A program made the translations under genes and the position numbers. The notes under the pieces were generated by a model. That model was not told the DNA's origin. It was given only the letters and a program-made list of their open reading frames with translations, and did no database searches. Of a DNA stretch of 64,000 nt, positions 1-64,000 are shown piece by piece. The stretch spans positions 3,087-67,086 of the forward strand of contig FR887372.1 in NCBI GenBank assembly GCA_000431795.1. Direction: 5' to 3'. Source of the DNA: Clostridium sp. CAG:302 (GTDB lineage Bacteria > Bacillota_I > Bacilli_A > RF39 > UBA660). Each line of letters starts with the position of its first letter. Positions within the stretch are counted from its first letter, which is position 1.

Positions 1-1175
1 CCTACTACAGTGGCAGATGCATACTTTTCAAGTAAGTTAAGACTTCTTTCCATAGCCATATATGTTCTCTTTGGATCTAGGCCTTTTTCAAATCTATTTG
101 AAGCCTCGCTTCTTAATACTTTCTTACTTGTCTTTCTAATTAATACTGGATCAAAGATAGCACTTTCAATAACGATATTTTTAGTATCATTTTCTACTTC
201 AGTAGATAGTCCTCCCATAATACCAGCTAGACCAATAGCCCCAGTATTATTATATATTACTATATCTGAATTAGATAGAGTTCTCTTTTGATTATCTAAA
301 GTAGTTAATTCTTCATTATCATTAGCCATTCTTACTCCAAGTGTGCTTCCTAATCTATCAGCGTCATAGTAGTGAAGTGGCTGACCAGTTTCTAACATTA
401 CATAATTAGAAATATCTACAACATTATTAATAGGTCTAATACCTGAGGCTATTAGTCTATTCTTAATAAAAGTAGGACTTTCTTTTATCGTAACATTTAC
501 TACTTTTCTAGCAAGGAACAACGGACATGCTTCAGTATTTACTTTTAATTCCAATTCATCTTTTATATTTCCAATGCCTTCTTTATGTGATAAATCTATA
601 TCATTTACTTTTTCATCATAGATTGCTCCAAGTTCATAAGCCATACCTAGTATACTAAGTAGGTCTCCCCTATTTGAAGTTAATTCAAAATCTATTACTT
701 CGTCATCTAATTCTAAATATTTGATAGGATCTTCACCTACTGGGGCATCTTTTGGTAATTCATGAATACCATTTATATCTTCTTCTTTTAGGAATTTATG
801 ATCTAAACCTAGTTCAGCAATAGAACATAACATACCATTTGATTCTACCCCTCTTATAACACCTTTTTTTATAGTACCACCAGGAAGTTCTGCTCCAGGT
901 AAGGCTACTATTACTTTTAATCCTTTTCTTACATTAGGAGCACCACATACTATTTGAAGTACTTCTGTGCCGACATTTACCTTACATACATGTAAATGAT
1001 CTGAATCAGGATGCATATCACACTCTAATACTTCACCAATTACTAAATTAGAGGCATTTATTAATTTACCAGCACTATCGTATTCGTTGCCGACACCAGT
1101 CATTTTTTCTGCTACTGTATTAATATCATCATTTATATCAATATAATCGCTTACAAATTTTCTTGATAGCTTCAT
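1..1175 (-). CDS. pheT: Phenylalanine--tRNA ligase beta subunit, N-terminal part (continues beyond window start)
   Basis: Reverse-strand translation from the ATG at 1175 reads MKLSRKFVSDYIDI...GEVLECDMHPDSDHLHVCKV...; this is the typical PheT N-terminal tRNA-binding and B3/4 region. The start overlaps the pheS stop (TAATG). Confidence 0.85.
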   Translation of the reverse strand, partial: MKLSRKFVSDYIDINDDINTVAEKMTGVGNEYDSAGKLINASNLVIGEVLECDMHPDSDHLHVCKVNVGTEVLQIVCGAPNVRKGLKVIVALPGAELPGGTIKKGVIRGVESNGMLCSIAELGLDHKFLKEEDINGIHELPKDAPVGEDPIKYLELDDEVIDFELTSNRGDLLSILGMAYELGAIYDEKVNDIDLSHKEGIGNIKDELELKVNTEACPLFLARKVVNVTIKESPTFIKNRLIASGIRPINNVVDISNYVMLETGQPLHYYDADRLGSTLGVRMANDNEELTTLDNQKRTLSNSDIVIYNNTGAIGLAGIMGGLSTEVENDTKNIVIESAIFDPVLIRKTSKKVLRSEASNRFEKGLDPKRTYMAMERSLNLLEKYASATVV

Positions 1176-2209
1176 TACTCCTCATCCTTTCTATCAAATT
1201 GTCTTAACATTCTAACATCATTAGTATATAAATATCTAATATCTGGAATGTTATATTTAAACATTGCTAATCTATCTAATCCTGTACCAAAAGCAAAACC
1301 AGTATATACTTCTGGATCGTAGCCGCCCATTCTAAGTACATTAGGATGAACCATGCCTGCTCCTAGTACTTCTATCCAGCCAGTATTTTTACATAGTGCA
1401 CAGCCTTTACCACCACATTTAAAACAAGATAAATCTACTTCAACACTAGGCTCAGTAAATGGAAAATAACTAGGTCTAAATCTAACTTTAGTATTATCTC
1501 CAAGAATTCTTTTAGCAAATATTTCTAGCGTACCTTTAAGGTCTGCTAACGAGATATCCTTATCAATAACCAATCCTTCTACTTGACCAAATTGATGTGA
1601 ATGAGTAGCATCATCATCTCTTCGATATACTTTACCAGGACATATTATTCTAATAGGGCCTTTATCTTCATTTTCTTCCATAGTATGTGCCTGTGCGCAA
1701 GATGTTTGCGTACGAAGTAAATACTCAGTATCAATATAAAAGGTATCTTGAGCATCTCTTGCAGGATGACCATCAGGTACATTAAGTCTCTTAAAACAAT
1801 ATTCATCAGTTTCTACTTCATTACCCGGTACTACATCATATCCCATACTAACAAATATATCTTCTACTTCTTCAATTATTCTATTAAATGGATGTAAACT
1901 ACCAGTAATTATTTCTTCACTAGGAAGTGTAATATCAATAGCTTCTTTCTCTAACTTTCTATTAACTTCTTCAGTCTCTATTCTAGTTTTAACTTCTTCA
2001 AATAAATTATTAAAGTATGTTCTTATTTCATTAACCATAATACCATACTCTTTCTTTTCTTCATTAGGTATTTCTCTTATTTTACTTTGAAGTAGTGTAA
2101 TTACTCCTTCTTTACCTAAATACTTACTTTTGATATCGTTTAGTTCATTTTGTTTAGTAATATGTTCTAAATCAGTATCAATACTCTTCTTTATTTCTTC
2201 TATATTCAT
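1175..2209 (-). CDS. pheS: Phenylalanine--tRNA ligase alpha subunit
   Basis: The 352-aa ORF carries class II aaRS motifs (FRPSYFPFTEPS, GAGMVHPNVL). A strong RBS (AAGGAGG) 7 nt upstream of the internal ATG at 2209 (MNIEEIKK) marks the likely true start. The upstream MKMLKEDI extension is readthrough of a duplicated segment. Confidence 0.9.
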   Translation of the reverse strand: MNIEEIKKSIDTDLEHITKQNELNDIKSKYLGKEGVITLLQSKIREIPNEEKKEYGIMVNEIRTYFNNLFEEVKTRIETEEVNRKLEKEAIDITLPSEEIITGSLHPFNRIIEEVEDIFVSMGYDVVPGNEVETDEYCFKRLNVPDGHPARDAQDTFYIDTEYLLRTQTSCAQAHTMEENEDKGPIRIICPGKVYRRDDDATHSHQFGQVEGLVIDKDISLADLKGTLEIFAKRILGDNTKVRFRPSYFPFTEPSVEVDLSCFKCGGKGCALCKNTGWIEVLGAGMVHPNVLRMGGYDPEVYTGFAFGTGLDRLAMFKYNIPDIRYLYTNDVRMLRQFDRKDEE

Positions 2210-2219
2210 AATATCCTCC

Positions 2220-2256
2220 TTAAGCATTTTCATATAATGCTATTATTTCTTTCTTA
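2220..2256. repeat. 37-bp direct repeat, copy A (identical to 3450-3486)
   Basis: ttaagcattttcatataatgctattatttctttctta occurs identically at 2220-2256 and 3450-3486, flanking the yhcG-like segment. Confidence 0.9.
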
Positions 2257-2430
2257 CTTAGATTTTTATCAAGAGATATCTACAAACTCACAATGAATAT
2301 TAAAACTAAAGTATAATATATGTAGTTATAGAAATAAACTCATTTTTTAAGTTACTACATTTCAATAAAATTAATGTTCATTTTCTAGACAGAATATCAG
2401 TGGCTTATAATAATCCATCCAATAATACCA

Positions 2431-3436
2431 TTAATGATTATCCAAATTAATATGCATATTTAAATCTTCTTCTGTAGGTAATTTATCAAGAATATTTTTG
2501 GGAATTATGTTTTTAACTTTAAAAGAAGACACACCGATTGGTACATTTGTAGATTTTAAAGACCAATCAACTGATAATCTATCTTTATCTTTACAAAGTA
2601 ATAATCCTATTGTTGGATTATCGTTTTTCGTTCTCAAAGTTTCATCAATAGCGGTTACATAAAAACCAAGTTGCCCAGTATATTCAGGTTTAAACTTATT
2701 TACCTTGAGTTCTACAACAATATAACATCTTAACTCCAAATGATAGAACAATAAATCTATATAATAATCATTTCCATCAACAGATATTTTATATTGATTT
2801 CCAACAAAACTGAAGCCTTTTCCTAATTCTAGTAATACATCCCTTATCTTATCTAGTAAAGCTTCTTCCAATTCCTTTTCTTTGTAATTTTGATGTAATG
2901 TTATAAAGTCAAATATATATGGATCTTTAAAAGTATTATTTACTAAGTCACTATCATTTGGTGGTAATAATGCACTAAAATTATTATTAGTACCTCCTAT
3001 TCTTTTATGAAAATGGCTTTCAATTTGAATAGAAAGTACACTACGACTCCAACCATTTTTGATAGTATTTTCAGCATATATTTTCCTCAAACTTTTATCT
3101 TTGATTTTTTCAATTAAAAGTATATTGTGCCCCCCAAGGCAATTTGGCAACAAGTTGTTGCCAACTCTCATCATCCTTGTATTCTTCATAAAACAATCGC
3201 ATCGCTCTAATATTTCTTTCCGAAAATCCCTTCATTGAAGGAAAAGTTAATTTAAGTTCAGTAGAAACCTGCTTAGTAAAATTATTCCCATAAACTTTAT
3301 TTTCTGATACGATTTTTCCCAACCTGAAATATAGTTTAATTAAATTACTATTAACTTCCTGTATTGTTTTTATTTGAGTACTTATAATTTCTTTCTTCAT
3401 ATTAGCAATAATCATTTTAAAATCTTTTTCTATCAT
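2431..3436 (-). pseudogene. yhcG: YhcG/DUF1016 PDDEXK-family nuclease-like gene, frameshifted at a G6 homopolymer
   Basis: Two overlapping ORFs, 3110-3463 (N-terminal YhcG_N-like, ...QQLVAKLPWG) and 2431-3189 (C-terminal DUF1016, KDPYIFDFI...IDLLFYH...VVELK...PEYTGQLGFYV), lie in different frames. Removing one G from the GGGGGG tract (top-strand cccccc at 3131-3136) restores a continuous ...AKLPWGHNILLIEK... protein. The RBS GAGGGGG precedes the ATG at 3436. Confidence 0.7.
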
Positions 3437-3449
3437 AACATCCCCCTCA

Positions 3450-3486
3450 TTAAGCATTTTCATATAATGCTATTATTTCTTTCTTA
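3450..3486. repeat. 37-bp direct repeat, copy B
   Basis: Identical to 2220-2256. It encodes the C-terminus (KKEIIALYENA*) of the 95-aa ORF and the ATGAAAATG start context. Confidence 0.9.
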
Positions 3487-3737
3487 TTTAAATTCTTTTC
3501 TAAAGACTTAATATCTTTTATAAATTCATCATGATCTTTAGTTATATCTTCAGTCTTAGTTAATATTACTTTTTCTATATCTGATACTCCATATCTAATT
3601 AAATATAGACAATTTAAATTAACATTTCTAGAGTTATTTACAAGTAATTCTAATAAGTAATTATTTTTACTATTAATTAACTTTTCATAACTAGCATAAG
3701 ATATAAACTTAAATAAATAGTTTAGTTTATCTTCCAA
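3450..3737 (-). CDS. Hypothetical 95-aa protein, first ORF after the T-box leader (TTG start)
   Basis: ORF with RBS GGAAGG 7 nt before a TTG start. It sits immediately downstream of the T-box terminator. No recognisable domain. Confidence 0.4.
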   Translation of the reverse strand: MEDKLNYLFKFISYASYEKLINSKNNYLLELLVNNSRNVNLNCLYLIRYGVSDIEKVILTKTEDITKDHDEFIKDIKSLEKNLNKKEIIALYENA

Positions 3738-3759
3738 TTTAATACCTTCCTTCTAAAAA

Positions 3760-3962
3760 AGAAAAAAGATGATACCATAAAAGGACGAATTAATATCCGC
3801 GGTACCACCTTTCTTTATAACATAAGTTATACTCTTAAATCTTTAACCTGATTAACGGTATAAAACTAAAGGGTGAATTCATACTAAATAATTAACTCTT
3901 CTTTCACCCTCTAAGAGCTCGCTAATAATTATTTTTATAGTATTACTACTTCCTCATCACTG
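3760..3962 (-). promoter_or_regulatory. T-box riboswitch leader (presumed Phe-responsive) with terminator
   Basis: Minus strand contains GAAAGGUGGUACCGCGG (top 3796-3812), matching the conserved T-box sequence AGGGUGGNACCGCG. Upstream is a Stem-I-like AGAGGGUGAA...UUCACCCU helix. Downstream is a hairpin plus UCUUUUUUCUUUUUU run. It lies upstream of the operon ending in pheS-pheT. Confidence 0.7.
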
Positions 3963-3967
3963 TCTTA

Positions 3968-4510
3968 TTATATAGTCATTAAATCTTTTTCTTTCTCTTT
4001 TAATTTTTCATCTACAATTTTATTATATTCATTAATTAAATCTTGTACTCTTTCATTACCTCTTTTTTCTTCATCCTCAGGTAATTCTAAGTTTTCTAAT
4101 GCTTTATTAGCATCTTGTCTAATATTTCTAAGAGCTATTTTTGCTTCTTCACCTAACCCTTTAACTTGTTTTACTAATTCTTTTCTTCTATCTTCAGTAA
4201 GTGGTGGTATTACTATAAATACTACTTCTCCATTGTTATTAGGAGTTACTCCTAAATTAGCTTCAAAGATAGCCTTTTCTATTGCTCCAAGACATGATCT
4301 ATCAAATGGTTTAATAGATAATTGCCTAGCCTCAGGTATAGATATATTTGCTAAACTTTTAAGTGGTGTTGGTACTCCATAATATTCTACCATAATACCA
4401 TCTAACATATTAGGATTAGCTCTACCTGCTCTAACATTAGTAAACTTGTTTTCTAAAGATTCAATTGTTAACATCATCTTTTCTTCTGTACTATTTAATA
4501 TTTCTTCCAT
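3968..4510 (-). CDS. frr: Ribosome recycling factor
   Basis: The 180-aa product carries the typical RRF sequence (MLDGIMVEYYGVPTPL...IPPLTEDRRKELVK). Confidence 0.9.
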   Translation of the reverse strand: MEEILNSTEEKMMLTIESLENKFTNVRAGRANPNMLDGIMVEYYGVPTPLKSLANISIPEARQLSIKPFDRSCLGAIEKAIFEANLGVTPNNNGEVVFIVIPPLTEDRRKELVKQVKGLGEEAKIALRNIRQDANKALENLELPEDEEKRGNERVQDLINEYNKIVDEKLKEKEKDLMTI

Positions 4511-4700
4511 ATAATCTCCTTTTTTACATTAAATAATATAACATACTTTTATAATTTATACAATATTTTTTATTATTTTTATATTCTTTTTATTTAGTTC
4601 AAGCCTTACTATGTAAGTCTTTCACTATTATATTAAGCCTAATCTTTAGTCTTAATATAATATATCTACATATCTATTATATATAAGCCATATCTATATA

Positions 4701-4731
4701 GCAAAAAGAAAGATATTAGTTATATCTTTCT
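4701..4731 (-). terminator. Rho-independent terminator downstream of mscL (part of repeat family 2)
   Basis: Minus strand shows AGAAAGATAT-loop-ATATCTTTCT (10-bp stem) followed by UUUUUGC. Confidence 0.6.
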
Positions 4732-4771
4732 TCCAATATATTTTACAATAGATATTTACAAAATAAACTTT

Positions 4772-4830
4772 CACAATAGAGACCTTAGGCTCTATTGTGC
4801 CTCTTAAGACTTATCTTAAGACTTAAGAGG
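4772..4830. repeat. Double-hairpin palindromic repeat element, copy 1 of 5
   Basis: cacaatagag-accttagg-ctctattgtg followed by cctcttaag-N13-cttaagagg. The same architecture occurs at 27050-27102, 56891-56942, 59776-59829 and 61977-62030. Confidence 0.8.
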
Positions 4831-4841
4831 ATATATAATAA

Positions 4842-5246
4842 TTATTTATTCTTTTTATTATTTTTCTTTAATTCATTAAGTATTTCTTCAAGTAATATTT
4901 CTTCATTGCTCTTCTTAGGTTCTTCTTTCTTCTCTTCTACTTCTTTCTTTTTCTTTAATGAAGTTAATTTATTAATAAATTTAACTATTAAGAATATACA
5001 GAATGCTATAATAAAGAAATTAATTACATTATTAATAAATGAACCATATTTAATTTGTGTACCAGGTATTACTAAATTACTAAAATCAATTTTACCAATT
5101 ATTAACCCAATAGTAGGAGTAATAACATCATTAACTAGTGAATTAACAATATTAGTAAATGCAGATCCAATTACTACACCTACTGCTAAATCAATAACAT
5201 TACCTCTTTCTATAAATGTCTTAAACTCTTTAAAAAACTTCTTCAT
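4842..5246 (-). CDS. mscL: Large-conductance mechanosensitive channel
   Basis: The 134-aa product matches the MscL consensus ([23 protein letters not shown]...[18 protein letters not shown]) with a charged C-terminal tail. Confidence 0.85.
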
Positions 5247-5271
5247 ATACTTTTCTCCCTTATTATATGTA

Positions 5272-5871
5272 TTAATCTACACAATACAAATTAATTTTAG
5301 GATTATTATTTATAATATTATTAAAACTAGTTCTCTTCTTATTCTTATATTCTGCTCTAAAGTAAGTGTTATCTTTTGTTATATATGTTTTAACTATATA
5401 ATCATTACCATCTTTATCTATAGAAACACTACCAACATAATCACTATTATTATCTAATTTATAAAGATTATAACAAGTATATTGTTTTTTATTTTCCTCT
5501 TCATACATTACTATAGCCTTATTATTAATTTCATCAGAATATTTAGCTATTTCTGAATTAACAACATTATTTAATGTAATAGCTAATATAATACCTACAA
5601 TAATAAAAATCACCACTGAAACTATAGTACCTATTAAGGCATATTTGCCACATTTCTTAGCCCTATTAGGAGTACTCTTTTTCATACTTAAATATAGTAT
5701 TAAACCTACTAATGGGTATAAAAAAGATAAAATATTTAAAATAACTAATGGTTTATCTTCTACTTTATTATTAGTACCATTATTTACCATAACCCCACAT
5801 TTCAAACATACATCATCATTATCATTTAACTTATTACCACAATTTGAACAATACATATTTCTTACCTCCAA
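5272..5871 (-). CDS. Zinc-ribbon domain membrane protein (hypothetical)
   Basis: N-terminal CxxC...CxxC motif ([10 protein letters not shown]...CLKCG), then a transmembrane segment and an extracellular domain. The start is likely the internal Met at about 5856. Confidence 0.5.
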
Positions 5872-5918
5872 GATAATTATATAACACTTTTAAATAAAAG
5901 TAAATTAATTTAGTTAAA

Positions 5919-5945
5919 TTAGCAATCTCTATTGACAATTGCTAA
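5919..5945 (+). promoter_or_regulatory. CIRCE-like inverted repeat (candidate HrcA operator) overlapping the clpB -35
   Basis: TTAGCAATC-N9-AATTGCTAA, compared with the CIRCE consensus TTAGCACTC-N9-GAGTGCTAA. The outer TTAGCA/TGCTAA hexamers and the 9-nt spacer are conserved. Confidence 0.5.
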
Positions 5946-5960
5946 TTATTGAGGTATAAT
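5932..5960 (+). promoter_or_regulatory. Sigma-A type promoter for clpB
   Basis: TTGACA (5932-5937), a 17-bp spacer, then TATAAT (5955-5960). The RBS AAAGGAAAG follows. Confidence 0.7.
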
Positions 5961-5991
5961 ACATGTCGTAATAGAAAGGAAAGTGATATAT

Positions 5992-8103
5992 ATGAATATG
6001 AATAATCCTTATGAAGAAAATTTACAAAAGCCCTTAGAAAAATATGGTAGAGATATTACTAAGGCCGCTAAAGATGGTAAAATTGATCCAGTTATTGGTC
6101 GTGATGAAGAAATAAGAAGTATTACTAGAATACTTTCTCGTAAAACTAAAAATAACCCTGTATTAATTGGTGAACCTGGTGTTGGTAAAACCGCCATTGT
6201 AGAAGGTTTGGCACAAAGAATAATTAAAGGCGATGTTCCTAATAATCTAAAAGATAAGACTATTTGGGAGCTAGATATGGGTGCCCTAGTTGCAGGTGCT
6301 AAATACCGTGGTGAATTTGAAGAAAGACTAAAAGCCGTACTAAAAGAGGTAAAAGATTCTGAAGGTAACATTATTATGTTTATTGATGAAATACATATGA
6401 TTGTAGGTGCTGGTGCTCTTGAAGGCGCTATGGATGCTGGTAATATGTTAAAACCTATGCTAGCTCGTGGTGAAGTACATTGTATTGGTGCTACTACCTT
6501 AAATGAATATCGTAAATATATTGAAAAAGATGCTGCACTAGAAAGAAGATTTCAAAAAGTATTAGTAAAAGAGCCTACTGTTCTAGATACTATTACTATT
6601 CTTCGTGGCCTAAAGTCTAAATTTGAAGTATTCCATGGTGTAACAATTAAAGATAAAGCTTTAATCGCTGCTGCTACCCTATCTGATAGATACATTACTG
6701 ATAGATTCTTACCAGATAAAGCTATTGATTTAGTTGATGAGGCTGCCGCTACTATAAAGGTACAAATGGAATCAGTTCCTACTGCTCTAGATAATCTAGA
6801 AAGAAATATTATGAGACTTGAAATAGAAAAAGAAGCCCTAAAGAAAGAGAAAGATAATATTTCTAAAAATAGAATTACCGAGATAGACAAAGAACTAGAT
6901 AATCTTAAATTAAAAGAAAAAGATCTAAAGACCAAATGGGAAGAAGAAAAGACTGTTAATACTAAGATTAGTAAAAAGAAAGAAGAAATAGATCGTGCTA
7001 ACTTTGAATTAGAGACTGCTGAAAATAACTATGATTTAGAAAGCGCCGCTAGACTAAGACATGGTACTATACCTAAACTAGAAAAAGAACTAGCCTCCCT
7101 TGAAGAGATTAATAAATCAGAAATATTATCAGATACAGTTGATGAAGAAAGCATCGCCGCCATTATATCTAAATGGACTAATATACCAGTATCTAAATTA
7201 GCTGAAGGAGATAAAGAAAAGTTACTACATCTTGAAGACAAAATGAAAGAAAGAGTTAAAGGCCAAGATAATGCTATTCACTTAGTAACTGAAGCCATTA
7301 TTCGTTCAAGAGCGGGTATTAAAGATCCAAATAGACCAATTGGTTCATTTATCTTCTTAGGACCTACTGGTGTTGGTAAAACTGAAGTAGCAAGAACTCT
7401 AGCCTATGAACTATTTGACGATGAAAGACATATGATAAGAATAGATATGTCTGAGTATATGGAAAGTCATTCAGTAGCTAGATTAATTGGTGCCCCTCCA
7501 GGATATGTAGGATATGACGAAGGTGGACAACTTACCGAAGCTGTAAGAAGAAATCCCTACTCTATTGTCTTATTTGATGAAATAGAAAAAGCTCATCACG
7601 ATGTCTTTAATGTACTACTACAAATACTAGATGATGGTAGAATAACCGATGGTCAAGGTAGAACTGTAGATTTTAAGAATACTATCATAATAATGACATC
7701 TAATCTAGGTAGTGAATATATCTTAGATAATAAAGATAATGCTAATGAACTTGTAATGCAAGAATTAAGAAGTACTTTTAAACCTGAGTTCATTAATAGA
7801 ATAGATGAAATAATAATCTTTAATTCTTTAACTAAAGATGTTGTTTATGATATTCTAAATAAAATTATCAAAGATATTGAATATAGATTAAGAGATAAAA
7901 ACATTAAAATAAATGTTACAGATAAAGCCAAAGAGTTTATTGTAAATGCCTCATATGATGAAAAATATGGTGCTAGACCTATAAAGAGATATGTTCAAAG
8001 AAATGTAGAAACTCTAATCGCAGAGGCTATCATTAATGATAAAATATCTTTTGGTAGTACCATTACTATCGATGTAGATAGTGATAAATTAATATTAAAA
8101 TAA
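5992..8103 (+). CDS. clpB: Chaperone ClpB lacking the N-terminal domain
   Basis: Two AAA+ modules ([15 protein letters not shown] and [15 protein letters not shown]) separated by a long coiled-coil M-domain. The N-domain is absent. The track start at 5983 is GTG; the ATG at 5992 has better RBS spacing. Confidence 0.85.
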
Positions 8104-8127
8104 GAGCAATCTGCTCTTATTTTTTTA
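8103..8127. terminator. Bidirectional rho-independent terminator
   Basis: AGAGCAatcTGCTCT hairpin followed by TATTTTTTTAA. It lies between convergent clpB and 8125-8457. Confidence 0.7.
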
Positions 8128-8457
8128 ATTATTTAAATCATTAAACTCGGTATTTAATGTATTATATTTTTCAGTAATCTTATTAGATGGAGCCTTTTCT
8201 AGTTCATACCAGCCTTTTCTAAAGGCTAGTTCAAACACTTCTCTCTGAAGGCTTTTAATTACATTAAACATTTCTTCATACTTAGCAAATAAATTTTCAT
8301 TAGAGGCTTCAGTTAAAGATATAGCATAATTTTTCTCCATATCCTTAAGTAGTGATAAAGTCATATTTAAATAATCTTTATCATTTAATACCATACCTTT
8401 AGGTACTTCAGTTTTAGGATTTGTTATTTTATTATTCATAAGTACCTCCAAGTACAT
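8125..8457 (-). CDS. Coat F domain-like protein (hypothetical)
   Basis: The 110-aa product resembles the CotF/ferritin-like coat F domain pattern (LNDKDYLNMTLSLLKDMEKNYAISLTEASN...GWY). Confidence 0.4.
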   Translation of the reverse strand: MYLEVLMNNKITNPKTEVPKGMVLNDKDYLNMTLSLLKDMEKNYAISLTEASNENLFAKYEEMFNVIKSLQREVFELAFRKGWYELEKAPSNKITEKYNTLNTEFNDLNN

Positions 8458-8650
8458 TTAAGATGTTAGTCATATTATTATATAATACTTCACTAACTCT
8501 ACTTATCATAGTTTTAACTTCATTATCTGATATATTTTCTAATGTATTATATAGTTCTTTATAACCAGTATAATTCCAATTAAACATATCAGATAAGTAA
8601 TCCAAATCTTTACCTGAAATAATATTAGGTACTACATTATAATTTTGCAT
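8432..8650 (-). CDS. Hypothetical small protein (72 aa), co-oriented partner of the coat F-like gene
   Basis: ORF overlaps the downstream gene by 26 nt. No identifiable domain. Confidence 0.35.
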   Translation of the reverse strand: MQNYNVVPNIISGKDLDYLSDMFNWNYTGYKELYNTLENISDNEVKTMISRVSEVLYNNMTNILNVLGGTYE

Positions 8651-8778
8651 ATTTATCTCCTTTCATAATTATTATGATTAAAAAGAAAATATTTTAAACT
8701 AAAATTGTAAAACAATTGTCAACAAATATTGACTTTATATTTAAATTAATATATATTTATTCTAGGAGGTAAATAAAA

Positions 8779-9588
8779 ATGGGAAAGGAAAATAATAATC
8801 GTTTTTATGAAGATTTTGACAGAGTAAATAGAGAATTAAATCAAATTACTAATGGACCTAAAAAAGAACAAAAGGCAATAGATCCTAAAAGAAAAATATT
8901 TGATGGTGAACATGACCCAGATCCATCTGATGTTTTTGACAAGTGGGAAAGAGAAAAAAAACTCAATTCTGTAGTAGCTAGTTATCCAACTTCAGAAAGT
9001 AATGTTGAATTTTTAAAAGCAAAAAGAGAAATACTAAAAAAGGAGCAAGAAAAAGCTAAACAAAAAAAGAAAAAAGCATTTAAAAGAACTATCGCTGGTG
9101 TTTTAACTGCTGCTACTTTATATGCTGGAGTTAAAATTGGTCAAAAGATGGAAGATAATTCCAAAATTAATAAAGCAACACAAACACTCGTTGATTTGAG
9201 TGAAGATACTTTAACTGAATATGGCTTAGGAACTAAAGAAAATGGTAAGTTTGAAATAGGAAATAACTCTGTATCTGATTATAGTGTATTAGATGCCAAT
9301 ACACCAATGGAAGTATATATTTATAAATTAGCTATTAATGATAATGAAGAATTTAATAAATTTATTCGTAGTGTATCTTATAGTGATGGTGTATACTGTT
9401 ATGAAAGTTATGAGCAGTTTTTAAGAATTAATGGCTATTATGATCAGACAAGTAATAAAATAAGTGATGAAGTTTTTAGTAATATAATGCGTGGAACACT
9501 TTTAACTGCTTATGAAAATAGTACTTTAAGTTCTTATGAAAACGAATATTATACTACTAACTTAGATAGTGAACCTAAAACTAGATAA
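8779..9588 (+). CDS. Hypothetical membrane-anchored protein
   Basis: The 269-aa ORF has a good RBS (AGGAGG), a charged N-terminus, one transmembrane segment (IAGVLTAATLYAGVKIG) and a C-terminal domain of unknown function. Confidence 0.5.
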   Translation: MGKENNNRFYEDFDRVNRELNQITNGPKKEQKAIDPKRKIFDGEHDPDPSDVFDKWEREKKLNSVVASYPTSESNVEFLKAKREILKKEQEKAKQKKKKAFKRTIAGVLTAATLYAGVKIGQKMEDNSKINKATQTLVDLSEDTLTEYGLGTKENGKFEIGNNSVSDYSVLDANTPMEVYIYKLAINDNEEFNKFIRSVSYSDGVYCYESYEQFLRINGYYDQTSNKISDEVFSNIMRGTLLTAYENSTLSSYENEYYTTNLDSEPKTR

Positions 9589-9618
9589 AAGAAAATAGAT
9601 AAGAAATAAAAATCTTAT

Positions 9619-10293
9619 CTATTTTCTTTTTATTCTAATACCATATATAGAATTTCCTCTATAATTACCATCAGTATCAAAATCATTATTATCTTTATAA
9701 GTAAATACACTAAGTATAAAGTTTTCTACTTTTTCTATACCATCTACTGCATATATTTTAATTGAAGTAATCTTAGTATTATCATCCATTTTTTCTAAAT
9801 GACTATAAAATGCACCATCAGCCTGATTAACATCATCATATAAATAAACATAAAAATAATCACTAAATTTATATTCATCTGGTTCTAAAAAGTTGCCATT
9901 ATAATTAGTACCATCTTTCAATATAAATTTAATATTAAAACCAATTTTGTAATCATTAATATTTTCATACATATTATAATACTTATACCAAGTATCTTTA
10001 AATCTATTACCATCAATAACATTATCATCAGTAAAAAACACTTCAAATGATCCAATATCTTTTCCACTAGTAAAATTTGTATAATAAGTATCCACTAGTT
10101 TGTTTTTATTATGATAATTACTATCATCTGCAAGAAATAAACCTACTTTTATAGGATTATTATCCTCATATTCCTCTTTTACTTCTTCTTTAACATCATT
10201 AACTATATTATCTTTAATAGGTTCTACTTGTTTATCATAATTACAACCACATAAAAATAATATTCCAAATAGTATTATTAATAATTTTTTCAT
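9619..10293 (-). CDS. Hypothetical lipoprotein
   Basis: Signal peptide with lipobox (ILFLCGC) followed by a Y/D/N-rich 200-aa domain. Confidence 0.5.
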   Translation of the reverse strand: MKKLLIILFGILFLCGCNYDKQVEPIKDNIVNDVKEEVKEEYEDNNPIKVGLFLADDSNYHNKNKLVDTYYTNFTSGKDIGSFEVFFTDDNVIDGNRFKDTWYKYYNMYENINDYKIGFNIKFILKDGTNYNGNFLEPDEYKFSDYFYVYLYDDVNQADGAFYSHLEKMDDNTKITSIKIYAVDGIEKVENFILSVFTYKDNNDFDTDGNYRGNSIYGIRIKRK

Positions 10294-10559
10294 ATATAGA
10301 CTCCTTTTCTTTTTCTTCTAAATTCTTTATAAACTATAAATACTCCCATAAATAAAAATGGTATTGAAAATAATTTAAAAATAAATTTCTCAAAAACTGA
10401 TTAATTATAAAGGTAAGAAATATTGCACTATTACTTTGGCTAATAAATCACTAGTCATAATCAAAGCATAGCTTAAGATAGAAATGACTAATAAAAGTAC
10501 AATCATCTGAATTATGTTTTTTATAATATTTTTATTTTTCATAAAATCATTATAATAAA

Positions 10560-10633
10560 TGGTGCCAAATGTAAGAATCGAACTTACCTCTAGGCATTAC
10601 GAGGGCCTTGTTCTACCACTAAACTAATTTGGC
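10560..10633 (-). tRNA. tRNA-Thr (anticodon CGU)
   Basis: The reverse complement folds as a cloverleaf: acceptor GCCAAAU/AUUUGGC, D-arm GUUUAGUGGUAGAAC, anticodon arm AGGCC-CUCGUAA-UGCCU (U33, anticodon CGU, A37), T-arm GUAAG-UUCGAUU-CUUAC, then an encoded ACCA. Confidence 0.75.
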
Positions 10634-10683
10634 AATACTTTCTATATAATTATAACATAAGTTATATTATATAGAAATAATTT

Positions 10684-13600
10684 TTATATTTTTTCTAAAG
10701 TATTATTAGTAACTGAATATAGATATATATTTGTAGGTTTATTAAATCTATTCTCTATATAGTCTTTATAACCATTTAATTGTTTTAAATAAGCTTCATC
10801 ACTAATATTCTTTAATTTATAATCAATTATTTTAATATTATCTTTATATACTAACATTAAGTCTATAATACCATGATAAGTAGTATTATCTTCTTCATAT
10901 ATAAATTCATATTCTTTATATATATCTGTATTGTCTATATTAACTTTATCTAAGAAATTAGTTATTATCTCTCTATTCTTACCAGTTAAATTACTAGTAT
11001 TATGAAAGTCTGTTAATTCAAATAACTCATGGACTTTCTTACCATAATCAAGTCTATCCTGTTCTTCTTTTGAAGTAATATGAATATTCTTCTTAGAAAA
11101 AGATTTTTCTTCTTCTTTTTGAATATCTATATTAATATCTTGAACGTCTAGTTTATCCTCTACTCTACCTAGTAATTTATTATAATTATCATTCTTAACT
11201 AAGTTATAATTCTTAGATAAATCAATACTATTAATATCAATATTTTTATAATAACTCTTAGTAATAGATTCTAACGAATACATAATACTAGCAAAACTAT
11301 TATATTTTGATCTAATACTATCATCAATAATATCACTAATATACTCTGCTTCTTCTTTAGTATTCTCTGGTAATATAAATATCATTTTTTCTTTAGCTCT
11401 TGTTAGTGCAACATAGAAGAGTCTTATTCGTTCACTAATATTTTCTAATACATAGTTTCTATAACTTAAATTATGATAAATAGTATTATATAAGAATTTA
11501 TCTTTATAAGGAATAATAATACCATACTTATCGTCATAACTAAATTTACTTATAGCTTCCCTAATATTAAATTTACTATATAATCCCCCGTAGTAGCAGA
11601 CATTAAACTCTAGTCCTTTTGAAGCATGAATAGTCATAATTTTTACTGTATTATTACTACTTTCAGTAACATTATATTCTATCTTCATACCACTTTCTAT
11701 AATGTCCTCTAAATATTCACTATATTTATATATATCATAATCTAAATTAGTTAGATTACTAGTAATTTCTTTTAATTTATCTATTCTAATAATATTTGAA
11801 GAATAATCTCCAAGTAAAAATAATTTATTATAAAAATCATATTTATCAATAATTATATCAATTATTTCATCTAAACTAATTGTATCAAGATCCTTAGTAA
11901 TACCATAACTAATCTTATAAATATCGCTATCTTTAAAATTATTATTTAGAAAATAATCAAATATTATATTATCATCTAAATTAAAGAGAAAACTTCTAGC
12001 TATTGATATAAATAATTTTTTAAATTCATTATCTATAACATTATCTTTAATCTTTATAATAAAACCAATTATATTCTTTATTATAGTAATTACTTCACCA
12101 TCAGTTAGATTAACTGATTTCACAATACTCGTAGGAATATCATTATATTCTAAAATCTTTTTATATAGTTCAAATGACTTACTACTATCAAGTAAGATAG
12201 CAAAATCACTATATTTAGCCTTTCTAATACCTTTAGTATCTTTACCAAAGATTGGATAACCATTAATAATTTTATTTTTAATATCACTAGCTATTATAAA
12301 AGCTTCTACTTCGTCTTTTTTAAATATTGTATCATTAAGATAACTATATACTTCAAAGTTATTATTTACCCCGTTGTCACCATCACCTTGATACATAGGA
12401 TTACCATATACCATTCTATGACTTACTTTATATGAAGCTCCTCCAATAGTATCATCCATTATTCTATCAAACATTAAATTAATATTATTAATAACTTCTT
12501 CTCTACTTCTAAAGTTTTTATTTAGATCTATCTTAATACCATTAATATTCTTACTATATGAATCATATTTATTTTTAAATATATATGGATTAGCATTTCT
12601 AAATCTATATATAGATTGTTTAATATCTCCAACCATATAGACATTATTATTAGATATATATGCAATAAATTCTTCTTGAACATCATTAGTATCTTGATAT
12701 TCATCAATCATTATTTCATTTAAATTATTCTTAATTTCTTCTCTTATCTCAGTATTATTTTTTACAAGTTCTATTGCATAAGAAGATATATCACCATATT
12801 CAAAGTAATTATATTTACTTTTATATTCTGATACTCTTTTATCTAATTCTTTTATTATCGTTATTATTTCTTCTACATAATCTTTAGTCTTTAATATACC
12901 ACTCTTTATACTATCATAATTATCATATATAACTAATTTTTTTATTTCTTTAATAGTATTAGATATTTTATCTTTATATTCTTTAGTGGTATCTGATACT
13001 CCCTTAGCTATAGGAAGTTTAACTTCTAAATTAAGTTTAATATCATCGTAATCACCTGAAGATAACAAAGGACTAAGTACCTTATATATCTTATCAAAAT
13101 AATCACTATCATCTATATATTCTAAATAATCTCTAATATTATTAATTAAATTTAATATTACTTTGGTATAATTATCTATATCTTTATCAATATTTTCTTC
13201 ATTATATTTAATGCTTATATAACTATCTAAATATTCTCTCTTATTAGTCTTTAAATCTAATTTATTATTAATATTTAAAATAAAACTAAATATTTCTTTA
13301 TCATCTTTTAAAGCATATTCTTTAATTAGATTTAAAAACTTAGAGTCTTCACTAGTATATAACTCTTCAAAAATATCTTTAAGCATTTTCTCTTTATATA
13401 ACCCTATTACTGAAGCATCTATAATATTAATATCTTTAGATAGATTTAAATAGTAGTGGTATTTTTTAACTAGTGATAAAGCATAGGCATCAAATGTTGT
13501 TATATCAGCAGTATCTAGTTTAGATAGTTCTTTAGTAAAACCATTTTCTTTTAATTTTTCTCCTATTCTCTCACGCATCTCTTTAGCGGCCATTTTAGTA

Positions 13601-13764
13601 AATGTTAAAATAAGTAAATTATCTACTGAAATTCCTTTTTTTACTTTTTCTAATACTCTTTCAGTTAGAACAGCAGTTTTACCAGAACCAGCACCCGCAG
13701 ATACGATAATATTAGTGCCTTCTTTATATATAGCTTCTTTTTGTTCATCTGTCCATTTTGGCAT
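10684..13764 (-). CDS. addA: ATP-dependent helicase/nuclease subunit A (AddA/RexA)
   Basis: The 1026-aa product has a UvrD-like Walker A (AGAGSGKTAVLTERV), helicase motifs and a C-terminal RecB-type nuclease (GIIDLMLVYKD...IDYK). Confidence 0.85.
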   Translation of the reverse strand: MPKWTDEQKEAIYKEGTNIIVSAGAGSGKTAVLTERVLEKVKKGISVDNLLILTFTKMAAKEMRERIGEKLKENGFTKELSKLDTADITTFDAYALSLVKKYHYYLNLSKDINIIDASVIGLYKEKMLKDIFEELYTSEDSKFLNLIKEYALKDDKEIFSFILNINNKLDLKTNKREYLDSYISIKYNEENIDKDIDNYTKVILNLINNIRDYLEYIDDSDYFDKIYKVLSPLLSSGDYDDIKLNLEVKLPIAKGVSDTTKEYKDKISNTIKEIKKLVIYDNYDSIKSGILKTKDYVEEIITIIKELDKRVSEYKSKYNYFEYGDISSYAIELVKNNTEIREEIKNNLNEIMIDEYQDTNDVQEEFIAYISNNNVYMVGDIKQSIYRFRNANPYIFKNKYDSYSKNINGIKIDLNKNFRSREEVINNINLMFDRIMDDTIGGASYKVSHRMVYGNPMYQGDGDNGVNNNFEVYSYLNDTIFKKDEVEAFIIASDIKNKIINGYPIFGKDTKGIRKAKYSDFAILLDSSKSFELYKKILEYNDIPTSIVKSVNLTDGEVITIIKNIIGFIIKIKDNVIDNEFKKLFISIARSFLFNLDDNIIFDYFLNNNFKDSDIYKISYGITKDLDTISLDEIIDIIIDKYDFYNKLFLLGDYSSNIIRIDKLKEITSNLTNLDYDIYKYSEYLEDIIESGMKIEYNVTESSNNTVKIMTIHASKGLEFNVCYYGGLYSKFNIREAISKFSYDDKYGIIIPYKDKFLYNTIYHNLSYRNYVLENISERIRLFYVALTRAKEKMIFILPENTKEEAEYISDIIDDSIRSKYNSFASIMYSLESITKSYYKNIDINSIDLSKNYNLVKNDNYNKLLGRVEDKLDVQDINIDIQKEEEKSFSKKNIHITSKEEQDRLDYGKKVHELFELTDFHNTSNLTGKNREIITNFLDKVNIDNTDIYKEYEFIYEEDNTTYHGIIDLMLVYKDNIKIIDYKLKNISDEAYLKQLNGYKDYIENRFNKPTNIYLYSVTNNTLEKI

Positions 13765-14053
13765 AATTTAAACCTCTTATTTTCTTTTTATTACTGATAA
13801 TCATACTATTATAACCAAGAATAGTATCTATACATTTATACTTAGAAATATAAATGATAAGTTTTTCTAATTGATTACCAGTAAAGTTACAAAATAATAT
13901 CTTATCACTATTAAAATTATTATCTTTAAAGTAATCATATAAGTTATACATATTACCTATTTCTTCAGTATAAATAGTATTTTCTCCCATAAAAATCATT
14001 TGAATTTTTTCATTTGTCTTATCTTGATTATTATCAAAAATATAAGTATTCAT
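13745..14053 (-). CDS. Hypothetical protein (102 aa) between addB and addA
   Basis: ORF translationally coupled to addA (overlap). No recognisable domain. Confidence 0.4.
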   Translation of the reverse strand: MNTYIFDNNQDKTNEKIQMIFMGENTIYTEEIGNMYNLYDYFKDNNFNSDKILFCNFTGNQLEKLIIYISKYKCIDTILGYNSMIISNKKKIRGLNYAKMDR

Positions 14054-14062
14054 AAAACCCTC

Positions 14063-14779
14063 CTACCTTGTTTTTACTTTCTTAGTAAAATAATTATAAG
14101 TATCATTAGTTATAGTACCTTCTATATCTAAAATGCTTTGCTTACTTCTCATTAATTTATTAAATTCTTTCTTACTTAGTGTTTCTATTAGATATCTTAT
14201 CATTAGATAAGACCAGTCATAACCATTATATTTTTTAGTTTTAGTATCTACAAATTCACCATAACTAGCGCCGTGTTTATGTAGATAAGATATCTTTGGT
14301 ATTTCTTTATTTTCACCAGAAATTTTATTTTCAATGAACTCTTTTAATCTATCATTATCAAGAAGAGTATTCTTTTCTCCTGATAGAAGACTAGCTAGTC
14401 CTTCATCAAACCATACTATTCTATTATTAATGCCTTCTTCTTGAATGTAGTTTCTATAAATTACATGGGTAAGTTCATGAAGTATACAAGTAAATAGTTT
14501 ATATTTATCTATTTTATTTAAATCAGCATATACTTTAACATTTTCATATCCGAAACAACCGGCAATCCCATTTGGAGGATATGGCGCTTTAAATAATCTT
14601 TGATACTCTGCAGCATTATCATATAAGTATATTTTTAATTTATTAATGTGCTCTAATTCAAAAAACTTACAGACTTCTATAATACCTTTATCTAAATAAA
14701 CAGATAATTCTGGCATTATTTTATCAAAATAGCTTGAAGCATATACCTGATACAACTCTTTATTTGCGGCTAATTCCAT
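14063..14779 (-). CDS. Gluzincin-like zinc metallopeptidase-like protein (HEXXH...WFDEGLA)
   Basis: The 238-aa product carries HELTH followed about 20 residues later by WFDEGLAS, resembling the M1/gluzincin HEXXH-X18-E signature. Confidence 0.45.
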   Translation of the reverse strand: MELAANKELYQVYASSYFDKIMPELSVYLDKGIIEVCKFFELEHINKLKIYLYDNAAEYQRLFKAPYPPNGIAGCFGYENVKVYADLNKIDKYKLFTCILHELTHVIYRNYIQEEGINNRIVWFDEGLASLLSGEKNTLLDNDRLKEFIENKISGENKEIPKISYLHKHGASYGEFVDTKTKKYNGYDWSYLMIRYLIETLSKKEFNKLMRSKQSILDIEGTITNDTYNYFTKKVKTR

Positions 14780-15113
14780 GATCCTTCACCTTTATTAGAG
14801 TACTCTCATCTACATATAAAGTACCATCAGTATCTGAAATATTTCCTTTTAAGAAATATTTTTTTACTTTCCTATCAAGTTCTTCATCTTCTATACCATC
14901 TAAAAGATTATAAAACCACATAACATAATTTTTCATATTTTCATAACCATTATCTTTATCTCCTGGATAAAAATATTCATTATTTTCATCATCATATTGC
15001 ACTAGAGCATTTTCTTTATAAATAGTATCTTTACCATTTAAATGTCTTTCCATTATCGTACAGTAATATCTAGGCATATATAGAACAGGTTTAGTCCCCA
15101 TTATCTTCACCAT
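14760..15113 (-). CDS. Hypothetical protein (117 aa)
   Basis: ORF overlaps both the addB stop and the downstream gene start. Confidence 0.4.
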   Translation of the reverse strand: MVKIMGTKPVLYMPRYYCTIMERHLNGKDTIYKENALVQYDDENNEYFYPGDKDNGYENMKNYVMWFYNLLDGIEDEELDRKVKKYFLKGNISDTDGTLYVDESTLIKVKDHGISRK

Positions 15114-17373
15114 CCTTATTAATATATACTTTATCTTTTTCTCTTAAGTAGCAGATATCTCTATATTCACAGAAGCTACAGCTTACATTCTCTCCATTTA
15201 TTACCTTAGGATTAATTTCAAAGTCAGCCTCTAATATATTATCTATTGCTTTATCAATTAACTTATCTGTATTACTTAGCATATCATTTATTTCTTCTTC
15301 AGAGAGTACTTTACTATAAGAACTAAATCCCTTACTCGTAGTCTTCATACCCTTAATTAACTTAGAATCATTATAAGTAGTATCAAACTTAGATAATATA
15401 TTTTCTTCATCTATAGAGTAGCCTTCGAGTCTTAAATTATTTTCTCTTGCAGAATCATAGTCTTTACTATTATCTAAAGTAGTATTAAATAGTTTCTGAA
15501 GATAAAAGCCTACTACTTTAACATTTTTAAGTTCCATCTTACTAGATAAATATAAATATATTGGTAGTTGTAATCCGAGTCCATATTCCATATTTTTAAG
15601 ATTAATATTAGTACTTCCTGTTTTATAATCAATAACTACAAGATATGTAATATCATCTTCTTCTTTATATAGTACTTTATCTATCTTACCCATAAAAGTA
15701 ACTTTAATATTTCTATCTTTATTTACATAGACTTCTTTTTCTTTCATATTCTTATCAAAAGTACTATAAGTATATTGTTTTCTTATGGTAGTTATAATAA
15801 ACTCTAATTCTTCTTTAATATTAGTAAGAAAGAATAATTCTCTTTTACTAAATTCTCTCTCGTTACTTATATATTCATCAAAGACATTACTAAAATTAAA
15901 ATCTATATCGTCCATATGTAATAATACGTAGTGGCAGACATTACCTATTAATATAGCAAAGTCATCTTTAATAATATTTATCTTTAATATATTATTTAAA
16001 TAATACTTAAACTTACATTTATAATAATTATCTAATGCTGTATAAGAAAGTAATAGTTTATTATTTAAATATTTATATAATTTATCTTTATCTACACTAT
16101 GATATTTATTATCATACTGCATATATGGTATATCATAATTAGAGGATAATAAATCTATATCTTTATCTTTTATATTATATTTAACTAAATTATCTAACTT
16201 CATAGCCAAAAAGATTTTATTCATCATATTTGAATTAGTATATTTAGTTTTATAATTATCTATAATATTTATATCATTAATTAGATCACATCTAGTATAA
16301 TTACCACTATTATCAAATAGTTTATAACTAATAGTAAGATTCTTTATATTATTAATCTTCTTTATTATTTCAATCTTTTTATTTATATTTAATTCTATAC
16401 TAGTATCATATCCTAATATAACTTTTTCTTTATCATTAAAATATTCATTATCTTTATATAATACAATATTTTCTTTATTATATCCTAAATAAAATACATA
16501 GTCATCATCATCAAAATAATCATTAATACTAACTATTTTAATACCAGTATTATCTTCATTTAGATAAGTATTTTTTAAGTCATTAACAATTAATTCTTTT
16601 ACTTCTTCTTTATTATCAATAAAACTATATTTATTAATTACTTTAACTATCTTTTCTTTAATACTAGTATCATTAATACTATCTATTTCTTCATTAATAT
16701 TATTTAAATTATTTAATATATTTTTTACTTCTTTGATAGAATATATACTTCTATTTTTTACTGATATTGGTATATTATATATTTTAAATAATCTATATAT
16801 AGGTTCTTTATATTCATTAGATATTATTAGTTTTATCTTACTTATATTAATATTCTTACTAATTAGATTACATATATTATCTATAACAAATAAGACTTCA
16901 TCATCTATATAATTAAATTCATATATGTCTTTTATAGCATAATCTTTATATTCATAATCTATTACTTTATAGTTATAATTATCTAAAATACTTTTATAAT
17001 ATTTATTAATATAATCATAACCATATATATATATTTCTTTATCTTTAACATATTCTTTAAATAAATTATCATATATAAGTAAATTATTATTATCTAAATA
17101 TTCCTTTATTTCTTTTAATTTAACCATCTTATTATTAGTTAATTTATTACTTATATAATTTAAATTATCTAAATATACTAAAGATGTACTATAGTTATAA
17201 TTATATTTTTTCATTAAATTATATATTGTTTTTTCATCATAATCAAATGTTACTCTTTTAATAAAAGTATCTATACTCATAAACTTGATATTATAGTTAT
17301 AATATTTTATTCTGGATAATTCTATTATTTTATTTTTTATATTATTTGGTACTAATACTATATATTCTTTCAT
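15091..17373 (-). CDS. addB: ATP-dependent helicase/nuclease subunit B (AddB/RexB), compact form
   Basis: The 760-aa product has a C-terminal RecB-family nuclease with Fe-S cysteines (CHYVL...; ...NVSCSFCEYRDICY). No N-terminal Walker A. It lies upstream of addA. Confidence 0.75.
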   Translation of the reverse strand: MKEYIVLVPNNIKNKIIELSRIKYYNYNIKFMSIDTFIKRVTFDYDEKTIYNLMKKYNYNYSTSLVYLDNLNYISNKLTNNKMVKLKEIKEYLDNNNLLIYDNLFKEYVKDKEIYIYGYDYINKYYKSILDNYNYKVIDYEYKDYAIKDIYEFNYIDDEVLFVIDNICNLISKNINISKIKLIISNEYKEPIYRLFKIYNIPISVKNRSIYSIKEVKNILNNLNNINEEIDSINDTSIKEKIVKVINKYSFIDNKEEVKELIVNDLKNTYLNEDNTGIKIVSINDYFDDDDYVFYLGYNKENIVLYKDNEYFNDKEKVILGYDTSIELNINKKIEIIKKINNIKNLTISYKLFDNSGNYTRCDLINDINIIDNYKTKYTNSNMMNKIFLAMKLDNLVKYNIKDKDIDLLSSNYDIPYMQYDNKYHSVDKDKLYKYLNNKLLLSYTALDNYYKCKFKYYLNNILKINIIKDDFAILIGNVCHYVLLHMDDIDFNFSNVFDEYISNEREFSKRELFFLTNIKEELEFIITTIRKQYTYSTFDKNMKEKEVYVNKDRNIKVTFMGKIDKVLYKEEDDITYLVVIDYKTGSTNINLKNMEYGLGLQLPIYLYLSSKMELKNVKVVGFYLQKLFNTTLDNSKDYDSARENNLRLEGYSIDEENILSKFDTTYNDSKLIKGMKTTSKGFSSYSKVLSEEEINDMLSNTDKLIDKAIDNILEADFEINPKVINGENVSCSFCEYRDICYLREKDKVYINKDGEDNGD

Positions 17374-17447
17374 TATACCACCTAGATATATTATTGCATA
17401 AAACTAATAAAAAGTAAACCCTACCCTAGTTATTTTATTATGTTCAC

Positions 17448-17535
17448 TATAAGCCTTACTTTGTAAGTCTTATTAGTGTTATTTTGAGCCTTAAGTCTCA
17501 AAATAATATATCTACATATCTATTATATATAAGCA
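17448..17535. repeat. Intergenic palindromic repeat, family 2 (copy B)
   Basis: aagccttactttgtaagtct...gagccttaagtctc...aatatatctacatatctattatatataagc. It shares modules with 4596-4735 and 19420-19490, and in inverted orientation with 41640-41700. Confidence 0.7.
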
Positions 17536-17673
17536 TAATTTATATATTTAAATTCTTTTTAATTAGTAGTTTATTGTAAATATAATAAAAAGCGGATAGC
17601 CACTATGGAGACATACAATGTCTTACCATCTTACAGCATATCCGCTTTCTGTAGATAATATATTACAATCCAA

Positions 17674-18366
17674 TTATTCTTCAAGTGATAGTATTTGATT
17701 AATATTACTATATGTCATAGTAACTAATACTTTGTTAATAGAAGAGTCATCTATTTTAAATAGTTCTGTATAATCTATAGTAATAGTTTTAGTATCTTCA
17801 TTTATTTCTATTGTAATATAATTATCAGAAGTATTGTTAAGTACTAAAGTAGATAATTTTACTTTATATATATTTTCTTCTTTGATAGAGTTTTCTATTA
17901 ATTCTTTGATAAAATTAATATTCATAAATTTATAGTTTATATAAGGATATACTTCTTCACTCGTGGATAATATATAATTACCTTTATTATCTAGTGAATA
18001 ATATTTATTATTCATAACATAATAGTATTCTTCTTTATCATCATCTTTTACTTTAATACTTTCATTTAGTCCTAGTTTTCTTCCATGGTAATTATATTTA
18101 TTATTATCTTTTTCAATATTTATATCATATTCATAGTTATCTTTTAAAGTATAAATAAAACTATTATCATTAACATTATCATTATATGGTAGTTTAGAGT
18201 TTTGATAACTAAGTACTCTAGCAAAGATAACTACTCCGACAAAGAAGATAAGATATAGACATAGTTTTATTTTTGCCCTACCTCTTTTATCTTTCCACAT
18301 TTCTTTTAATTTATCAAATTTACTAGGTTCTTTAGTTACTTCTTCTTTTTCTTTTTCTTTACTCAT
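17674..18366 (-). CDS. Hypothetical membrane protein
   Basis: The 230-aa product has a charged N-terminus, one transmembrane segment (LCLYLIFFVGVVIFARVL) and an extracytoplasmic domain. Confidence 0.5.
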   Translation of the reverse strand: MSKEKEKEEVTKEPSKFDKLKEMWKDKRGRAKIKLCLYLIFFVGVVIFARVLSYQNSKLPYNDNVNDNSFIYTLKDNYEYDINIEKDNNKYNYHGRKLGLNESIKVKDDDKEEYYYVMNNKYYSLDNKGNYILSTSEEVYPYINYKFMNINFIKELIENSIKEENIYKVKLSTLVLNNTSDNYITIEINEDTKTITIDYTELFKIDDSSINKVLVTMTYSNINQILSLEE

Positions 18367-19303
18367 TAAATATACCTCCGATAAAATTTTCTTTCTTTAT
18401 ACCATTGATAAAGTCTTTTACATCACATCTATTCTTTCCTTCTAATTTGATATTTTTTAGTATTATATCATAATCTTTAGTACTAACTGTTATTCCATTT
18501 TTATTTATATCAGTAATAGTACCAGGTTTTTCTTTAGATATATTATTTGTTTTTTCTGATAAATATATTTTCATTCTCTTATTATTTAACATAGCATAAG
18601 CACCAGGTATACTAGATAATCCTCTTATTTTATTATGAACATTACTTACACTATCATTAAAATTAATTAGTTCTTCTTCTTTAGTAATATTTAGTCCATA
18701 AGTTACTTCTTCTTCATTTTGTTTTATTCTATTATTAGTACCATTTAGTATACTAGGTAGTGTATCAATTAGTAAGTCTCTACCTAATATAGATAATTTA
18801 TAATATAAATTATCTAATATCATGTTATCATCTATATTTATACTTCTTTGACTTATTATATCACCGCTATCCATCTTCTTATCCATATACATAATAGTTA
18901 CTCCTGCTTCTTTATCACCATTAATTATAGCATGATGGATAGGAGCACCTCCTCTTAACTTAGGAAGTAGAGAGCCATGAACATTAATACAGCCATACTT
19001 AGGATAGTCTAGTATTTCACTTGGTATTATTTGTCCATAGGCGGCTGTTATAATAATATCTGGTTTCTTATCTAATATATATTGATATTCTTCTCTTATC
19101 TTGATAGGCTGATATACTTCAATATTATTCTTAATACCAATCTCTTTACAAGGAGAATATATTATATTACCTTTTCTATCTTTTTCTTTATCTGGCTGTG
19201 ATACAACCATTATTACATTATATTTATTTATTAATTCTTCTAATATTGGCACTGCAAAAGAAGGAGTACCCATAAATATCATCTTTATATCTTTATTTAT
19301 CAA
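18359..19303 (-). CDS. fmt: Methionyl-tRNA formyltransferase
   Basis: MIFMGTPSFAVPILEEL...VVSQPDK...HGSLLPKLRGGAPI; the 314-aa length is typical for Fmt. Confidence 0.85.
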   Translation of the reverse strand: MINKDIKMIFMGTPSFAVPILEELINKYNVIMVVSQPDKEKDRKGNIIYSPCKEIGIKNNIEVYQPIKIREEYQYILDKKPDIIITAAYGQIIPSEILDYPKYGCINVHGSLLPKLRGGAPIHHAIINGDKEAGVTIMYMDKKMDSGDIISQRSINIDDNMILDNLYYKLSILGRDLLIDTLPSILNGTNNRIKQNEEEVTYGLNITKEEELINFNDSVSNVHNKIRGLSSIPGAYAMLNNKRMKIYLSEKTNNISKEKPGTITDINKNGITVSTKDYDIILKNIKLEGKNRCDVKDFINGIKKENFIGGIFNE

Positions 19304-19419
19304 TTTAAATCACCAATTTAATTATATAGTATTTTATACTATTTTTCAACTATTTTATGCACTTTAATCCTAAGGTATTAAAGTGTTATTATTAGCCTAT
19401 AGTCTAATAATAATGTGTC

Positions 19420-19490
19420 AGTAACATCTATTATATATAAGCCGTAACTATATATTAAAAGAAAGATATTAGTTATACCTTTCTAATTAT
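19420..19490. repeat. Family-2 repeat copy C including a terminator-like hairpin
   Basis: atctattatatataagcc...aaagaaagatattagttatacctttct; the hairpin AGAAAGGUAU/AUAUCUUUCU is followed by a U-rich tract on the minus strand, at the 3' end of the tmk-like gene. Confidence 0.6.
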
Positions 19491-20161
19491 TTCTTTATTT
19501 TCTTTTTAACTAAATTATATACATCATTATGTATATCTTCAATACTACGCATATTAGTACCATCAGTACATTCAATAAAATCCCAATTATATTTTTTAGC
19601 TATATATATTGAAGTATCAGATACTTTTTTCATAAATTCTAAATCTCTTTCATGAATATCATTCTTTATTCCATCATTATCTTTTCTTTTATCTTTTAGA
19701 TTTCGTGTTATTTCAAATGGTGCATGAAGGAAGATTACCAAATCAGGTTCAGGTATACCAAGTTTATGATATTCATAATCATAAACATAGTCTATAAATG
19801 CTTCTCTTTCTTTAACATCATTAATAACTGATGATTGATATATTAATGATGAAGTAGTATATCTATCTAATACTATTAGTTTCCCTTTATCATATTCACT
19901 TTTTAAACCCGTAACCCAAGTAATAGCTCTATCTTGAGCATATAGACTATTTACAAAGTAAGGTGATAATTCTGAATGATTACCAAAATTACCTTTAAGA
20001 TATTCTTCAACCGGTCTACCTTGATATGTTCCATAACTAGGAAAGTGATGTGAAGTAATATCATACTCTTTTTCATTAATTAATCTATCTATAAGTAGTT
20101 TATATTGAGTACTTTTTCCTACCCCGTCACAAGAGCCTTCAATTACTATTAATTTACCCAT
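19487..20161 (-). CDS. Thymidylate (dNMP) kinase family protein
   Basis: P-loop IEGSCDGVGKST and LDRYTTSSLIYQS (the DRY..S..YQ motif of TMK-type kinases). The 224-aa length is consistent with that family. Confidence 0.6.
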   Translation of the reverse strand: MGKLIVIEGSCDGVGKSTQYKLLIDRLINEKEYDITSHHFPSYGTYQGRPVEEYLKGNFGNHSELSPYFVNSLYAQDRAITWVTGLKSEYDKGKLIVLDRYTTSSLIYQSSVINDVKEREAFIDYVYDYEYHKLGIPEPDLVIFLHAPFEITRNLKDKRKDNDGIKNDIHERDLEFMKKVSDTSIYIAKKYNWDFIECTDGTNMRSIEDIHNDVYNLVKKKIKK

Positions 20162-20661
20162 TATTTCATCCTCTTTCTTACATAAATATTTCTTTCATAA
20201 GGAATATTTTCATCCATATAATCTGCAATCTTAATACTATCCCACTGTCTAAAGTCGACATAAGGAAAATAAGCATCAGCGATAAATTCTTTGTATAATT
20301 CTGTTAAATACATAACATCTACATAAGGTAGAAACTCTTTATATACTTTTGCTCCTCCAACAACCATAAAGTCATCAGAACTATTTTCTATCATTCTTAA
20401 TAAATTTTCTATATTATTATAACAAATAACATCAGCATATCTATCTATATCTTTACTACTTAGTACTATTGGGTTTCTTCCTTTAAGAGCATTTACTGGC
20501 ATACTTTCAAAAGTGTTCCTACCCATAATAATATTTTTACCCATAGTCATTTTTTTGTAAAAAGTTAAATCTTCAGGTATGTGCCATAATAATCTATTAT
20601 CAAGTCCTAATTCATTATTATAACCAACTGCGGCAATTAAAGCTAAATTCTTCATATTCAT
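20161..20661 (-). CDS. folA: Dihydrofolate reductase
   Basis: The 166-aa product reads LIAAVGYNNELGLDNRLLWHIPEDLTFYKKMTMGKNIIMGRNTFESMP, matching the DHFR consensus. Confidence 0.85.
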   Translation of the reverse strand: MNMKNLALIAAVGYNNELGLDNRLLWHIPEDLTFYKKMTMGKNIIMGRNTFESMPVNALKGRNPIVLSSKDIDRYADVICYNNIENLLRMIENSSDDFMVVGGAKVYKEFLPYVDVMYLTELYKEFIADAYFPYVDFRQWDSIKIADYMDENIPYERNIYVRKRMK

Positions 20662-20667
20662 TCCCCC

Positions 20668-21831
20668 TTATTGTGCTATAGGCATTGGTATCTTACCCAT
20701 ATGCTTATATTTTACTAGTTTAACATCACTTAATTCTTTTGAATTATCAAAATCAAAGAAATCAGTAACTTCTTTATTAAGAATAAGTTCTGGAGTACTA
20801 GGATCTAATAACATATCAATTATTTTATTATCAGAATCTAATATTTGATATTCTTTGCTTTTTTTATCTAAGTTCTTCATTTGAAGTAAATTACCTCTTT
20901 CTTCACATAGTAATTCTAACTCACTCTTATCTTTTAAATATTCATAAGTTTCTGCTCTTCTAAGTTGTTCTTTTATACCATCTAACTGATTTACATAAAT
21001 ATGTGGTTCATTGATAGAATAAGATACAAAACCTGGTTCTAAATCTGTTACTTGTGCAATCATTTTTAACAATGTAGCATATTGTGTTACATTAAATGGA
21101 AGTCCTAATGGTACATCACAGCTTCTTTGATGTACTTCTAAGTTTAATGTATCTTTATATATATTCCATTCAGTACTCCAAACACAAGATGGAAGAACTG
21201 CTGTTCTTAAGAACTCATTTTGCCATAAGCTAAAGACTTTTCTTCTAGCAGTAGGACAATTCTTAATAGAGTTAATTAAAGATCTTGCCATATCATATCT
21301 TTTAGTAATATAACCATAAGCAGTACCTATAGTACCAGCATATCCTTTGCCATACCATTTAGCAGCTTTAATATTTTTACCAGGTATTCTACTTTTTGCA
21401 GTCATTAGTTTACCTTCGTCATTATATTTAGGCTCAAAAGAAGTATATTCACCAAACGGATCGCTAAGTGGTACACTAAGTGGGTCCATAACAATTACTT
21501 CCTTATCAGGATTATAATCTTTTGTATTTGGTTCATATATTCTATATATACCATCATCGTCTACTATCCATTCATCCCATATTTTAACATTTCTCTCATG
21601 TAACCATTCCACATCATTAGAACTTGCTTGCCATATCCATAACATTTCTAATATAGCATTTTTATAAAATGTTTGCTTAGTAGATAAAATAGGATATTCA
21701 TCTCTTAAATCAAACTTAAAGTAATGTTCTGGTAATTTAACAGTATTAATACCAGTTCTATTTTCTACTTCTTCCCCTTCTTTTAATATCCTCTTTAATA
21801 ATTTAATATATTCTTCATCAAAATAAGTCAT
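20668..21831 (-). CDS. thyA: Thymidylate synthase (ThyA family), divergent with large insertions
   Basis: Conserved TS blocks are present (NRTGINT, EMLWIWQ..NVKIWDEW, QRSCDVPLGLPFNVTQYATLL, PHIYVNQ, C-terminal KIPMPIAQ). An insertion of about 70 aa follows IWDEW, and one of about 85 aa lies near the C-terminus. The active-site region reads LPSCVWSTEW instead of LPPCH..FQFYV. Confidence 0.75.
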   Translation of the reverse strand: MTYFDEEYIKLLKRILKEGEEVENRTGINTVKLPEHYFKFDLRDEYPILSTKQTFYKNAILEMLWIWQASSNDVEWLHERNVKIWDEWIVDDDGIYRIYEPNTKDYNPDKEVIVMDPLSVPLSDPFGEYTSFEPKYNDEGKLMTAKSRIPGKNIKAAKWYGKGYAGTIGTAYGYITKRYDMARSLINSIKNCPTARRKVFSLWQNEFLRTAVLPSCVWSTEWNIYKDTLNLEVHQRSCDVPLGLPFNVTQYATLLKMIAQVTDLEPGFVSYSINEPHIYVNQLDGIKEQLRRAETYEYLKDKSELELLCEERGNLLQMKNLDKKSKEYQILDSDNKIIDMLLDPSTPELILNKEVTDFFDFDNSKELSDVKLVKYKHMGKIPMPIAQ

Positions 21832-21928
21832 AGTATTTTTACCTCCTGATTATCGCTAAATTAATAATATCATACTATAACTAATAAATCAATATTGTTT
21901 ACTTTTTGTTTACAATGTATTACATAGA

Positions 21929-21955
21929 AAAAACAGACTAAATTAGCCTGTTTAT
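21929..21955. repeat. 27-bp direct repeat / terminator hairpin, copy 1 (flanks the TA module)
   Basis: aaaaacagactaaattagcctgtttat is identical at 22648-22674. It forms a hairpin AACAGaCUAA/UUAGcCUGUU followed by U-rich sequence. Confidence 0.8.
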
Positions 21956-21967
21956 CATATATAATTC

Positions 21968-22258
21968 TTAAAATACTTCACTATGACTTCCAATATTTAC
22001 TAATAAGAGAATTAATTCGTTTTCGTTGTACTTGTATATTAGTAACCAATCAGGATCAATGTGGCACTCAAAGCAATCAATATAGTATTTATCATTAACA
22101 AGTTTATGATTTTTAAATTTTCGCTCCAATTTTTCCATATTTGCTAACTTGTCAACAATATCTAATAATTTATTAATATCTTTTCCTTGCTTTAATGATT
22201 TTTTTAATCCTTTTTTAAATTGGTTAGAATACTGAACATCATATTTATAGTTATTCAT
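21968..22258 (-). CDS. yafQ: Type II toxin, YafQ/RelE family mRNA interferase
   Basis: The 96-aa product carries ...CHIDPDWLLIYKY...NIGSHSEVF, matching E. coli YafQ motifs (HVEPDWILIYK...RTGTHAALF). Confidence 0.8.
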   Translation of the reverse strand: MNNYKYDVQYSNQFKKGLKKSLKQGKDINKLLDIVDKLANMEKLERKFKNHKLVNDKYYIDCFECHIDPDWLLIYKYNENELILLLVNIGSHSEVF

Positions 22259-22541
22259 TATCTGATAGTAATGCTTTCTTTAAATCTTCTCTATTAGTAT
22301 AACGCGGATAATCATTTGGACGTGATATCATTTCTTTTACTTCTTGAACTGCTTTTAACATTTCTTCATTCGGTTTATTGTTTACGATTTCAAATGGTAT
22401 GCCATCTCTTTTTATTACCTGTTTTAAAAATATGTTAATTGCAGTACTCATACTTAAGCCTAGGTTATTTAAAATATCTGTGGCTTGTTTTTTGGTATCA
22501 CTATCAACTTGAATATTTATAGCACTGGTTAAATTTGCCAT
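22251..22541 (-). CDS. dinJ: Type II antitoxin, DinJ/RelB family
   Basis: MANLTSAINIQVDSDTKKQATDILNNLGLSMSTAINIFLKQVIKRDGIPFEI reads as a RelB/DinJ ribbon-helix-helix. It overlaps the toxin start. The RBS GGGAGA precedes the ATG at 22541. Confidence 0.75.
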   Translation of the reverse strand: MANLTSAINIQVDSDTKKQATDILNNLGLSMSTAINIFLKQVIKRDGIPFEIVNNKPNEEMLKAVQEVKEMISRPNDYPRYTNREDLKKALLSDNE

Positions 22542-22647
22542 AGTATCATCTCCCAATATTAATTTTAGCACAATAAGTAGTAAAAGTCAATATACTTACT
22601 ACAATATTACTACATATATTGTATGTGCAAAGTGAATTTTTATACAC

Positions 22648-22674
22648 AAAAACAGACTAAATTAGCCTGTTTAT
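22648..22674. repeat. 27-bp direct repeat / terminator hairpin, copy 2
   Basis: Identical to 21929-21955. It sits at the 3' end of glmS. Confidence 0.8.
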
Positions 22675-24441
22675 TTATTCTACCGTTACAGATTTAGCAA
22701 GGTTTCTAGGTTTATCGATATCACAACCTTTTAATTTAGCTATATTATAAGCAAGTAATTGCATAGGTATTATTGCCATTAATGGATTTAAAACCTCATT
22801 ATAATCATCTAATAATATTTTATACTTAGAAAAATCATCATCTTTAATATTGGTAATAGTTACAATATTTGCTCCACGAGACTCTACTTCTTTTAGATTG
22901 CTAATAGTTTTTTCACTAATTTCTTTATCAGTAACTACTGCGATTACACCAAAGTCTTTATCTATCAAAGATATACTACCATGTTTTAATTCTCCTGCTT
23001 GAAAGGCTTCACTATGTATATAAGATATTTCTTTTAGTTTAAGACTACCTTCCATAGCCAAGTAATAATCTACTAATCTACCTAAATAGAAGATATTCGT
23101 TTTATTAACCATTATTTTAGATATTTCTTCATAATTATATTCATTAATATATTTAGTAAATATATTAGGAAGTAGTTTTAAACTATTAATAGTTTCTTCT
23201 TCAATACTACTACCTTTAATAGCTAAAAATAATAGTACTAATACTTGGGCTAGATATGCTTTAGTGGTAGCTACTGCTACTTCAATACCAGCCTCAGTAT
23301 ATATAACATATTTAGCTTCCCTTGCTATTGAAGATTCATGTCTATTTACTATAGCTAAAGTATCAATATTATTCTCTTTAGCTAATTTTAATGATGCTAA
23401 TGTATCAGCAGTCTCACCTGACTGTGATATAAGTATAACTAAAGTATCTTTATCAAAGAAATTAGTTTGATATCTATATTCTGATGCAAAGTATACATTA
23501 ACTCTAATATTAGCAAATTTTTCAATATAATATTTACCAAGTTGTCCTGCAAAAGAAGCACTACCACAAGCAACAATATCAATATTTTTATATTTCTTTA
23601 TATCAAAGATATCTTTTACTTTGTTATTTTCAGTATATAAATTAAGTAATTTCTTTACAAGTTCTGGTTCTTCATTAATTTCTTTTAACATAAAATGATC
23701 ATAGCCATTCTTACTAATAGTTTCCTTTTCTAAAGGAAATTCTTTTACTGTCTTTTGTATTTCTTTCCCTGCTCTATTATAATACTTAACGTTATCTTTA
23801 GTTAAATATACTACGTCGTAATTATCAAGTACTACATATTTATTAGTTATATGCACAATAGCGGGTATATCACTAGCAAGAACATTTTCATTCTCTCCAA
23901 TGCCTACGATTAAAGGACTATCTTTTCTAATACCAAAGATAATATCTTTATAATCATCATTTATAATATTAAAAGCATAACTACCTTTAAGAATATGAGT
24001 AATTTTATTTAATACTTTAATCATATCTTTCTCTTTATTATAGACATCATCTATAACAGCAGCAGCTACTTCAGTATCAGTACCAGACTTAAATACATAT
24101 CCTTTCTTTGTTAGTTCTTTTTTCAACTCATCATAATTTTCAATAATTCCATTATGTACTAATGTTATTTTACCCTGTCTATGAGGATGAGCATTTATAT
24201 CATTAGCCTCTCCATGAGTAGCCCATCTAGTATGAGATATACCAATATTAGTATCCTCATCATAATTTATATTTTCTTCAAGATTCTTAATAGGGCCTTC
24301 CTTTTTAATTATCTTGATTTCATCATCTTTTATATAAGCAATACCTGCCGAATCATAACCTCTATATTCTAAAGATTTTAAACCTGTAAGTATTTTATTT
24401 AACGCTTTTTTATTTCCTGCATAACCTACGATGCCACACAT
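22675..24441 (-). CDS. glmS: Glutamine--fructose-6-phosphate aminotransferase
   Basis: The 588-aa product starts MCGIVGY and has two SIS domains. Confidence 0.9.
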   Translation of the reverse strand: MCGIVGYAGNKKALNKILTGLKSLEYRGYDSAGIAYIKDDEIKIIKKEGPIKNLEENINYDEDTNIGISHTRWATHGEANDINAHPHRQGKITLVHNGIIENYDELKKELTKKGYVFKSGTDTEVAAAVIDDVYNKEKDMIKVLNKITHILKGSYAFNIINDDYKDIIFGIRKDSPLIVGIGENENVLASDIPAIVHITNKYVVLDNYDVVYLTKDNVKYYNRAGKEIQKTVKEFPLEKETISKNGYDHFMLKEINEEPELVKKLLNLYTENNKVKDIFDIKKYKNIDIVACGSASFAGQLGKYYIEKFANIRVNVYFASEYRYQTNFFDKDTLVILISQSGETADTLASLKLAKENNIDTLAIVNRHESSIAREAKYVIYTEAGIEVAVATTKAYLAQVLVLLFLAIKGSSIEEETINSLKLLPNIFTKYINEYNYEEISKIMVNKTNIFYLGRLVDYYLAMEGSLKLKEISYIHSEAFQAGELKHGSISLIDKDFGVIAVVTDKEISEKTISNLKEVESRGANIVTITNIKDDDFSKYKILLDDYNEVLNPLMAIIPMQLLAYNIAKLKGCDIDKPRNLAKSVTVE

Positions 24442-24464
24442 AATTTTTAACCTCCTCTTATATA

Positions 24465-24600
24465 TGATTATTATCTTGTTACAATTTTGATTTTGTTTTT
24501 TTATAATAATCTAATGAGCATATACACCCAATGTAGTATCCGCCGAAAACTCGATAACTACATACCTCGTTAACTATTTCTAGTCTGGCGCTAATTTATA
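24465..24600 (-). ncRNA. glmS ribozyme (GlcN6P-responsive self-cleaving leader)
   Basis: Minus strand reads AGCGCCAGACUAGAAAUAGUUAACGAGGUAUGUAGUUAUCGAGUUUUCGGCGGAUACUACAUUGGG, matching the glmS ribozyme core (AGCGCCAGAACU...GACGAGGAUGG.GGUUAUCGAAUUUUCGGCGGAUGCC). It is followed by RBS AAGAGGAGG and the glmS ATG. Confidence 0.85.
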
Positions 24601-24691
24601 TTTTCTTCTCCCTTCTATAATATAAACTTTATTACATTATATCAGAATATTAAAAACGTGTAAACATCTGTAGTTACAATTAACTATTGGT

Positions 24692-25354
24692 TTACACATT
24701 TCTATCCTCAAAAAAGTGTAGTAAATTGGGATGTTTAACTAATTTTTTAGTAACATGACTAGGTAAATTATCTACATCAGGATTAAATAAATCCATCATT
24801 TTACCGATACTATTGGGAATATATTTAGTTATTAAAATGTTATATAAAGCATTCCTATATGCTCCTTTAAAACATCTACATAGTTCTTCTTTATTTAATT
24901 CTATTAATTTATTTCTACTAAGGGTAGACTTTTTATAATTATCAAAATCAATTACCTTAATACCATTCTTACCAAATATTATATTACTAAAGTTCATATC
25001 ACCAATTAATATACTATTTTCTGATAATATTATAACATCTCTATATATCTTTATAAAACTATCTATAATATAGTATGTATCTATATTTAGAATATCTTCG
25101 ATAAATGGTTCATAATACTCCATAGTATAACTAGTTATTTGACCTCTTATAGTATTAAATACATAATCATATAATTTAACTAAAGACTCTAAATCTAAAC
25201 TCTTAATAGTATTAAATACCCATTCATCTATAACATGATCTTTAATAGTGGTCATAGTATATTCTTCATATACTTTTTGACATATTTTGTTATCAATATT
25301 TTTTACACTAGCGTGTGTACCCCACATTATACTCTCATCATATAAATTTTTCAT
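24692..25354 (-). CDS. Kinase-like protein (APH/CotS-type fold, atypical motifs)
   Basis: IGDMNFSNIIFGKNGIKVIDFDNY resembles the HGDxxxxN...IDF catalytic/Mg-binding loop of the aminoglycoside-phosphotransferase/CotS spore-kinase family. Confidence 0.4.
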   Translation of the reverse strand: MKNLYDESIMWGTHASVKNIDNKICQKVYEEYTMTTIKDHVIDEWVFNTIKSLDLESLVKLYDYVFNTIRGQITSYTMEYYEPFIEDILNIDTYYIIDSFIKIYRDVIILSENSILIGDMNFSNIIFGKNGIKVIDFDNYKKSTLSRNKLIELNKEELCRCFKGAYRNALYNILITKYIPNSIGKMMDLFNPDVDNLPSHVTKKLVKHPNLLHFFEDRNV

Positions 25355-26147
25355 AAGTCTGCTCCTTATTTTTAATTAAATAATATTCTTCTTTATTTAA
25401 AGGTAGCCCTTTTATTAATCTTTCCTCTAGTGAAAGACTTCTCTTTGTTTTCATTAATATTTTATTAGTATTATTTCTAGTAATAGGAATACCACTATAT
25501 GATATCTTACCTCCAGTAATAGTTAAAAGTTCCAATAAAGGACAACTATTCTTTGAATAATATTCTTTTATTAATCTATTATATTTGCTATTAAAAACAT
25601 TTATAATATATCTAGTAGTAATCTCAGACATATCTAAGAATGTTCTTATTTTATTACAACTAATTATATTAGCCTCTCTTTCTATAGAAAATAAATCATG
25701 ATGTTTTTTATATACACTAGGATATACTTCTATCGCAATATTATTGATCTCAATTAGTTTTCTTTCAAAACTATCTTGAGGTAAAGTATTAGCCTTTTTA
25801 TTTTGAATAACATGTTCTATCTCGTGAAAGATAACTTCTAATACACTTAAACATATAAATAAGTATTTATCAAAATAATCAGAACTAGTATCATATATTC
25901 TTTTATGTATTTTATAGATATCAGAATAATCTTTAATCATTTTGTTTATATTAAACTTTAATATTCTGCTTTCATAAAAGTAAGAGGCTAAGGCTATATT
26001 TTGATAATTATAATCTATATCTTTTACATACTCTATTAGCTTTTCTTCTTTAATTATTATACTTATAATACTATCTATAAAATTATCATCAGGTACTTTT
26101 TTATTAATGGTATAAGTATAGATAATATTCAATAGTTCTTCATACAT
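25338..26147 (-). CDS. HExxH-motif protein, paralog 1 (putative metallopeptidase-like)
   Basis: The 269-aa product has a conserved N-terminus (ELLNIIYTY) and FHEIEHVIQ. It is a paralog of 26163-26960. Confidence 0.45.
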   Translation of the reverse strand: MYEELLNIIYTYTINKKVPDDNFIDSIISIIIKEEKLIEYVKDIDYNYQNIALASYFYESRILKFNINKMIKDYSDIYKIHKRIYDTSSDYFDKYLFICLSVLEVIFHEIEHVIQNKKANTLPQDSFERKLIEINNIAIEVYPSVYKKHHDLFSIEREANIISCNKIRTFLDMSEITTRYIINVFNSKYNRLIKEYYSKNSCPLLELLTITGGKISYSGIPITRNNTNKILMKTKRSLSLEERLIKGLPLNKEEYYLIKNKEQTYEKFI

Positions 26148-26162
26148 AATACTACTCCTATA

Positions 26163-26960
26163 TCATTTACTATTTATTTTAGTTAATTCTTTTTTAGTAA
26201 TAGGTAAACCAAATAATATTCTATTATCAAGAGAAACTTCATTCTTAACCCTTCTTAATAATTTTTTACTATTTTCTTTATTAATTAAAATATCTTCATA
26301 ATATAGATGAATTCCAGAAATATTAATATATTCAAGTAATGGTATATTTTTATGTATATAATAATTGGTAATAAACCAATTATATTCTTTAACAAAAACT
26401 TCATTTATAAATAAAGAAAAAGCACCATCTATTTTTAATATTTCTATTAGTTTACTAGTACTATTTATAATAGCCATTCTTTCCGTAGGAAATAAGTCAT
26501 GCTCTTTTCTATAAAAATCAGGATTAATAGATATTATATCAAGACTATTTTGAATTAAACTTTTTTCAAAAGTATTTCCATTAGTAGTTTCTAATGTCTT
26601 TATTTGTTTTGCATGTTCTAATTCGTGTAATATAGTTAAAATAAACATTAAAGATAAACAAATATATTCTTCTAAATCACTTATATTTATTATTGGTTCA
26701 TAAGAATTTTTATAAAAATTAAAACTTTTTTTAGCATATTCGAGTATATTAGCAACATTAAATCTTAGTGTTTTAGAGGTAAACCCATATGCAGCATTAT
26801 AATCATAATTATAATCTATTTCCTTAATATATTCTCTTAAATTATCTTTATTAATAGCTATATCTAAAACATCCTCTAGAAAATGTTTATCTGGTTCTTT
26901 ATAATTAAAAACATAAGTATAGATAATATTTAATAATTCTGTATACATAACATCCTCCAA
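26163..26960 (-). CDS. HExxH-motif protein, paralog 2
   Basis: The 265-aa product shares TELLNIIYTYVFN and LHELEHAKQ. It is a tandem paralog of the previous gene. Confidence 0.45.
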   Translation of the reverse strand: MEDVMYTELLNIIYTYVFNYKEPDKHFLEDVLDIAINKDNLREYIKEIDYNYDYNAAYGFTSKTLRFNVANILEYAKKSFNFYKNSYEPIINISDLEEYICLSLMFILTILHELEHAKQIKTLETTNGNTFEKSLIQNSLDIISINPDFYRKEHDLFPTERMAIINSTSKLIEILKIDGAFSLFINEVFVKEYNWFITNYYIHKNIPLLEYINISGIHLYYEDILINKENSKKLLRRVKNEVSLDNRILFGLPITKKELTKINSK

Positions 26961-27049
26961 GTATCTAATATACTATCATAAAAGTTCTAAATAGTAAAGA
27001 AAAAACACCTATATAAATGTTAGTTTTTTTATTAATTATATATAATTAT

Positions 27050-27102
27050 CATAACATAGACCCTAGGCTATGTTATGCCTCTTAAGACCTTGGCTTAAGA
27101 GG
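27050..27102. repeat. Double-hairpin repeat element, copy 2 (downstream of rplQ)
   Basis: cataacatag-accctagg-ctatgttatg followed by cctcttaag-accttgg-cttaagagg. Confidence 0.8.
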
Positions 27103-27145
27103 AAAGAAAAAGAGATACCTAAATTAATAGATATCTCTTTATATA

Positions 27146-27487
27146 TTAAACTAGTTCTAAAATAACTTCTAGAGCAGAGTCTCCTTTTCTTTCAGTCATC
27201 TTAATAATTCTAGTATAACCACCATTTCTATCTTTATATTTAACTGCTAAATCATTAAATACTTTATCAACGGCTTTCTTATCATTATGTAAAAATGCAA
27301 GGGCAAGTCTTCTTGATACTAAAGTACCTTTTTTACCATAAGTTACCATTTTATCAAAACTCTTTCTAACTTCTTTAGCTCTAGTTTCAGTAGTAACTAT
27401 TCTTTCATTTTCAATTAGTTGTTTAGTTAAAGTAGCTAACATACTTCTTCTATGTTTATTATCTCTACCTAATTTTCTATATGCCAT
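27146..27487 (-). CDS. rplQ: 50S ribosomal protein L17
   Basis: The 113-aa product begins [21 protein letters not shown]... Confidence 0.9.
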
Positions 27488-27501
27488 AATTACCTCCTCT
27501 A

Positions 27502-28464
27502 TTAATTTTCATCTTTAAATGTAAGACCCATGTCTTTAACTTTATCCATTACTTCTTTTAATGACTTCTTACCAAGATTTCTAATCTTCATCATTTCATT
27601 TTCAGTCTTATCAACTAAATCTTTTAAAGTAAGAATATTAGCTCTCTTTAAGCAATTATATGCTCTTACAGAGAAATCTAAATCATCAATAGAAGTCTCT
27701 AATATCTTAACAGCAGGGTCTTCACTCTTAGATATCATAAGTCCTGTTTCATCTGCAATTGAGTTAAGTTCAGTTAATACTTCAAAATGCTCAATTAAGA
27801 TTCTAGCAGCTAGTGCTAAAGCCTCTTCTGGAGTAATTGAACCATTAGTCCAAACTTCAAGAATTAATTTATCATAATTATTATTTTGACCTACTCTAGC
27901 ATTTTCTACTTCATAGTTAATTCTTTCAATAGGAGAATATAAACTATCAATAGCAATTGCTCCTACTTTAGTCTTATTATTTTGAGCAAGTATCTTCTTA
28001 TTATCTTCTGCTACTATATATCCTCTTCCTGATCCAATAGTCATTTCCATATTTAATTTTCCACCTTCAACAAGTGTAGCAATTACATGGTCAGGATTTA
28101 ATATCTCTATATCAGCATCAGCTTCGATATCACCAGCAGTAACTACTCCTGGAGTATCTTTTTTAAGTCTTAATATTTTATCATCATCTTTAGAATGATT
28201 TTTAAGTACAATTCCCTTTAAATTTAATACGATAGCAGTAACATCTTCGATAACTCCATCAATCTTTTGAAATTCATGAGCTACTCCATCTATTTTAACT
28301 GAAGTTATAGCATCACCAGGAAGTGATGATAACATAACTCTTCTAAGTGCATTACCTAAAGTTGTTCCAAATCCTCTTTCTAGTGGTTCAAGTTCAAATT
28401 TACCATAGAAAGAATCCTTTACATATTCTTTTACCTTATAATCTGGTTTTTCAAATTTTAACAT
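27502..28464 (-). CDS. rpoA: DNA-directed RNA polymerase subunit alpha
   Basis: The 320-aa product shows the typical RpoA N-terminal domain and alpha-CTD. Confidence 0.9.
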
Positions 28465-28485
28465 TAGACACGCTTCCTTTCTTTA

Positions 28486-28872
28486 TTATCCACGTCTTCT
28501 TTTTGGTGGACGACAACCATTATGTGGAATTGGTGTTACATCAGTTATTGATTCTATTTCTAATCCAGCAGTTTGTAATGATCTAATTGCAGCTTCTCTT
28601 CCAGAGCCTAAGCCTTTTACTTCTACTTTTACTTTCTTCATACCTGCAGCTACTGCATCTCTTCCAGCAGCTTCAGCAGACATACCAGCAGCAAATGGAG
28701 TAGATTTCTTACTACCTTTTACTCCTTGTTTTCCAGAAGAAGCCCAGCTTACAACATTTCCTTCTAAGTCAGTAATAGTTACGATTGTGTTGTTGAATGT
28801 TGAATGAATATGAGCTATACCAGCAGGAATATTCTTTTTAGTTTTTCTTTTTCTTGAATTATATTTTCCCAT
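28486..28872 (-). CDS. rpsK: 30S ribosomal protein S11
   Basis: The product contains ...[18 protein letters not shown]... Confidence 0.9.
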
Positions 28873-28885
28873 ATTTTCCTCCTAA

Positions 28886-29251
28886 TTATTTTTTCTTATT
28901 AGCAACAACTTTTCCTTTACCCTTACGAGTTCTAGCATTTCTACTAGTTCTTTGTCCTCTTACTGGTAAATTCTTTTTATGTCTTGTACCTTGATAAGAA
29001 TTAATTTCCATCTTAGTTTTAATATTTAAGTTAATTTCTCTTCTTAAATCGCCTTCAGTTAAGTATTTATCTACTTCTTTTCTAATTCTAGAAAGTTCAT
29101 CATCAGTTAAATCCTTAGCTTTTTTATTTAAGTCAACTTTAGCATCATTAAGAATTGTTTTAGATAATTGTCTTCCAATACCATAAATGTATGTAAGAGA
29201 TATCTCAATTCTTTTGTCGTTAGGTATATCTACACCTTTAATTCTTGCCAT
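28886..29251 (-). CDS. rpsM: 30S ribosomal protein S13
   Basis: The product begins [26 protein letters not shown]... Confidence 0.9.
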
Positions 29252-29269
29252 ATTATTATTTCCTCCCTA

Positions 29270-29383
29270 TTAACCTTGTTTTTGTTTGTGTTTTGGATTT
29301 TCACAAATAACCATTACTTTACCTTTTCTTTTAATAATTTTACATTTGTCGCATATTTTCTTTACGGATGCTCTTACTTTCAT
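29270..29383 (-). CDS. rpmJ: 50S ribosomal protein L36
   Basis: Unlisted small ORF; the reverse complement encodes [37 protein letters not shown] (37 aa). Confidence 0.8.
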
Positions 29384-29395
29384 TATTCATCCCTC

Positions 29396-29623
29396 CTATT
29401 TCTTATTATATACAATACGCCCTTGTGTTAGATCGTATGGTGACATAGCTAAAACCACAGTATCACCTGGTAAGATACGTATGTTGTTCATGCGCATTTT
29501 ACCAGAAACATGGGCAACTACTATGTGGCCTCCATCAAGTTCAACTTTGAATTTTCCCTGTGGTAAATTATCAAGTACTTTTCCTTCTACTTCGATTAAC
29601 TCTTCTCTACTCACATTTATCAT
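29396..29623 (-). CDS. infA: Translation initiation factor IF-1
   Basis: ...[45 protein letters not shown]... Confidence 0.85.
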
Positions 29624-30365
29624 CTCCTGTTAGTATTTCATAACCATCGTCAGTAACAATAATTGTATGTTCAAAATGAGCTGATGGTTTATTATCACCT
29701 GTAACTATTGTCCAATCATCATCAAGTAAATATATTTTAGCAGTACCTAAATTAAGCATAGGTTCTACGGCAATAGTCATTCCTTTTTTTAAAATTATTC
29801 CAGTACCCGCTTCTCCATAGTTAGGTACTTCTGGATCCTCATGCAAATGTGATCCAATACCATGACCTACTAGTTCTTTAACAACTCCTAGTTTATGTTT
29901 TTTAGCATATTCTTCAATAGCATTAGATACATCTCCAAGATGAATTCCATCTTTTACTTTACTTAATCCTTCATATAAAGCCTTCTCAGTATGAGTAAGT
30001 AAATATTCTTTCTCTTTTGATACAGTTCCTACTCTATAACTCCAAGCAGAATCACCATGATATCCTTTGTAGCAGGCACATATATCTAAAGTTACAATAT
30101 CACCATTCTTAAGCTTTCTTTTCCCCGGTATACCATGTACTACTTCTTCATTAACTGAAATACATATACTCGCAGGATAACCTTCATATCCTAAACATGA
30201 TGGAGTAGCATCTCTACTTATAATATAGTCATGAGCTAGTTTATCTAACTCACCAGTAGTAATACCAGGTTTAATATAAGGTTTTAAATACTGATGAGTA
30301 TCATAAACTATTCTTCCTGCCACTCTCATTAAGGATAATTCATAATCACTTTTAATAGTTATCAT
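29607..30365 (-). CDS. map: Methionine aminopeptidase type I
   Basis: The 252-aa product carries MetAP metal-binding motifs ([16 protein letters not shown]). Confidence 0.9.
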
Positions 30366-31015
30366 TTAATTACCTTCTCTACTTCTTCAAAAACTTCATC
30401 TGAATTTTTATCAGTAACATTAATTTTAACTAAATTATTCTTCTTCTCATAATAGTCCACTAGAGGGAAAGTTTCATTCATATAAGTATTAAATCTATTT
30501 ATGAATGTCTCCTCATTATCATCACTTCTAGATTTCAAAGGACTACCACAGCTATCACATATTCCTTCTTTGACAGGAGATAATTCCTTATTTAGTAAGT
30601 TATAAGATAAACCACACTTAGAACATACCAATCTAGATAATGCTCTTTGCATAGCAACATCTTTATCAATATCTAAAAGTATTACCTTTCCTAAATCAAA
30701 ATCTAATTCTTCAAGTAACTTGTCATAGACAATTGCTTGATTAACGTTTCTAGGATAACCATCTAAGATATAGCCTTTTTTACAATCTTTACTTGATAAT
30801 CTCTTTTTTAATAATTTAGTTATCACTTCATCTGAAACAAATTCTCCTCTAGCCATAGCATCTTTTATTTCAAGACCAAGCTTAGTTGAATTCTTTATTT
30901 CATCTCTTAAAAGATCGCCAGTTGATATATGAGGAATATTATATTTGTCACAGATTCTTGCAGATACTGTTCCTTTACCCGCAGCTGGTGGGGCAATAAA
31001 TATAATATTCTTCAT
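30362..31015 (-). CDS. adk: Adenylate kinase
   Basis: GAPPAAGKGT P-loop, plus a CxxC...CxxC zinc lid. Confidence 0.9.
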   Translation of the reverse strand: MKNIIFIAPPAAGKGTVSARICDKYNIPHISTGDLLRDEIKNSTKLGLEIKDAMARGEFVSDEVITKLLKKRLSSKDCKKGYILDGYPRNVNQAIVYDKLLEELDFDLGKVILLDIDKDVAMQRALSRLVCSKCGLSYNLLNKELSPVKEGICDSCGSPLKSRSDDNEETFINRFNTYMNETFPLVDYYEKKNNLVKINVTDKNSDEVFEEVEKVIK

Positions 31016-32277
31016 TATCTAGCTCCTTTATAATTTCTATTAATTAAACTACTTTCTAATTGTTTACAAGTCTCAATAGCAACTCCTACAACGATAAGTA
31101 CTCCAGTACCACCAATACTAACTGATGCTGGAAGTCCAGTAGATATAAAACTACTGAATACAATTGGAAGCCCTGCTATTGCAGCAATAAATGATGAACC
31201 TAAGAAAGTAATTCTATAAAGTATTTTCTTAATATACTTCTCAGTTTCTACTCCAGGTCTAATACCAGGAATATATCCACCACTCTTATTTAAGTTCTTA
31301 GCAAGTTCTTTTGGATTAATTTGCATATTAGTATAGAAATAACCAAATACAAATATTAATATTATATAAAGTACAAATCCTGTTGGAGTAGTATAATTTA
31401 TATAATTAGTTACAAACTTAGTAAATCCAGAATCATTACCTAAGATACCACCAATAAATGTAGGTATTGATAATATTACTGATGCAAAGATTACAGGCAT
31501 TACACCAGCAGAATTTAATTTAAATGGAATATAGCTTTGCTTTTGACCATAAGCAGAAGTTGTTCTATTAGAATATTGTATTGGTATTCTTCTTTCCGAA
31601 GATTCCTCAAATATAACTCCTACTACTATTAATAGATATACAAGCACAAATATTATAAATCCTACTATTCCCATAGCTAATGAGCCAGTATGATTTAATA
31701 TTAATGTCTTAAATGTATCAATAAACATCTTTGGTACTGTAGATATAATACCAGCCATAATAATTAATGATATACCATTACCCATACCTTTTTGAGTTAT
31801 TTGATCACCAAGCCATAATAGGAATGCTGTACCACCAGTTAGTATTAAGGCTATCTTTAAGTATTCTACTGTACCAGCACCTTTTACAAAGGTAAATGCC
31901 ATAGCAAATCCTTGTAAAAAGGCAAGTACGATACCAATATATCTATTAATTTGATTTATCTTTTGTCTTCCTTGTTCTCCACTATCTTTAAGTTCAGTGA
32001 AGTAAGGAATAATATCCATTTGTAATATTCCAGTAATGATACTAGCGGAAATATAAGGCATAACACCTAGAGCAAATATTGAAAAGTTCTTAAGTGCTCC
32101 TCCACCAATAGCATTAATTAATTCCCATAATCCTAAATTAGATATTGCACCTTCTGTACCTGGAACAGGGATTGTTGTTCCAACAGCGAATATTAGTAGT
32201 CCAAATAAGGTAAAACCAATTCTTTTCCTAATATCTTTATTTTTAGGACTAAAGATTAATTTTAGATTCTTAAACAT
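31015..32277 (-). CDS. secY: Preprotein translocase subunit SecY
   Basis: The 420-aa multi-pass membrane protein shows SecY conservation. Confidence 0.9.
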   Translation of the reverse strand: MFKNLKLIFSPKNKDIRKRIGFTLFGLLIFAVGTTIPVPGTEGAISNLGLWELINAIGGGALKNFSIFALGVMPYISASIITGILQMDIIPYFTELKDSGEQGRQKINQINRYIGIVLAFLQGFAMAFTFVKGAGTVEYLKIALILTGGTAFLLWLGDQITQKGMGNGISLIIMAGIISTVPKMFIDTFKTLILNHTGSLAMGIVGFIIFVLVYLLIVVGVIFEESSERRIPIQYSNRTTSAYGQKQSYIPFKLNSAGVMPVIFASVILSIPTFIGGILGNDSGFTKFVTNYINYTTPTGFVLYIILIFVFGYFYTNMQINPKELAKNLNKSGGYIPGIRPGVETEKYIKKILYRITFLGSSFIAAIAGLPIVFSSFISTGLPASVSIGGTGVLIVVGVAIETCKQLESSLINRNYKGAR

Positions 32278-32721
32278 CTAAATCACCTCAGTTTTTCCAC
32301 CAATATTTTCTATCTTCTCTTTAGCAGTCTTAGAGAAATTATTTGCTTTAACAGTTAATTTCTTAGTTAAATCACCATTTCCTAAAACTTTAACACCATC
32401 TAATTCTTTCTTTATTAATCCTACTTCTTTAAGTAAAGCAAGATCTACTACTGTACCATCTTCAAATCTATTTAAATCTGATACATTTACAGTACTATAT
32501 ACTGTTCTAAACTCATAATTGTTGAATCCTCTTTTTGATAATCTTCTGAATAATGGTAATTGTCCACCTTCAAATCCAGGTCTTACTCCACCGCCACTTC
32601 TAGCGTTTTGTCCTTTTTCACCTTTACCTGAAGTTTTACCAGTACCAGAACCAGGTCCATGACCAATTCTTTTTCTAGCTTTAGTAGAACCTTCTACTGC
32701 TTTTAATTCATGTAATTTCAT
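32278..32721 (-). CDS. rplO: 50S ribosomal protein L15
   Basis: The product begins [32 protein letters not shown]... Confidence 0.9.
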
Positions 32722-33326
32722 TATCTTATTTCCTCCACATTCTTATCTCTTAAGTAAGCAACGTGAGCAAGAGATTTTTGTCCTTTTAAAGCATTTAGAG
32801 TAGCTCTAGCAGCATTAATCTTAGTACTAGACCCTTGACTCTTAGATAATACATCTTTAACACCAGCAAGTTCAAGTACATCTCTAACTGGTCCACCAGC
32901 CTTAACTCCAGTACCTTCTTTAGCAGGTTTAAGCATTACCTTACATGCTCCTTCTTTTACTATAATATCATGAGATATAGTTCTATTATCAACAAGGTCA
33001 ACTTTAATTAAATTCTTACTAGCAGCCTGTGTAGCTTTCTTAACCGCATCTGGCATTTCATGAGCTTTACCAGTACCAAGGCCTACTAGTCCTTTTCTAT
33101 TTCCTACTACTACAGTAGCAGCAAATCTAAACTGTCTACCACCTTTAACAACTTTAGTTACTCTTCTTATTTCAATAACCTTATCCTCTAAGTCAGATTT
33201 AGGTTTAGAAGGTCTATTATTGTTTCTAGGTCTTTTCTTATCAAACTTACGAGTTTTATTTACTTCAGTTTTACTTACTTCTTTTTTATTTTCAGTAACT
33301 TCAGTCTTTTTATTTTCTTCGTTCAT
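32721..33326 (-). CDS. rpsE: 30S ribosomal protein S5 (with a K/E-rich N-terminal extension)
   Basis: The 201-aa product has an S5 core ([26 protein letters not shown]). It is directly adjacent to rplO with no rpmD between them. Confidence 0.9.
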
Positions 33327-33346
33327 TTACTATTCCTCCTAATGAT

Positions 33347-33709
33347 CTAGAATTCTAAGCCATTTTCACGTGCAGCTTCTGCTAAAGCTTGAACACGTCC
33401 ATGATAAAGATATCCTCCTCTATCAAATACAACGGCATTTATTTTTGCTTTCTTAGCTCTTTTTGCAACTTCAGCTCCAATTACTTTAGCAGCTTCTATG
33501 TTACCACCATTTTTAAGATTTAATTCTTTTTCTAATGATGATGCACTAACTAAAGTAACACCCTTAACATCGTCAATGATTTGAGCTTCAATATTTGCAT
33601 TAGATCTGAACACACAAAGTCTAGGTCTTTCACTAGTACCAGATAAATTTTCTCTGATTCTTGTGTGTCTAACTTTTCTCATTTCATTTCTTGAAACTTT
33701 CTTAATCAT
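33347..33709 (-). CDS. rplR: 50S ribosomal protein L18
   Basis: The 120-aa product shows L18 conservation. Confidence 0.9.
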
Positions 33710-33730
33710 ACTTAAGTCTCCTCCTATTTA

Positions 33731-34270
33731 TTATTTAGAAGCTTTCTTTCCTTCTTTACGACGAATTTGTTCACCTTTGTATTTAATACCTTTACCTTTA
33801 TATGGTTCTGGGCTTCTTACTTTTCTTATATTAGCGGCAAATTCACCAATTTTTACCTTATCGATTCCTGATATTTCGATTTCAGTATTACTTATTTGAG
33901 TTACAGATAAACCATTAGGTACTTCCATAACTACTGGATGAGAATATCCTGCTGATATAGTAAGCTTATTGCCGCTAGCATTAAACTTATAACCAACACC
34001 AACTATTTCTAATCCTTTCTTATAACCAGTACTAACACCATCAATCATATTTTTAATGTTAGCATTAGTAGTACCATGCATAGCATGAGTAAATTTATCA
34101 TCTTTAAGTGGTTCAACTACTACAGTATTATCAACTACTTTAACACTAATGTTCTTTACTAGATCTAAAGTAAGTTCTCCTTTAGGTCCTTTAACAGTAA
34201 CAACATTATTTTCTACATTAACATTAACATTTTCAGGTATAGATAAAACTCTTTTACCAATACGGCTCAT
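33731..34270 (-). CDS. rplF: 50S ribosomal protein L6
   Basis: The product begins MSRIGKRVLSIPENV... Confidence 0.9.
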   Translation of the reverse strand: MSRIGKRVLSIPENVNVNVENNVVTVKGPKGELTLDLVKNISVKVVDNTVVVEPLKDDKFTHAMHGTTNANIKNMIDGVSTGYKKGLEIVGVGYKFNASGNKLTISAGYSHPVVMEVPNGLSVTQISNTEIEISGIDKVKIGEFAANIRKVRSPEPYKGKGIKYKGEQIRRKEGKKASK

Positions 34271-34279
34271 TATCTCACC

Positions 34280-34669
34280 TTACCATACATAAGCTATTAC
34301 TTCTCCACCTAAAGAATTCTTTCTAGCTTCTTTATCAGTCATAATTCCTTTAGATGTAGAGATAATTGCTATACCAAGACCATTAAGTACAGTAGGAAGC
34401 TCATCAGCACCAGCATATACTCTTAGACCTGGTTTAGAAATTCTCTTAAGTCCAGTAATAACTCTTTCTTTATTTTTATATTTTAATGTTAATGTTATCA
34501 TTTTATTAGCAGTTTCGCCTTCAATTTTATAATCCTCTATAAATCCTTCATTCTTTAGAATTTTAGCAATTTCTTCTTTCATATTAGATGCTGGGATTTC
34601 ACAAGAGGCACTTCTATTTTGATTAGCATTACGTATTCTTGTAAGCATATCTGCGATTGGATCTGTCAT
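34280..34669 (-). CDS. rpsH: 30S ribosomal protein S8
   Basis: The product begins [17 protein letters not shown]... Confidence 0.9.
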
Positions 34670-34700
34670 TATTAATCCCTCCTTCTTTTAATTTTTGGGT

Positions 34701-34886
34701 TTACCAACTTGATTTCTTTACACCAGGTATTTGACCTTTGTAAGCAAGTTCTCTAAAACAAATACGGCAAATTCCATATTTCTTAAGAACTGCATGAGGT
34801 CTTCCACAAATTTTACATCTAGTGTATTTTCTAACCTTAAATTTAGGTTCTCTTTCTGATTTAACAATCATTGATTTTCTTGCCAT
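34701..34886 (-). CDS. rpsN: 30S ribosomal protein S14, zinc-binding type Z
   Basis: [61 protein letters not shown] (61 aa). The track ORF adds an upstream in-frame extension. Confidence 0.9.
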
Positions 34887-34902
34887 CTTAGTCTCCTCTT
34901 CT

Positions 34903-35442
34903 TTATTTCCTAAAAGGAACTCCAAGTTCTTTTAATAAATCAAATGCTTCTTCATTAGTTTTAGCAGTAGTAACTAATACTACATCCATACCTCTAACTT
35001 TTTCTACTTCATCAAAATTAATTTCAGGGAAGATAATTTGTTCTTTAATACCGATTGTATAATTTCCTCTTCCATCAAAACTTTTTGGAGAAAGTCCTCT
35101 AAAATCTCTAACTCTAGGTAAAGAGATAGATATTAACTTATCTAAGAAAGTATACATCTTTTCTCCTCTTAGAGTAACTTTACAACCAATTTTATGTCCT
35201 TCTCTTACTTTGAATGAAGCTATTGACTTTTTAGCGGTAGTTTCTACAGCTTTAAGTCCTGTAATTTTTTCTAATTCATTTACAGCATTTTCTAGATTTT
35301 TTGAATTAACAGTAGCATCTCCTACTCCCATATTAACAACTATCTTTTCTAGTTTAGGAACTAACATAGGTGTAGAATAATTATACTTTTCTGTTAAACT
35401 TGGAACAACTTCTTTAATATATTTTTCTCTTAGGCGGTTCAT
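34903..35442 (-). CDS. rplE: 50S ribosomal protein L5
   Basis: [22 protein letters not shown]...; the start is set at the conserved MNRL. Confidence 0.9.
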
Positions 35443-35501
35443 TCTAGCTCGCCCTCCTTCCAAATCTCTAAATTATATTAGGATGTTCACTCCTATAATA
35501 A

Positions 35502-35807
35502 TTAATCTATTTTTTCATTAGACTTTTTAGATATTCTAATCTTCTTGCCTTTACTATCTTTGTCTATTTTTACCTTAGTAGGTTTCTTTGTCTTAGGATC
35601 TACTAACATTACATTAGATACATGGATAGGTGCTTCAGTTTCAATTATTTCACCATTACCATTATTATTTTTAGGTTTTAAGTGTTTCTTAACAATATTA
35701 ACACCTTCTACTATAACTCTAGAATCTAATATCTTAGTAATTTTTCCTTCCTTACCTTTATTTGAACCAGAAACTACTACTACTTTATCACCAGTTTTTA
35801 GTTTCAT
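35502..35807 (-). CDS. rplX: 50S ribosomal protein L24
   Basis: The product begins MKLKTGDKVVVVSGSNKGKEGKI... Confidence 0.9.
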   Translation of the reverse strand: MKLKTGDKVVVVSGSNKGKEGKITKILDSRVIVEGVNIVKKHLKPKNNNGNGEIIETEAPIHVSNVMLVDPKTKKPTKVKIDKDSKGKKIRISKKSNEKID

Positions 35808-35826
35808 ATTATATCCTCCTTACATC

Positions 35827-36195
35827 CTATAACACATCTTTAGCTAAACTTACAATCTTAGTAAATTCTTTATCTCTAAGTTCACGTGCTACTGGACCTA
35901 AAATACGTGTACCTACTGGACTCTTATCATCTTTAATAATAACACATGCGTTATCATCAAATCTAATATAACTTCCGTCGTCTCTTCTAACTCCTCTTTT
36001 AGTTCTTACTATAACGGCTTTTACTACTTTACCTGCTTTTATAGTACCATTAGGAGTAGCTTTCTTAACTGTACATACAACTATATCTCCAATATTACCT
36101 GTTTTTACTTTACTTCCACCTAGAACTCTGATTACTAATACTTCACGAGCTCCACAGTTATCCGCTACTTTTAAGCGGGTTTCTTGTTGTACCAT
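35827..36195 (-). CDS. rplN: 50S ribosomal protein L14
   Basis: The product begins [19 protein letters not shown]... Confidence 0.9.
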
Positions 36196-36223
36196 ATTAT
36201 TTCCTCCTTCCGAGCTAAAGAGC

Positions 36224-36478
36224 TTATAGAATAACAGCTTTCTCTATTACTTCTACTAGTTCATATCTCTTTGTTTTAGATAATGGTCTAGTTTGGGCTA
36301 AGCGAACTTTATCTCCAACATGTGCCATATTATTTTCATCGTGAGCAGCATATTTCTTTGAATATTTAACTCTTTTTCCATATAATGGATGTTTCTTGTA
36401 AGTTTCAACTTTAACTGTAATAGTCTTATCAGCTTTATCTGAAACAACTACACCGATTAATTCTTTTCTTTCTTTCAT
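36224..36478 (-). CDS. rpsQ: 30S ribosomal protein S17
   Basis: The 84-aa product shows S17 conservation. Confidence 0.9.
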
Positions 36479-36492
36479 AACTTACACCTCAC

Positions 36493-36684
36493 TTACCCTT
36501 CTCTTCTCTCATTAAGAATAGTATTTATTCTTGCTACTTCTTTTCTTAATTCATGTATTCTAGAAGGTTTTTCTAGCATACCAGTAGCCTTTTGCATTCT
36601 TAAATTGAAAAGTTCTTCTTTACATTCTGCGATTTTTTTATTTAAATCTTCTGTGGTTAATTTTCTAAGTTCATTAGTTTTCAT
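36493..36684 (-). CDS. rpmC: 50S ribosomal protein L29
   Basis: The 63-aa product shows L29 conservation. Confidence 0.9.
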
Positions 36685-37105
36685 TTATTTCACCACTTTC
36701 TTCTTTCTTTACAAACTTACATTTGATAGGTAACTTATGTGAAGCAAGTCTTAATGCTTCTCTAGCAGTAGCTTCATCTACGCCATCTATTTCAAACATA
36801 ATTTTACCTTCTTTAACAACTGCAACCCATACTTCTGGATTACCTTTACCTTTACCTTGTCTAGTTTCTAGAGGTTTCTTAGTAAGTGATAAGTTAGGGA
36901 ATATATTAATCCAAACTTTACCACCTCTCTTCATATATCTAGTCATAGCTATTCTGGCTGCTTCGATTTGATTAGCTGTAATCCAAGCTCCTTCTTTTGC
37001 CATTAAACCATAACTTCCAAAATGAAGTTCAGTATTACCTTTACTCTTTCCTTCATAAGGTAAACGGAAAGTTTTTCTATGTTTAGTTCTTTTTGGCATC
37101 AACAT
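36674..37105 (-). CDS. rplP: 50S ribosomal protein L16
   Basis: The product begins [11 protein letters not shown]... Confidence 0.9.
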
Positions 37106-37745
37106 GAGAATTACCTCCCTTATCTAGTATTTCACCTTTATAGATCCATACTTTTACACCTATTTTTCCATAAGTAGTATCTGCTTCACTAGTAGCATAG
37201 TCAATATCAGCTCTTATTGTATGTAGAGGAATAGTTCCTTCAGAATATCCTTCACCACGAGCAATATCAGCTCCTCCTAGTCTTCCTGATACTAATGTTT
37301 TAATTCCTTTTGCTCCAGCTTTCATAGTGTTTCTAATAGCTTTCTTTTGAGCTACTCTAAATGAAACACGGTTTTCAATATTATGAGCAATTGTATCTGC
37401 AACTATTTGTGCAACCATATCTGGGTTCTTTATTTCAACAACAGATATTTGAATGTCTTCTTTAACTAGTTTTGAAACTTCTTTCTTTACCTTTTCAATT
37501 TCAGTACCACTTTGACCAATTATTAATCCAGGTTTAGCAGCATAGATAAAGACTTCATTTCTCTTAGGATTTCTTTCAATAACAATTTTAGAAATACCAG
37601 CATTCTTAAATTTCTTATTTAAATATTTACGAATTTTATAATCGTTTGATAAATATTTAGAAAAGTCTTTTTCAGCATACCATTTTGATTCCCAATCTTT
37701 ATTGATACCAATTCTAAGTCCTGTTGGACTGACTTTTTGTCCCAT
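37083..37745 (-). CDS. rpsC: 30S ribosomal protein S3
   Basis: The 220-aa product has a KH domain. Confidence 0.9.
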
Positions 37746-37762
37746 TAAACGCTCCTCCTCAC

Positions 37763-38104
37763 TTATTTCTCAGCCACTATTATAGTAATGTGACTTGTCT
37801 TATGATCGTTTCTTCCTGTACGACCTCTTGAATCAAATTTAATTCTTTTAATTACTAATGCTTCGTCAACGAAACATGTCTTAACATAAAGATTTTCTTC
37901 CTTCATGCCAAAGTTATTAACAGCATTTGCTGTAGCACTTTCTAATACTTTAGAAATAACTCTAGATGCTCTTTGAGGTTGGTTAGCAAGAATAGCTCTT
38001 GCTTCTTCAACACTCTTACCTCTTATTAAATCAATAATAAGTCTAGTCTTTCTAGGAGATATTCTAACTGTTTTTGCTACTGCTTTAGCTTCAGTTCTTT
38101 CCAT
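37763..38104 (-). CDS. rplV: 50S ribosomal protein L22
   Basis: The 113-aa product shows L22 conservation. Confidence 0.9.
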
Positions 38105-38124
38105 TTTTGTCCTCCTTTAGAAAA

Positions 38125-38391
38125 TTATTTCTTATCTGATCCGTGTCCACCAAATTTTCTTGTTAGAGAAAATTCACCTAATTTGTGTCCAACCATATCT
38201 TCTGTAACATAAACTGGAATAAATTCTTTTCCATTATGTACTGCAAAAGTATGACCAATAAATTCAGGATAGATTGTTGAACGACGAGACCAAGTTTTAA
38301 TAACTTCCTTCTTACCAGATTCGTTTAATGTTCTTACTCTTTTTAATAATCTTTCAAAGACATAAGGTCCTTTTTTAATACTTCTAGCCAT
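38125..38391 (-). CDS. rpsS: 30S ribosomal protein S19
   Basis: The product begins [11 protein letters not shown]... Confidence 0.9.
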
Positions 38392-38407
38392 TTAAATCTT
38401 CCTTTCT

Positions 38408-39238
38408 TTATTTCTTACGTCTAGACACGATATACTTATCTGACGCTTTCTTATTCTTTCTAGTCTTATATCCTAGAGCTGGTTTACCCCAAGGAGTCAT
38501 TGGTCCTGATCTACCGATTGGAGCTCTACCTTCACCACCACCATGTGGGTGATCATTAGGGTTCATAACAGAACCACGTACTGTAGGTCTGAATCCTTTA
38601 TGTCTAGTTCTTCCTGCTTTACCAATCTTAACTAGAGAGTAGTCTTCATTTCCTACTACACCGATAGTAGCTCTACAAGTACCTAAAATCTTTCTTGTTT
38701 CACCACTACTTAATCTTATTAATACATATTTATCTTCTCTACCAAGTATTTGAGCACTTGCTCCGGCACTTCTTGCTAAAGCTGCACCCTTACCAGGTTT
38801 TAATTCAATATTATGAATAACAGTACCTACTGGAATATTCATTATAGGAAGTGCATTTCCTACTTTAATATCAACATTTTCGCCAGATTCTACTACTGTA
38901 CCTACTGTTAATCCTTTAGGAGCTATAATATAAGCTTTTTCACCATCTTTATAAGTGATTAATGCTATATTAGCACTTCTATTTGGATCATATTCAATAG
39001 CAGATACAAGAGCTGTTACTCCATCTTTTCTTCTCTTAAAGTCGATTAATCTGTATTTTCTTTTTACTCCGCCACCTCTGTGTCTAACAGTAATTTTACC
39101 TTGATTATTTCTACCATTAGTCTTTTTCTTAGTAACTGTTAAACTTTTTTCAGGAGTAGTCTTAGTAATTTCTTCACTAGTTAGTACAGATCTTTGTCTT
39201 GTACCAGCAGTCATTGGTTTATAAACTCTTATTGCCAT
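38408..39238 (-). CDS. rplB: 50S ribosomal protein L2
   Basis: The 276-aa product shows L2 conservation. Confidence 0.9.
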
Positions 39239-39253
39239 TATATTTCCTCCTTA

Positions 39254-39532
39254 CTAGTCGAAACTAATAGTATCGCCTTTCTTTAAAGTTACAACGGCTT
39301 TTTTATATTTACTAGTCATACCAGTATATTTACCAACTCTCTTCTTTTTAGGATGAGAATTTGTAATATTTACAGCCATTACTTTAACATTAAATTTCTT
39401 TTCAATAGCTTGTTTTATTTCTGTTTTATTAGCAGTATTAGCTACTTTGAAAGCATATTTGCCTTCAGCTTCCATTCCTGCTGATTTTTCAGTAATAATT
39501 GGTGCTAAGATTATATCTAAATAACTATTCAT
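39254..39532 (-). CDS. rplW: 50S ribosomal protein L23
   Basis: The 92-aa product shows L23 conservation. Confidence 0.9.
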   Translation of the reverse strand: MNSYLDIILAPIITEKSAGMEAEGKYAFKVANTANKTEIKQAIEKKFNVKVMAVNITNSHPKKKRVGKYTGMTSKYKKAVVTLKKGDTISFD

Positions 39533-40161
39533 TATTTAAGCACCTCCTCTAAAGCAGTTAATGCTTCTTCTTCAATAAGTAAGTTATCAGATGATACTAA
39601 ATCATAAGTATTAACTTCATTAGGCATTACTACCTTAACATTAGCTAAGTTTCTAGCGGCTAAACATACATTGTCAGTAAGTTCTTTAACACATACTAGA
39701 ACTTTATGATTAGTTAATCCTAAAACTTCTAATAAATTAGTCATTTCTTTAGTTTTATTAGTATCGAACTTAATAGCATCTACTACTACTAATTCTTTAT
39801 CTAATACTTTGTAAGATAATGCACTCTTAAGTGCTAATCTCTTTTCTTTCTTATTCATTTTCTTTGAATAATCTCTTGGTACTGGTCCAAATGCTATACC
39901 ACCATGACGGTATTGAGTAGCTCTGATACTACCTTGTCTCGCATTACCAGTTCCTTTTTGTCTGTATGGCTTTCTTCCACCACCAGATACTTCTGCTCTT
40001 GTCTTAACACTAGCAGTTCCTTGTCTTGCTCCTGCCATTGCAGCTACTATTGCATCTTTAACAACTGCATCGTTAGGTTCAATGTTAAATATGTTATCTT
40101 CTAATTTTATATCCTTTACCTTTTCGCCTTTTAGACTTAAAACATCTATTTTCTTAGACAT
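39532..40161 (-). CDS. rplD: 50S ribosomal protein L4
   Basis: MSKKIDVLSLKGEKV...NIFNIEPND; the RBS AAGGAGG precedes the ATG at 40161. Confidence 0.9.
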   Translation of the reverse strand: MSKKIDVLSLKGEKVKDIKLEDNIFNIEPNDAVVKDAIVAAMAGARQGTASVKTRAEVSGGGRKPYRQKGTGNARQGSIRATQYRHGGIAFGPVPRDYSKKMNKKEKRLALKSALSYKVLDKELVVVDAIKFDTNKTKEMTNLLEVLGLTNHKVLVCVKELTDNVCLAARNLANVKVVMPNEVNTYDLVSSDNLLIEEEALTALEEVLK

Positions 40162-40213
40162 AATTTCCTCCTTTATCATCACAAACAACTTTTTAATATT
40201 TTTATAGTACTAA

Positions 40214-40984
40214 CTATTCAGTAGTTTCTTGTGATTCTTCTATGTTAGCTTCTTCAGCAGCTAATTCTTCGTTAATAGTTTCCATAGTTTCTTCAACTAC
40301 TTCTTCAGAAGTCTTACCTTCTTCATAAACGATTAATTCTACTGGTTCATTTACTTTATCACCAGTCTTAACTGAAGTTCTAACAAGTACTAAAGAGTTT
40401 TTAGGTCCAGGAACGCTTCCCTTAATTAAGATAACATTATTTTCTAGGTCAACACTAATAACTTCAAGATTTTGAATAGTTACTTGTTCATGACCCATAT
40501 GTCCAGGTAATTTCTTTCCTGGTAAAACTCTCATAGGTAATAGTGTACCCATTGATCCTACTCCTCTATGGTATTGAGATCCATGAGTCATAGGTCCTCT
40601 ACTTTGATTGTGTCTTTTAATAACACCTTGAAAACCTTTACCTTTAGAAGTGCCGGTAACATCTACCATTTCTCCTGCAGCAAAAGTATCAGCCTTAAGA
40701 ACATCTCCTAAAGCATACTCACTAACACTTGCACCTCTAATTTCCTTCAAGAAGCGCTTAGGGGTAGTATTAGCTTTTTTTAGATGACCTGTTTCTGGTT
40801 TATTGCTTCTAGAAGCTTTCTTCTCTACTGTAGCAAGTTGTATAGCATCATATCCATCAGATTCTTTAGTCTTAATCTGAGATACAACATTGTCTTCAAC
40901 TTCAATAACAGTTACAGGAATAAGTTTTCCATCAGCAGTAAATACTTCAGTCATCCCTTTTTTTCTTCCTAAGATTCCTTTCAT
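40214..40984 (-). CDS. rplC: 50S ribosomal protein L3 (with acidic C-terminal extension)
   Basis: The 256-aa product has an L3 core plus an [30 protein letters not shown] tail. Confidence 0.9.
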
Positions 40985-40998
40985 TTTTTCCTCCTATA

Positions 40999-41307
40999 TT
41001 ATTTTTTAATTTGTATATCAACACCACTAGGTAAATCTAAATGAGCAAGTGCTTCAATAGTTTCTTTACTTGGGTTATTGATGTCGATTAGTCTCTTGTG
41101 AGTTCTCTTTTCAAATTGCTCTCTTGAATCCTTGTACTTATGTACCGCTCTTAAAATTGTTATTTTTTCAATTTCAGTTGGTAATGGTACAGGACCAGAT
41201 ACCTCACCACCAGTTCTCTTAACTGTAGCTACTATTTTAGCAGCTGCATTATCAAGAACTCTATGGTCGTAAGATTTTAATTTGATTCTCACTACTTCTT
41301 TTGCCAT
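40999..41307 (-). CDS. rpsJ: 30S ribosomal protein S10
   Basis: [19 protein letters not shown]...; the start is set at the conserved MAK. Confidence 0.9.
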
Positions 41308-41469
41308 AGTTGTCCTCCCTTCGTCTATATCTTGTATAGGCATAGCTCCGAACGAATTACCTGATATACCTTTATTTTATTTGACAACTTAACCTGGTGT
41401 ATCAGCAACTTCGCACATCTAAGCCAGTCACACTTCTACAATTATACCCTATTATTTTATTAAAATCAA
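41308..41469 (-). promoter_or_regulatory. S10 operon promoter and about 125-nt structured leader
   Basis: Minus strand shows TTGATT (41469-41464), a 17-nt spacer, then TATAAT (41446-41441). A GC-containing leader follows (GUGUGACUGGCUUAGAUGUGCGAAGUUGCUGAUACACCAGG...) before the rpsJ RBS GGGAGGACAAC. Confidence 0.55.
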
Positions 41470-41639
41470 GTAAAAAAAGAACATTTTTTTAACTTTTTTG
41501 ACATTTCACTTTACATTTTAACTAAATAAACATTTTTTAACCATAAAATAGACAAAATATTCCTATTTTATAAGGACTAAATATATACTTCTCTCTTATA
41601 TATAATAGATACAAAGTATTTACTTTTAGACTACTCTAG

Positions 41640-41700
41640 GCTAAAAGTAACACTAATAAAACTTGCGTAGTAAGGCTTATTAGTGCATAGAAAAAAAGAT
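41640..41700. repeat. Family-2 repeat module, inverted copy (D)
   Basis: The reverse complement reads cactaataagccttactacgcaagttttattagtgttacttttagcctagagtagtcta, homologous to the copy B core at 17450-17500. Confidence 0.6.
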
Positions 41701-41722
41701 AAGCAATATCATTATCACTTAT

Positions 41723-42892
41723 CTAATCACTATATTTACTATCAATACCAAAGTATTCCTCAAGAGATAACCAGTTACCATTATTATATAAGGTTTTAGC
41801 TAGTTCTTTACCAACATATCTAATATGCCATGGTTCATAAGTATATCCTGTAATACTATCTTTACCTTCAGGATATCTAATAATAAAACCATACTTCCAG
41901 CAGTTATCCTTAAGCCAGTTACTCTCATTAGTACCCGCAAAAGATATATTCACCGTATTCAAATCAATAGTAAGACCAGTCTGATGATCTGAGTAACCTG
42001 CTCTTGAAGAATAAGTATCTGCTTTCTCCTTACCATCCATTCTAACATAATTATCATATATATATTTTTGATCACTATAAGATCTATATCCAGAAGAAGC
42101 ATATATATTAAGACCAAGTACTGAACTATCACTCTTAAGTTCATTAAAAGCATCTCTTACATAATCTACTACTCTAATATAACCATTTATCGTAACTAAA
42201 TTATTAGGAACAAAGTTACTAGGTAAAGAATAAGACTTATTAGCAATAATAACATCATCTATATAAGTAATACCATAATAATTCTTTATCGTATTACCAT
42301 TCTTAGTCTTGCTAATCTTAACATTACTATTTTCCTTTACAACAAGTTTAAACTCCTTACTTGAAGTATTCCCACTAGAATCAGAGGCTGTACATTTAAG
42401 ATTATAAGTACCAGTCTTCTCACTATCATACTCTCCCTCTATTTTAGGAGTAATCTCTTCCATACTATTATCGCTTACTGTAACATTCTCTAGAAAGTTA
42501 GGTACCTTCTCATAAGCTAGCATTTCATAATCTTTTACCCCTTCAATAACTGGAGCCTTAGTATCCTCTACTACCAAAGTAATATTCTTCTTCTCATTAT
42601 CATACATAAAACTACCGTAATAAATACCTGGTTTATATATCTTATTATCATCACTTTCAATACCAGTCCATTCTATTTCTATATCAGAATCAGTGTTCTT
42701 ATATAAATAATCATTAACTACTGGTAATGTACTACCAACTTCAATAGTTATCTTATCTTTATATTTAAATATATCTTTAACATTCTTCTTACTTGTAAAT
42801 AAGAAAATACTAACTCCTATTACAATAAGTAATAATATACTACCAATTATAATAAATAATTTCTTTTTATTTATTTTCTTCCTCTTTGACAT
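41723..42892 (-). CDS. Peptidase M15B (VanY/LdcB-like) D-Ala-D-Ala / LD-carboxypeptidase with N-terminal transmembrane segment and Ig-like domains
   Basis: The C-terminal SGYRSYSDQ...YSDHQTGLTIDL motif is typical of VanY-family zinc carboxypeptidases. Confidence 0.7.
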   Translation of the reverse strand: MSKRKKINKKKLFIIIGSILLLIVIGVSIFLFTSKKNVKDIFKYKDKITIEVGSTLPVVNDYLYKNTDSDIEIEWTGIESDDNKIYKPGIYYGSFMYDNEKKNITLVVEDTKAPVIEGVKDYEMLAYEKVPNFLENVTVSDNSMEEITPKIEGEYDSEKTGTYNLKCTASDSSGNTSSKEFKLVVKENSNVKISKTKNGNTIKNYYGITYIDDVIIANKSYSLPSNFVPNNLVTINGYIRVVDYVRDAFNELKSDSSVLGLNIYASSGYRSYSDQKYIYDNYVRMDGKEKADTYSSRAGYSDHQTGLTIDLNTVNISFAGTNESNWLKDNCWKYGFIIRYPEGKDSITGYTYEPWHIRYVGKELAKTLYNNGNWLSLEEYFGIDSKYSD

Positions 42893-43481
42893 ATTTTCTC
42901 CTTAGTTTCTTATAACAGGGCCTACATACTGAATCATATTCAGCATCAATACCATCTATAGATACTTGTTCTCCAGTAAATACTGGTACTAATTCATTAT
43001 TAATTCTATTCATTCTCAAATTATATGTAGCTTTACTACCACACTTACATACTGCTTTTAATTCTTCAAAAACATCTGCGACTTCAAATAATCTCTTACT
43101 ACCAGGAAACATATAGGAAAAAGCATCCGCTCTTAGTCCATAACATAATACTGGTATATCATAATTATCTACAACATCAGTAAGTTCATCAACTTGTTTA
43201 GGTGTTAAAAACTGAGCTTCATCAACAATTATACAGTCTAAATTATGATTAATTATATGATAACCTATTAAATTATATACATTAACATCAGCCCCTACTA
43301 CATAGTCAGTATCAAGTTCAGCTCCTGATCTACTTTGAATCTTACTGCCAGCCTTTGTATCATCTCCTGGTTTCATAATAAGTACGTTTAAATCTTTCTC
43401 TTTATAATTATAATAAGTTTTAATAATATCCGTTGTCTTACCACACTTCATTGCTCCAAATTTAAAATATAACTTTGCCAT
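42867..43481 (-). CDS. tdk: Thymidine kinase
   Basis: MAKLYFKFGAMKCGKTTDIIK...IIVDEAQFLTPKQV...CKCGSKATYNLR...VCRPCY, matching Tdk throughout. Confidence 0.85.
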   Translation of the reverse strand: MAKLYFKFGAMKCGKTTDIIKTYYNYKEKDLNVLIMKPGDDTKAGSKIQSRSGAELDTDYVVGADVNVYNLIGYHIINHNLDCIIVDEAQFLTPKQVDELTDVVDNYDIPVLCYGLRADAFSYMFPGSKRLFEVADVFEELKAVCKCGSKATYNLRMNRINNELVPVFTGEQVSIDGIDAEYDSVCRPCYKKLRRKYVKEEENK

Positions 43482-43493
43482 AATAATTACTCC

Positions 43494-44378
43494 TTATCTT
43501 TTAGCTCTTGGATGAGCCATTTCATATACTTTTCTTATTTGTTCATTAGTAACATGAGTATATATACTCGTCGTATTAAGTGATTCATGTCCTAATAATT
43601 CTTTAACAGTCATTAAGTCAGATCCATCCTCTAACATATCAGTAGCAAAAGTATGTCTAAAAGTATGTGGACTTATCTTAATATCTAGTCCAGCCTTAGT
43701 AACTAACTTATTAATAATATTTCTAATATATCGTTCAGATAATTTATTACCATCTTTATTAAGAATTAAATAGCCACTACTAAGTTTATTAAATTCATGA
43801 TAACCATCATTTAAATATATCTCTATAGCTTTCTTAGTATGATTATTAAATATAACCATTCTCTCTTTACTACCTTTACCAAGTACTTTAATAGTTCTCT
43901 CATTAATATCAATATCAGATATTTTAATATTAACTAGTTCACTAACTCTAATACCAGTAGCATATAATAGTTCTATAATAACACTATTTCTCTGATTAAT
44001 TGGAGTATCATACTTACATACTTCAAATATTTTATTAGCTTCTTCATCCTTTAAAAACTTAGGTAAATACTCATCTTTCTTAGGATTATTAATTCTATTA
44101 AAATAATTATCTTTAACCATATCTTCTCTTACTAAGTAATTATATAACCCTCTTATACTACTTAACTTTCTAGATATAGAGTTTTTACTAATATTAAGTG
44201 AATATAAGTATTTCATATATTCTTTAACAGTATCATAATCTATATCTAAAATATTAATAAAACTATTACCTAAAAATTCATTATATAAAGTTAAATCATC
44301 ATAATAAGATTCTATTGTCTTATCACTATATTTCTTTACTACTTTTAAATATTCTAAGTATTTATTAATATACTTCAT
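43494..44378 (-). CDS. Tyrosine recombinase XerC/XerD family
   Basis: The 294-aa product has a C-terminal RHTFATDMLEDGSDLMTVKELLGHESLNTTSIYTHV (R..H..Y catalytic signature). Confidence 0.8.
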   Translation of the reverse strand: MKYINKYLEYLKVVKKYSDKTIESYYDDLTLYNEFLGNSFINILDIDYDTVKEYMKYLYSLNISKNSISRKLSSIRGLYNYLVREDMVKDNYFNRINNPKKDEYLPKFLKDEEANKIFEVCKYDTPINQRNSVIIELLYATGIRVSELVNIKISDIDINERTIKVLGKGSKERMVIFNNHTKKAIEIYLNDGYHEFNKLSSGYLILNKDGNKLSERYIRNIINKLVTKAGLDIKISPHTFRHTFATDMLEDGSDLMTVKELLGHESLNTTSIYTHVTNEQIRKVYEMAHPRAKR

Positions 44379-44495
44379 ATATACTTTCTACCTCTTAATA
44401 ATTATAGCATTTTCTTTATATATAAGTAAACTACTTTTACATAAAATTGACATATTTATTGTTACAGTTCGTACTAACGTTACTCACTGCTATAG

Positions 44496-44560
44496 AAAGC
44501 CTTATAGTCTTTCTATAGAAAATTAGAGCCTTCTTAAAGAAGTCTCTAATTTTAGTATAT
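44496..44560. repeat. Tandem long palindromes between efp and xerC
   Basis: ctatagaaag-ccttatagtc-ctttctatag (10-bp arms), then aaaattagagccttcttaaagaagtctctaatttt (near-perfect 35-bp palindrome with the agcctt...aagtct core of family 2). Confidence 0.7.
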
Positions 44561-44750
44561 TTTTTTAGTTTTAATATAAAGAAAATCACCTAACTTAAAG
44601 CATTAAGTTTAGGTGACACCAAATTAATATGGCAACACCCAACAGACGATTATTGAATGTTTCCTTTTTTATTTTATGCAAGTTTCCTTGCTTACATACT
44701 AATATTTATACCTTTTGTCAAACTATTAAAATAGATAAAAAGAAAAGTAT

Positions 44751-45308
44751 CTATTTTCTAGATACATATTTGCCATCTTTAGTAGATACAATTATTTCTT
44801 CTCCCTCTTCAATAAATAGAGGTACTTTAACAAGCATACCAGTTTCTACTATTGCATCTTTAGTAGCATTAGTAGCAGTATTACCTTTAATTGCAGGTTC
44901 AGTCTTAGTAATCTTATAATCTATCTTTTCAGGTAAATCTATTCCAAGCATTTCTCCTTCAAAAAAGATAATAATAACTTCTAAACCTTCTTTTAAATAC
45001 TTAACTTCATTTTCAATTTGCTTTTTATTTAATTCCACTTGCTCATAAGTTTCCATATTCATAAATGAATAAGTATCCCCATCAGAGTATAAAAATTGCA
45101 TTTTTTGTTTTTCAACATGAGCAGTAGGTACTTTAATACCAGCATTAAATGTATATTCAGCAATCGATCCAGTTCTTAAATTTTTAAGCTTAGCCTTTAC
45201 AATAGCAGCTCCTTTACCAGGTTTAACATGATTAAACTCAAGTACCATATATAAATTACCATCATAGTTTATTGTTTGGCCTGACTTAAAATCATTAACA
45301 TTTATCAT
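44751..45308 (-). CDS. efp: Elongation factor P
   Basis: The 185-aa product reads MINVNDFKSGQTINYDGNLYMVLEFNHVKPGKGAAIVKAKLKNLRTG. Confidence 0.9.
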   Translation of the reverse strand: MINVNDFKSGQTINYDGNLYMVLEFNHVKPGKGAAIVKAKLKNLRTGSIAEYTFNAGIKVPTAHVEKQKMQFLYSDGDTYSFMNMETYEQVELNKKQIENEVKYLKEGLEVIIIFFEGEMLGIDLPEKIDYKITKTEPAIKGNTATNATKDAIVETGMLVKVPLFIEEGEEIIVSTKDGKYVSRK

Positions 45309-45319
45309 TTACAATCCTC

Positions 45320-45490
45320 CTACTTCTTAGTTTCTTTGTGCTTAGTTGTCTTACGACAGAACTTACAATATTTATTTAATTCTAATTTCTCTGGAGTGTT
45401 TTTTTTATTTTTTTCTTCAGTATAATTAATATTTTTACATTCTTCACACATTAAAGAAACTAGTACTCTATTTTCGTTTTTCTTAGCCAT
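45320..45490 (-). CDS. rpmG: 50S ribosomal protein L33
   Basis: [56 protein letters not shown]; it has the zinc-ribbon cysteines. Confidence 0.85.
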
Positions 45491-45537
45491 AATAACTCCT
45501 CCTCCTAAAACATCCACTTAATTATATCATACTTTTA

Positions 45538-46278
45538 TTAATTTATACAACTATTTTTTATTTTTTCTTTCTTTTTTATGTCTTTTTCTAATTCACCATT
45601 TAAATAATTAATAGCCATAATTTCTTCAATTCTATCTAATATATCATAGGATGTAGTCTTATATTTTACTGCTAATGCATTAACAAACTTCATATATTCT
45701 ATATATTCATCGTTTTCATGTTTTAATGCTTCTCTTAATATTTCATTTCTAGGTAATAATATTGCTCTATTTAAATAATCCATTTCTGTTTTACCAAAAT
45801 TATATTTTTTAACTTCTTTTAATATTTCATTTTTTGATAAACCACTAATACTTAACTTTTCTACTAATAGTTCAATTTCAATATATTTAAATATATTATT
45901 TCCATCAAAGCAATCAAATTCTTCATCTAATTTCTTAATATTGTATATTTCAGTACTATATATCCCAATAGATTCAGCATTCATAAGTTTAATATCATTC
46001 ATTCTTTTAATAATACAATCTACTGGAACACTATATTTAATACTTAAGTCTCTATAAACATCAATATCCCCAATAAACTTATTTTCTTTATATTCTTCTA
46101 TATCTTCTTTAGGTAAGAAATAAGCTTCAATTAAATATAATATATCGTGTTTATTAGTAAAATTATTCATAAAATAAGAAAGTATTTCATTATCAGTTAT
46201 ATTATCTGGATAATTATCCTTAAGCCAGTCTTCTAAATATATATGTCTTTCTACTAAATCTTGTTTATTTTTCTTCAT
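45538..46278 (-). CDS. Hypothetical protein (246 aa)
   Basis: ORF with no recognisable motif. Confidence 0.4.
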   Translation of the reverse strand: MKKNKQDLVERHIYLEDWLKDNYPDNITDNEILSYFMNNFTNKHDILYLIEAYFLPKEDIEEYKENKFIGDIDVYRDLSIKYSVPVDCIIKRMNDIKLMNAESIGIYSTEIYNIKKLDEEFDCFDGNNIFKYIEIELLVEKLSISGLSKNEILKEVKKYNFGKTEMDYLNRAILLPRNEILREALKHENDEYIEYMKFVNALAVKYKTTSYDILDRIEEIMAINYLNGELEKDIKKKEKIKNSCIN

Positions 46279-46340
46279 AATGACCTCCCTAATAAATGTA
46301 TTTATATTATAAGTATAATATCCATATTTGTAAATACCTG

Positions 46341-48524
46341 CTAACTATTTAATTCAAAATATTTATTTACTATATTTGCGGATATTCTCTTAGTAACTAG
46401 TGACTGAGGATTATCAGGTAAACTAATATCTGGAGATACCACTACTACACTCATTTTCGGATTATCGCTTGGAGAATATCCCACAAAAGAAGTAGTAATA
46501 GTCTCAGTATCCACTTTACCATCATTATCGGTATCAATAAAACTCTCACTAGTACCAGTCTTACCAGAAGAATTAGTATAATATCCCATATAACCATAAC
46601 CAAGTCCACTAGTAACAACAGCATTAAATCCTTCTCTTACTCTATCAATATATTTCTTATCTACTGATAAAGTCCCTTGAATAGTAGTATTACCCTTATA
46701 GACAAGAGAACCAAACTTATCACCATTATCACTTGGAGTATATACTTCTTTTAATAAATAAGGTTTTAATCTATTACCACCATTAGCTATTGTATTAATA
46801 TATTGTGATAACTGAATAGGTGTATAAGTATCATATTGTCCTATAGCAAAGTCAAGTAAATGTCCAGGTAATTTACTAGTACCCATATATCCAAGACTTT
46901 CTACTGGAAGATCAATACCCGTTTTACGTCCAAGTCCAAACTCCGCATACATATTACGGTACTTCTTAAAAGCATCAGGATTTAAAGAAAGTCCCTTATT
47001 ATATTCATAAGTACCTCCTCCAACATTAATAGCAATCTTATACTGATAAACATTCGAAGAATATTGAAGAGCATAAATATCATTAATATTACCCATTGTT
47101 CTCCATGAACACTTTTCAGGAGTATCTTTAATCTTAATACATTCATCATTAATAACAGTACCAATATCAATAGCTCCATATTTATAACCTACCATCATTG
47201 AAGCTCCTTTTACTACTGATCCCGGAGTAACAGGAAGAGTCACAATACCAGGAGTATAATCAACAACATACTTCTCGCCATTATCATTAGTAAGTACTTG
47301 TTTACCACTCATAGCTAGTATCTCTCCAGTATTAGGATCTGATATCACTACAAAAGATCTATTATAATAGTTAGTACCAGTTTCACCTTTAGCATTATAT
47401 ACCTCATTAGCTAGCATCTCTTCTAAATACTTCTGAAGATTAATATCAATAGTAAGTACAATATCATTACCTCTCTTACCCTCACTAACAAGTTCATAAC
47501 TATTATCAGATAAAAGTCTATAAGTAGCTTTAGTTCCCTTTAAATAATCTTCATACTGATATTCCAAGTAAGAAATACCAACTCTATCATCTAAAGAATA
47601 GCCTTTCTTTAAATAAGTTTTAGCAAGTTCTTCAGGAATACCCTGACTATTCGAAGATACACTACCTAAAATAGTCTTAAAAGTATTATCATACAAATAC
47701 ACTCTTTCCCAATCTAACTTAGTATTAAAACCATTTAAATTGTCAATATTCTCACTAATATAAGCATATTCTTCTTCAGTAACATCTTTATTCTTAATTA
47801 CCTTCTCAGCATAAGAATATCCCTTATTCATAAGATAATAAATATAAGCTGCTTTCTTATCCCTTTCGTCATATTCACTTATCTCATCATCAATTCTCTC
47901 ATATATTAACTTAAGAATATCCTTATCAGTAAGTTTTCTCTTACTATATAAATCCCATTCCTTATCAGTAATTTTCTTTCTACATTCTTCATAATGTCCT
48001 TTATAATAAAAATCTTTTAATTTAGTATCATTAATGCCACTATAATCAATAGAAATATTATCTCCTATAGTATAAGCAAGTTCTATCTCTTCTTTAGCCT
48101 TAACCCCACTCTTCTTCTTATAATATATCGTTTTAACAGCTTCATTATCTACAAGTAGATTATAATTTCTATCATATATTCTACCCCTAGGACTACTAGT
48201 ACTTTCTATTTTCTTTTCCGTAGAATAAGAAAGTTTCTCCGTATATTCATCGTTTTTAAGTATCTGAAGATAAAATACTCTACTAATTATTATTAGAAAT
48301 AATACACATATAACACCAATAATAATATTAAATCTCTTTTCCATTATCTCAAATAACTTTTTATCATTAGTTTTCTTCTTCTTATTAATAGGTCTACTAC
48401 TTTTTTTAACTTCAAACATATTCTTTTTCTTTTTATTATTAATTTTTCTCTTAATATCAAAGTTAATCTTTCTCATATAGCACCTTCCAGTATTTATTAT
48501 ATCATAAAAATTATAATTATACAT
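46341..48524 (-). CDS. Penicillin-binding protein 2 (class B transpeptidase); start uncertain
   Basis: Transmembrane anchor, dimerisation domain and transpeptidase motifs (SVVK, SSN-type, KTGT). Several in-frame candidate starts lie within the first 50 codons. Confidence 0.8.
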   Translation of the reverse strand: MYNYNFYDIINTGRCYMRKINFDIKRKINNKKKKNMFEVKKSSRPINKKKKTNDKKLFEIMEKRFNIIIGVICVLFLIIISRVFYLQILKNDEYTEKLSYSTEKKIESTSSPRGRIYDRNYNLLVDNEAVKTIYYKKKSGVKAKEEIELAYTIGDNISIDYSGINDTKLKDFYYKGHYEECRKKITDKEWDLYSKRKLTDKDILKLIYERIDDEISEYDERDKKAAYIYYLMNKGYSYAEKVIKNKDVTEEEYAYISENIDNLNGFNTKLDWERVYLYDNTFKTILGSVSSNSQGIPEELAKTYLKKGYSLDDRVGISYLEYQYEDYLKGTKATYRLLSDNSYELVSEGKRGNDIVLTIDINLQKYLEEMLANEVYNAKGETGTNYYNRSFVVISDPNTGEILAMSGKQVLTNDNGEKYVVDYTPGIVTLPVTPGSVVKGASMMVGYKYGAIDIGTVINDECIKIKDTPEKCSWRTMGNINDIYALQYSSNVYQYKIAINVGGGTYEYNKGLSLNPDAFKKYRNMYAEFGLGRKTGIDLPVESLGYMGTSKLPGHLLDFAIGQYDTYTPIQLSQYINTIANGGNRLKPYLLKEVYTPSDNGDKFGSLVYKGNTTIQGTLSVDKKYIDRVREGFNAVVTSGLGYGYMGYYTNSSGKTGTSESFIDTDNDGKVDTETITTSFVGYSPSDNPKMSVVVVSPDISLPDNPQSLVTKRISANIVNKYFELNS

Positions 48525-48546
48525 ATAGTTAATTAGGTGAAAAGCA

Positions 48547-48828
48547 ATGAATATTTATTTAATCAGTGAATATGTAAACAGAATGCAAAAACAAGATGTA
48601 AATAACTTTGCCCTAAAGCAAGGTATAACACTAGATAATGAAGAACTAGATATTATCTATAATTATATTAAAAATAATTATAAAACCCTTATTTATGGTA
48701 ATCCCAAAGTAATACTCGAAGAAATAAAGTACCAAGTAAAACCCCTTACTTATAACAAAATAGAAAATCTATATATGCAGTTCAAAGACAAAATAGATAA
48801 CTTTACTAAAAATATAAAAGGCTATTAA
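48547..48828 (+). CDS. Hypothetical small protein (93 aa), only plus-strand gene in this region
   Basis: ORF lies between convergent neighbours. No motif identified. Confidence 0.4.
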   Translation: MNIYLISEYVNRMQKQDVNNFALKQGITLDNEELDIIYNYIKNNYKTLIYGNPKVILEEIKYQVKPLTYNKIENLYMQFKDKIDNFTKNIKGY

Positions 48829-48841
48829 AGCCTTTTATATT

Positions 48842-49735
48842 TTAACTTCTTATTTTATTAATTAGATTACCATCAAACTCTTTATTCCTAATCATTTCTA
48901 TCTCATACTTATATGGTGGATATACTTTATCTTTACTATTATCATCTTTAGTTACATAAGGAGTTTCTAATATTCTAGGTATCCCCTCTAATCTCTCATT
49001 ATAAATAATATTAATTAAATTATCAAAACCAATAGTACCAAAACCAATATTCTCATGTCTATCTTTATGACTAGCCATAACATTCTTACTATCATTAACA
49101 TGGATGCAGCCTATTTTATTAATACCAATAATATTATCAAATAAATCAAGAATGCTATCAAAGTCACTCATATCATAACCAGCATCATTTAAATGACAAG
49201 TATCTAAGCATACTCCTATTTTATCTTGATATTTAACTCTATCTATAATAGCTTTTAATTCTTCAAAAGACTTACCAACTTCATTACCTTTACCCGCCAT
49301 TGTTTCAAGTAAAATAGTAACATCATAATCATTATCAAGAATTAAATTTAATCCATCACTAATATTAATAATAGCTTCTTCTCTAGAACAATTAACCGCC
49401 GAACCAGGATGTAAAACCATTTTCTTAATACCAAGTTCCGCACATCTTTCTACTTCTCCCTTTAAGAAAGATACTGAAAAATCAAAATTATCTATATTAG
49501 CCAAATTAACTATATATGGAGCATGTACTACAACATTATTTATATCTATATCATTATTTTTCATCATATCATAAGCTTCACTAGTAAGTTCTTTTTTTAT
49601 TGCACCACGATTAGTATTCTGCGGAGCCCCAGTATAAAACATAAAAGTATTCTCTCCATAACTAATAGCCTCTTTAACACTACCAAGTAACTGACTATCA
49701 TTCTTATAAGAAACATGACTACCTATAATAAGTTC
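48842..49735 (-). CDS. nfo: Endonuclease IV
   Basis: MELIIGSHVSY...; AP-endonuclease family 2 motifs (HAPYIVNLAN, LETMAGKGNE, HLNDA). Confidence 0.85.
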   Translation of the reverse strand, partial: ELIIGSHVSYKNDSQLLGSVKEAISYGENTFMFYTGAPQNTNRGAIKKELTSEAYDMMKNNDIDINNVVVHAPYIVNLANIDNFDFSVSFLKGEVERCAELGIKKMVLHPGSAVNCSREEAIINISDGLNLILDNDYDVTILLETMAGKGNEVGKSFEELKAIIDRVKYQDKIGVCLDTCHLNDAGYDMSDFDSILDLFDNIIGINKIGCIHVNDSKNVMASHKDRHENIGFGTIGFDNLINIIYNERLEGIPRILETPYVTKDDNSKDKVYPPYKYEIEMIRNKEFDGNLINKIRS

Positions 49736-49807
49736 CATATCTATCACTTCCTCTACCTAATTATACTATATTTTATCAAAAATAAAAAGAGGATTATCCC
49801 TCTTTAA

Positions 49808-50251
49808 TTAACATCCTGAACCAGTAGCTGTATTTTTAGTAGTGTCGCTAGCGTTATAAAATTGGCTACCATCAGCAGCAGTAAGTGTTACGCAAATCTT
49901 AGAACCATTAACCTTTACAGTACCACTTAGTCCTGTTGGATTAGTAATACCTGCAGCTTTTAATACAGCAGCATCTAAATTCTTTGCAGTAGTAGTTAAT
50001 CCACCTTCACCAACAAATGTAGTATATTCATCAGCAGGTCCACCAGCTACTCCAGCACCCAATGTAGCAAGTTCATATTGTTTAGTAAACCATTCAGTAA
50101 CTGTACCCGCAGCATTATTTAATTGACTAGTTTTAGCACTATTCATTGAACTAATAACTGATGGTATAGTAACTACGATAATAATAGCAAGTACTACGAT
50201 AACTGCTAATAACTCTATTAAAGTAAATCCTTTCCTATTTAATTTTTTCAT
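49808..50251 (-). CDS. Type IV pilin / pseudopilin (prepilin N-terminal methylation domain)
   Basis: MKKLNRKGFTLIELLAVIVVLAII: a class III signal peptide with the G/FTLIE cleavage motif. There is a C-terminal Cys pair. Confidence 0.7.
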   Translation of the reverse strand: MKKLNRKGFTLIELLAVIVVLAIIIVVTIPSVISSMNSAKTSQLNNAAGTVTEWFTKQYELATLGAGVAGGPADEYTTFVGEGGLTTTAKNLDAAVLKAAGITNPTGLSGTVKVNGSKICVTLTAADGSQFYNASDTTKNTATGSGC

Positions 50252-50308
50252 TATAAATCATTCTCCCTTCATCTATCTTACAAAATAATCTTATCACAAA
50301 ATAAAATC

Positions 50309-51037
50309 TTAGTCAATTATTTTAAGATAAATATTTACATATTTATCACTATACTTTTTGCTTTTCAATAATTCTAAATTATTATATTTATCTTTTAATT
50401 TATCAAAACTATACTCTAATAATAAGATTCCATTATCTAAAAGTAAATCATACTTAGTAACTAGTTCTATTACTTCTTCCATTACTTCCATTTTATAAGG
50501 AGCATCTACTAGTACAATATTAAACTTAATATTATTATTTTTAAAATATAATAAACTATCTCTATAATCTTTACTAACTATAATACTCTTACTATTAATA
50601 CCAAGATTATTAATATTCTTATTTAAATATCTCAATATATCTTTATTATTATCTACAAAATAACATCTACTAGCACCCATAGATAAAGCTTCTATACCAA
50701 GACTACCAGTACCACAAAATAAATCTAATATGATAGAATCATCAATATAATTTTGAATACTAGTAAACATAGATTCCTTTACTCTATTCATCGTGGGTCT
50801 AGTACCTATTATATTATAAGCCAAATAATTCTTTTCCTTATATTCAGAATATTTATATATTTTTTCTTTTAAAGATATTTTTTCATAATCATCTTTACTA
50901 GTATTATATTTATTAATTAATTCTAATAATTCACTATTATTTATAACTATTTCTTTATAATAATCTAATTTTCTAATTAAATTGCTATTTTCAAAAGAAT
51001 CTATTAACTTCTTTGTTTTATCTATAATATTATTCAT
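50309..51037 (-). CDS. rsmD: YlbF-like::RsmD fusion ORF (duplicate copy 1; 16S rRNA m2G966 methyltransferase domain)
   Basis: N-terminus MNNIIDKTKKLIDSFENS... is a paralog of 52321-52617. The C-terminus (LDLFCGTGSLGIEALSMGA...VLVDAPY) is about 95% identical to 51767-52333. A deletion of about 90 nt relative to copy 2 fuses the frames. Confidence 0.6.
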   Translation of the reverse strand: MNNIIDKTKKLIDSFENSNLIRKLDYYKEIVINNSELLELINKYNTSKDDYEKISLKEKIYKYSEYKEKNYLAYNIIGTRPTMNRVKESMFTSIQNYIDDSIILDLFCGTGSLGIEALSMGASRCYFVDNNKDILRYLNKNINNLGINSKSIIVSKDYRDSLLYFKNNNIKFNIVLVDAPYKMEVMEEVIELVTKYDLLLDNGILLLEYSFDKLKDKYNNLELLKSKKYSDKYVNIYLKIID

Positions 51038-51250
51038 TATCTATATTTAAAATCCTTTTCAAGTTCTCTTTTTATATCTCTTTCTTTAATAAATTCTTTT
51101 TTATCATAATTCTTTTTACCTTTACATACTCCTATTTCTACTTTACATCTTCCTTTTACAAAATAGAATCTAAGTGATATTAGTGTATATCCTTCTATTT
51201 CTAATTTGTTTTTTAGTTTTAATATTTCTTTTTTATGAAGTAAATATATT
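51038..51250 (-). pseudogene. Truncated smpB 3' fragment (duplicate remnant)
   Basis: The reverse complement encodes ...EFIKERDIKRELEKDFKY, matching the C-terminus of smpB at 52617-53054. Nucleotide similarity to 52618-52830 ends near 51250. Confidence 0.65.
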
Positions 51251-51305
51251 TTATCATTTTGATGTTAGAACAGATATCATTTAGACAAAGTTTTTTACAC
51301 TCTCC

Positions 51306-51336
51306 TCTATTTAAAAAAATGAACTATTTTTTAGTT
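51306..51336. terminator. Bidirectional terminator hairpin
   Basis: AAATGAACTA-ttttt-TAGTTCATTT, flanked by A-run and T-run. Confidence 0.6.
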
Positions 51337-51339
51337 CAT

Positions 51340-51684
51340 TTATCTTTTCATTGGTTTTGATTCTTCTACATTTATATTTGATTGTATTTCAAATGATTGT
51401 ATTAAAGCATTAAAATATTGTTCTTTAGAATAACCTTTCGGACATTCGACTTTGCCTGATATGATATCTTCATAAATTTTTCTTTTAAATTTTTCTTTTT
51501 CTTCAGGGATACTCATGTATTGCATTTTCATTTTATATAATTCTTCTAATCTAATTAATATTTTTTCTTCTTCGGAATTTAGCTCTTTATAAGATGGGAT
51601 ATCTTTTGTAATCATTGGAATAACTTGATCAAAAGGATTTTTTTCTAATTTTTTTTGTACTTCATCATATGATTTTTTATTCAT
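51340..51684 (-). CDS. Hypothetical protein (114 aa) located between the duplicated segments
   Basis: ORF with no recognisable motif. Confidence 0.45.
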   Translation of the reverse strand: MNKKSYDEVQKKLEKNPFDQVIPMITKDIPSYKELNSEEEKILIRLEELYKMKMQYMSIPEEKEKFKRKIYEDIISGKVECPKGYSKEQYFNALIQSFEIQSNINVEESKPMKR

Positions 51685-51766
51685 ATTTTCCCTCCTTTAT
51701 TGAATTATACTATATTTTTATTAATTTGACAATTACTATAACTATTCAAAAGTTGCACTTGACTTT

Positions 51767-52333
51767 TTAATTAATAATTATTTTAAGATAAATATTTACA
51801 TATTTATCACCATACTTTTTACTTTTAATTAATTCTAAATTATTATATTTATCTTTTAACTTATCAAAACTATACTCTAATAATAAAATTCCTTTATCTA
51901 AAAGTAAATCATACTTAGTAACTAGTTCTATTACTTCTTCCATTACTTCCATTTTATAAGGAGCATCTACTAGTACAATATTAAACTTAATATTATTATT
52001 TTTAAAATATAATAAACTATCTCTATAATCTTTACTAATTATCGTACTCTTACTATTAATATCAAGATTATTAATATTCTTATTTAAATATCTTAATATA
52101 TCTTTATTATTATCTACAAAATAACATCTACTGGCACCCATAGATAAAGCTTCTATACCAAGACTACCAGTACCACAAAATAAATCTAATATGATAGAAT
52201 CATCAATATAATTTTGAATACTAGCAAACATAGATTCCTTTACTCTACTCATCGTAGGCCTAGTAGTTTCTACATTATATCCAAGCAATTCTCTTCCTTT
52301 TAAATAACCACTTATTACTCTCATATATGACAA
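51767..52333 (-). CDS. rsmD: 16S rRNA (guanine966-N2)-methyltransferase RsmD
   Basis: MRVISGYLKGREL...TRPTMSRVKESMF...LDLFCGTGSLGIEA...VLVDAPY. Confidence 0.85.
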   Translation of the reverse strand: MSYMRVISGYLKGRELLGYNVETTRPTMSRVKESMFASIQNYIDDSIILDLFCGTGSLGIEALSMGASRCYFVDNNKDILRYLNKNINNLDINSKSTIISKDYRDSLLYFKNNNIKFNIVLVDAPYKMEVMEEVIELVTKYDLLLDKGILLLEYSFDKLKDKYNNLELIKSKKYGDKYVNIYLKIIIN

Positions 52334-52617
52334 CCTCTTACATTTGTATATTCTTTAAATCTTTTATTAATACCCATAATATAATAAAATAGTTCATTAT
52401 AATACTTCATATATTCTCTATATTCATCATATTTATATATCTTTTCTTTTAAAGATAACTTCTCATAATTATCAGTACTATTATTATATCTTTTTATTAA
52501 ATCTAATAATTCTTTATTACCAATAACTATTCTTTTATAATAATCTAATTTACTAATTAATTCACTACTCTCAAAAGAATCTATTAACTTCTTAGTTTTA
52601 TCTATAACATTATCCAT
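52321..52617 (-). CDS. YlbF/YmcA-family (DUF964)-like small protein
   Basis: The 98-aa product (IDKTKKLIDSFESSELISKLDYYKRIV...) lies next to rsmD, as B. subtilis ylbF lies near ylbH(rsmD). Confidence 0.5.
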   Translation of the reverse strand: MDNVIDKTKKLIDSFESSELISKLDYYKRIVIGNKELLDLIKRYNNSTDNYEKLSLKEKIYKYDEYREYMKYYNELFYYIMGINKRFKEYTNVRGCHI

Positions 52618-53054
52618 TATCTATATTTAAAGTCCTTTTCTAATTCTCTTTGAATATCTCTTTCTTTAATAGATTCTTTTTTATCATAATTCTTTTTACC
52701 CTTACATACTCCTATTTCTACCTTACATCTACCTTTTACAAAGTAAAATCTAAGAGGTATTAAAGTATAACCCTCTATTTCTAGTTTATTTTTTAACTTT
52801 AATATTTCTCTTTTATGAAGTAATAACTTTCTAGTTCTATCTTCTTCATGATTAAATCTATTACCTTCTTCATAAATAGAAATATGTGTATTAAGTAAAT
52901 ATATTTCATCATTTCTAATAATAGCATAACTATCTTTAATATTAACCTTACCTTGTCTTACAGACTTAATCTCAGTACCAGTAAGTACTATACCCGCTTC
53001 ATAAGTATCCTCAATTACATAGTCATATCTTGCTTTTCTATTTAATATCTCCAT
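52617..53054 (-). CDS. smpB: SsrA-binding protein
   Basis: The 145-aa product reads NRKARYDYVIEDTYEAGIVLTGTEIKS... Confidence 0.9.
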   Translation of the reverse strand: MEILNRKARYDYVIEDTYEAGIVLTGTEIKSVRQGKVNIKDSYAIIRNDEIYLLNTHISIYEEGNRFNHEEDRTRKLLLHKREILKLKNKLEIEGYTLIPLRFYFVKGRCKVEIGVCKGKKNYDKKESIKERDIQRELEKDFKYR

Positions 53055-53130
53055 ATATATTCCTCATTTCATATAAATTATATAATGAAATAATAAAATA
53101 GTCAAATTAAAGAAAAAAGATAACATTACA

Positions 53131-54120
53131 TTATCTTCTTAATACCAATTTACTAATATCTTCTGAAGTATCAATCAAATCATCAATACTTATATCAATA
53201 CTTCTAAGTAGTTCAAATCCATCTGCTTTAGAATAATTATTCTTTAGTATCTCTATAATACTATTTAAATCTTTATCACGATATTTAATATATATAGTAG
53301 CAGCTATTAGCTGACCGTATAATGCCTCTATCATATTAATATGATGTTCTTTATAATTATATCCTTTTCTTATAGTTCTATTTATACTATTAATACAAGC
53401 AGTATTAAATATCCTAATCATTTCTATATAACTATATTCATTACCATATTTAGATAAATAATAATCTAAAAATATTATTTCATATAAAGAAGCTATTGCT
53501 TCATTTAAGATATAATCTCTACTAGTATATATATTACTTTGCATAAAAGTAGAAGCATGACCATACTCATGAACTGTACTAGCTATATTAAAAGCATTTA
53601 ATCTTTTATAATACTCAATATTAATATAATATTTTTTTAATGATTCTAAATAATATATATTAGCGTTAGAAAAAGGAAAACTTTTTCTAATAGTCAGATT
53701 ATTTTCTTCTATATCTTTATTAAATAATTCTAAATCACTAGAAAAATTTTCTTTAAAGAAAGTTCTTAACATACTCACATACTCTTCATAACTATATATA
53801 TCATTTGGAACTCTACTTGTATCTAAAGGATAATACTTATTTATTTCTTCCCATAAGTTAAAACATATTTTTCTAGTCAAATTATCTAGTTCTAAATATC
53901 TTTTTTTTCTTGCTGATTCTCTTTTTCTTGTGTAAATACTATAATTACTTGGTTTATAACTAAATAATTTACTACCTTTAACTAATTTTGGTTCAATATT
54001 ATAAATAAATAGCATCTGACTATATATATTTATCTTTTTTTCTTCACTAGAACTATTTAAATATAAATCTAATAGTGTATTATAATCTCTTAAGACATTA
54101 TCTATATTATATGTATTCAT
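53131..54120 (-). CDS. Putative zinc metallopeptidase (HEXXH: HEYGH)
   Basis: The 329-aa product carries IASTVHEYGHAS and downstream acidic residues. The family is not assignable by eye. Confidence 0.45.
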   Translation of the reverse strand: MNTYNIDNVLRDYNTLLDLYLNSSSEEKKINIYSQMLFIYNIEPKLVKGSKLFSYKPSNYSIYTRKRESARKKRYLELDNLTRKICFNLWEEINKYYPLDTSRVPNDIYSYEEYVSMLRTFFKENFSSDLELFNKDIEENNLTIRKSFPFSNANIYYLESLKKYYINIEYYKRLNAFNIASTVHEYGHASTFMQSNIYTSRDYILNEAIASLYEIIFLDYYLSKYGNEYSYIEMIRIFNTACINSINRTIRKGYNYKEHHINMIEALYGQLIAATIYIKYRDKDLNSIIEILKNNYSKADGFELLRSIDISIDDLIDTSEDISKLVLRR

Positions 54121-54177
54121 TCTTTTCCCTCTGGTTATATATTATATATAATAATTAAATATTTGTCAAAGTTATAA

Positions 54178-56787
54178 TTATACTCCAAAATCTCCTCGTA
54201 ATTTTTTAGATATATATTTTCTAAGAAAATCAAATGGTATTATACTTAATGATAGTATAAGTATAAATATTAATTCTTTTATATATAAAGGTTTAGTTTG
54301 AAATAAAGTTATACCTGAATAAATAATAATTATTTGAACTATAATAATAAATATTATGATAAGTATAAATACTTTATTTTCTTTTAGATGAGCCAGTATA
54401 TTTAATCTATGTGTTCTAGCATTAAAAGAATTAAATACCGCAATAAAGATAAATAAAGAAAAGAATGCAGTCATCAGATGATCACTATATACTATATATT
54501 TTATAAATGGTAATTTTAAGAATAGTAATGATATTATTAAAGTATACATTGAAGTAGCAATAATTTCATTAAACATATATTTATTAATTATATTTTCTTC
54601 TTTCTTTTTAGGAGGTTCTTTCATATATTCTATTCTAGGTACTTCATAAGAAAAGGCAAGACCAGCAAGTGTATCCATAACCATATTTATCCATAACATC
54701 TGAAGTACAGTAATAGGACTTGGTACCCCAATAAATGGTCCAATTAAAGCTAGCATAATAGCGCTTATATTAACAGTTAACTGAAATATAATAAACTTTC
54801 TAATATTCTTAAATGTTGTTCTTCCGTATAATATAGCCCTAGATATTGATAGTATGTTATCATCTATTATTACAATATCAGAAGCTTCTTTTGATACTTC
54901 AGTACCGCTACCCATAGCAAATGATACATCAGCCTTTTTTAAGGCTATAGAATCATTTACCCCATCACCAGTCATACCTGTAACTAAGCCTAATTCTTTA
55001 GATAACATAACTAGTCTTTTTTTATCTTCGGGCAATGCTCTTGATACTACTTTAAGATTTGGTATTATTTTTTTTAGTTCATTATCTGATAACTTTTCTA
55101 AATCACTTGAAGATAACACTATATCATTATTACTAGTTATTATACCAATCTCTTTAGCAATAGAAGTAGCGGTTTCTTTAGAGTCCCCAGTTACCATAAC
55201 GATATTTATACCAGCACTCTTTATCAAAGACACACCATCCTTAGCTTCGGCTCTTATATCATCCTTTAAAAATATTACTCCAAGTAAAATATTTCTTCTA
55301 ATACTATCAGTAGGATATATGCTTTGTGATATTGCTAGTGCAATAGCTCTTAGCCCACTATCAGCTTTACTATTTACATAATTAAGTATCTTATCTTTAT
55401 CAAGAGTTCTTCTTTTGCCATCCTTATCAATATAATGAGTACTATTTTTTATTACTATATCTGGTGCTCCCTTAATTAATTTAATTTTCTCATTATTTTT
55501 CTCTATAATAGTAACAGCAAACTTATTCTTACTATTAAATAATATTCTATCTTTTATTAACACACTATTATCTTTTTTTCTTTGAACAAATGATAATAAT
55601 GCTTTATCAGTTAGATTACCTCCAACTACTTTACCTGATGATTCTTCAAGTTCACTCTCGTTATTATATAATAAACTATCTGATATCAATGTTTTAAGTT
55701 TATCTGGAGTATAATACAAATCATTGTATTCATTTAAGTTACCATCTATAATACTAGATACTTCCATCTTACCCTTAGTTAGAGTACCAGTCTTATCAGT
55801 AAATAGTATGTTCAAAGACCCAGCAGTCTCTATACCAACCATCTTTCTAACAAGGACATTATCTTTAAGCATTTTCTTTGAGTTAGTAGATAATACTAAA
55901 GTAATCATCATTGGTAATCCTTCAGGAACAGACATTACAAGAACAGAAACTGCTAGTGTAAGTGCTTCAAGAATTAAAGAGAAGAATTTATTTAAAGTTA
56001 TAGTCTCTCTTATAATAGTTAAGTTAAAATTATTTATAATAAATATCTTAGAAAATAAATATGCTACCGCTATTAAAATAGCCGCTATATAACCTATTCT
56101 ACTTATTACTTTAGCCAAATTAGTAAGTCTTAATTTTAATGGAGAAGCATCCTCTTCTTCAGTAAGTACTTTAGCCATCTTACCATACAAAGTATCCATC
56201 CCTATTTTAGTAACAAGTATCAAAGCTTCTCCATCATAAATAGTAGTACCTCTATATACTCTATTTTTTTCAGTAGCTAAGTTTATATTATCTATATACT
56301 CTTTATATACTTCCTTTGTTTCTCCATTAAGAGATGATTCATCTACTGATAACTTTCCTTTTATTAATATACCGTCTGCCGGAACTTTATTACCAGGAGC
56401 TAATATAAGTATGTCATTCTTTACTATTTCATCAATAGTTATTTCTTTAGTTTTACCATCTCTTTTTACTAAAACATTTATTCTAGAGGACTCTTCTTGC
56501 ATTCTTTGAAAGGCTTTATTAGAACCATATTCACTAATTGCCGATATCAATGAAGCCACTAGTACTGCTAAAACTATTCCCATTGTTTCAAAATAATCAA
56601 AATCTCTAAATAAAAATATTGTCTTTATAGCTAACGCAATAAGAAGTATTTTTATGATAGGATCTCCTAAAGTTTCTATAAATAAATTAAAAAAAGTATT
56701 TTTATTCTTTTCATTTATACTATTACTACCATATCTTTTTCTTGATTCTTTTACTTCATCATCTTTAAGTCCATTAGTATTATACAT
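54178..56787 (-). CDS. P-type Ca2+-transporting ATPase (P2 type)
   Basis: The 869-aa product has CTDKTGTLT (phosphorylation site), TGDSKETA, GDGVNDSIALKKADVSFAMG and 10 transmembrane helices. Confidence 0.85.
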   Translation of the reverse strand: MYNTNGLKDDEVKESRKRYGSNSINEKNKNTFFNLFIETLGDPIIKILLIALAIKTIFLFRDFDYFETMGIVLAVLVASLISAISEYGSNKAFQRMQEESSRINVLVKRDGKTKEITIDEIVKNDILILAPGNKVPADGILIKGKLSVDESSLNGETKEVYKEYIDNINLATEKNRVYRGTTIYDGEALILVTKIGMDTLYGKMAKVLTEEEDASPLKLRLTNLAKVISRIGYIAAILIAVAYLFSKIFIINNFNLTIIRETITLNKFFSLILEALTLAVSVLVMSVPEGLPMMITLVLSTNSKKMLKDNVLVRKMVGIETAGSLNILFTDKTGTLTKGKMEVSSIIDGNLNEYNDLYYTPDKLKTLISDSLLYNNESELEESSGKVVGGNLTDKALLSFVQRKKDNSVLIKDRILFNSKNKFAVTIIEKNNEKIKLIKGAPDIVIKNSTHYIDKDGKRRTLDKDKILNYVNSKADSGLRAIALAISQSIYPTDSIRRNILLGVIFLKDDIRAEAKDGVSLIKSAGINIVMVTGDSKETATSIAKEIGIITSNNDIVLSSSDLEKLSDNELKKIIPNLKVVSRALPEDKKRLVMLSKELGLVTGMTGDGVNDSIALKKADVSFAMGSGTEVSKEASDIVIIDDNILSISRAILYGRTTFKNIRKFIIFQLTVNISAIMLALIGPFIGVPSPITVLQMLWINMVMDTLAGLAFSYEVPRIEYMKEPPKKKEENIINKYMFNEIIATSMYTLIISLLFLKLPFIKYIVYSDHLMTAFFSLFIFIAVFNSFNARTHRLNILAHLKENKVFILIIIFIIIVQIIIIYSGITLFQTKPLYIKELIFILILSLSIIPFDFLRKYISKKLRGDFGV

Positions 56788-56890
56788 AGTTCCTCCTTAC
56801 TAAATAATACTAACTAGTAATAACCTATAGAAGATGTTTTCATAGACAAAAAAAGACTTTAATTTTTTATATTCTATAATATAAATGTTT

Positions 56891-56942
56891 AACAATGAAG
56901 ACCTTAGGATTCATTGTTCCTCTTAAGACTACAAACTTAAGA
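56891..56942. repeat. Double-hairpin repeat element, copy 3
   Basis: aacaatgaa-gaccttagg-attcattgtt followed by cctcttaag-actacaaa-cttaagag. Confidence 0.8.
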
Positions 56943-56993
56943 GATAAAAAAAGATAACCAATTATTATAAATATTTATAATAGTTATCCATTT

Positions 56994-57833
56994 TTATTTA
57001 CTTTTTTCATAGTCTTCAAGAAAACTTCTATATATTCCATCTTTTTTAGTGCCAAGTATACAATTTAAATTAACGTTATTCATACTGGTAAATATATTAC
57101 GATCAATACTAGGATTTATTTTCTTTAATTCTTTTATTAACTCTTTAATTTCTTTTCTCTTACTCACACTATTACTATTATTATTTAAAGTAACGCTCTC
57201 AGTAAATCTACAAGCACAATTTATAAAGGTTAATTTGTTATAATTTTTCCAAGAAATTATTGAATCTTCCTCTACTAAATATAATGGTCTTATTAATTCC
57301 AAGCCTTCAAAATTATCACTATGTAATTTAGGCATCATTGTCTTTACCTCTGAGCCATAAAACATTGATAATAATGTTGTTTCTATTACATCATTAAAAT
57401 GATGTCCTAAAGCTATTTTGTTACATCCTAGTTCTTTTGCCTTATTATATAAATATCCTCTTCTCATTTTAGCACACATATAACATGGACTATCAAAACT
57501 TATTTTATCTACAACTTCAAAAATATCACTTTTAAATACTTTTATTGGAATATTTAATACTTTAGCATTCTCTAAGATATTATTACTATGCTTTTCATTG
57601 TACCCTGGATTCATTACAACATATTCAGCAGTAAATGGTACTTTACCATGCCTTTCTAGTTCTTGGATACATTTAGCCAGTAAAAAAGAATCCTTTCCTC
57701 CTGATATGCATACCATAACCTTATCATTCTCTTTAATAAGTTCATAGTCTTTAATTGCTTTGATAAACTTACTCCATATTTCTTTGCGATATTTCTTTAT
57801 TATACTTCTTTCTATTTCTTTATATCTTTCCAT
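56994..57833 (-). CDS. ttcA: tRNA 2-thiocytidine(32) synthetase TtcA
   Basis: PP-loop CISGGKDS, plus CxxC motifs (CYMCAKMRRG, CACRF). Confidence 0.8.
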   Translation of the reverse strand: MERYKEIERSIIKKYRKEIWSKFIKAIKDYELIKENDKVMVCISGGKDSFLLAKCIQELERHGKVPFTAEYVVMNPGYNEKHSNNILENAKVLNIPIKVFKSDIFEVVDKISFDSPCYMCAKMRRGYLYNKAKELGCNKIALGHHFNDVIETTLLSMFYGSEVKTMMPKLHSDNFEGLELIRPLYLVEEDSIISWKNYNKLTFINCACRFTESVTLNNNSNSVSKRKEIKELIKELKKINPSIDRNIFTSMNNVNLNCILGTKKDGIYRSFLEDYEKSK

Positions 57834-57894
57834 CTTTATACTCCCTCAAAAACAAACTACATTAATTATATCATATTTTTTTATATAATAAATA

Positions 57895-58533
57895 CTAATT
57901 ATAATTAAAAGCAGTATATACTGCTTTGGGTTTTATTATTCCTTTTATAAAATCTTTATTTCTAGCTAATATCTCTCTAATTTCTCTATACCATTGACCA
58001 TAATAATATCTTAAATCAGCCTCTACTCCATAAGACTCTAAATCTAAATTATCAGATAAAAATAATGCTCTATATAAATGATATCTTTGTGATACTATAA
58101 CTACCTTATTAGATTTATATACATTTTTTACTCTATATATGCTATCATAAGTAGATATACCATAATTATCAGTAATAATATCTTCTTCAGGAATACCATG
58201 TTCTAGCAAATAATTCTTCATAACAGTAACTTCATCATAGTCATCATTCATATGATCACCCGTTATAAGTATTTTGTTAGATATATCATTATTATATAAT
58301 GATATTCCAGTCTTAAGTCTATCCTCAAGCATAGGGCTAGGTTTGCCTCTTCGAATACCCGCCCCTAGAACAACTATATAATCAATATCAGTAAGTAATT
58401 CGCTATTACCACTTACAATCCTATTTTTAGTAGATAATATAACATAAAAATTAATTATTACTGGTACTAATATAATTACTATTAAAACTATTAATATATA
58501 TTTAAATATCTTCTTCATCTTAACACCTAACAT
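57895..58533 (-). CDS. sanA: SanA/YdcF (DUF218) family membrane protein
   Basis: N-terminal transmembrane segment; IVVLGAGIRRGKPSPMLEDRL...ILITGD. Confidence 0.7.
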   Translation of the reverse strand: MLGVKMKKIFKYILIVLIVIILVPVIINFYVILSTKNRIVSGNSELLTDIDYIVVLGAGIRRGKPSPMLEDRLKTGISLYNNDISNKILITGDHMNDDYDEVTVMKNYLLEHGIPEEDIITDNYGISTYDSIYRVKNVYKSNKVVIVSQRYHLYRALFLSDNLDLESYGVEADLRYYYGQWYREIREILARNKDFIKGIIKPKAVYTAFNYN

Positions 58534-58600
58534 AATTTTACCATATTATCATAATATTTAAAATATAAAATAGTGATAAATTTAATTATCACCATTCCAA

Positions 58601-59122
58601 TTATAATTCTATTACTCTTACATCTTCTTTATATTTTTTAATTGAAGTAACTATTTTATTCTTATATTGAATAGGAAACATAAGTTTCATTTTAGAAGTA
58701 TTAAAATTTATATTTATAGAATATTTTCCTATTATTATACTTGATATTTGATCCATTTCCAATTCTATTTTACATTTATTAAATTCATCAGTAATAGTGT
58801 TTTCATTTATAATTAATGTACCACCAACATTACCATCTTTAAAGACTTTATAATTCTTTATAAATAAGATCATATAAGATAAATAAGATACTAAAAAGTA
58901 TATTGATATATATTTTAAAATATTAGTAAAAATAGTAGGTTCTATTCTGTCAACTACAAAAATATAAAATGCAAATACAAATATATATAATATACATTTA
59001 AATATTTGATTAACTATAATTATATTACCAGCCTTTTCTATCTTCTTAAGTCTTTGGCTTATTACAGTTAATTCATTATAATATTTAAATGTTTCCCTTG
59101 ATGCTTCATATTTTATTTTCAT
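58601..59122 (-). CDS. Hypothetical membrane protein (two transmembrane segments plus C-terminal PH-like/YcxB-like domain)
   Basis: The 173-aa product has no clear motif. Confidence 0.4.
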   Translation of the reverse strand: MKIKYEASRETFKYYNELTVISQRLKKIEKAGNIIIVNQIFKCILYIFVFAFYIFVVDRIEPTIFTNILKYISIYFLVSYLSYMILFIKNYKVFKDGNVGGTLIINENTITDEFNKCKIELEMDQISSIIIGKYSININFNTSKMKLMFPIQYKNKIVTSIKKYKEDVRVIEL

Positions 59123-59239
59123 TATTATCTCCCCCTTTCATTAAATTAATGATACATCAAATTATATTTAATATGGTCGCCAGTGCAACGACAAATCATA
59201 TATATTATATTATTTTTTATTGATAGAGTTATAGTTATT

Positions 59240-59743
59240 TTACTTATCTTTTCTTTTTATTCCTTTTAATAGAGTTCCAGTAATACCATTTTCTATAACA
59301 CCTTTTACTGTACCTCTAGTATCAAATCCAAGTACATCATCTACTTTATCAAAAGCATTTTTAACCTTTTTTACGCCACGATCAGACATAGTTGTACCTG
59401 TTACAGCATCAGTAACTTTAGTAACAAATTTTACTGCTTCAATAGCATTATCAAACTTAATAGTAAAGTTATTTTTAATAGTTTGTATGTATACTTCACT
59501 ATTCTTTTGATGAACTTGTACCTTATTATTATATAACTTAATATCACTAATATTTACTATATTAATTACTTTTTTATTTTCTTCTTTCTTTAAAAGACTT
59601 ACTTTTTTAATTTCTACCTTTTCAATTATTATCTTTTTTGAAGTAAGTGTTAATAATAATTTATCTTCTACATCATTATAATATACTTCTGTAGTTAATA
59701 ATATTACTTCATCTTCCGCTAGTTCATAATTTTCCATATTCAT
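59240..59743 (-). CDS. Hypothetical protein, possible bacterial PH-like domain
   Basis: The 167-aa product starts MNMENYELAEDEVILLTTEVYY... Its promoter/RBS/first 5 codons are duplicated upstream of the ATPase gene. Confidence 0.45.
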   Translation of the reverse strand: MNMENYELAEDEVILLTTEVYYNDVEDKLLLTLTSKKIIIEKVEIKKVSLLKKEENKKVINIVNISDIKLYNNKVQVHQKNSEVYIQTIKNNFTIKFDNAIEAVKFVTKVTDAVTGTTMSDRGVKKVKNAFDKVDDVLGFDTRGTVKGVIENGITGTLLKGIKRKDK

Positions 59744-59847
59744 TCCTCCACATATATTATATCACATAAATACTTCATAACATAGACCTTAGGCTATGTT
59801 ATGCCTCTTAAGACTACAGGCTTAAGAGGACATATACAAAAAGCAAT
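59733..59847. repeat. About 115-bp direct repeat, left copy (contains double-hairpin element copy 4, an extended -10 promoter and RBS/ATG)
   Basis: About 93% identical to 61933-62049. Confidence 0.85.
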
Positions 59848-59868
59848 AAATTTATAAAATATTATCAC

Positions 59869-60822
59869 CTAAAATTTATTCTTAAAATCATTCATAAATT
59901 TCTTATATTTATTAAATTCATTATCCTTATTATTTATTTGAAGAACATATAATATTTTTCCATATAGTATATTTATATATTTTTCTTTTTCTATATCTAT
60001 ATTTCTTTTCTTTAAGTGAGATTCCAAACCAAATTTTCTTATATAATATATTTCCTGTCTTATTTCTTTACGATATTTTGCACTAACCTGTACTTTTTCA
60101 TTAACTACTATTCCAGTTACATTTTGATTAGATGATTTATGTATTATATGTATTTTTTTATTATTTAATTCTAATCCTAACTTATATAACATTTTTCTTA
60201 CTTTAACTATAACTTCTCTTGGATTAAATTCTCCTGAAAATGTCATATCATCTGAATATCTTGTATACGATATATTATTTTCTTCACACCATAACCCTAA
60301 TACTTCATCAAACTCTTTCATTACTAAATTTGAAATATATGCAGATGTAGGAGCACCTTGCATTAGATAATCATCATAAGTACATAAATAAGTTAATATC
60401 ATCCCTACTGATTTAGGAAAATATTCTATTGAAAAACAAGAATTGTATACATCTATAAAAGATATATTTTCAAAAAAATCTTTAATATCTAATTTTAAAA
60501 TTAATTCTTTATTTAAATGTGGAATAGCATTATCTTTCAAATTAATACCCTTATGGTATGCTTTTGCATATTTAGATATTGCTTTATTATCAAGAATTTT
60601 TACTAATATTTGCCTTTGAATATGCTTTAAAAGTGAATTTGGTTCATATATCGTTCTATATTTCCCATTTTTCTTTTTTATTTTATATATTTTATAATTG
60701 TTTTCTATATTATTACTAATAGAATAAATGGTATTCAAATATTTCTTTTTATCTTTACAATTAAACAATTTGAGAGATAGTAAAAATTCATTACATTCTT
60801 CTTTACCTATGTATTTCCACAT
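59869..60822 (-). CDS. Retron-type reverse transcriptase
   Basis: RT motifs 1-7: KKKNGKYRTIYEPNSLLKHIQ, LDIKDFFENI, LMQGAPTSAYISNLVM, YTRYSDDMTFSG (cf. Ec86 YTRYADDLTLS), and the retron-specific NQNVTGIVVN (VTG motif). Likely start MWKYIGKEE, with RBS GGGAGG 8 nt upstream. The 5' 69 nt of the track ORF belong to the upstream ncRNA region. Confidence 0.85.
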   Translation of the reverse strand: MWKYIGKEECNEFLLSLKLFNCKDKKKYLNTIYSISNNIENNYKIYKIKKKNGKYRTIYEPNSLLKHIQRQILVKILDNKAISKYAKAYHKGINLKDNAIPHLNKELILKLDIKDFFENISFIDVYNSCFSIEYFPKSVGMILTYLCTYDDYLMQGAPTSAYISNLVMKEFDEVLGLWCEENNISYTRYSDDMTFSGEFNPREVIVKVRKMLYKLGLELNNKKIHIIHKSSNQNVTGIVVNEKVQVSAKYRKEIRQEIYYIRKFGLESHLKKRNIDIEKEKYINILYGKILYVLQINNKDNEFNKYKKFMNDFKNKF

Positions 60823-61012
60823 CTTTACTACCTCCCAACTATTGCAGTGCTCATGATATTGTAATATGGAGATGAACTCAAAGCGTAGCATAGCGAAGCG
60901 ACTACATGAAATGTAGGTAAGTTCATTGAAGTATTACTATTAAATCATCTTAAATAAATTAGTCCCTTAACGACTCGTTAAAGTAGGAAATAATTCCAAT
61001 CACCACTGCCGA
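60823..61012 (-). ncRNA. Candidate retron msr-msd non-coding RNA
   Basis: A locally GC-enriched, highly structured 190 nt sits between an extended -10 promoter and the RT RBS. a1/a2 inverted repeats are GGCAGUGGUGAU (61011-60999) and AUCAUGAGCACUGC (60857-60844). msr-like hairpins are GGAAuuauUUCC and UUAACGaguCGUUAA. A long msd-like stem AUGAACU...AGUUCAU encloses CUACAUuucAUGUAG. Confidence 0.65.
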
Positions 61013-61016
61013 GAAT

Positions 61017-61027
61017 ATTATATCACA
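61017..61027 (-). promoter_or_regulatory. Extended -10 promoter (TGTGATATAAT) for msr-msd/RT
   Basis: Minus-strand TGtGATATAAT lies immediately after the ATPase stop codon. Confidence 0.55.
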
Positions 61028-61033
61028 ATAATT

Positions 61034-61900
61034 TTATTTTTTATCAAATTCTTCTTCATATTGTTTAAAAAAATTATAGTATACTAATACATTAGATAGT
61101 TCTGTCCATTTTTTTGTTACAACAGGTGTATCATCTAAATCATAAATCTTAGCGTCCATTAGTTTTAATAAAAATGGTGAATGTGTTGATATTATAAATT
61201 GACAATTATAAAATCTAGTAGAGTCTTCAATAAACCTTTTTAACTTCAATTGATTTTCCGCAGATAAACTATTTTCTGGTTCATCTAATATATAAATACT
61301 ATCTTCTTTTATCTCTCTTTCCCAAAACATAAGTGCAGATTCACCATTTGACCATTCAATTATATTATTATTACCTAATCTTTCTCTAACAAATTTAGAC
61401 ATTGATTTTCTTTTACTATCATAACTCATTTTTAATTCATCATAATTATCAAAAGAGTTACCATTATTATTAAATTTATAATCTAAATATTCTTTACTTA
61501 ATCTTTCCTTTTGTCTATTAACATTTGCATTAATAGAACGAACATCTATTAAATAATCAAAAACATCATCACTTGTAATTAATTTTATTTCCATTGGTTG
61601 TTCAAAAGACATTTCATAATCACAATGTTCAACATATAAATCAAAATATGAACCTTTATCTATTGGCGACTTCCTTGATGCATTTAATTTTTGTGAAATC
61701 ATATTTATAAGAGTTGTTTTACCAGAACCATTACCACCATAAAATATTGTTATTTTATCAAAATTTATCTCTTTAAATGATTTCGATGAAAATAAATGAA
61801 GTGGATAATTATTATTAAATATGTTTCTTCTCTCTTCATTAAATTCAATATTATGTTCTTGGATTTCATCTAATAATGTAAATTTTTTTAAATAAACCAT
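61034..61900 (-). CDS. ABC/OLD-like AAA ATPase (Walker A GGNGSGKTT, Walker B ILDEPE, H-loop STHSP); candidate retron effector/accessory protein
   Basis: The 288-aa product has the complete minimal ABC-type ATPase motif set. It sits immediately upstream of the msr-msd promoter, with its own TGGTATAAT promoter and RBS AGGAGGTG. Confidence 0.7.
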   Translation of the reverse strand: MVYLKKFTLLDEIQEHNIEFNEERRNIFNNNYPLHLFSSKSFKEINFDKITIFYGGNGSGKTTLINMISQKLNASRKSPIDKGSYFDLYVEHCDYEMSFEQPMEIKLITSDDVFDYLIDVRSINANVNRQKERLSKEYLDYKFNNNGNSFDNYDELKMSYDSKRKSMSKFVRERLGNNNIIEWSNGESALMFWEREIKEDSIYILDEPENSLSAENQLKLKRFIEDSTRFYNCQFIISTHSPFLLKLMDAKIYDLDDTPVVTKKWTELSNVLVYYNFFKQYEEEFDKK

Positions 61901-61932
61901 TTTTCACACCTCCTGATAAATTAAATTTATTC

Positions 61933-62049
61933 TCCATATTCATTTCCTGCACATATATTATACCACATAAATACTTCATAACATAGACCTTAGGCTATGG
62001 TATGCCTCTTAAAACTACAGGCTTAAGAGGATATATACAAAAAGCGATA
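61933..62049. repeat. About 115-bp direct repeat, right copy (contains double-hairpin element copy 5 at 61977-62030)
   Basis: It pairs with 59733-59847. It retains a vestigial MNMEN start codon context, now out of frame with the ATPase gene. Confidence 0.85.
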
Positions 62050-62177
62050 GGACTCTCGACCTATCTACATATAGCATTAATATTATGTATCTTTAAATTT
62101 AAATAATTAATTTTAATAACATTTAAAGTTTGAAAATAAAACTTGACAATTTTGTTACCTAAATGTTACCTAAAAAA

Positions 62178-62708
62178 TTATCTAGTATGTCGTCTTAAAG
62201 TTTCATCACTAGTTATTAATTCTGAAATTGAATTTCTCTGTAATTCTCGTAATTTAGAATAACTCTCTAAAAATTGTTTTTGATCTATTTTTCCTGTATT
62301 TAAAGCATGTAATAAATCTTGATACTTTATTTCCATTAATTCATATAATTTTTTTAACTTTTCTAAATACAAATTATCAATATGTTTTTCAAATTCAGTT
62401 CTAATTGCTTCTCCTTCAAATAAATCAGCTATCATTTCAATAGCAATATCACGTGAAATAATATTAGCTCTATGTATCTTATCAATTTCTTGTATTTTTG
62501 AAAAAGTGCTTTCAGATATCATATCAAATGATTCAGGAATATCATATCTAACTCTAGAATTTACTCCCCTTTGAGCAACAACCTGTTTTACTAAATTTAA
62601 TGTTTTTTTATCATCAATTAAAATAGAATTATTTACAGCATTTATAGATAAATTATTATCAACTACGTTTATTTCCTTAAAATCTTTTTTATTATTTATA
62701 TCAGTCAT
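62178..62708 (-). CDS. Hypothetical protein (176 aa)
   Basis: ORF with no recognisable motif. Confidence 0.4.
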   Translation of the reverse strand: MTDINNKKDFKEINVVDNNLSINAVNNSILIDDKKTLNLVKQVVAQRGVNSRVRYDIPESFDMISESTFSKIQEIDKIHRANIISRDIAIEMIADLFEGEAIRTEFEKHIDNLYLEKLKKLYELMEIKYQDLLHALNTGKIDQKQFLESYSKLRELQRNSISELITSDETLRRHTR

Positions 62709-62755
62709 AAAAGTATTCCTCCTCCGTTATTTATTATAGCATATTTTCGCTTTTT

Positions 62756-63025
62756 TTAAAATAATGGAGATATAAGTTGTGAGTAAACAGTTCTTAAATC
62801 TTCTTCGGCTATTTTTAAATCTCTTAAAATAGAGTATGCAACTTCAATTTTAATATTATGAAAACAAGAATCATCAATAAGTATATTTTTTATTTTTAAT
62901 TGTTTTTTATACTCAATATCATTGCCTTTATAATAATTAATTAGTTTATTGTTTATATTTCTTAACTTATTTAGCATTATGCCTGACTCCTTCCAATATT
63001 CCTGGTACTCTATTACCATCCGCAA
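62756..63025 (-). CDS. Hypothetical protein (89 aa)
   Basis: ORF overlapping the upstream gene end. The start may be the internal Met near 62977. Confidence 0.35.
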   Translation of the reverse strand: MRMVIEYQEYWKESGIMLNKLRNINNKLINYYKGNDIEYKKQLKIKNILIDDSCFHNIKIEVAYSILRDLKIAEEDLRTVYSQLISPLF

Positions 63026-63968
63026 AATATCTAAATTCGCCTATATTAAAACTTTCTTGTAATTGTTGTAATGATATTGGAACCAATCCATTTATTCCTT
63101 CTAAAATATAATATTCATTTTCATTTGGATTATCTTTAATAGATGTCTTGTTAATTGCAAATACTATTATAGGAATTGACTTTTTTTGTTCTTCTAAAAA
63201 TCTTTTACCGATAATTGTAGCAAAGCAATTGTCCTTTAATTCTTTTTCATTAAATATATTTCCTCCTAGTAAGAAAACATCGTTTATAAATTCTAATCCC
63301 AGAAATTCAGATTGCTTTACTTTACTGAAAAATATTGCTATTTTATCTTCAATTTTTACTGGTCTTAAATTGTCCGTTATTTCTATATAATCATCAACTT
63401 CTTTTTCAAAATTATATGGCTTAATTTCTGCCCCGTTTGTTACCATTCCATAAACTTTATTTATAGTTTCTTTAAACTTCTTTTTTTCTTCTTCATCATT
63501 ATGTAAACTTTTAATCTCTTTTAATTCATAATTATGTTTTGCTAGTGATAAATCTCCTACCATAGCATTTATTGAAATACTAAAAATTTGATTATCAACA
63601 TTAACTGCAAAACCAGGATGCCATTTACCATATCTTTGCTCAAAGTATTCTCTTTCATCAACTACTTCAACAGGCGCATCTTCAAATAATTCGGTATCAT
63701 ACACATAAGAATTAATACCTATCATTGATAAAATTTTTCCATAAATTGCAACAAATTCCCAGCACACAACTGAGTTATTCGATTCATTAATATTTGCTAG
63801 ATTATCAATTTTTGTATGATTCGTACTAGACATTTCTTTTTTAGATAAAGCTCTTGTAATATATAGTAAAAATTCATCATCATAGGATAATAATTTACAT
63901 AATTTTATATAAACATATATTGCTTTTTCAAGTTGAGTTATATTCTCTGGAATACTTGAAATTATCAT
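62967..63968 (-). CDS. Hypothetical protein (333 aa)
   Basis: ORF with no recognisable motif. Another minus-strand ORF appears to start beyond the window end. Confidence 0.4.
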   Translation of the reverse strand: MIISSIPENITQLEKAIYVYIKLCKLLSYDDEFLLYITRALSKKEMSSTNHTKIDNLANINESNNSVVCWEFVAIYGKILSMIGINSYVYDTELFEDAPVEVVDEREYFEQRYGKWHPGFAVNVDNQIFSISINAMVGDLSLAKHNYELKEIKSLHNDEEEKKKFKETINKVYGMVTNGAEIKPYNFEKEVDDYIEITDNLRPVKIEDKIAIFFSKVKQSEFLGLEFINDVFLLGGNIFNEKELKDNCFATIIGKRFLEEQKKSIPIIVFAINKTSIKDNPNENEYYILEGINGLVPISLQQLQESFNIGEFRYFADGNRVPGILEGVRHNAK

Positions 63969-64000
63969 TTTTGCAAATTCGTTATTAATGCTTATCGAAT

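Follow-up and report, generated by a model that had tools for sequence, protein, structure and literature searches.

A predicted YhcG-family nuclease gene inserted between orf95 and pheS in a Phe T-box operon is frameshifted at a G-run of variable length in human-gut bacteria

In the 64,000-nt stretch of DNA analyzed here (the window), a single gene of the YhcG/DUF1016 family has been inserted between orf95 and pheS, and it is split into two frames at a run of six G's whose length varies among near-identical gut strains. We favor, with a probability of roughly 60%, the explanation that a recently introgressed, promoter-less nuclease gene is being inactivated by slippage at a hot spot, and that a minority of intact alleles persists. 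Adaptive phase variation is a live but less likely alternative.

Results

The window derives from 'Clostridium sp. CAG:302', an uncultured bacterium of the human gut that belongs to the Bacilli. All genes of the locus lie on the minus strand, in the order frr (4510-3968), Phe T-box leader (3778-3969), orf95 (3450-3737, 95 aa, TTG start), a 1,230-bp insert, pheS (1175-2209, ATG at 2209) and pheT, of which only the 5' part (1-1175) is contained, with the remainder beyond the window edge. The leader matches the full Rfam model RF00230 (1-219) with 95.2 bits against a gathering score of 93, and its specifier UUC, in the context GAA-UUC-A, reads Phe, consistent with the initial assignment as a Phe-specific T-box. 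PheS contains the Pfam domains tRNA-synt_2d (9e-100) and Phe_tRNA-synt_N and is called with 344 aa in 30 loci; its native ribosome-binding site (RBS) GGAGGATATT (2210-2219) directly precedes the ATG, and a PheT of 788 aa is called directly after pheS in all related loci. Orf95 is conserved at 36-98% identity immediately 5' of pheS in related genomes. It has no Pfam, NCBIfam or PADLOC match, its AF2 model is unusable (pLDDT 46), and it is a clade-restricted ORF. In two distant relatives (L028, L030) the T-box terminator stands directly before pheS; other more distant relatives still have an orf95 homologue immediately 5' of pheS.

Our analysis bears out the first-pass annotation in that a YhcG-like PDDEXK gene is split into two frames. 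The N-terminal frame (3110-3436, minus strand) begins at the ATG at 3436 and encodes 108 aa followed by TGA. The C-terminal part continues in the shifted frame (2431-3129, minus strand; open frame from 3189 to 2431, stop codon at 2433-2431) and comprises the rest of DUF1016_N and the PD-(D/E)XK domain. The frameshift site is a G6 run on the minus strand at codons Trp101-Gly102, which reads C6 on the top strand at 3130-3135 (3131-3136, as originally given, is off by one) and which is the only G/C run of at least 6 in the window. Removal of one G yields a 334-aa protein with end-to-end matches across the junction to DUF1016_N (1.6e-36, 2-137/137) and YhcG_C (2.3e-61, 2-157/157), scoring 125.8 bits for PF17761 (cut-off 32.8) and 206.7 bits for PF06250 (cut-off 32.5). 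The family has been predicted to be a PD-(D/E)XK nuclease with the motif E-D-E(I/L/V)K (PMC1189080), which is present here as E186, D227 and E242-L-K244; among 38 sequences, D227 is invariant and the other motif residues are at least 90% conserved. An AF2 model (pLDDT 83) has an all-helical N-domain, for which we found no structural match, and a C-domain closest to NucS/EndoMS (Foldseek E = 3e-5). A sequence search returned no solved YhcG structure, and a literature search no biochemical report on nuclease activity of the family. The restored protein resembles the E. coli YhcG family (PF17761 plus PF06250; COG4804) in its full-length two-domain match, its motif and its predicted NucS/EndoMS-like C-domain, and differs in that this copy is promoter-less, is housed in an operon for an aminoacyl-tRNA synthetase and carries a frameshift in most strains.

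The match to the PADLOC profile PDC-S02 is very strong (PDLC04795, E = 2.9e-130, residues 3-330). YhcG relatives occur on conjugative and other mobile elements and adjoining phase-variable restriction-modification (RM) systems (PMC4316617, PMC9881135), whereas yhcG in the window lies outside any defence island. In the only protection test that we came across, one distant PDC-S02 representative gave no protection against T4, T5 and T7 in E. coli B (bioRxiv 10.1101/2024.09.26.614923), and we regard YhcG/PDC-S02 as a candidate, unproven anti-phage family of predicted nucleases. The family is very large (18,235 representative clusters at E <= 1e-3). Its closest member outside the locus (P0008, 88%) adjoins a tyrosine integrase and an HTH gene, and close homologues stand alone between housekeeping genes elsewhere (secG|rnr and rpmA|apbE), with no direct repeats of at least 16 nt at their ends. 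The flanking genes of these two sites are absent from the window. A phage or plasmid origin was rejected: only distant family members are found there, no close relative lies on a viral contig, and no viral contig carries the junction between right arm and repeat core described below. We also rejected a chimera of the YhcG N-terminus with the start of pheS, as homologues elsewhere likewise begin with M(I/L)EKDF.

The insert is bounded by perfect 37-bp direct repeats, as originally reported. The 37-mer TAAGAAAGAAATAATAGCATTATATGAAAATGCTTAA (minus strand) has exactly two copies in the 64 kb, at 2220-2256 and 3450-3486, which are 1,230 nt apart; 0 of 100 shuffles gave a match even at up to 3 mismatches, and it is among only a few exact repeats of at least 30 nt within the window. 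The left repeat (3450-3486) is a perfect copy formed by the 3' end of the functional orf95, that is, its last 34 nt plus the stop codon, at which the perfect repeat exactly ends. The repeat had been described as the orf95 3' end plus the pheS start context. The former is correct; the pheS RBS and ATG lie outside the 37-mer and are duplicated only imperfectly in the window allele, having been included in an original duplication of at least 64 nt. Imperfect similarity continues for ~20 nt upstream and ~25 nt downstream of the 37-mer, amounting to 82 nt at 80% identity overall. The right repeat (2220-2276, 57 nt) consists of a 20-nt imperfect arm (2257-2276) and the perfect copy (2220-2256), and its sequence marks it as a probable non-functional remnant of a sister-lineage-type orf95 3' end (...AAAAATCTAAG).

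Between the yhcG stop codon and the right repeat lies a non-coding tail of 154 nt (2277-2430), which resembles neither orf95 nor the sequences flanking yhcG homologues and has no significant RNA fold (z = -0.07). That the tail might be a decayed second orf95 was rejected, as a gapped alignment scored no better than shuffles. The insert does not have the makings of an IS element or transposon: yhcG is its sole gene, no inverted repeat joins its ends, and the duplication measures 37 to at least 64 nt, compared with the short target duplication expected of such elements. An integrase-mediated element would be expected to have a site-specific recombinase besides its flanking repeats; repeats are present, and there is no recombinase in or adjoining the insert.

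Related loci were gathered by exact-protein look-ups and by a scan of one genome per species. In L014, L021-L024, L026 and L143-145 the orf95 stop codon is directly followed by the pheS RBS, without yhcG. L021-L024 and L026 represent five sister species with PheS proteins 89-99% identical, and L014, whose Orf95 is identical, has an empty site. These uninterrupted junctions identify the yhcG segment as an insertion into the orf95|pheS junction, in agreement with the first-pass annotation. Three synonymous sites upstream of the left core were tried as an excision marker and proved uninformative, being polymorphic in both occupied and empty alleles. Logan contigs of 1,252 bp with a G5 run were considered as excised circles and rejected: they are de Bruijn-graph unitigs, because their ends fall exactly k-1 = 30 nt inside each 37-bp repeat.

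The orf95 stop codon and the yhcG ATG are separated by 13 nt, terminator prediction finds no intrinsic terminator at any point from the T-box to pheS, and promoter-like sites in this interval occur at chance level (14 found, 15.4 expected). Homologues elsewhere have extended -10 promoters of their own, and the window copy is without one. Small gap, missing terminator and chance-level promoters support the earlier placement of the nuclease gene inside the Phe T-box transcript: yhcG would most likely be co-transcribed from the T-box promoter, and pheST transcribed through yhcG. Strains evidently tolerate this arrangement, which is the one commonly met in samples from the human gut.

At the DNA level, the insert resembles its homologues only within the ORF, from the yhcG ATG (3436-3438) to ~10 nt before the stop codon. 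The 13 nt between the orf95 stop and this ATG (3437-3449, minus strand) form the yhcG ribosome-binding region TGAGGGGGATGTT. Set against the empty L143/L145 junction and the right-hand junctions found in L113, L115 and L125, TGAGGGGGATGTT is a diverged copy of the sister-lineage pheS RBS TGAGGAGGATATT, with two A>G changes. The native junction of L143-145, which have an empty site and encode the Orf95 variant P0152, reads ...AAAAATCTAAG, then the 37-mer, TGAGGAGGATATT and ATGAATATAGAA. All occupied alleles have a right arm of this L143 type (...AAAAATCTAAG), and in L113, L115 and L125 the right core is still followed by TGAGGAGGATATT. Over its first 100 nt, pheS of L113 differs from L143 at 1/100 positions and from all CAG-302-type alleles at 19-21/100, and in L125 the insert sits on an L023-type left flank. 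Together, the P0152-type right arm, the retained TGAGGAGGATATT and the likeness of TGAGGGGGATGTT to it point to a capture in, or via, a P0152-like genome, with an original duplication of at least 11+37+16 = 64 nt.

Within the insert, nucleotide diversity (pi) amounts to 0.0017 for the CDS and 0.0005 for the spacer; frr, orf95, pheS and pheT have values of 0.009-0.021, so that the insert lies ~10-fold below its flanks, with sharp edges at the repeats. The low diversity and the sister-lineage flank DNA suggest that the insert has spread by recombination, and introgression from a P0152-like lineage would account for the ~10-fold difference; the perfect repeat would measure just 37 nt because only those nucleotides are identical between donor and recipient lineages. 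Speaking against this account are the 20-nt right arm, which has three mismatches, and the copied RBS, which has two A>G changes: these are too many for an insert as young as its diversity implies. Short stretches of 4-6 nt are shared at both joints (ATGA at the yhcG start, AGATAT at the far joint) and may represent microhomologies.

Run length decides whether the gene is intact: with G5 the frame is open, and with G6 or G7 the protein ends a few codons past residue 102. The prediction that G5 would restore the protein is borne out by P0124, an intact 334-aa protein identical to our reconstruction that is found on ~117 contigs (128 index blocks), always at the same locus. At least 1,000 contigs from public gut metagenomes carry exact G6 fragments, among them the N-terminal fragment of the window (P0135), and 207 more carry a variant; G7 fragments are on ~195 and 159 contigs. 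These counts correspond to ~8-11% intact G5 and ~13-17% G7 alleles, with the gene off in ~90% of natural strains; the window carries the majority G6 (off) allele. Among 19 occupied contigs retrieved irrespective of yhcG, 18 have G6 and one G7. An independent pattern scan of another metagenome collection, in which G4-G8 were permitted, gave two G5, thirteen G6 and three G7 alleles and no G4 or G8. G5 and G6 alleles come from non-overlapping samples, among those retrieved.

Few sites vary in the 1,005-nt ORF among 48 alleles, and run lengths are mixed across the resulting haplotypes. Haplotype H1 (348A/732A) is seen with G5, G6 and G7, H2 (477T/492G) with G5 and G6, and G7 is also found on a third haplotype (L134); identical insert haplotypes of 1.19 kb thus carry G5, G6 or G7. 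The same mixing is seen for a T/C marker upstream, at position -3, and the I313F variant is known both intact (P0126) and as a G6 fragment (P0122). Since the three lengths share SNP haplotypes, the run appears to have changed repeatedly. At least four or five independent length changes would be needed if there were no recombination, in a genealogy with ~5 shared substitutions per kb, in which case the run would change length at a rate of the same order as substitutions across the whole gene. Recombination could instead have shuffled run states among haplotypes: it is clearly active in the region, so that short conversion patches could mimic recurrent length change. In a neighbor-joining tree of the flanks, itself blurred by recombination, parsimony requires slightly fewer steps if some G6>G5 reversions are allowed.

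All close homologues at other loci (83-88% identity; L104, L106, L120-124) have TGGGGACA and read CCTTGGGGACA, with a G4 run and a GGA glycine codon. Across 38 family members Trp101 never varies, and the consensus at this site is PWGHN. Because the Trp-Gly codons are conserved, TGG-GGN forces four of the six G's, and the run says little about non-neutrality; the first-pass view that neutrality is improbable for such a run in so AT-rich a genome is not sustained. The fifth G results from a synonymous change (GGA>GGG) peculiar to this insert. As homologues elsewhere have only G4 (TGG GGA), the run seems to be a lineage-specific accident, not a conserved switch.

Overall pN/pS is ~0.21 (8 synonymous, 7 nonsynonymous), and the shared polymorphisms in an alignment of 30 alleles are all synonymous, which suggests that yhcG has been under purifying selection for much of its history. 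The three nonsynonymous singletons among these first 30 alleles are confined to alleles with a G6 or G7 run, and a further frameshift is present in L127 (G6). Such extra damage in frameshifted alleles would count for decay; these small pN/pS and singleton numbers may also be compatible with a maintained reversible switch.

Discussion

The first-pass annotation proposed a phase-variable switch or a recent inactivation, and these are precisely the two readings that the data leave. Under the latter, a single promoter-less YhcG/DUF1016 PD-(D/E)XK gene would have been captured between orf95 and pheS, within a Phe T-box-controlled operon, in a sister lineage whose junction comprised ...AAAAATCTAAG, the 37-mer and TGAGGAGGATATT before the ATG. 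Duplication of at least 64 nt would have left orf95 with its 3' end and pheS with its own RBS copy, and yhcG would have been fused at its ATG to the copied pheS RBS. The insert would then have spread by homologous recombination to at least two related gut lineages, including a CAG:302-type strain. The synonymous GGA>GGG change would have made a G5 run at Trp101-Gly102, which slipped-strand replication errors would have lengthened several times to G6 and G7. We take the outcome to be early pseudogenisation, in which a recently acquired gene that is either dispensable or costly is lost. Only expansions have been observed, which fits a one-way ratchet. What argues against decay is that more than 1,000 contigs carry off alleles that are otherwise intact, with pN/pS ~0.21; a maintained reversible switch would look alike.

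In Campylobacter, Neisseria, Haemophilus and Helicobacter, simple-sequence contingency loci take the form of poly-G/C tracts within RM, surface and defence genes, and classical poly-G tracts of this kind are usually at least 7-8 nt long. In the corresponding account the G-run would be an adaptive, reversible switch (G5 on, G6/G7 off) of a costly defence or self-toxic nuclease, driven by phage pressure, which we consider possible yet clearly less likely than slippage-driven inactivation. As in such loci, a homopolymer within the ORF of a predicted nuclease sets the frame by its length, and three lengths occur in nature among near-identical strains and on shared haplotypes; most off alleles retain an otherwise intact ORF, and the tree of the flanks is compatible with reversions. 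DUF1016 genes are enriched beside phase-variable RM/BREX loci (PMC9881135). Unlike in such loci, the run is short (5-7 nt) and absent from orthologues (G4 in all close homologues), off states dominate, with on alleles at only ~10%, and the lack of G4 and G8 suggests biased expansion over two-way switching. A G7 allele could not return to the on state in one step, the defence role of the family is a candidate one, and the PDC-S02 representative mentioned above was unprotective. The run is probably not a designed switch. It is doubtful, too, that the insert is a functional module, in which a candidate defence or self-toxic nuclease is wired by the copied pheS RBS into the T-box transcript and gated by the G-run. 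If it were, the nuclease would be made only when tRNA-Phe is uncharged, upon starvation or phage takeover, the essential operon would shelter yhcG from deletion, and the rapid cross-lineage spread would reflect selection for the arrangement. That the G6 allele still yields full-length nuclease by +1 ribosomal frameshifting seems scarcely credible. A slip of the Gly tRNA on GGG-G, from G3-5 to G4-6, would restore ...PWGHN... exactly; our objections, which are reasoned from sequence, are that stimulatory elements (a rare or stop codon, SD-like spacing upstream, structure downstream) are lacking, that G7 alleles would require a +2 shift and that homologues conserve nothing of the kind. On some platforms homopolymers are prone to sequencing errors, and G6 could have been a sequencing or assembly error in this single genome, as had initially been allowed for. 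Compared across public contigs, however, G5, G6 and G7 all exist, G6 is found in 18 of 19 independently assembled occupied contigs, identical fragments recur on at least 1,000 contigs from many studies, and G5 and G7 alleles each have their own linked SNPs, which leaves practically no room for an artifact.

Two further explanations concern the arrival of the gene. An identical core with sharp edges between diverged arms resembles attL/attR, and P0008 is found next to an integrase, so that the 37-bp repeats could be att-like and the insert the stripped remnant of an integrative element that entered the orf95 3' end by an integrase-mediated or Campbell-type event. We find this improbable: the insert has no integrase or other credible gene, the diverged arms are accounted for by the difference between donor and recipient lineages, and neither the junction nor a close relative is on a viral contig. 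The fusion of yhcG to the pheS RBS exactly at the ATG, from which the similarity to homologues also starts, points to illegitimate, microhomology-mediated capture. The homing-endonuclease life cycle, in the model of Goddard and Burt, reportedly runs through invasion, fixation, degeneration and loss. YhcG would here be a free-standing, selfish nuclease that cut empty junctions, was copied in by repair, swept and is now degenerating. It shares with that cycle a solitary nuclease gene (as are its close homologues at secG|rnr and rpmA|apbE), a conserved site, polymorphic presence across lineages, alleles that are mostly degenerate where common, an insert ~10-fold less diverse than its flanks and flank tracts of donor type that resemble co-conversion. 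We nevertheless judge homing very improbable. Occupied alleles retain the empty-site sequence at their right junction, from 37 nt upstream through the entire downstream part, so that insertion neither disrupts the target nor would protect it from cutting. Long duplications are not created by homing, and the cleavage specificity and activity of the YhcG family are putative only. The low insert diversity is equally explained by the fact that lineages without the insert cannot donate variation to it. Illegitimate capture followed by recombinational spread is matched by the ORF-precise foreign DNA, the 4-6 nt shared at both joints, the duplicated target, the donor-type flank tracts and the low insert diversity. 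The locus departs from such captures in that a duplication of at least 64 nt re-uses the RBS of the downstream gene for the newcomer, inside an essential riboswitch-controlled operon. No described parallel for YhcG is known to us.

The locus joins two known kinds of events, homopolymer frameshift polymorphism and the capture and spread of accessory genes, and represents a tidy yet not unprecedented case of slippage-driven gene loss or switching. For annotation it calls for caution, as yhcG is called as two ORFs in most assemblies. For a single accessory gene of an uncultured bacterium from the human gut, the locus provides a rare, well resolved natural history, in which capture would have re-used a neighbor's translation signals, followed by embedding in an essential operon, spread among sister lineages and repeated inactivation at the G-run. 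Intact and broken YhcG/PDC-S02 alleles that are one base apart may serve as natural controls for probing the role of the family.

Diversity and right junction of the yhcG insert

Among 24 distinct occupied alleles, those that carry the yhcG insert between orf95 and pheS, we compared nucleotide diversity within the insert and in the adjoining essential genes. Diversity is 0.0005-0.0017 inside the insert (window 2257-3449), whereas it reaches 0.009-0.021 in the flanking genes (window 1-2219 and 3487-4510), and the shift is abrupt and located at the repeats. In the occupied alleles L113, L115 and L125, the right core, that is the right copy of the direct repeat, is followed by TGA and GGAGGATATT, which extends the perfect repeat to 42 nt. 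The 5' end of pheS in these three alleles is of the type found in the empty-site sister lineage (ATGGAT... or ATGAATATAGAAGAAATAAAAAAAGAT); the right junction of L113 and L115 lies near locus position 6225.

Expression signals and further lesions of yhcG

The ribosome-binding site of yhcG (window 3442-3446) also consists of a G-run (GAGGGGGAT); in the whole window, G/C runs of at least 5 occur just five times, this one included. The site differs from strain to strain, reading TGGGGGGGAT in L140 (locus about 8636-8650), and from the protein P0006 we infer a further variant, TGGAGGGGAT. Each of the yhcG homologues at three other loci has a near-consensus extended -10 promoter (TGnTATAAT) ∼35-45 nt 5' of its ribosome-binding site (L104 and L106, both 5950-6000; L120, 1560-1625). 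These promoter-bearing copies are found between secG and rnr, between rpmA and apbE, and adjoining an integrase. The window copy of yhcG contains no extended -10 promoter like theirs. Some alleles carry additional lesions: the in-frame allele P0007 has lost 17 aa between two NN(N/T)F repeats, and in the G6 allele L127 the frame shifts a second time near yhcG CDS position 826.

Genomic surroundings

Many strains (L002, L003, L007-L009, L112-L119) have an extra ORF of 713-745 aa directly 5' of frr, where the window has the frr-mscL intergenic region (4511-4841); in L115 this ORF returns a DUF285 match and faint LRR matches. L002 and L009 have ligA, not mscL, as the upstream neighbor. Variation is also seen downstream of pheT (thrS-like, HD/RelA-SpoT, CotZ). 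Upstream of mscL lies a gene for a zinc-ribbon membrane protein of 194/199 aa (window 5272-5871, minus strand; L013 3901-4484), which in L013 is broken by a 1-nt deletion (GG>G) with no long homopolymer at that position.

Elsewhere on the minus strand of the window are a tRNA gene (10563-10633), a glmS ribozyme (24457-24603, 56.6 bits) and two adjacent ORFs of 242 and 188 aa (50309-52700). The two ORFs have identical stretches in common, the longest of 145 nt, spaced by 1,461 nt, which suggests that they are a recent tandem paralogue pair.

orf95 and the operon

A protein family search with orf95 (3450-3737, minus strand) returned no match, and its AF2 model (pLDDT 46) is unusable. We compared it with the related loci L021-L032 and with the sister lineage (L143-145). 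The order Phe T-box, orf95, pheS is constant wherever orf95 is present, and the 95-aa proteins share 36-98% identity; in the related genomes L028 and L030, which are without orf95, pheS directly follows the T-box terminator. Two indel hot spots flank the operon, and orf95 within it encodes a conserved, clade-restricted protein.

Follow-up and report, generated by a model that had tools for sequence, protein, structure and literature searches.

Four repeat-flanked accessory units in Clostridium sp. CAG:302 and their possible turnover by homologous recombination between duplicated gene boundaries

A 64,000-nt stretch of Clostridium sp. CAG:302 DNA (FR887372.1:3087-67086, assembly GCA_000431795.1), referred to here as the window, contains four small accessory units, namely yhcG, the toxin–antitoxin (TA) pair dinJ-yafQ, an Ec107-like retron with an ATPase, and ORF114, and every unit is bracketed by two copies of the edge sequence of the adjoining native gene. 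Comparison with related strains suggests that ordinary homologous recombination, and not a dedicated hairpin-targeting enzyme, moves and deletes these cassettes. The geometry is the same in all four units: a native copy is followed by the insert and then by a second copy that abuts the downstream gene. The repeats (27, 37, ~116–170 and ~1000 bp) are unrelated in sequence, and each terminates at a gene boundary. All exact direct repeats of at least 25 nt spaced within 6 kb in the window belong to these four units; in simulated windows (third-order Markov, n = 100), exact direct repeats spaced within 6 kb reached 23 nt at most, the longest one per window averaging 17 nt. A first-pass annotation of this DNA had described three repeat-delimited cassettes, and all three repeat pairs were recovered, those of 37 and 27 bp as exact repeats and that of the retron as ~116 bp at 94% identity; the fourth unit, formed by rsmD repeats at 50.3–52.8 kb, and one more copy of the retron repeat, its third, had been overlooked. 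In relatives, the sites of yhcG, the TA pair and ORF114 were found exactly empty, with the repeat present once, so that three of the four units are polymorphic for presence and absence, bearing out the proposal of accessory cassettes and of repeats made of duplicated local sequence. Each cassette was seen at a single site.

The features are collected in Table 1, in which positions follow the numbering of the whole stretch. The host is an uncultured gut bacterium.

Table 1. Positions of the repeat copies, inserts and neighbouring features in the window
Feature	Position	Strand	Remarks
pheS	1175..2233	-	Pfam
Repeat 1, right copy	2220..2300	-	exact 37-mer 2220-2256, then degenerate ORF95-like fragment 2257-~2300
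yhcG-type PD-(D/E)XK nuclease gene	2431..3463	-	Pfam DUF1016_N + YhcG_C; PADLOC PDC-S02 (candidate defence family)
Repeat 1, left copy (gene direction)	3450..3486	-	native 3' end of ORF95: last 12 codons + TAA; exact 37-mer
ORF95, conserved small gene between T-box leader and pheS	3450..3737	-	native, outside cassette
T-box leader of ORF95-pheST operon	3778..3969	-	Rfam RF00230, 95 bits
Repeat 2, right copy, terminator after yafQ	21929..21955	-	
TA cassette, 692 bp	21956..22647	-	dinJ/relB 22571→22251, yafQ 22258→21968
Repeat 2, left copy, glmS intrinsic terminator	22648..22674	-	
glmS, including glmS ribozyme leader (24457-24603)	22675..24603	-	Pfam; Rfam RF00234
Xer-like tyrosine recombinase	43494..44378	-	Pfam Phage_integrase + SAM_1; sole tyrosine recombinase of the window
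rsmD repeat, copy 2, diverged, fused 242-aa ORF	50315..51243	-	
Unique insert with ORF114 (51684→51340)	51244..51775	-	
rsmD repeat, copy 1, native ylbF-like 98-aa gene + rsmD	51776..52823	-	Pfam
Dispersed double-hairpin element, diverged relative of repeat 3	56858..56963	-	further copies ~27050-27100, ~4770-4830
Repeat 3, copy B, ahead of ORF165	59729..59848	-	native leader + start of ORF165
Retron RT, Ec107-like clade	59869..60891	-	PADLOC RT_Ec107-like 1.7e-130; Pfam RVT_1; NCBIfam retron RT models
Putative retron ncRNA (msr-msd)	60823..61033	-	a1/a2-type terminal pairing + long internal stem (fold)
Retron-associated AAA ATPase, PtuA/AriA-like	61034..61900	-	Pfam, PADLOC, NCBIfam
Repeat 3, copy A, ahead of retron ATPase	61930..62049	-	

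The exact 37-bp repeat that brackets yhcG lies within an 82-nt stretch of 80% identity. Its left copy is identical to the empty-site sequence of strains L004–L006. At the right copy, the core (37/37 identical) adjoins sequence with ~30% mismatch and a 2-codon deletion; this ORF95-like fragment, located upstream of the 37-mer in gene direction, reads ..HCEFVDISLDKNLS.., and cassette-free strains differ from the window by only 2–5% in the same ORF95 region. The empty site with one repeat copy was found in L004–L007 and L009, and in L004–L016 ORF95 (36–98% identity) directly abuts pheS. ORF95 had no match in Pfam or NCBIfam. The repeat, which had been named a pheS start context, is thus the 3' end of a 95-aa gene upstream of pheS, and the real start of pheS is probably at 2209, downstream of a GGAGG motif; the naming of the TA repeat as the glmS terminator was correct. 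The yhcG copy in the window is frameshifted (G6 in place of G5 at ~3130–3135) and split into two ORFs, 3463→3110 and 3189→2431, its true start probably being the ATG at 3436; intact alleles of 341 aa are present in relatives (P0121–P0126). No flanking repeats were found around yhcG homologues at other loci, including a homologue that adjoins an integrase (L178). Some yhcG contigs of 1252 bp look circular, and these were attributed to assembly breaks at the 37-bp repeat and rejected as circles.

The TA cassette is bracketed by an exact 27-bp repeat, the terminator hairpin of glmS (z = -6.5 for the DNA fold). Pfam matches (RelB, 2e-17; YafQ_toxin, 4e-27) and an 8-nt gene overlap identify the pair as a DinJ-YafQ type II TA system. 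The cassette has its own promoter-like site (TTGACT-17-TAAAAT) and lacks a terminator of its own. Four strains (L104, L106, L109, L110) carry the empty site with one repeat copy. Across strains, the cassette proteins are 99–100% identical and the adjoining glmS 91–100%, with flank variants reshuffled about a single insertion point; the left terminator copy has a one-base loop variant in most other strains, so that the two repeats of the pair differ there. In L154 and L155, the cassette and the last ~380 nt of glmS are fused to a glmS with ~55% identity over the remainder, a mosaic that could be a recurrent chimeric assembly. At the end of the L154 contig, the cassette end is joined through the repeat to the cassette start, which is the junction given by a circle or a tandem copy (one contig, 2x coverage).

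The fourth unit (50315–52823) consists of ~1-kb rsmD repeats enclosing a 114-aa ORF, for which searches of Pfam and NCBIfam gave zero matches. Copy 1 matches the single-copy alleles of L087 and L089, the strains with the empty site, at ~100% identity, and copy 2 is 83–92% identical to copy 1 in the 5' part and 96–98% in the 3' part. The idea that the recipient sequence was simply duplicated upon insertion therefore found no support, since the second copies at yhcG and ORF114 have diverged from the native ones, and since one retron repeat bears codons of a distant gene.

The retron was recognized from its sequence by a retron-clade reverse transcriptase (RT), an adjoining putative ncRNA and an upstream AAA ATPase as effector candidate, all three bracketed by repeat 3 (~116–120 nt, 94% identity, with a 106-nt core at 59743–59848 / 61944–62049). 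Gene callers place the RT start at ~60822 in relatives (317 aa). For the 211-nt ncRNA spacer, the fold energy z-score was not significant and the Rfam search gave no match. In copy A, a terminator T-run precedes a double hairpin, after which come, in order, an extended -10 (TGnTATAAT), an RBS, ATGAATATGGAGAAT and 12 nt of fic coding sequence; copy B leads into ORF165, homologues of which begin M(N/E)NYEL. The third copy, seen in the near-identical strains L084 and L086, occupies the recG-fic spacer ~4.3 kb past the window end. Copy A, with its fic codons copied from 4.3 kb away, is derived from this recG-fic copy. The copies ahead of fic, the retron ATPase and ORF165, three unrelated genes, share ~116 nt at about 93–95% identity and fall within the definition of putative mobile promoters (at least 80% identity over at least 50 nt ahead of non-homologous genes). 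In different strains, hairpin-loop variants have been exchanged among the three copies, which is gene conversion. The hairpin itself is strong (z = -5.0), and its diverged relative, the dispersed double-hairpin element, shows compensatory changes at five stem pairs. The comparison of presence and absence among relatives, proposed in the first-pass annotation, thus yielded strains without yhcG, TA or ORF114, and for the retron no empty site among the 8 related contigs covering the site, all 8 of which carry it.

A Pfam scan covering every ORF within the four units and in their surroundings detected no transposase or integrase gene, as had been claimed for the three cassettes known at the time. 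It had also been stated that the only xer-like recombinase is distant, and this was confirmed: the single gene of this type lies beside genes for thymidine kinase and a VanY-domain peptidase (D-Ala-D-Ala carboxypeptidase family) and looks like a housekeeping gene unlinked to any cassette. When the first 60 nt of each unit were compared with the reverse complement of the last 60 nt, three units gave scores in the range of shuffled sequences, and the TA cassette gave a marginal terminal inverted repeat score (p ~ 0.007 before correction). Four known classes of element were rejected: insertion by an IS or transposon (no transposase, no terminal inverted repeats and no fixed short duplication, the lengths running from 27 bp to ~1 kb), an integron gene cassette (no IntI in the window, and three repeats without common sequence or structure), a Xer-dependent IMEX/pdif module (flanking repeats of three unrelated sequences, with the palindromic-arm layout only in the 27-bp terminator) and an integrase-mediated island with attL/attR (no recombinase within or beside any unit). 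The arrangement expected of Campbell-type insertion-duplication, an insert between direct copies of a sequence that is single in the empty site, was found for yhcG, TA and ORF114; in such an event the incoming copy may differ from the resident one, and such divergence is seen in the second copies of the yhcG and ORF114 repeats, with the TA repeats differing by one loop base in most strains.

We favour homologous recombination, in the repeats or in flanking core genes, as the means by which the cassettes spread and are deleted, because one-copy empty sites are exact, the repeats are unequal and unrelated, and second copies are diverged; because the TA cassette is more conserved than its reshuffled flanks and the retron repeats show gene conversion; and because transposase, integrase and terminal inverted repeats were lacking and L154 has a junction of the circle or tandem type. 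An AddAB-type recombination enzyme encoded in the window also counts in its favour, and the two shortest repeats (27 and 37 bp) are close in length to the E. coli minimum for RecA-dependent recombination. We give this model, which covers turnover and not the first duplications, an even chance of being right. The repeats would be substrates and products of general recombination and not footprints of an insertion enzyme, and a cassette would move along with one copy of its boundary sequence, which could therefore differ from the resident copy. It might enter on a linear fragment from a related strain by crossovers in the repeat or a flanking core gene, or as a circle, formed by repeat-repeat recombination, that re-enters where one crossover of the Campbell type joins it to the resident copy; the reverse reaction would be precise cassette loss with one repeat copy remaining. 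This recombination route is inferred, as would be any involvement of a circle. Selection would retain insertions only at gene ends, terminators and 5' leaders, where the duplication would supply cassette and host gene with a stop/RBS context, terminator or promoter, and for this reason the repeats would resemble hairpins or regulatory elements; hairpins are better explained as places where harmless insertions survive. As to the common route of acquisition that had been proposed, recombination through the repeats is the best fit, and hairpin-targeted insertion was not upheld.

Several points count against this model. Recombination on 27–37 bp is inefficient in bacteria where measured. No circle or excision product was directly seen. 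The absence of a retron empty site also weighs against it, as do the several steps needed for copy A to come from the recG-fic copy; yhcG homologues elsewhere are free of repeats, and the first pairing of a cassette with a host boundary copy is outside the model's reach.

That origin might instead lie in replication, if a stalled or broken fork, through microhomology, took foreign DNA as its template and then returned to a point upstream of the break, or if a tandem duplication provided a newly arrived gene with a captured promoter or terminator; in both cases the insert would have a local duplication of arbitrary length on its flanks and would then be spread by homologous recombination. The repeats are of arbitrary length, each ending precisely at the insertion point, through the duplication the cassette gains a promoter, a terminator or an RBS context, and copy A duplicates a segment 4.3 kb upstream. 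Spontaneous tandem duplications that capture promoters are documented to activate transferred genes (PMC11111574), and highly similar promoter regions ahead of unrelated genes, termed putative mobile promoters, are widespread (PMC3575422). However, such an origin predicts initially identical copies, so that the diverged second copies would require an extra transfer step, and junction microhomology was not evident. We consider it unlikely; it concerns the origin of the repeats only and is compatible with homologous recombination for spread.

It is similarly improbable that the units have no common route, with the rsmD repeats an old partial gene duplication, the retron a case of promoter propagation, TA and yhcG chance-like local duplications, and the pattern a product of the focus on accessory genes. 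The retron repeat is indeed one of a three-copy promoter family, and yhcG homologues elsewhere lack repeats. It had been reasoned that duplications common around core genes would indicate noise, and this holds in part, since in relatives similar short repeats do occur around rpsB (L044) and around truA and a helicase (L036); yet within the window every exact repeat of at least 25 nt spaced within 6 kb falls in the four units, which share one geometry, and three of these are polymorphic with exact empty sites.

Least probable, and in our judgement quite doubtful, is a trans-acting hairpin-recognising system (integron attC, IS200/IS605 or Xer-like) that puts circles into native hairpins and duplicates the target: strong hairpins in repeats 2 and 3, the covarying stems of the dispersed family to which repeat 3 belongs, the circle-type junction of L154 and the report that retron Ec107 (retron-Eco5), of the same RT clade, sits in place of an intergenic palindrome of 34 bp without mobility genes in its vicinity (PMC6868368) would fit it, but the stem in repeat 1 is weak and just 6 bp long (z = -2.3), the fourth repeat consists of coding sequence (~1 kb), the unrelated repeats (27 bp to 1 kb) have no motif in common at the crossover points, either in sequence or in structure, second copies are diverged and not fresh duplicates, each cassette was seen at one site, and the window lacks an integron integrase and a Y1 transposase, its sole tyrosine recombinase being the Xer-like one 20 kb away.

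The units resemble several known systems. Like transposon target-site duplications, direct repeats of the target flank an insert; those duplications, however, are of 2–14 bp, fixed in length for each element, and accompanied by a transposase and terminal inverted repeats, which are absent here. Integron cassettes and the pdif modules of Acinetobacter plasmids are small units of one or two genes, often for toxin–antitoxin or defence functions, with hairpin-forming repeats, and are thought to be mobile as circles; they use one conserved type of site and a dedicated or Xer recombinase. The window likewise has small TA and defence units between repeats, but the repeat is unique to each unit and consists of local host sequence, and there is no integron integrase. 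With retron-Eco5 (Ec107; PMC6868368) the window retron shares the RT clade and the stand-alone position beside an intergenic hairpin without mobility genes, and differs in having retained and duplicated the hairpin-promoter element, now in three copies, and in the extra upstream AAA ATPase. The ~116–170 nt of near-identical upstream sequence before fic, the ATPase and ORF165 recalls putative mobile promoters (PMC3575422, PMC11111574), although here the copies also delimit cassettes and reach into the first codons of downstream genes. Gene turnover at hotspots occurs through homologous recombination in flanking core genes (PMC5635113). In three units the homology spans 27–120 bp at gene boundaries instead of whole flanking genes, and the circle is putative, but the window units share with such turnover and with Campbell-type insertion the homologous direct repeats around an insert, exact loss, no dedicated recombinase, and exchange of cassettes between lineages at a fixed core-gene site.

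The window is AT-rich (G+C, approximately 25%) and carries nearly all of its genes on the minus strand; "left" and "right" are used here in the direction of transcription, from high to low window coordinates. G+C falls to 15–19% within and after the gene of an AddB-like PD-(D/E)XK protein, which an AddA-like helicase gene of the UvrD type adjoins. The window PheS protein was 97–98% identical to proteins of uncultured human-gut "Bacilli/Tenericutes" MAGs, and the exact protein was found in three metagenome contigs only. The three pairs of direct repeats claimed in the first-pass annotation, each enclosing an accessory cassette, were all present. A scan of the window for exact direct repeats of at least 25 nt within 6 kb of each other placed every one of them in one of four units, namely these three and a further unit around ORF114 (a 114-aa ORF) that the annotation lacked. 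When the window was simulated 100 times with a third-order Markov model, exact direct repeats within 6 kb reached 23 nt at most. The yhcG gene was assigned to the candidate defence family PDC-S02 (PADLOC). As had been stated, neither a transposase nor an integrase was detected among the ORFs scanned in and around the four units, and the sole tyrosine recombinase is a distant Xer-like protein. No convincing terminal inverted repeats were seen at the unit ends, and searches of phage and plasmid collections and IMG/VR pattern scans yielded no close match that would indicate carriage of the cassettes. In 1.88 Mb of related loci, a few more such repeats were found. Since these flanked a GNAT acetyltransferase gene, truA with a helicase gene, and rpsB, the signature recurs in the clade and is not confined to accessory genes.

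Locations of repeat pairs, dispersed elements and associated features (window coordinates unless a related locus, L, is named)
Feature	Location	Description
37-mer pair	2220/3450	exact; flanks frameshift-split yhcG-type PD-(D/E)XK nuclease gene
27-mer pair	21929/22648	exact; flanks RelB/DinJ-YafQ pair
106-nt pair	59743/61944	94% identity; flanks AAA ATPase and reverse transcriptase genes
ylbF-like/rsmD block, two copies	50315-52823	flanks ORF114
33-bp pair	L015:4982-5870	flanks GNAT acetyltransferase gene
27-bp terminator-like pair	L036:3008-7832	flanks truA, helicase, 145-aa ORF beside pheS
31-bp pair	L044:261-1313	flanks rpsB; from duplicated Rho_N-like tail
yhcG frameshift	3130-3135	G6
Mechanical ORF starts	2233; 3463	pheS; yhcG
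RBS-preceded starts	2209; 3436	pheS; yhcG
Mosaic glmS and TA cassette	L154:1-2638; L155:2158-4218	two different samples
L154 contig end	L154:2606-2638	yafQ end, terminator repeat, first 6 nt of cassette
Cassette end-repeat-cassette start junction, example		predicted circle/tandem form: ...GAATTATATATG-ATAAACAGGCTAATTTAGTCTGTTTTT-GTGTATAAAA
TA cassette ends	21956-22000; 22600-22647	weak imperfect inverted repeat
Third retron-repeat copy	L084:3466-3640; L086:3460-3635	between recG and fic, ~4.3 kb past window end
Double hairpin	4770-4830; 27050-27100; 56858-56963	diverged copies (~4.8, 27.1, 56.9 kb)
Double hairpin	59760-59830; 61960-62030	
Second dispersed repeat	4657-4688; 17503-17534; 19426-19460	exact 32-mer and relatives
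Stretch downstream of recG	L084:3390-3465; L182:3520-3590; L183:8815-8885	~75 nt
Direct-repeat motif	62120-62175; L182:3640-3670, 5690-5720	downstream of ORF176; near recG in L182
AddA-like gene	10684-13764	UvrD-type helicase
AddB-like gene	15091-17373	PD-(D/E)XK
Low G+C	16000-18000	15-19%
Xer-like gene	43.5 kb	sole tyrosine recombinase

The yhcG cassette interrupts an operon in which a T-box leader is followed by ORF95, a conserved 95-aa gene, and then pheS. ORF95 lies directly upstream of pheS in most of the relatives compared (L004–L010, L012 and L014–L016), down to 75–80% PheS identity, and an exact empty site was found in L004–L007 and L009, where the pheS ribosome-binding site (RBS) directly follows the ORF95 stop codon. 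In the window, a 1193-bp cassette starts immediately 3′ of this stop codon, and its other end repeats the final 37 nt of ORF95; on the upstream side of this second 37-mer is a recognisable, though degenerate, ORF95 3′ fragment (..HCEFVDISLDKNLS.. versus native ..HDEFIKDIKSLEKNLN..). Because this fragment differs from native ORF95 by approximately 30% mismatch and a 2-codon deletion, whereas the flanks of cassette-free strains differ from the window by only 2–5%, the second copy is not a fresh duplicate of the recipient sequence; it was brought in by the cassette, whose source was a more distant lineage, and the identical 37-nt block is the likeliest candidate for a crossover or conversion tract. 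Duplication in place followed by drift was rejected on the same divergence, at which a perfect 37-nt run is also unlikely (0.8^37, approximately 3e-4). The predicted donor arrangement is an ORF95-like gene ending in ..SLDKNLSKKEIIALYENA-stop, followed directly by TGRGGGGGATG-yhcG. The cassette was 99.2–99.7% identical among seven contigs.

Three other readings of the yhcG site were rejected. Intact alleles on contigs of 1252–1360 bp with matching ends resembled 1.2-kb circles, but the overlaps of 23–30 nt represent the 37-bp repeat cut at the assembler k-mer, and L173, which has an intact allele, shows normal chromosomal flanks; the short contigs are assembly breaks at the repeat and therefore provide no evidence for circles. 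The repeats are not a general property of yhcG, as homologues with 79–80% identity that follow tRNA genes (L176) or adjoin an integrase (L178) lacked them. Similarity between the start regions of yhcG and pheS is not part of the repeat, because the yhcG N-terminus is native to its family (L176), and the ORF95 stop codon is therefore the end of the repeat. For both genes, the mechanical ORF start falls inside the 37-bp repeat, and the gene callers of public contigs make the same upstream start call. The frameshift, an additional G relative to the G5 of intact alleles (L172 and L173), is shared with L001 and may reflect genuine inactivation, phase variation or an error in the homopolymer.

The unit around ORF114 has the geometry of the yhcG site, i.e., a native copy, an insert, and a diverged copy that merges into the native downstream sequence. 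A block of approximately 1 kb, comprising a ylbF-like 98-aa gene and rsmD, occurs on both sides of a 532-bp insert with ORF114; in L087 and L089 the block is single-copy and ORF114 is absent. Copy 1 was approximately 100% identical to these single-copy alleles, versus only 83–92% for the 5′ part of copy 2 and 96–98% for its 3′ part. The predicted donor would carry the diverged rsmD copy beside ORF114 and no second rsmD.

For the site of the dinJ-yafQ toxin–antitoxin (TA) pair, GlmS was used to scan metagenomes, which gave 79 loci. Empty alleles (L104, L106, L109 and L110) contained a single ATAAACAGGCTAATTTAGTCTGTTTTT between glmS and thyA; in occupied alleles, a 692-bp cassette lies exactly 3′ of the T-run and is followed by a second terminator copy. 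The cassette has a promoter-like site and lacks a terminator of its own. Its proteins were 99–100% identical beside glmS of 91–100% identity. The left and right terminator copies differ by one loop base in most occupied alleles, a difference associated with a distinct form of the glmS 3′ end; in the window and in L096, these flanks occur in recombinant combinations. In L154 and L155, the cassette follows a mosaic glmS in which the first ~1500 nt are ~55% and the last ~380 nt 95–100% identical to the window, reflecting either transfer to a distant organism through recombination inside glmS or recurrent chimeric assembly. L154 ends in a terminal repeat of 33 nt (period, 719 nt); this junction, seen in a single contig at 2x coverage, is as would be expected of a circular or tandem TA cassette. 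The cassette ends matched as inverted repeats at 29 of 40 positions (shuffle p ~ 0.007, uncorrected), in a segment overlapping the yafQ 3′ end and an operator-like region.

At the retron site, the reverse transcriptase (RT) belongs to the Ec107-like retron clade (PADLOC, 1.7e-130), and in the fold of the 211-nt ATPase–RT spacer a long stem accompanies terminal pairing of the a1/a2 type. The retron was present in all eight related contigs covering the site (8/8; ORF165 identity, 92–99%). Differences between repeat copies A (before the ATPase gene) and B (before ORF165, downstream of the retron) were conserved across these eight relatives, and the duplication therefore predates them; no empty site was obtained, distant ORF165 (L180 and L181) and RecG (L182 and L183) homologues differing in gene order. 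The repeat comprises, in order, a terminator T-run, two hairpins, an extended -10 box, an RBS and the first codons of ORF165. Homologues of ORF165 begin with M(N/E)NYEL, so at this end the repeat is native sequence of that gene. The third copy, between recG and fic, is nearly identical and has ~170 nt in common with the retron-proximal copy, a stretch that takes in the stem of the recG terminator and 12 nt of coding sequence from fic, indicating that the retron-proximal copy derives from the recG–fic junction and not from the insertion point. In L183, a more distant relative, fic follows recG and the element is absent. The locus thus reads recG, element-fic...ORF176, element-retron, element-ORF165, and the fic-to-ORF176 block is also bracketed by the promoter-hairpin element. 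Which copy carries which hairpin-loop variant differs from strain to strain, a pattern that indicates gene conversion.

The double hairpin is dispersed in the window, always intergenic and in gene orientation. Its first stem (CCTCTTAAG/CTTAAGAGG) is conserved, and its second stem covaries, with five pairs changed on both sides, around the conserved loop CCTAAGGTC. Neither the double hairpin nor the retron ncRNA matched an Rfam family. Another intergenic repeat, consisting of the exact 32-mer ATAATATATCTACATATCTATTATATATAAGC and related sequences, is likewise dispersed, each copy lying beside short hairpins. Downstream of recG, a conserved stretch (..GTCATAGAGATATGACCACACGCTACGAA..CCAAAACCCCCTGAA) that looks like a small RNA gene precedes a terminator whose stem varies by lineage. 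The direct-repeat motif AGGTAACA-N4-5-GGTAACA, which occurs downstream of ORF176 in the window and several times near recG in L182, is a candidate operator.

As a whole, the data agree with general homologous recombination in the boundary repeats and the flanking core genes. Such recombination would explain why empty sites are exact, why second copies have diverged, why cassettes are better conserved than the sequence around them, and why flanks are reshuffled and gene conversion is seen. A cassette would travel as a linear fragment or as a circle excised between the repeats, and the first duplication could have originated by Campbell-type crossover, template switching, or promoter/terminator capture by tandem duplication (PMC11111574). 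The hairpins and regulatory elements in the repeats are most simply explained if only gene-end insertions survive, since a duplicated boundary element leaves both host gene and cassette functional. A bolder proposal, which we consider improbable, is a recombinase-free shuttle in which defence or addiction modules excise as circles via the 27–170-bp repeats and re-integrate at a resident or paralogous copy, building integron-like arrays by host recombination only; the three promoter-hairpin elements would then be the paralogous targets, and the recG, element-fic island, element-retron and element-ORF165 series the array. The hairpin-targeted insertion raised in the first-pass annotation as one possible common route is unlikely as a dedicated mechanism, because the repeats vary in length between 27 bp and 1 kb and are not related in sequence, the hairpin of one is weak, another is coding sequence, and there is no enzyme candidate. 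The underlying observation was confirmed and extended, and its interpretation received partial support.

Defence systems and TA pairs are often located between core genes where mobile-element genes are lacking in the vicinity; their arrival is poorly documented. This locus provides four examples, with exact empty sites (yhcG, the TA pair and ORF114) and population variants, in which very short duplicated boundary sequences (a terminator, a stop/RBS context or a promoter leader) mark points of gain and loss and a cassette can far exceed its flanks in conservation. If short-repeat recombination suffices for movement, many "immobile" defence islets would be mobile after all, and repeat-flanked segments could serve as a guide to strain-variable genes in metagenome-assembled genomes. 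The retron, the TA pair and yhcG are known kinds of component. The retron-site element fits the published "putative mobile promoters" (PMC3575422), and retron Ec107, reported to have taken the place of an intergenic palindrome with no mobility genes present (PMC6868368), is a parallel to the retron described here. Against this background, the short boundary-repeat architecture, for which there is population evidence, is a modestly new form of the cassette turnover that recombination drives.

Follow-up and report, generated by a model that had tools for sequence, protein, structure and literature searches.

REP, BIME and REPIN elements are proteobacterial repeats mobilized by RAYT, a Y1 HUH transposase. 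The repeat family described here, which is present in the 64,000-nucleotide stretch of Clostridium sp. CAG:302 DNA that was analysed (the window) and in other gut genomes, works like these elements: both are short palindromes outside genes, placed at gene 3' ends where the flanking genes are co-directional or convergent; both occur as single copies and as inverted pairs and are non-autonomous; and both form structures that are able to act on mRNA ends and that are substrates for recombination. It nevertheless departs from the class on several counts. There is no 5' GTAG (GTAG lies only within the commonest hairpin-1 loop variant, CCTGTAGT), the copy number is low (tens of copies, against hundreds per genome for classical REPs), and no RAYT was seen among the neighbours scanned in 8-20 kb blocks. 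In addition, the element is an obligatory, linker-less tandem of two hairpins whose stems covary under a conserved apex, whereas REPs conserve the whole sequence, and it belongs to a low-GC Firmicute-like host, where it shows a strong gene-sense orientation bias.

Integron attC sites share with the element the conservation of structure over sequence, a bulged (extrahelical) base, a uniform orientation and a position 3' of ORFs at cassette borders. Unlike attC, the element has two hairpins instead of one, its copies are mostly solitary between housekeeping genes, its consensus lacks the R''/R' cores (RYYYAAC/GTTRRRY), and there is no IntI/attI platform; no integron integrase adjoined the copies, the only tyrosine recombinases seen being XerC- and XerD-like. 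Pneumococcal BOX, RUP and SPRITE repeats, Bacillus MICs and MITEs are likewise structured, intergenic and lineage-specific, and an inverted pair of MICs, as here, can bracket passenger genes without a transposase. The present repeat differs from all of these in having no known likeness to IS ends and no target-site duplication that could be seen, in the predominance of solo copies, and in that its inverted partner (B-type, described below) is a sub-family that has diverged and has a conserved 26-nt B-box of its own.

Intrinsic terminators resemble the element in being stable gene-sense hairpins immediately after stop codons, but the element's apex sequence is conserved across unrelated genes and the element often lies downstream of a canonical terminator. 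The dual-hairpin RNA targets of ANTAR (PMC3369931) also consist of two tandem small stem-loops with conserved loop features; the element's loops, however, are not hexaloops with A1/G4, it has no overlapping terminator, it lies at 3' ends instead of in leaders, and against Rfam at E<=10 it gave no match beyond chance-level hits of at most 20 bits. The Rfam search that an earlier note on this DNA had called for was equally clear at gathering thresholds, where the whole window returned a T-box, a tRNA and glmS only; the family matches no Rfam entry, ANTAR, terminator-like and sRNA families included. Apart from the non-fitting ANTAR lead, no description of an equivalent repeat was found in the literature. 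The repeat is presented as a real, previously undescribed family of double hairpins behind genes in uncultured low-GC gut bacteria.

A dispersed double hairpin with covarying stems

Five copies with one orientation and a two-hairpin design had been described in the window by the earlier note. All five are present (A1-A5, Table 1), each ~54 nt in length, the third extending to 56944. The pattern CCTCTTAA-N5-20-TTAAGAG matched only these loci in the window (0 expected from 100 shuffles), the exact GACCYTAGG core occurred in the window at these loci alone, and a repeat search clustered the copies as a single five-member family. A1-A5 all matched a covariance model built from 24 distinct copies, on the minus strand and with scores of 70-82 bits (E 1e-16 to 5e-20). 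As had been claimed, each copy lies 3' of a minus-strand gene: mscL, rplQ, a ttcA-like (PP-loop) gene, the retron RT gene and the gene at 62178. The products of these neighbours are MscL, ribosomal protein L17, a PP-loop (ttcA-like) protein, a reverse transcriptase and an unannotated 176-aa protein.

On folding, every window copy formed two adjacent hairpins (dG -17.5 to -29.7 kcal/mol, z -2.2 to -6.5), in line with the design first proposed. Read on the minus strand, which is sense for all neighbouring genes, hairpin 1 is CCTCTTAAG-loop-CTTAAGAGG, and hairpin 2 follows directly, without a linker, as a 10-bp stem, CCTAAGGT and the complementary stem. Across the family, each hairpin is a 9-10 bp stem of freely varying sequence capped by a conserved AG-CCTAAGGT-CT apex. 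This invariant apex, AG-CC-TAA-GG-T-CT, is asymmetric and carries a bulged T.

Table 1. Positions of repeat copies, related units and neighbouring features (window numbering unless a contig is named)
Feature	Position	Strand	Setting or score
Copy A1	4772..4830	-	11 nt past mscL stop; covariance model 74.1 bits
Copy A2	27050..27102	-	43 nt past rplQ stop; 73.6 bits
Copy A3	56891..56944	-	3' of PP-loop/ttcA-like gene's terminator, 49 nt past stop; 69.9 bits
Copy A4	59776..59829	-	39 nt past retron RT stop; 82.4 bits
Copy A5	61977..62030	-	3' of recG-type terminator (62046-62065), 147 nt past stop of 62178 gene; 74.2 bits
rplQ terminator	27110-27141
106-nt module, right-hand direct repeat	59743..59848	-	includes A4
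106-nt module, left-hand direct repeat	61944..62049	-	includes A5; 94% identical to 59743-59848
Cargo between A5 and A4	59869..61900	-	retron-type defence module
AAA/PtuA-like (PtuA/AriA-like) ATPase gene	61034-61900	-	in retron cargo
Ec107-like (type III-A) retron RT gene	59869-60891	-	in retron cargo
ATPase-RT spacer	60892-61033		143 nt
Diverged double hairpin	4633-4681	+	A-type covariance model, 18.4 bits
Diverged double hairpin	17445-17506	+	A-type covariance model, 28.4 bits
Diverged double hairpin	19360-19413	+	A-type covariance model, 41.6 bits
Diverged double hairpin	44491-44553	+	A-type covariance model, 28.9 bits; 113 nt upstream of xerC
Diverged double hairpin	41620-41684	-	A-type covariance model, 20.9 bits
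B-type unit	4592..4717	-	B-box GCTTATATATAATAGATATGTAGATA + 4633-4681 hairpins; upstream of frr
B-type unit	17438..17552	-	upstream of PD-(D/E)XK nuclease gene
B-type unit	19343..19470	-	upstream of fmt
B-type unit	41578..41688	+	opposite orientation; 3' of LdcB-like carboxypeptidase gene's terminator
B-type copy	L004:5840-5959		beyond window
B-type copy	L009:879-980		beyond window
B-type copy	L009:3842-3966		beyond window
~400-nt leader	L004:3440-3750
~400-nt leader	L027:6590-6935
~400-nt leader	L115:2430-2640
T-box leader	3778-3969	-
glmS ribozyme	24457-24603	-
tRNA-Thr	10560-10633	-
efp-xerC interval	44590-44740	-	conserved ~130-nt stretch
YhcG/DUF1016 PD-(D/E)XK nuclease gene	2431-3189	-
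82-nt direct repeats	2195-2276/3425-3506		80% identical
Pilin-like N_methyl protein	49808-50251
RsmD-like (Cons_hypoth95) methyltransferase gene	50309-51037	-
RsmD-like (Cons_hypoth95) methyltransferase gene	51767-52333	-
300-nt repeats	50315-50614/51776-52075		in RsmD-like genes

The stems vary by compensatory change. Among the 24 copies, 98.9% of cells were paired and double changes affected 8 of the 12 hairpin-2 pairs; among 41 distinct copies aligned to the model, 98.1% of cells were paired and double changes affected 17 of 22 pairs (hairpin 1, 8/10; hairpin 2, 9/12), with the caveat that a model-fitted alignment is biased towards the model's own structure. The covariation score was 0.552, against 0.131 for shuffles (0 of 500 as high) and at most 0.114 with the partners slid. 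The arms are thus compensatorily variable, as had been proposed, and hairpin 2 is near-invariant within the window, but this second property does not extend further, since hairpin 2 covaries as well once the copies of other genomes are included.

The pairing is Watson-Crick in 877 of 902 cells (97%), the remainder being 8 G-U, 7 A-C and 10 other mismatches, and folding energy is equal for the sense and antisense strands. These statistics are without an RNA signature. The 24 copies had hinted at wobble favouring the gene-sense strand, all of their one-sided hairpin-1 changes being G-U; the hint was rejected because G-U is about as frequent as A-C in the larger set and because the folding energies are strand-equal.

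At the rplQ site, comparison of two contigs (L003 with L001 at 3411-3438, orthologous to window 27050-27077) revealed that the hairpin-2 loop CCTAGGGT had become its exact reverse complement, ACCCTAGG, with the stems unchanged. This change is a flip at the DNA level between inverted arms. Particular stems recur at unrelated sites: CATAACATAG is common to the rplQ, recG/167-aa, A5 and L016 sites, CACAATAGAG to the mscL and 429-aa gene sites, and CATAAGGAAG is present at two sites. On sequence grounds, this sharing points to sub-families by descent. At ttcA, the orthologous copies of the window and L025 have been kept with compensatory differences.

A strict-pattern scan of one genome per species recovered 31 loci, all in ~8 MAG species. 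The carriers are labelled uncultured Tenericutes or Bacilli and come from the human gut (for example UMGS1185, UMGS610, and Hadza and Nepal MAGs). Each MAG held 5-9 strict-pattern matches and a few more found via the covariance model; the number of canonical copies seen per MAG was roughly 10-15. The first pattern kept hairpin 1 fixed, and a stem-agnostic metagenome scan, defined by two AGCCTAAGGTCT apexes 16-24 nt apart, was therefore run. It matched more low-GC gut contigs, with hairpin-1 stems that were very different yet complementary (TTTTTGAAG/CTTCAAAAA and GCAGAAAG/CTTTCTGC are examples), together with a few unrelated high-GC tandem repeats. The strict pattern had no match in viral contigs, and BLAST of the 106-nt module around A4 and A5 had none among phage and plasmid records. 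Judging from strain contigs, the host genome is at least 1.27 Mb in size and includes sporulation genes; in this 'Tenericutes'-labelled organism the sporulation genes are Coat_F, CotZ, YabP and YqfD (L038/L046).

Inverted relatives and variable DNA at the copies

The covariance model detected five further, diverged copies in the window, which are inverted relatives and were absent from the earlier list. Four of the five sit within a second repeat, named B, recognized by repeat search and nhmmer. In a B unit, the conserved 26-nt box GCTTATATATAATAGATATGTAGATA, with its perfect TATAAT, precedes an A-like double hairpin in inverted orientation. The start codon downstream of most B units (frr, fmt, the PD-(D/E)XK nuclease gene) is 40-110 nt away. 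Behind mscL, the order is A1, a 40-nt 'ext' tail, a terminator, an inverted B-type copy and frr. The diverged copy upstream of xerC belongs to a ~290-nt stretch that is missing from a sister species, and this copy is missing in L107. A...B inverted pairs occur with and without cargo, and the 'empty' rplQ allele keeps a solo A. In L009/L033, three genes are bracketed by an inverted B pair.

The earlier note had suggested a recombination hotspot, given the retron at one copy. The suggestion has real, if circumstantial, support in the 106-nt flanking repeat, in a cassette junction exactly at the hairpin foot, and in synteny and assembly breaks. The retron, however, does not sit at a single copy: A4 and A5 flank it, each within a 106-nt direct repeat of 94% identity. 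Besides the element, each 106-nt module has a terminator T-tract, a leader that includes TGnTATAAT, an RBS and an ATG. A5 lies upstream of the ATPase and RT genes that make up the retron module, and A4 lies downstream of the RT gene, 32 nt ahead of the start of a 167-aa gene. The element itself was rejected as the retron's msr/msd RNA, since the copies at mscL, rplQ, ttcA, recG and elsewhere have no RT. The ATPase-RT spacer has a TGnTATAAT box before the RT gene and, from its sequence, may hold the msr/msd RNA; when folded as a candidate retron non-coding RNA, its stability was no better than that of shuffles.

In other species the recG hot spot reads ileS, recG, terminator, element and 167-aa gene; in the window, extra genes and the retron lie there between the two 106-nt module copies. 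UMGS1185 has three module copies within 10 kb downstream of recG, one of them decayed. Contigs often end at copies. Among strain contigs that carry the 167-aa gene, most break off at the element and the sole long one is interrupted there by a scaffold gap, so that a clean empty site in the same species did not emerge.

Strains of the window's species have, at rplQ, either the element alone or the element followed by 2.5 kb and a B unit. The 2.5-kb insert (L004/L006) spans exactly from the hairpin-2 3' foot to the foot of the inverted B's last hairpin, and no target-site duplication is evident at it. The L004 insert was rejected as a transposase carrier, as it encodes two secreted proteins with SipW-type signal-like N-termini and without Pfam or PADLOC matches. 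Its first ~400 nt form a leader that comprises a tail, a small ORF and its RBS, a run of G (G9) and a terminator. Leaders of 86-87% identity come after the element behind mscL in another species (L027), behind the 429-aa gene (L014/L037) and behind rplQ in a sister species (L115). It fronts operons for secreted proteins with SipW-type signals, the small ORF coming after GAAAGGAGGCCC, with a run of 8-9 G and a terminator-like hairpin, and on these features it looks like an undescribed attenuator or regulatory leader.

Other genomes differ further. Some sister species have A...B at rplQ and then murG instead of ecfA, a synteny break; a closer relative has no element and an extra 188/216-aa gene; and the rplQ site is without a copy in L116/L117. 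In L025, a 178-aa gene lies between ttcA and its terminator, upstream of the element and not at a hairpin foot. In several cases, copies are kept at orthologous sites in species that are 86-96% identical, and the family is therefore not very mobile today.

Placement 3' of genes, mostly in the gene-sense orientation

All copies are intergenic. Across ~27 distinct sites, 23 copies are sense to the upstream gene and 4 are antisense, all four of the latter between co-directional genes. None lies between divergent genes, and at least 5 sites lie between convergent genes, where the copy is sense to the nearer upstream gene. The extragenic, gene-3' placement typical of REP palindromes is thus found here, with 23 of 27 copies behind a co-oriented gene.

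At 10 sites the element is 1-15 nt past the stop codon, without a further hairpin in between; at another 10 the gap is 21-55 nt, and a separate hairpin and T-tract terminator usually intervenes (rplQ, ttcA, recG). Three window sites have such a terminator between gene and copy (rplQ, ttcA and 62178), A2 lying immediately 3' of rplQ's own. On the other side, the next start codon is 30 to about 390 nt away; A3, for instance, is 103 nt upstream of a P-type ATPase gene.

The earlier note's suggestion of a terminator is not supported if a classical one is meant. The 3' flank mostly opens with 2-4 A (AAA/AAG/ATA), followed by T-rich sequence, and an immediate T-run was present in one copy only (L034). 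A lenient terminator scan flagged hairpin 2 of A1 and A4 only. An identity as intrinsic terminators was rejected for most copies, since the copies mostly lack an adjoining U-tract and, in the window, three of five come after a distinct canonical terminator. The earlier note had also raised a possible RNA-stability element; the gene-sense bias, as read from gene arrangement, favours some transcript-level role, and the pairing statistics carry no RNA signature.

Orientation was also compared with the replication strand, using GC skew at third codon positions as a proxy. Within a locus this skew changes sign with gene strand and can thus be treated as belonging to the DNA strand. At 9 sites the sense strand of the element is the G-rich one, and at 8-9 sites it is C-rich; its orientation thus follows transcription rather than the G-rich strand, and the replication-strand orientation expected for single-strand transposition was rejected. 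The 23:4 sense bias and the confinement to gene 3' ends, independent of strand skew, show that the direction of transcription matters. Copies may be tolerated or useful only as a transcribed 3' double stem-loop, or insertion may be targeted to gene ends. As a separate observation, about half of the loci (L014, L020, L022, L026, L028, L030, L031 and L034, compared with the window, L013 and L017) have a strongly negative GC3 skew (-0.2 to -0.5) over whole 8-kb gene blocks, and the skew is strongly positive in the others, a pattern suggesting that, for a Firmicute-like genome, unusually many genes lie on the C-rich, presumably lagging, strand.

DNA-level and transcript-level explanations

The explanation that we prefer, tentatively and at somewhat less than even confidence, is that the repeat is a small, non-coding dispersed palindrome of the REP/REPIN/BOX class, specific to one clade of uncultured low-GC gut Bacilli. 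The earlier description of a REP/BOX-like structured element outside the annotation is supported: the copies are dispersed, structured, extragenic and strongly covarying, and have no Rfam, phage or plasmid match. A DNA-level palindrome is favoured because of the dispersal, the stem-sharing sub-families, the two-strand Watson-Crick palindromes, the inverted relatives, the loop flip and the presence/absence differences. Such an element would propagate and be maintained at the DNA level as a structure-dependent palindrome, likely through mobilization or conversion in trans of folded single strands by a putative enzyme, which would explain scattered sub-families with differing, perfectly Watson-Crick stems. 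No transposase, RAYT/HUH enzyme or dedicated recombinase was found in the 8-20 kb blocks around the matches, and this result counts against the model, as do the low copy number, the lack of an evident target-site duplication and the copies kept at orthologous sites.

Copies are confined almost wholly to gene 3' regions, mostly in gene-sense orientation, where they would be transcribed as a stable double stem-loop and might benefit the cell, or at least do no harm, as a 3'-end barrier or insulator between transcription units. As a side effect, the copies, being identical dispersed sequences and possibly specific sites, could act as joints for the gain, loss and shuffling of accessory cassettes, such as the retron and the surface-protein operons. 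If this is right, the repeat is an undescribed REP-like family in a poorly known, uncultured lineage common in the human gut, with an unusual design in which apex and fold are conserved and stems drift by compensatory change. It would account for MAG assembly breaks in these organisms, provide a handle on variable cassette loci, including defence systems and surface proteins, and offer a test case for small palindromic repeats kept for RNA-end function versus DNA mobility.

The strong gene-sense bias is what would be expected of an RNA-level element, and the DNA-level model needs an extra assumption of selection or targeting to accommodate it. A purely RNA-level cis-element is possible, if on the whole unlikely: a double stem-loop in 3' UTRs or between cistrons that stops 3'-to-5' exonucleases, aids or takes over termination, or is bound by a protein at its conserved CCUAAGGU loops, its copies having arisen by duplication and been kept by selection on the RNA fold. 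The gene-sense orientation at 23/27 sites, independent of GC3 skew, speaks for it, as do the 10 sites at 1-15 nt past the stop without an intervening hairpin, the stable folds with strong covariation, the terminator-scan flags on hairpin 2 of A1 and A4, and the orthologous copies kept with compensatory differences at ttcA (window versus L025). Yet three of the five window copies follow a separate hairpin and T-tract terminator and would therefore often go untranscribed, and the 3' flank usually opens with A-runs, not U. The pairing is also unlike that of long-selected RNA helices, G-U (8) being about as scarce as A-C (7) and outnumbered by the other mismatches (10). Strand-symmetric folding energies, perfect stems in the inverted copies as well, and a flipped loop that persists in one strain argue in the same direction, and the DNA-level palindrome remains the preferred reading.

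A structure-specific recombination site, in which the double hairpin is a substrate of a tyrosine recombinase or an HUH nuclease and cassettes join at the hairpin-2 foot, is improbable. The tyrosine recombinase forms considered were integron attC-like sites and Xer recombination of a folded single strand, of the kind known from CTX phage. Such a site would fit the L004 insert, which runs exactly from the hairpin-2 3' foot to the inverted copy's foot, the element-containing direct repeats that bracket the retron, the three module copies within 10 kb downstream of recG in UMGS1185, and the attC-like combination of a conserved asymmetric apex, a bulged base and free stems. It would also fit the inverted copies just upstream of xerD (L012/L029) and of xerC (window), but the xerC association is not conserved in sister species, whose efp-xerC spacer is 88 nt or without the element; the adjacency was therefore treated as incidental and the link to Xer rejected. 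No integrase adjoins any array, and neither the GTTRRRY/RYYYAAC motif nor the 11-6-11 dif architecture can be read from the sequence. The 178-aa gene of L025 lies upstream of terminator and element, not at the foot; most copies are solitary between housekeeping genes; orientation follows genes, contrary to lagging-strand single-strand substrates; and ordinary homologous recombination between repeats could equally give the cassette borders.

The dif site occurs once, spans 28 bp in an 11-6-11 arrangement and has the conserved XerD arm TTATGTnAAnT. The element was rejected as a dif/Xer site, being multi-copy with variable arms and an 8-nt centre, and its adjacency to xerC is not conserved. A wider version of the recombination reading, a dispersed integron-like cassette system without a platform, is also quite improbable. 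Here promoter-carrying cassettes (retron modules, surface-protein operons) would be inserted and excised at the hairpin-2 foot, between core genes, by structure-specific recombination on folded single strands through a putative or housekeeping (Xer-type) recombinase. Were this true, it would reveal a new way for reduced genomes to exchange genes.

It is very improbable that the element is a double-stranded operator, bound by a dimeric transcription factor just ahead of downstream promoters: the two palindromes do abut an extended -10 (TGnTATAAT) in the 106-nt module, ahead of the 167-aa and ATPase genes, but the stems change freely and symmetrically, a symmetry that a sequence-reading protein would not require, at least 5 convergent-gene sites have no downstream gene to regulate, the next start codon is at varying distances of 30 to about 390 nt, and promoter-like matches, including those predicted in the B-box and the 106-nt module, are at the level of chance for AT-rich DNA (26% GC).

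Several other features of the window were recorded (Table 1). The efp-xerC interval holds a conserved ~130-nt non-coding stretch after a TTGACA-type promoter-like box, ending in a strong terminator (GTCACCTAAACTTAA...TTAAGTTAGGTGA+T-run). The stretch, which has no Rfam match, is also present in the sister species L108/L109 and may, from its sequence, be a small RNA or an attenuator leader. The ordinary RNAs of the window are a T-box leader, a glmS ribozyme and tRNA-Thr, and a pilin-like N_methyl protein is also encoded. The YhcG/DUF1016 nuclease gene is flanked by an 82-nt direct repeat and is present in some strains and absent in others (L038, L043, L046); it is another cassette-like insertion that duplicates adjoining sequence. 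The two adjacent RsmD-like methyltransferase genes, with 300-nt repeats in which stretches are 96% and 87% identical, are a recent tandem duplication, and one of the two copies has an extra N-terminal YlbF-like segment.

Follow-up and report, generated by a model that had tools for sequence, protein, structure and literature searches.

A toxin–antitoxin operon between duplicated copies of the glmS terminator, in a glmS–thyA slot of variable content in an uncultured gut bacterium

The closest described counterparts of the module reported here are the DinJ–YafQ toxin–antitoxin (TA) system of Escherichia coli and the HP0892/HP0894 pair of Helicobacter pylori. As in both of these systems, the antitoxin gene at our locus precedes the toxin gene, and the stop codon of the former overlaps the start codon of the latter. 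The toxin belongs to the YafQ fold family with His/His/Asp/His/Phe catalytic positions, which in E. coli YafQ we take to be H50, H63, D67, H87 and F91, and the antitoxin is of the RelB/DinJ type. TA cassettes with their own promoters are common in integrons, and homology-facilitated illegitimate, or short-homology, recombination during natural transformation is familiar from work on Streptococcus and Acinetobacter. TA insertion loci are plastic, as illustrated in a 2020 review by ccd in the folA–apaH region and by the relA–mazG slot. Known TA slots between housekeeping genes hold the module in some strains and lack it or contain a decayed version in others, and are shared with other elements (PMC3184786; PMC7167474); the glmS–thyA junction described below resembles them in each of these respects.

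The window, by which we denote the whole 64-kb stretch of DNA that was analysed, comes from an uncultured, AT-rich human-gut bacterium with a genome of ~1.1–1.3 Mb, assigned in public records to Bacilli or Tenericutes. All genes near the TA cassette lie on the minus strand. Transcription proceeds from the glmS ribozyme leader (24457..24603; Rfam RF00234 at 56.6 bits, where the gathering score is 37) to glmS, the upstream housekeeping gene encoding glutamine--fructose-6-phosphate transaminase (22675..24441; TIGR01135, 707.7 bits; SIS and GATase domains). These are followed by a 27-bp element (22648..22674), a promoter-like site, the antitoxin and toxin genes, and a second 27-bp element (21929..21955), which forms the thyA-side edge of the cassette. 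Further downstream are the promoter and leader region of thyA (21832..21928), thyA itself (20668..21831; PF00303, 231 bits), which is the first gene of the thyA–folA–tmk group (folA, PF00186; tmk, PF02223), and fmt. The unique cassette between the two 27-bp elements is 692 bp long.

The two cassette genes form a type II TA operon of the DinJ/RelB–YafQ kind (RelE superfamily) that appears intact as judged from its sequence. The toxin (21968..22258; 96 aa) exceeds the curated cut-offs of PF15738 (94.7 bits; cut-off 30) and of the RelE/StbE model TIGR02385 (70.2 bits; cut-off 27.9), and with 64 bits stays under the 87.25 cut-off of the narrow YafQ model TIGR00053. Among solved structures it matches HP0892 and E. 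coli YafQ, the same catalytic motifs align with HP0892, and a BLASTP alignment with the E. coli sequence places its residues H51, H66, D70, H92 and F96 opposite H50, H63, D67, H87 and F91. The antitoxin (22251..22541; PF04221, 63.6 bits; TIGR02384, 80.3 bits against a cut-off of 45.65) matches the DinJ chains 9lew_A, 4q2u_A and 4ml0_A, and its stop codon overlaps the toxin start by 8 nt. The profile matches to PF15738, PF04221 and TIGR02384, together with the glmS and thyA flanks, thereby confirm the initial annotation, which had placed a YafQ-type toxin and a DinJ/RelB antitoxin between two housekeeping groups; the antitoxin, described there as a 97-aa ORF, has 96 aa from its ATG, and 97 codons are obtained only with the stop counted.

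Upstream of the antitoxin gene, a consensus scan (10/12 positions) picks out a candidate promoter for the operon at 22562..22590, consisting of TTGACT, a 17-nt spacer and TAAAAT with a TG extension, which is kept in the related genomes L022 and L101. An imperfect inverted repeat (I16, 22588..22621; 14-nt arms, 79% complementary) extends over and upstream of the -35 hexamer and represents a putative DinJ/RelB binding site. The promoter-like site and the inverted repeat are both conserved in L022, although as consensus matches only. The dN/dS ratios of the TA genes between the window and L101 are ~0.06–0.11, so that the pair has been under purifying selection for a long time.

The 27-mer AAAAACAGACTAAATTAGCCTGTTTAT is present in the 64-kb window in two exact copies, at 21929-21955 and 22648-22674, one on either side of the TA pair as initially annotated; no third copy was found in the window with up to three mismatches allowed. 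The copies agree at 27/27 positions, and the chance expectation over 100 shuffles is 0 matches. Read on the minus (coding) strand, each copy consists of AAACAGGCTAATTTAGTCTGTTT followed by a T-run. Both are scored as terminator-like, with 10 base pairs preceding the T-run, and fold at -10.6 kcal/mol (upstream copy, 22648-22674) and -11.7 kcal/mol (downstream copy, 21929-21955), with z ~ -4.4. Rfam matches in the window are limited to the glmS ribozyme, a T-box and tRNA, and none assigns the hairpin to a known RNA family. The upstream copy begins one base past the glmS stop codon and is predicted to end glmS transcripts; the downstream copy is predicted to end TA transcripts ahead of the candidate thyA promoter (TTGATT, 17 nt, TATTAT at 21892-21864), whose region adjoins the single hairpin in alleles that lack the cassette. 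The repeat can be identified as the glmS terminator because these empty sites, seen in two strains of the window species as well as in a sister species, keep exactly one copy. The proposal that the stem-loop and its U-run are a duplicated glmS terminator is thus upheld.

Strains of the window species differ in the presence of the cassette. A set of 20 contigs of this species, fetched from human-gut metagenomes by an identical glmS or toxin protein (up to 1.27 Mb, including GCA_041328705.1), displays the order glmS, RelB, YafQ, thyA in 20/20 cases, and both hairpin copies are likewise present in 20/20. In 18/20 of these other strains the glmS-side copy bears one SNP in the loop, and the copies there match at 26/27 positions. 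A scan of metagenome contigs for empty junctions, defined by the end of glmS, the hairpin and six Ts, returned four contigs. Two of these, L114 and L115, are strains of the window species (glmS 99.0–99.2% identical) with the order glmS, one hairpin, thyA; thyA of L115 is 99.1% identical to that of the window, and thyA of L114 is unalignable. The TA pair is therefore a presence/absence polymorphism within the species.

A 12-bp patch located just past the T-run (a 9-bp indel and SNPs, 4–12 bp past it) distinguishes the empty from the filled alleles of the window species. Other differences at the junction are a SNP at +166 and ordinary strain variation. The patch of the empty alleles resembles the sequence of the related species L022, L023 and L024 and is absent from every filled allele of the window species. 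This ancestral appearance suggests that the empty alleles represent an older haplotype and not fresh deletions of the present filled allele, and the same diagnostic patch shows that they did not result from a collapse of the assembly at the repeat. With the 9-bp indel and the SNPs past the T-run, the alleles do not demonstrate that the filled and the empty state are frequently interchanged at the repeats. In the window strain, the 3' end of glmS and the hairpin with T in the loop match the empty haplotype and not the majority filled haplotype, which indicates recombination near the upstream hairpin.

The same slot was compared among related species, which were located by a glmS scan of GTDB species representatives and annotated by tblastn and ORF listing, with nucleotide identities computed. 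L022 (glmS 90.8% identical to the window) contains the TA pair and both 27-bp copies, identical to those of the window. Its sister L023 (glmS 90.3% to the window and 95.7% to L022) is empty with one hairpin copy, and corresponds to the exact empty site of L022: base for base, adding the cassette and one extra 27-bp copy to the empty allele gives the filled one. Two more empty contigs of the L023 type, L116 and L117, have one hairpin as well. L024 (glmS 90.9%) is empty as well, with one diverged orthologous hairpin, AAACAGACTAATTTGGTCTGTTT, which is fully paired where the window hairpin has a G.U wobble, and L035 (glmS 84.9%) is empty with an unrelated terminator. Other cargo was found in two relatives, both without a flanking repeat: L021 (glmS 93.7%) has a 286-aa ORF with an HExxH motif and a different terminator, and L032 (glmS 77.8%) has an HExxH-motif ORF together with a Fic protein (PF02661). 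Overall, the slot is filled by the TA pair in the window, L022, L101, L112 and L118, and is empty in L023, L024, L035 and L114–L117. As expected of an intergenic hotspot, the core flanks stay constant, and the cargo varies from genome to genome or is missing. The occurrence of filled, empty and other-cargo slots defines the glmS–thyA junction as a hotspot with interchangeable cargo, and the hairpin as the native terminator of glmS.

The association between the cassette and this junction is old. All close homologs of the toxin whose contigs were inspected, at 98–99% and at 80% identity, are located between glmS and thyA, the latter group comprising the next-closest homologs, L101–L103, L112 and L113. 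The glmS genes of this lineage are 96.8–98.9% identical to that of the empty L035 (96.8% for L101) and ~84% identical to that of the window. Between the window and L101, dS amounts to 0.71 for relB and ~1.9 for yafQ, against 0.76 for both glmS and thyA. With TA values equal to or above those of the flanks, the cassette has resided at the junction since about the split of these clades. L101, L102, L103, L112 and L113 have the TA pair at the same junction with a single intact terminator, downstream of yafQ, in which a compensatory change from C..G to T..A has taken place in the stem. After glmS, the lineage has only a non-folding string. We considered this string, AAAATAGCATTTTTTT in L101, as a decayed hairpin copy; it is plausible by eye, yet too short to establish this and does not fold, and we give it no weight.

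A later event is apparent between the window and L022. Their TA genes differ at 8/103 synonymous sites, against 267/801 in glmS, thyA, folA and tmk (Fisher p = 1e-8), with dS of 0.076–0.089 and 0.42–0.52, respectively. The noncoding stretch between glmS and the antitoxin gene is 96% identical, against 90% for thyA and 84% for folA. Divergence resumes right past the downstream hairpin, at which the low-divergence block shared with L022 ends, and from there on L022 matches its empty sister L023, unlike the window. The low dS of the TA genes and the end of the block at the downstream hairpin lead us to conclude that the cassette crossed recently between the two species. The thyA-side junction of the exchange is within the 27-bp hairpin or at most ~10 bp past the T-run (hairpin plus CTATG, ~33 bp). 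On the glmS side, the last 200 bp of glmS provide mixed signals that do not place the junction. A window-like tract in L022 (glmS nt 1581-1668), considered as a mark of the crossover, consists mostly of L023-specific changes.

The module is also subject to decay. In L118, a strain of the L022 species, the toxin has the substitution H66Y and a 55-bp deletion that removes its C-terminus, and the upstream hairpin is mutated; the inactivating mutations affect only the toxin. Like the low dN/dS of the pair, this lends indirect support to the prediction that the toxin would arrest growth and be neutralised by the antitoxin. The decay is typical of chromosomal TA loci. Concerted evolution of the hairpin copies, also considered, is not needed, as the copies are diverging in L118.

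These comparisons bear in two ways on the claim of the initial annotation that the TA module was acquired by insertion at the terminator. Its first part is supported, since the module is an optional insert beside the glmS terminator, as seen from the empty L114, L115, L023, L116 and L117. A recent simple insertion is not: judging by dS against L101, the TA pair is old at the junction, the empty alleles are not simple reversals, and the L101 lineage has one terminator. The recent exchange with L022, the lack of inverted terminal repeats and of a recombinase gene in the cassette, and the different cargo of the slot in other species speak against it as well. Relatives carrying the TA pair with a single terminator copy, proposed at the outset as evidence against the claim, do turn up at the compared glmS–thyA junctions in L101–L103, L112 and L113, and to that extent count against it.

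We searched the cassette for features of an autonomous mobile element. Apart from the hairpins, no convincing inverted terminal repeats were found at the cassette ends, the best candidate being 17 nt at 76% in AT-rich DNA. The 719 bp contain no ORFs of at least 50 aa besides the two TA genes, and no recombinase gene. A blastn search of PLSDB and INPHARED produced no close plasmid or phage match to the cassette DNA. Plasmid or phage origin was set aside, as the matches in these databases are weak and partial (72–76% identity over 12–17% of the query). Transposable elements are recognised by terminal inverted repeats or a transposase, and by generating their own duplication at other loci; neither was found here, the latter among the homologs whose contigs were inspected. 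Toxin homologs at 75–78% identity occur in another context, near lgt and a holin-like gene, with different, unduplicated terminators. Since these homologs are without the duplicated hairpin, the duplication does not belong to this TA family as such.

The window contains two more cassettes flanked by direct repeats, and repeat-bounded cassettes are a recurring theme in this genome. At yhcG, where the gene is broken into two ORFs (2431-3463), the flanking repeats measure 82 nt, are 80% identical and lie at 2195-2276 and 3425-3506; they duplicate the 3' end of the upstream 95-aa ORF together with the ribosome-binding site before pheS. A retron-like pair, composed of an AAA ATPase (61034-61900) and a reverse transcriptase (59869-60891), is flanked by 106-nt repeats (59743 and 61944) from a family with five copies, each composed of tandem hairpins and a promoter (4771, 27049, 56890, 59775 and 61976). 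The three modules had been described as sharing one pattern; this is accurate insofar as direct repeats flank all of them, but neither the yhcG nor the retron repeat is a duplicated local terminator. A concern raised with the original claim, that the 27-bp repeats might be longer and part of the family repeats, is not borne out in the window: the TA hairpin is not a member of the window families D3, D4, D13 and D18, and has only two copies there within 3 mismatches. The borders of intergenic cassettes in the window feature a family of hairpins with mismatches, often paired in tandem, and a two-gene cassette found in only some strains adjoins one such pair. The likeness between the TA hairpin and the family hairpins is confined to a loose layout of an outer stem, a G.T pair and a CTAA/TTAG inner stem. 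As the repeats are of different kinds and lengths (27, 82 and 106 nt), recombination scars are favoured over the action of one fixed-stagger enzyme.

Taken together, the locus is best explained, with a probability of roughly 0.7, as a recombination-driven intergenic hotspot in which the hairpin copies act as terminators and as short homology arms, and in which their duplication is a recombination scar. Gain, loss and replacement of the cargo would take place via homologous or homology-facilitated recombination of incoming DNA. The left arm would be provided by glmS, possibly with the upstream hairpin, and the short right arm by the downstream hairpin plus CTATG (~33 bp). The duplication itself might have arisen in two steps. 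The TA pair would first have been placed between the glmS stop and the terminator, as in L101, and an L101-like allele would later have been inserted afresh into an empty one, joined at its T-run, producing the order glmS, hairpin, TA, hairpin, thyA. It is just as possible that a circular copy was integrated by a single crossover at the hairpin. In either case the repeat would probably not be a transposase target-site duplication. As terminators, the hairpins would keep transcription of glmS, of the TA operon and of thyA separate, and as homology arms they would let the cassette be inserted again at a single-hairpin site or be deleted to leave such a site. The toxin would be a ribosome-dependent mRNA endonuclease encoded in an operon with its own predicted promoter and operator.

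The presence of the TA pair at the junction for as long as the clade has existed would also fit a history in which the pair was always there, the hairpin was duplicated later as a terminator for glmS, and all empty sites are deletions between the repeats. The L101-type alleles, with their downstream hairpin only, agree with such a history, and a deletion between 27-bp direct repeats would leave one copy, as in L023, L114 and L115. However, in outgroups with glmS beside thyA the slot is empty or holds other cargo, the empty alleles of the window species contain an ancestral-type patch that none of its filled alleles has, and L035, despite a glmS 96.8% identical to that of the filled L101, has an unrelated terminator and is not a deletion product. 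We regard this history as unlikely; it overlaps with the two-step version of the preferred explanation. That the two hairpins are convergent terminators of independent origin, or an assembly artefact, has a negligible probability: AT-rich genomes do hold many similar terminators, but the copies match at 27/27 positions where shuffling yields no matches in 100 attempts, the arrangement is repeated in >20 independent assemblies, and the empty alleles carry a diagnostic indel of their own, which a repeat-collapsed assembly would not.

Enzymatic routes account for part of the same observations. A one-step insertion by an integrase or transposase, with staggered cuts around the palindrome and gap repair, would create a 27-bp target-site duplication and would explain why, to the base, a filled site is an empty one with the cassette and one more copy added. 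The duplicated segment covers the palindrome in full, its limits being the first base past the glmS stop and the fifth T, and the two further cassettes of the window are flanked by duplicated local sequence too. Usual target duplications of transposons are nevertheless far shorter than 27 bp, the cassette is devoid of inverted terminal repeats and of an enzyme gene, and the flanking repeats of 27, 82 and 106 nt point to no fixed stagger. In addition, the L101 lineage, with the cassette at this very junction, lacks an intact upstream copy, and other cargo occupies the slot without flanking repeats, which together render the one-step insertion quite improbable. A dedicated, integron-like or single-strand system directed at hairpins, acting in trans with the TA, yhcG and retron modules as its cargo, would draw on the mismatch-hairpin family at intergenic cassette borders, on the strain-variable two-gene cassette beside one of its pairs, and on the similar layout of the TA hairpin. 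By sequence the TA hairpin is nonetheless outside that family, with two window copies within 3 mismatches; it has a G.U wobble in place of the C.T mismatch of the family, and its L024 ortholog is fully paired. No integrase was identified among the annotated genes of the window, the exchanged tracts have no fixed ends, with filled and empty alleles of the window species differing past the hairpin, and a close toxin homolog elsewhere has different, unduplicated terminators. Such a system is, in our estimate, highly improbable. A broader version, in which hairpins of this gut lineage are entry points for an unrecognised form of cassette capture that duplicates tens of bp (27, 82 or 106), is a long shot. 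It would involve either a recombinase that acts in trans on hairpins or template switching at palindromes during replication, and, if true, would provide small-genome bacteria with a general route to load TA and defence cassettes between essential genes.

Under the preferred reading, the nearest mechanistic parallel is homology-facilitated recombination. A long anchor and a very short second homology would account for a thyA-side end within ~33 bp of identity, and for flanking duplications of variable length (27, 82 and 106 nt). Integron cassettes offer a structural parallel, being small promoter-bearing TA cassettes bounded by imperfect palindromes. In contrast to these, the hairpin of the window, at 23 nt, is far shorter than attC, the palindrome is the terminator of a neighbouring gene, and the cassette is single; no integrase or attI site was identified near it in the annotated part of the window.

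With respect to known TA slots, REP sequences were reported at the site in E. coli (PMC3184786), whereas the module in the window is bracketed by an exact duplicate of the terminator of the upstream gene; a literature search found no report of a TA insert of this arrangement. The present locus differs further in that it permits a base-by-base comparison of empty with filled alleles and a measurement, from dS, of the exchange between species. One slot offers filled, empty, replaced and decaying alleles, some of them within a single abundant human-gut species, and the duplicated terminator suggests a combination of transcriptional insulator and short portable homology arm. The toxin is only 36% identical to E. 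coli YafQ (BLASTP) and is under the narrow TIGR00053 cut-off. The host, an uncultured small-genome gut bacterium, also sets the module apart from the E. coli and H. pylori systems. The locus is accordingly of use for the study of TA and defence-gene turnover in such bacteria and does not represent a new kind of system. The module is of a known kind, and is valuable as a notably clean case, in nature, of TA gain, loss and exchange, not as a new mechanism.

Among strains of the window species, some have an additional two-gene cassette (4782-7494 in contig L003, and at the same place in L017 and L020), which is another presence/absence cassette within this species. Its site corresponds to about window position 27049, downstream of rplQ and directly after a tandem-hairpin element, and its genes encode proteins of 184 aa and 514-519 aa, for neither of which Pfam returned a match. 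The far end of the cassette is occupied by two hairpins of the tandem-hairpin layout in the reverse orientation.

The tandem-hairpin element is present in five copies in the window (4771-4830, 27049-27102, 56890-56963, 59775-59848 and 61976-62049). Read on the minus strand, it consists of one hairpin, CCTCTTAAG..CTTAAGAGG, and after it another, CATAACATAG-CCTAAGG-TCTATGTTATG, each containing an internal mismatch. The stems differ from copy to copy with the two arms co-varying, while the loop-proximal bases are conserved among the five copies. In two of them the element is followed by a promoter-like TATAAT and by a ribosome-binding site. No match to the element was found in Rfam. Cassette boundaries are where the element is located; the copy behind the rplQ terminator is one example. 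Intergenic DNA of the window holds a second conserved element (repeat families D13 and D18; 4626-4706, 17449-17552 and 19360-19460), in which a single mismatch hairpin or a pair of them precedes ATATCTACATATCTATTATATATAAGC, and on the minus strand its sequence reads like a promoter and then a structured leader. The tmk-fmt intergenic region contains one copy of it, and the far end of the L003 cassette another.

The contents of the glmS-thyA slot vary among related species. HExxH-motif proteins of about 260-290 aa, for which Pfam returned no match, form a lineage-specific paralog family; in the window, its members and a 220-aa partner are encoded just upstream of glmS (24692-26960). A paralog of this family fills the slot in one related species (L021, 7809-8669), and in another (L032, 7851-9602) the slot holds a paralog paired with a Fic/DOC protein (PF02661), a pairing suggestive of a further toxin-like or defence module. 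The RelB/DinJ-YafQ pair of the window has a decaying counterpart at 2218-2842 of L118, a strain of the related species that carries the pair in its slot (L022). The toxin displays the substitution H66Y, and its gene a 55-bp deletion that eliminates the C-terminal catalytic His and Phe, as a result of which the ORF reads through the hairpin. The upstream hairpin copy is mutated as well, and the variant toxin of the L118 type is indexed on 12 contigs.

The thyA gene itself (20668-21831) is unusually long at 387 aa. Compared with the Pfam and TIGRFAM models, its product is extended at the C-terminus by about 60-90 aa and also carries an internal insertion; the two features are conserved across the clade, with lengths of 387-389 aa in all relatives. 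Elsewhere in the window, a gene segment of roughly 1.5 kb is duplicated in tandem (50315-52713; families D1 and D2, 96% and 87% identical, spaced by 1461-1580 bp), and the ORFs at 50309-51037 and 51767-52617 are therefore paralogous.

The yhcG-type PDDEXK nuclease (2195-3506 region) is represented by two ORFs, one matching DUF1016_N (3110-3463) and the other YhcG_C (2431-3189), and is therefore probably frameshifted. Its neighbours are pheS and, on the other side, a 95-aa ORF with a T-box leader, and it is flanked by a direct repeat of 82 nt (37 nt exact), corresponding to the duplicated 3' end of the 95-aa ORF together with a ribosome-binding site. At 59869-61900, an AAA/ABC-type ATPase (288 aa) and a reverse transcriptase (RVT_1, 340 aa) are encoded side by side and make up a retron-like defence pair, which is enclosed by repeat copies of 106 nt (at 59743 and at 61944).
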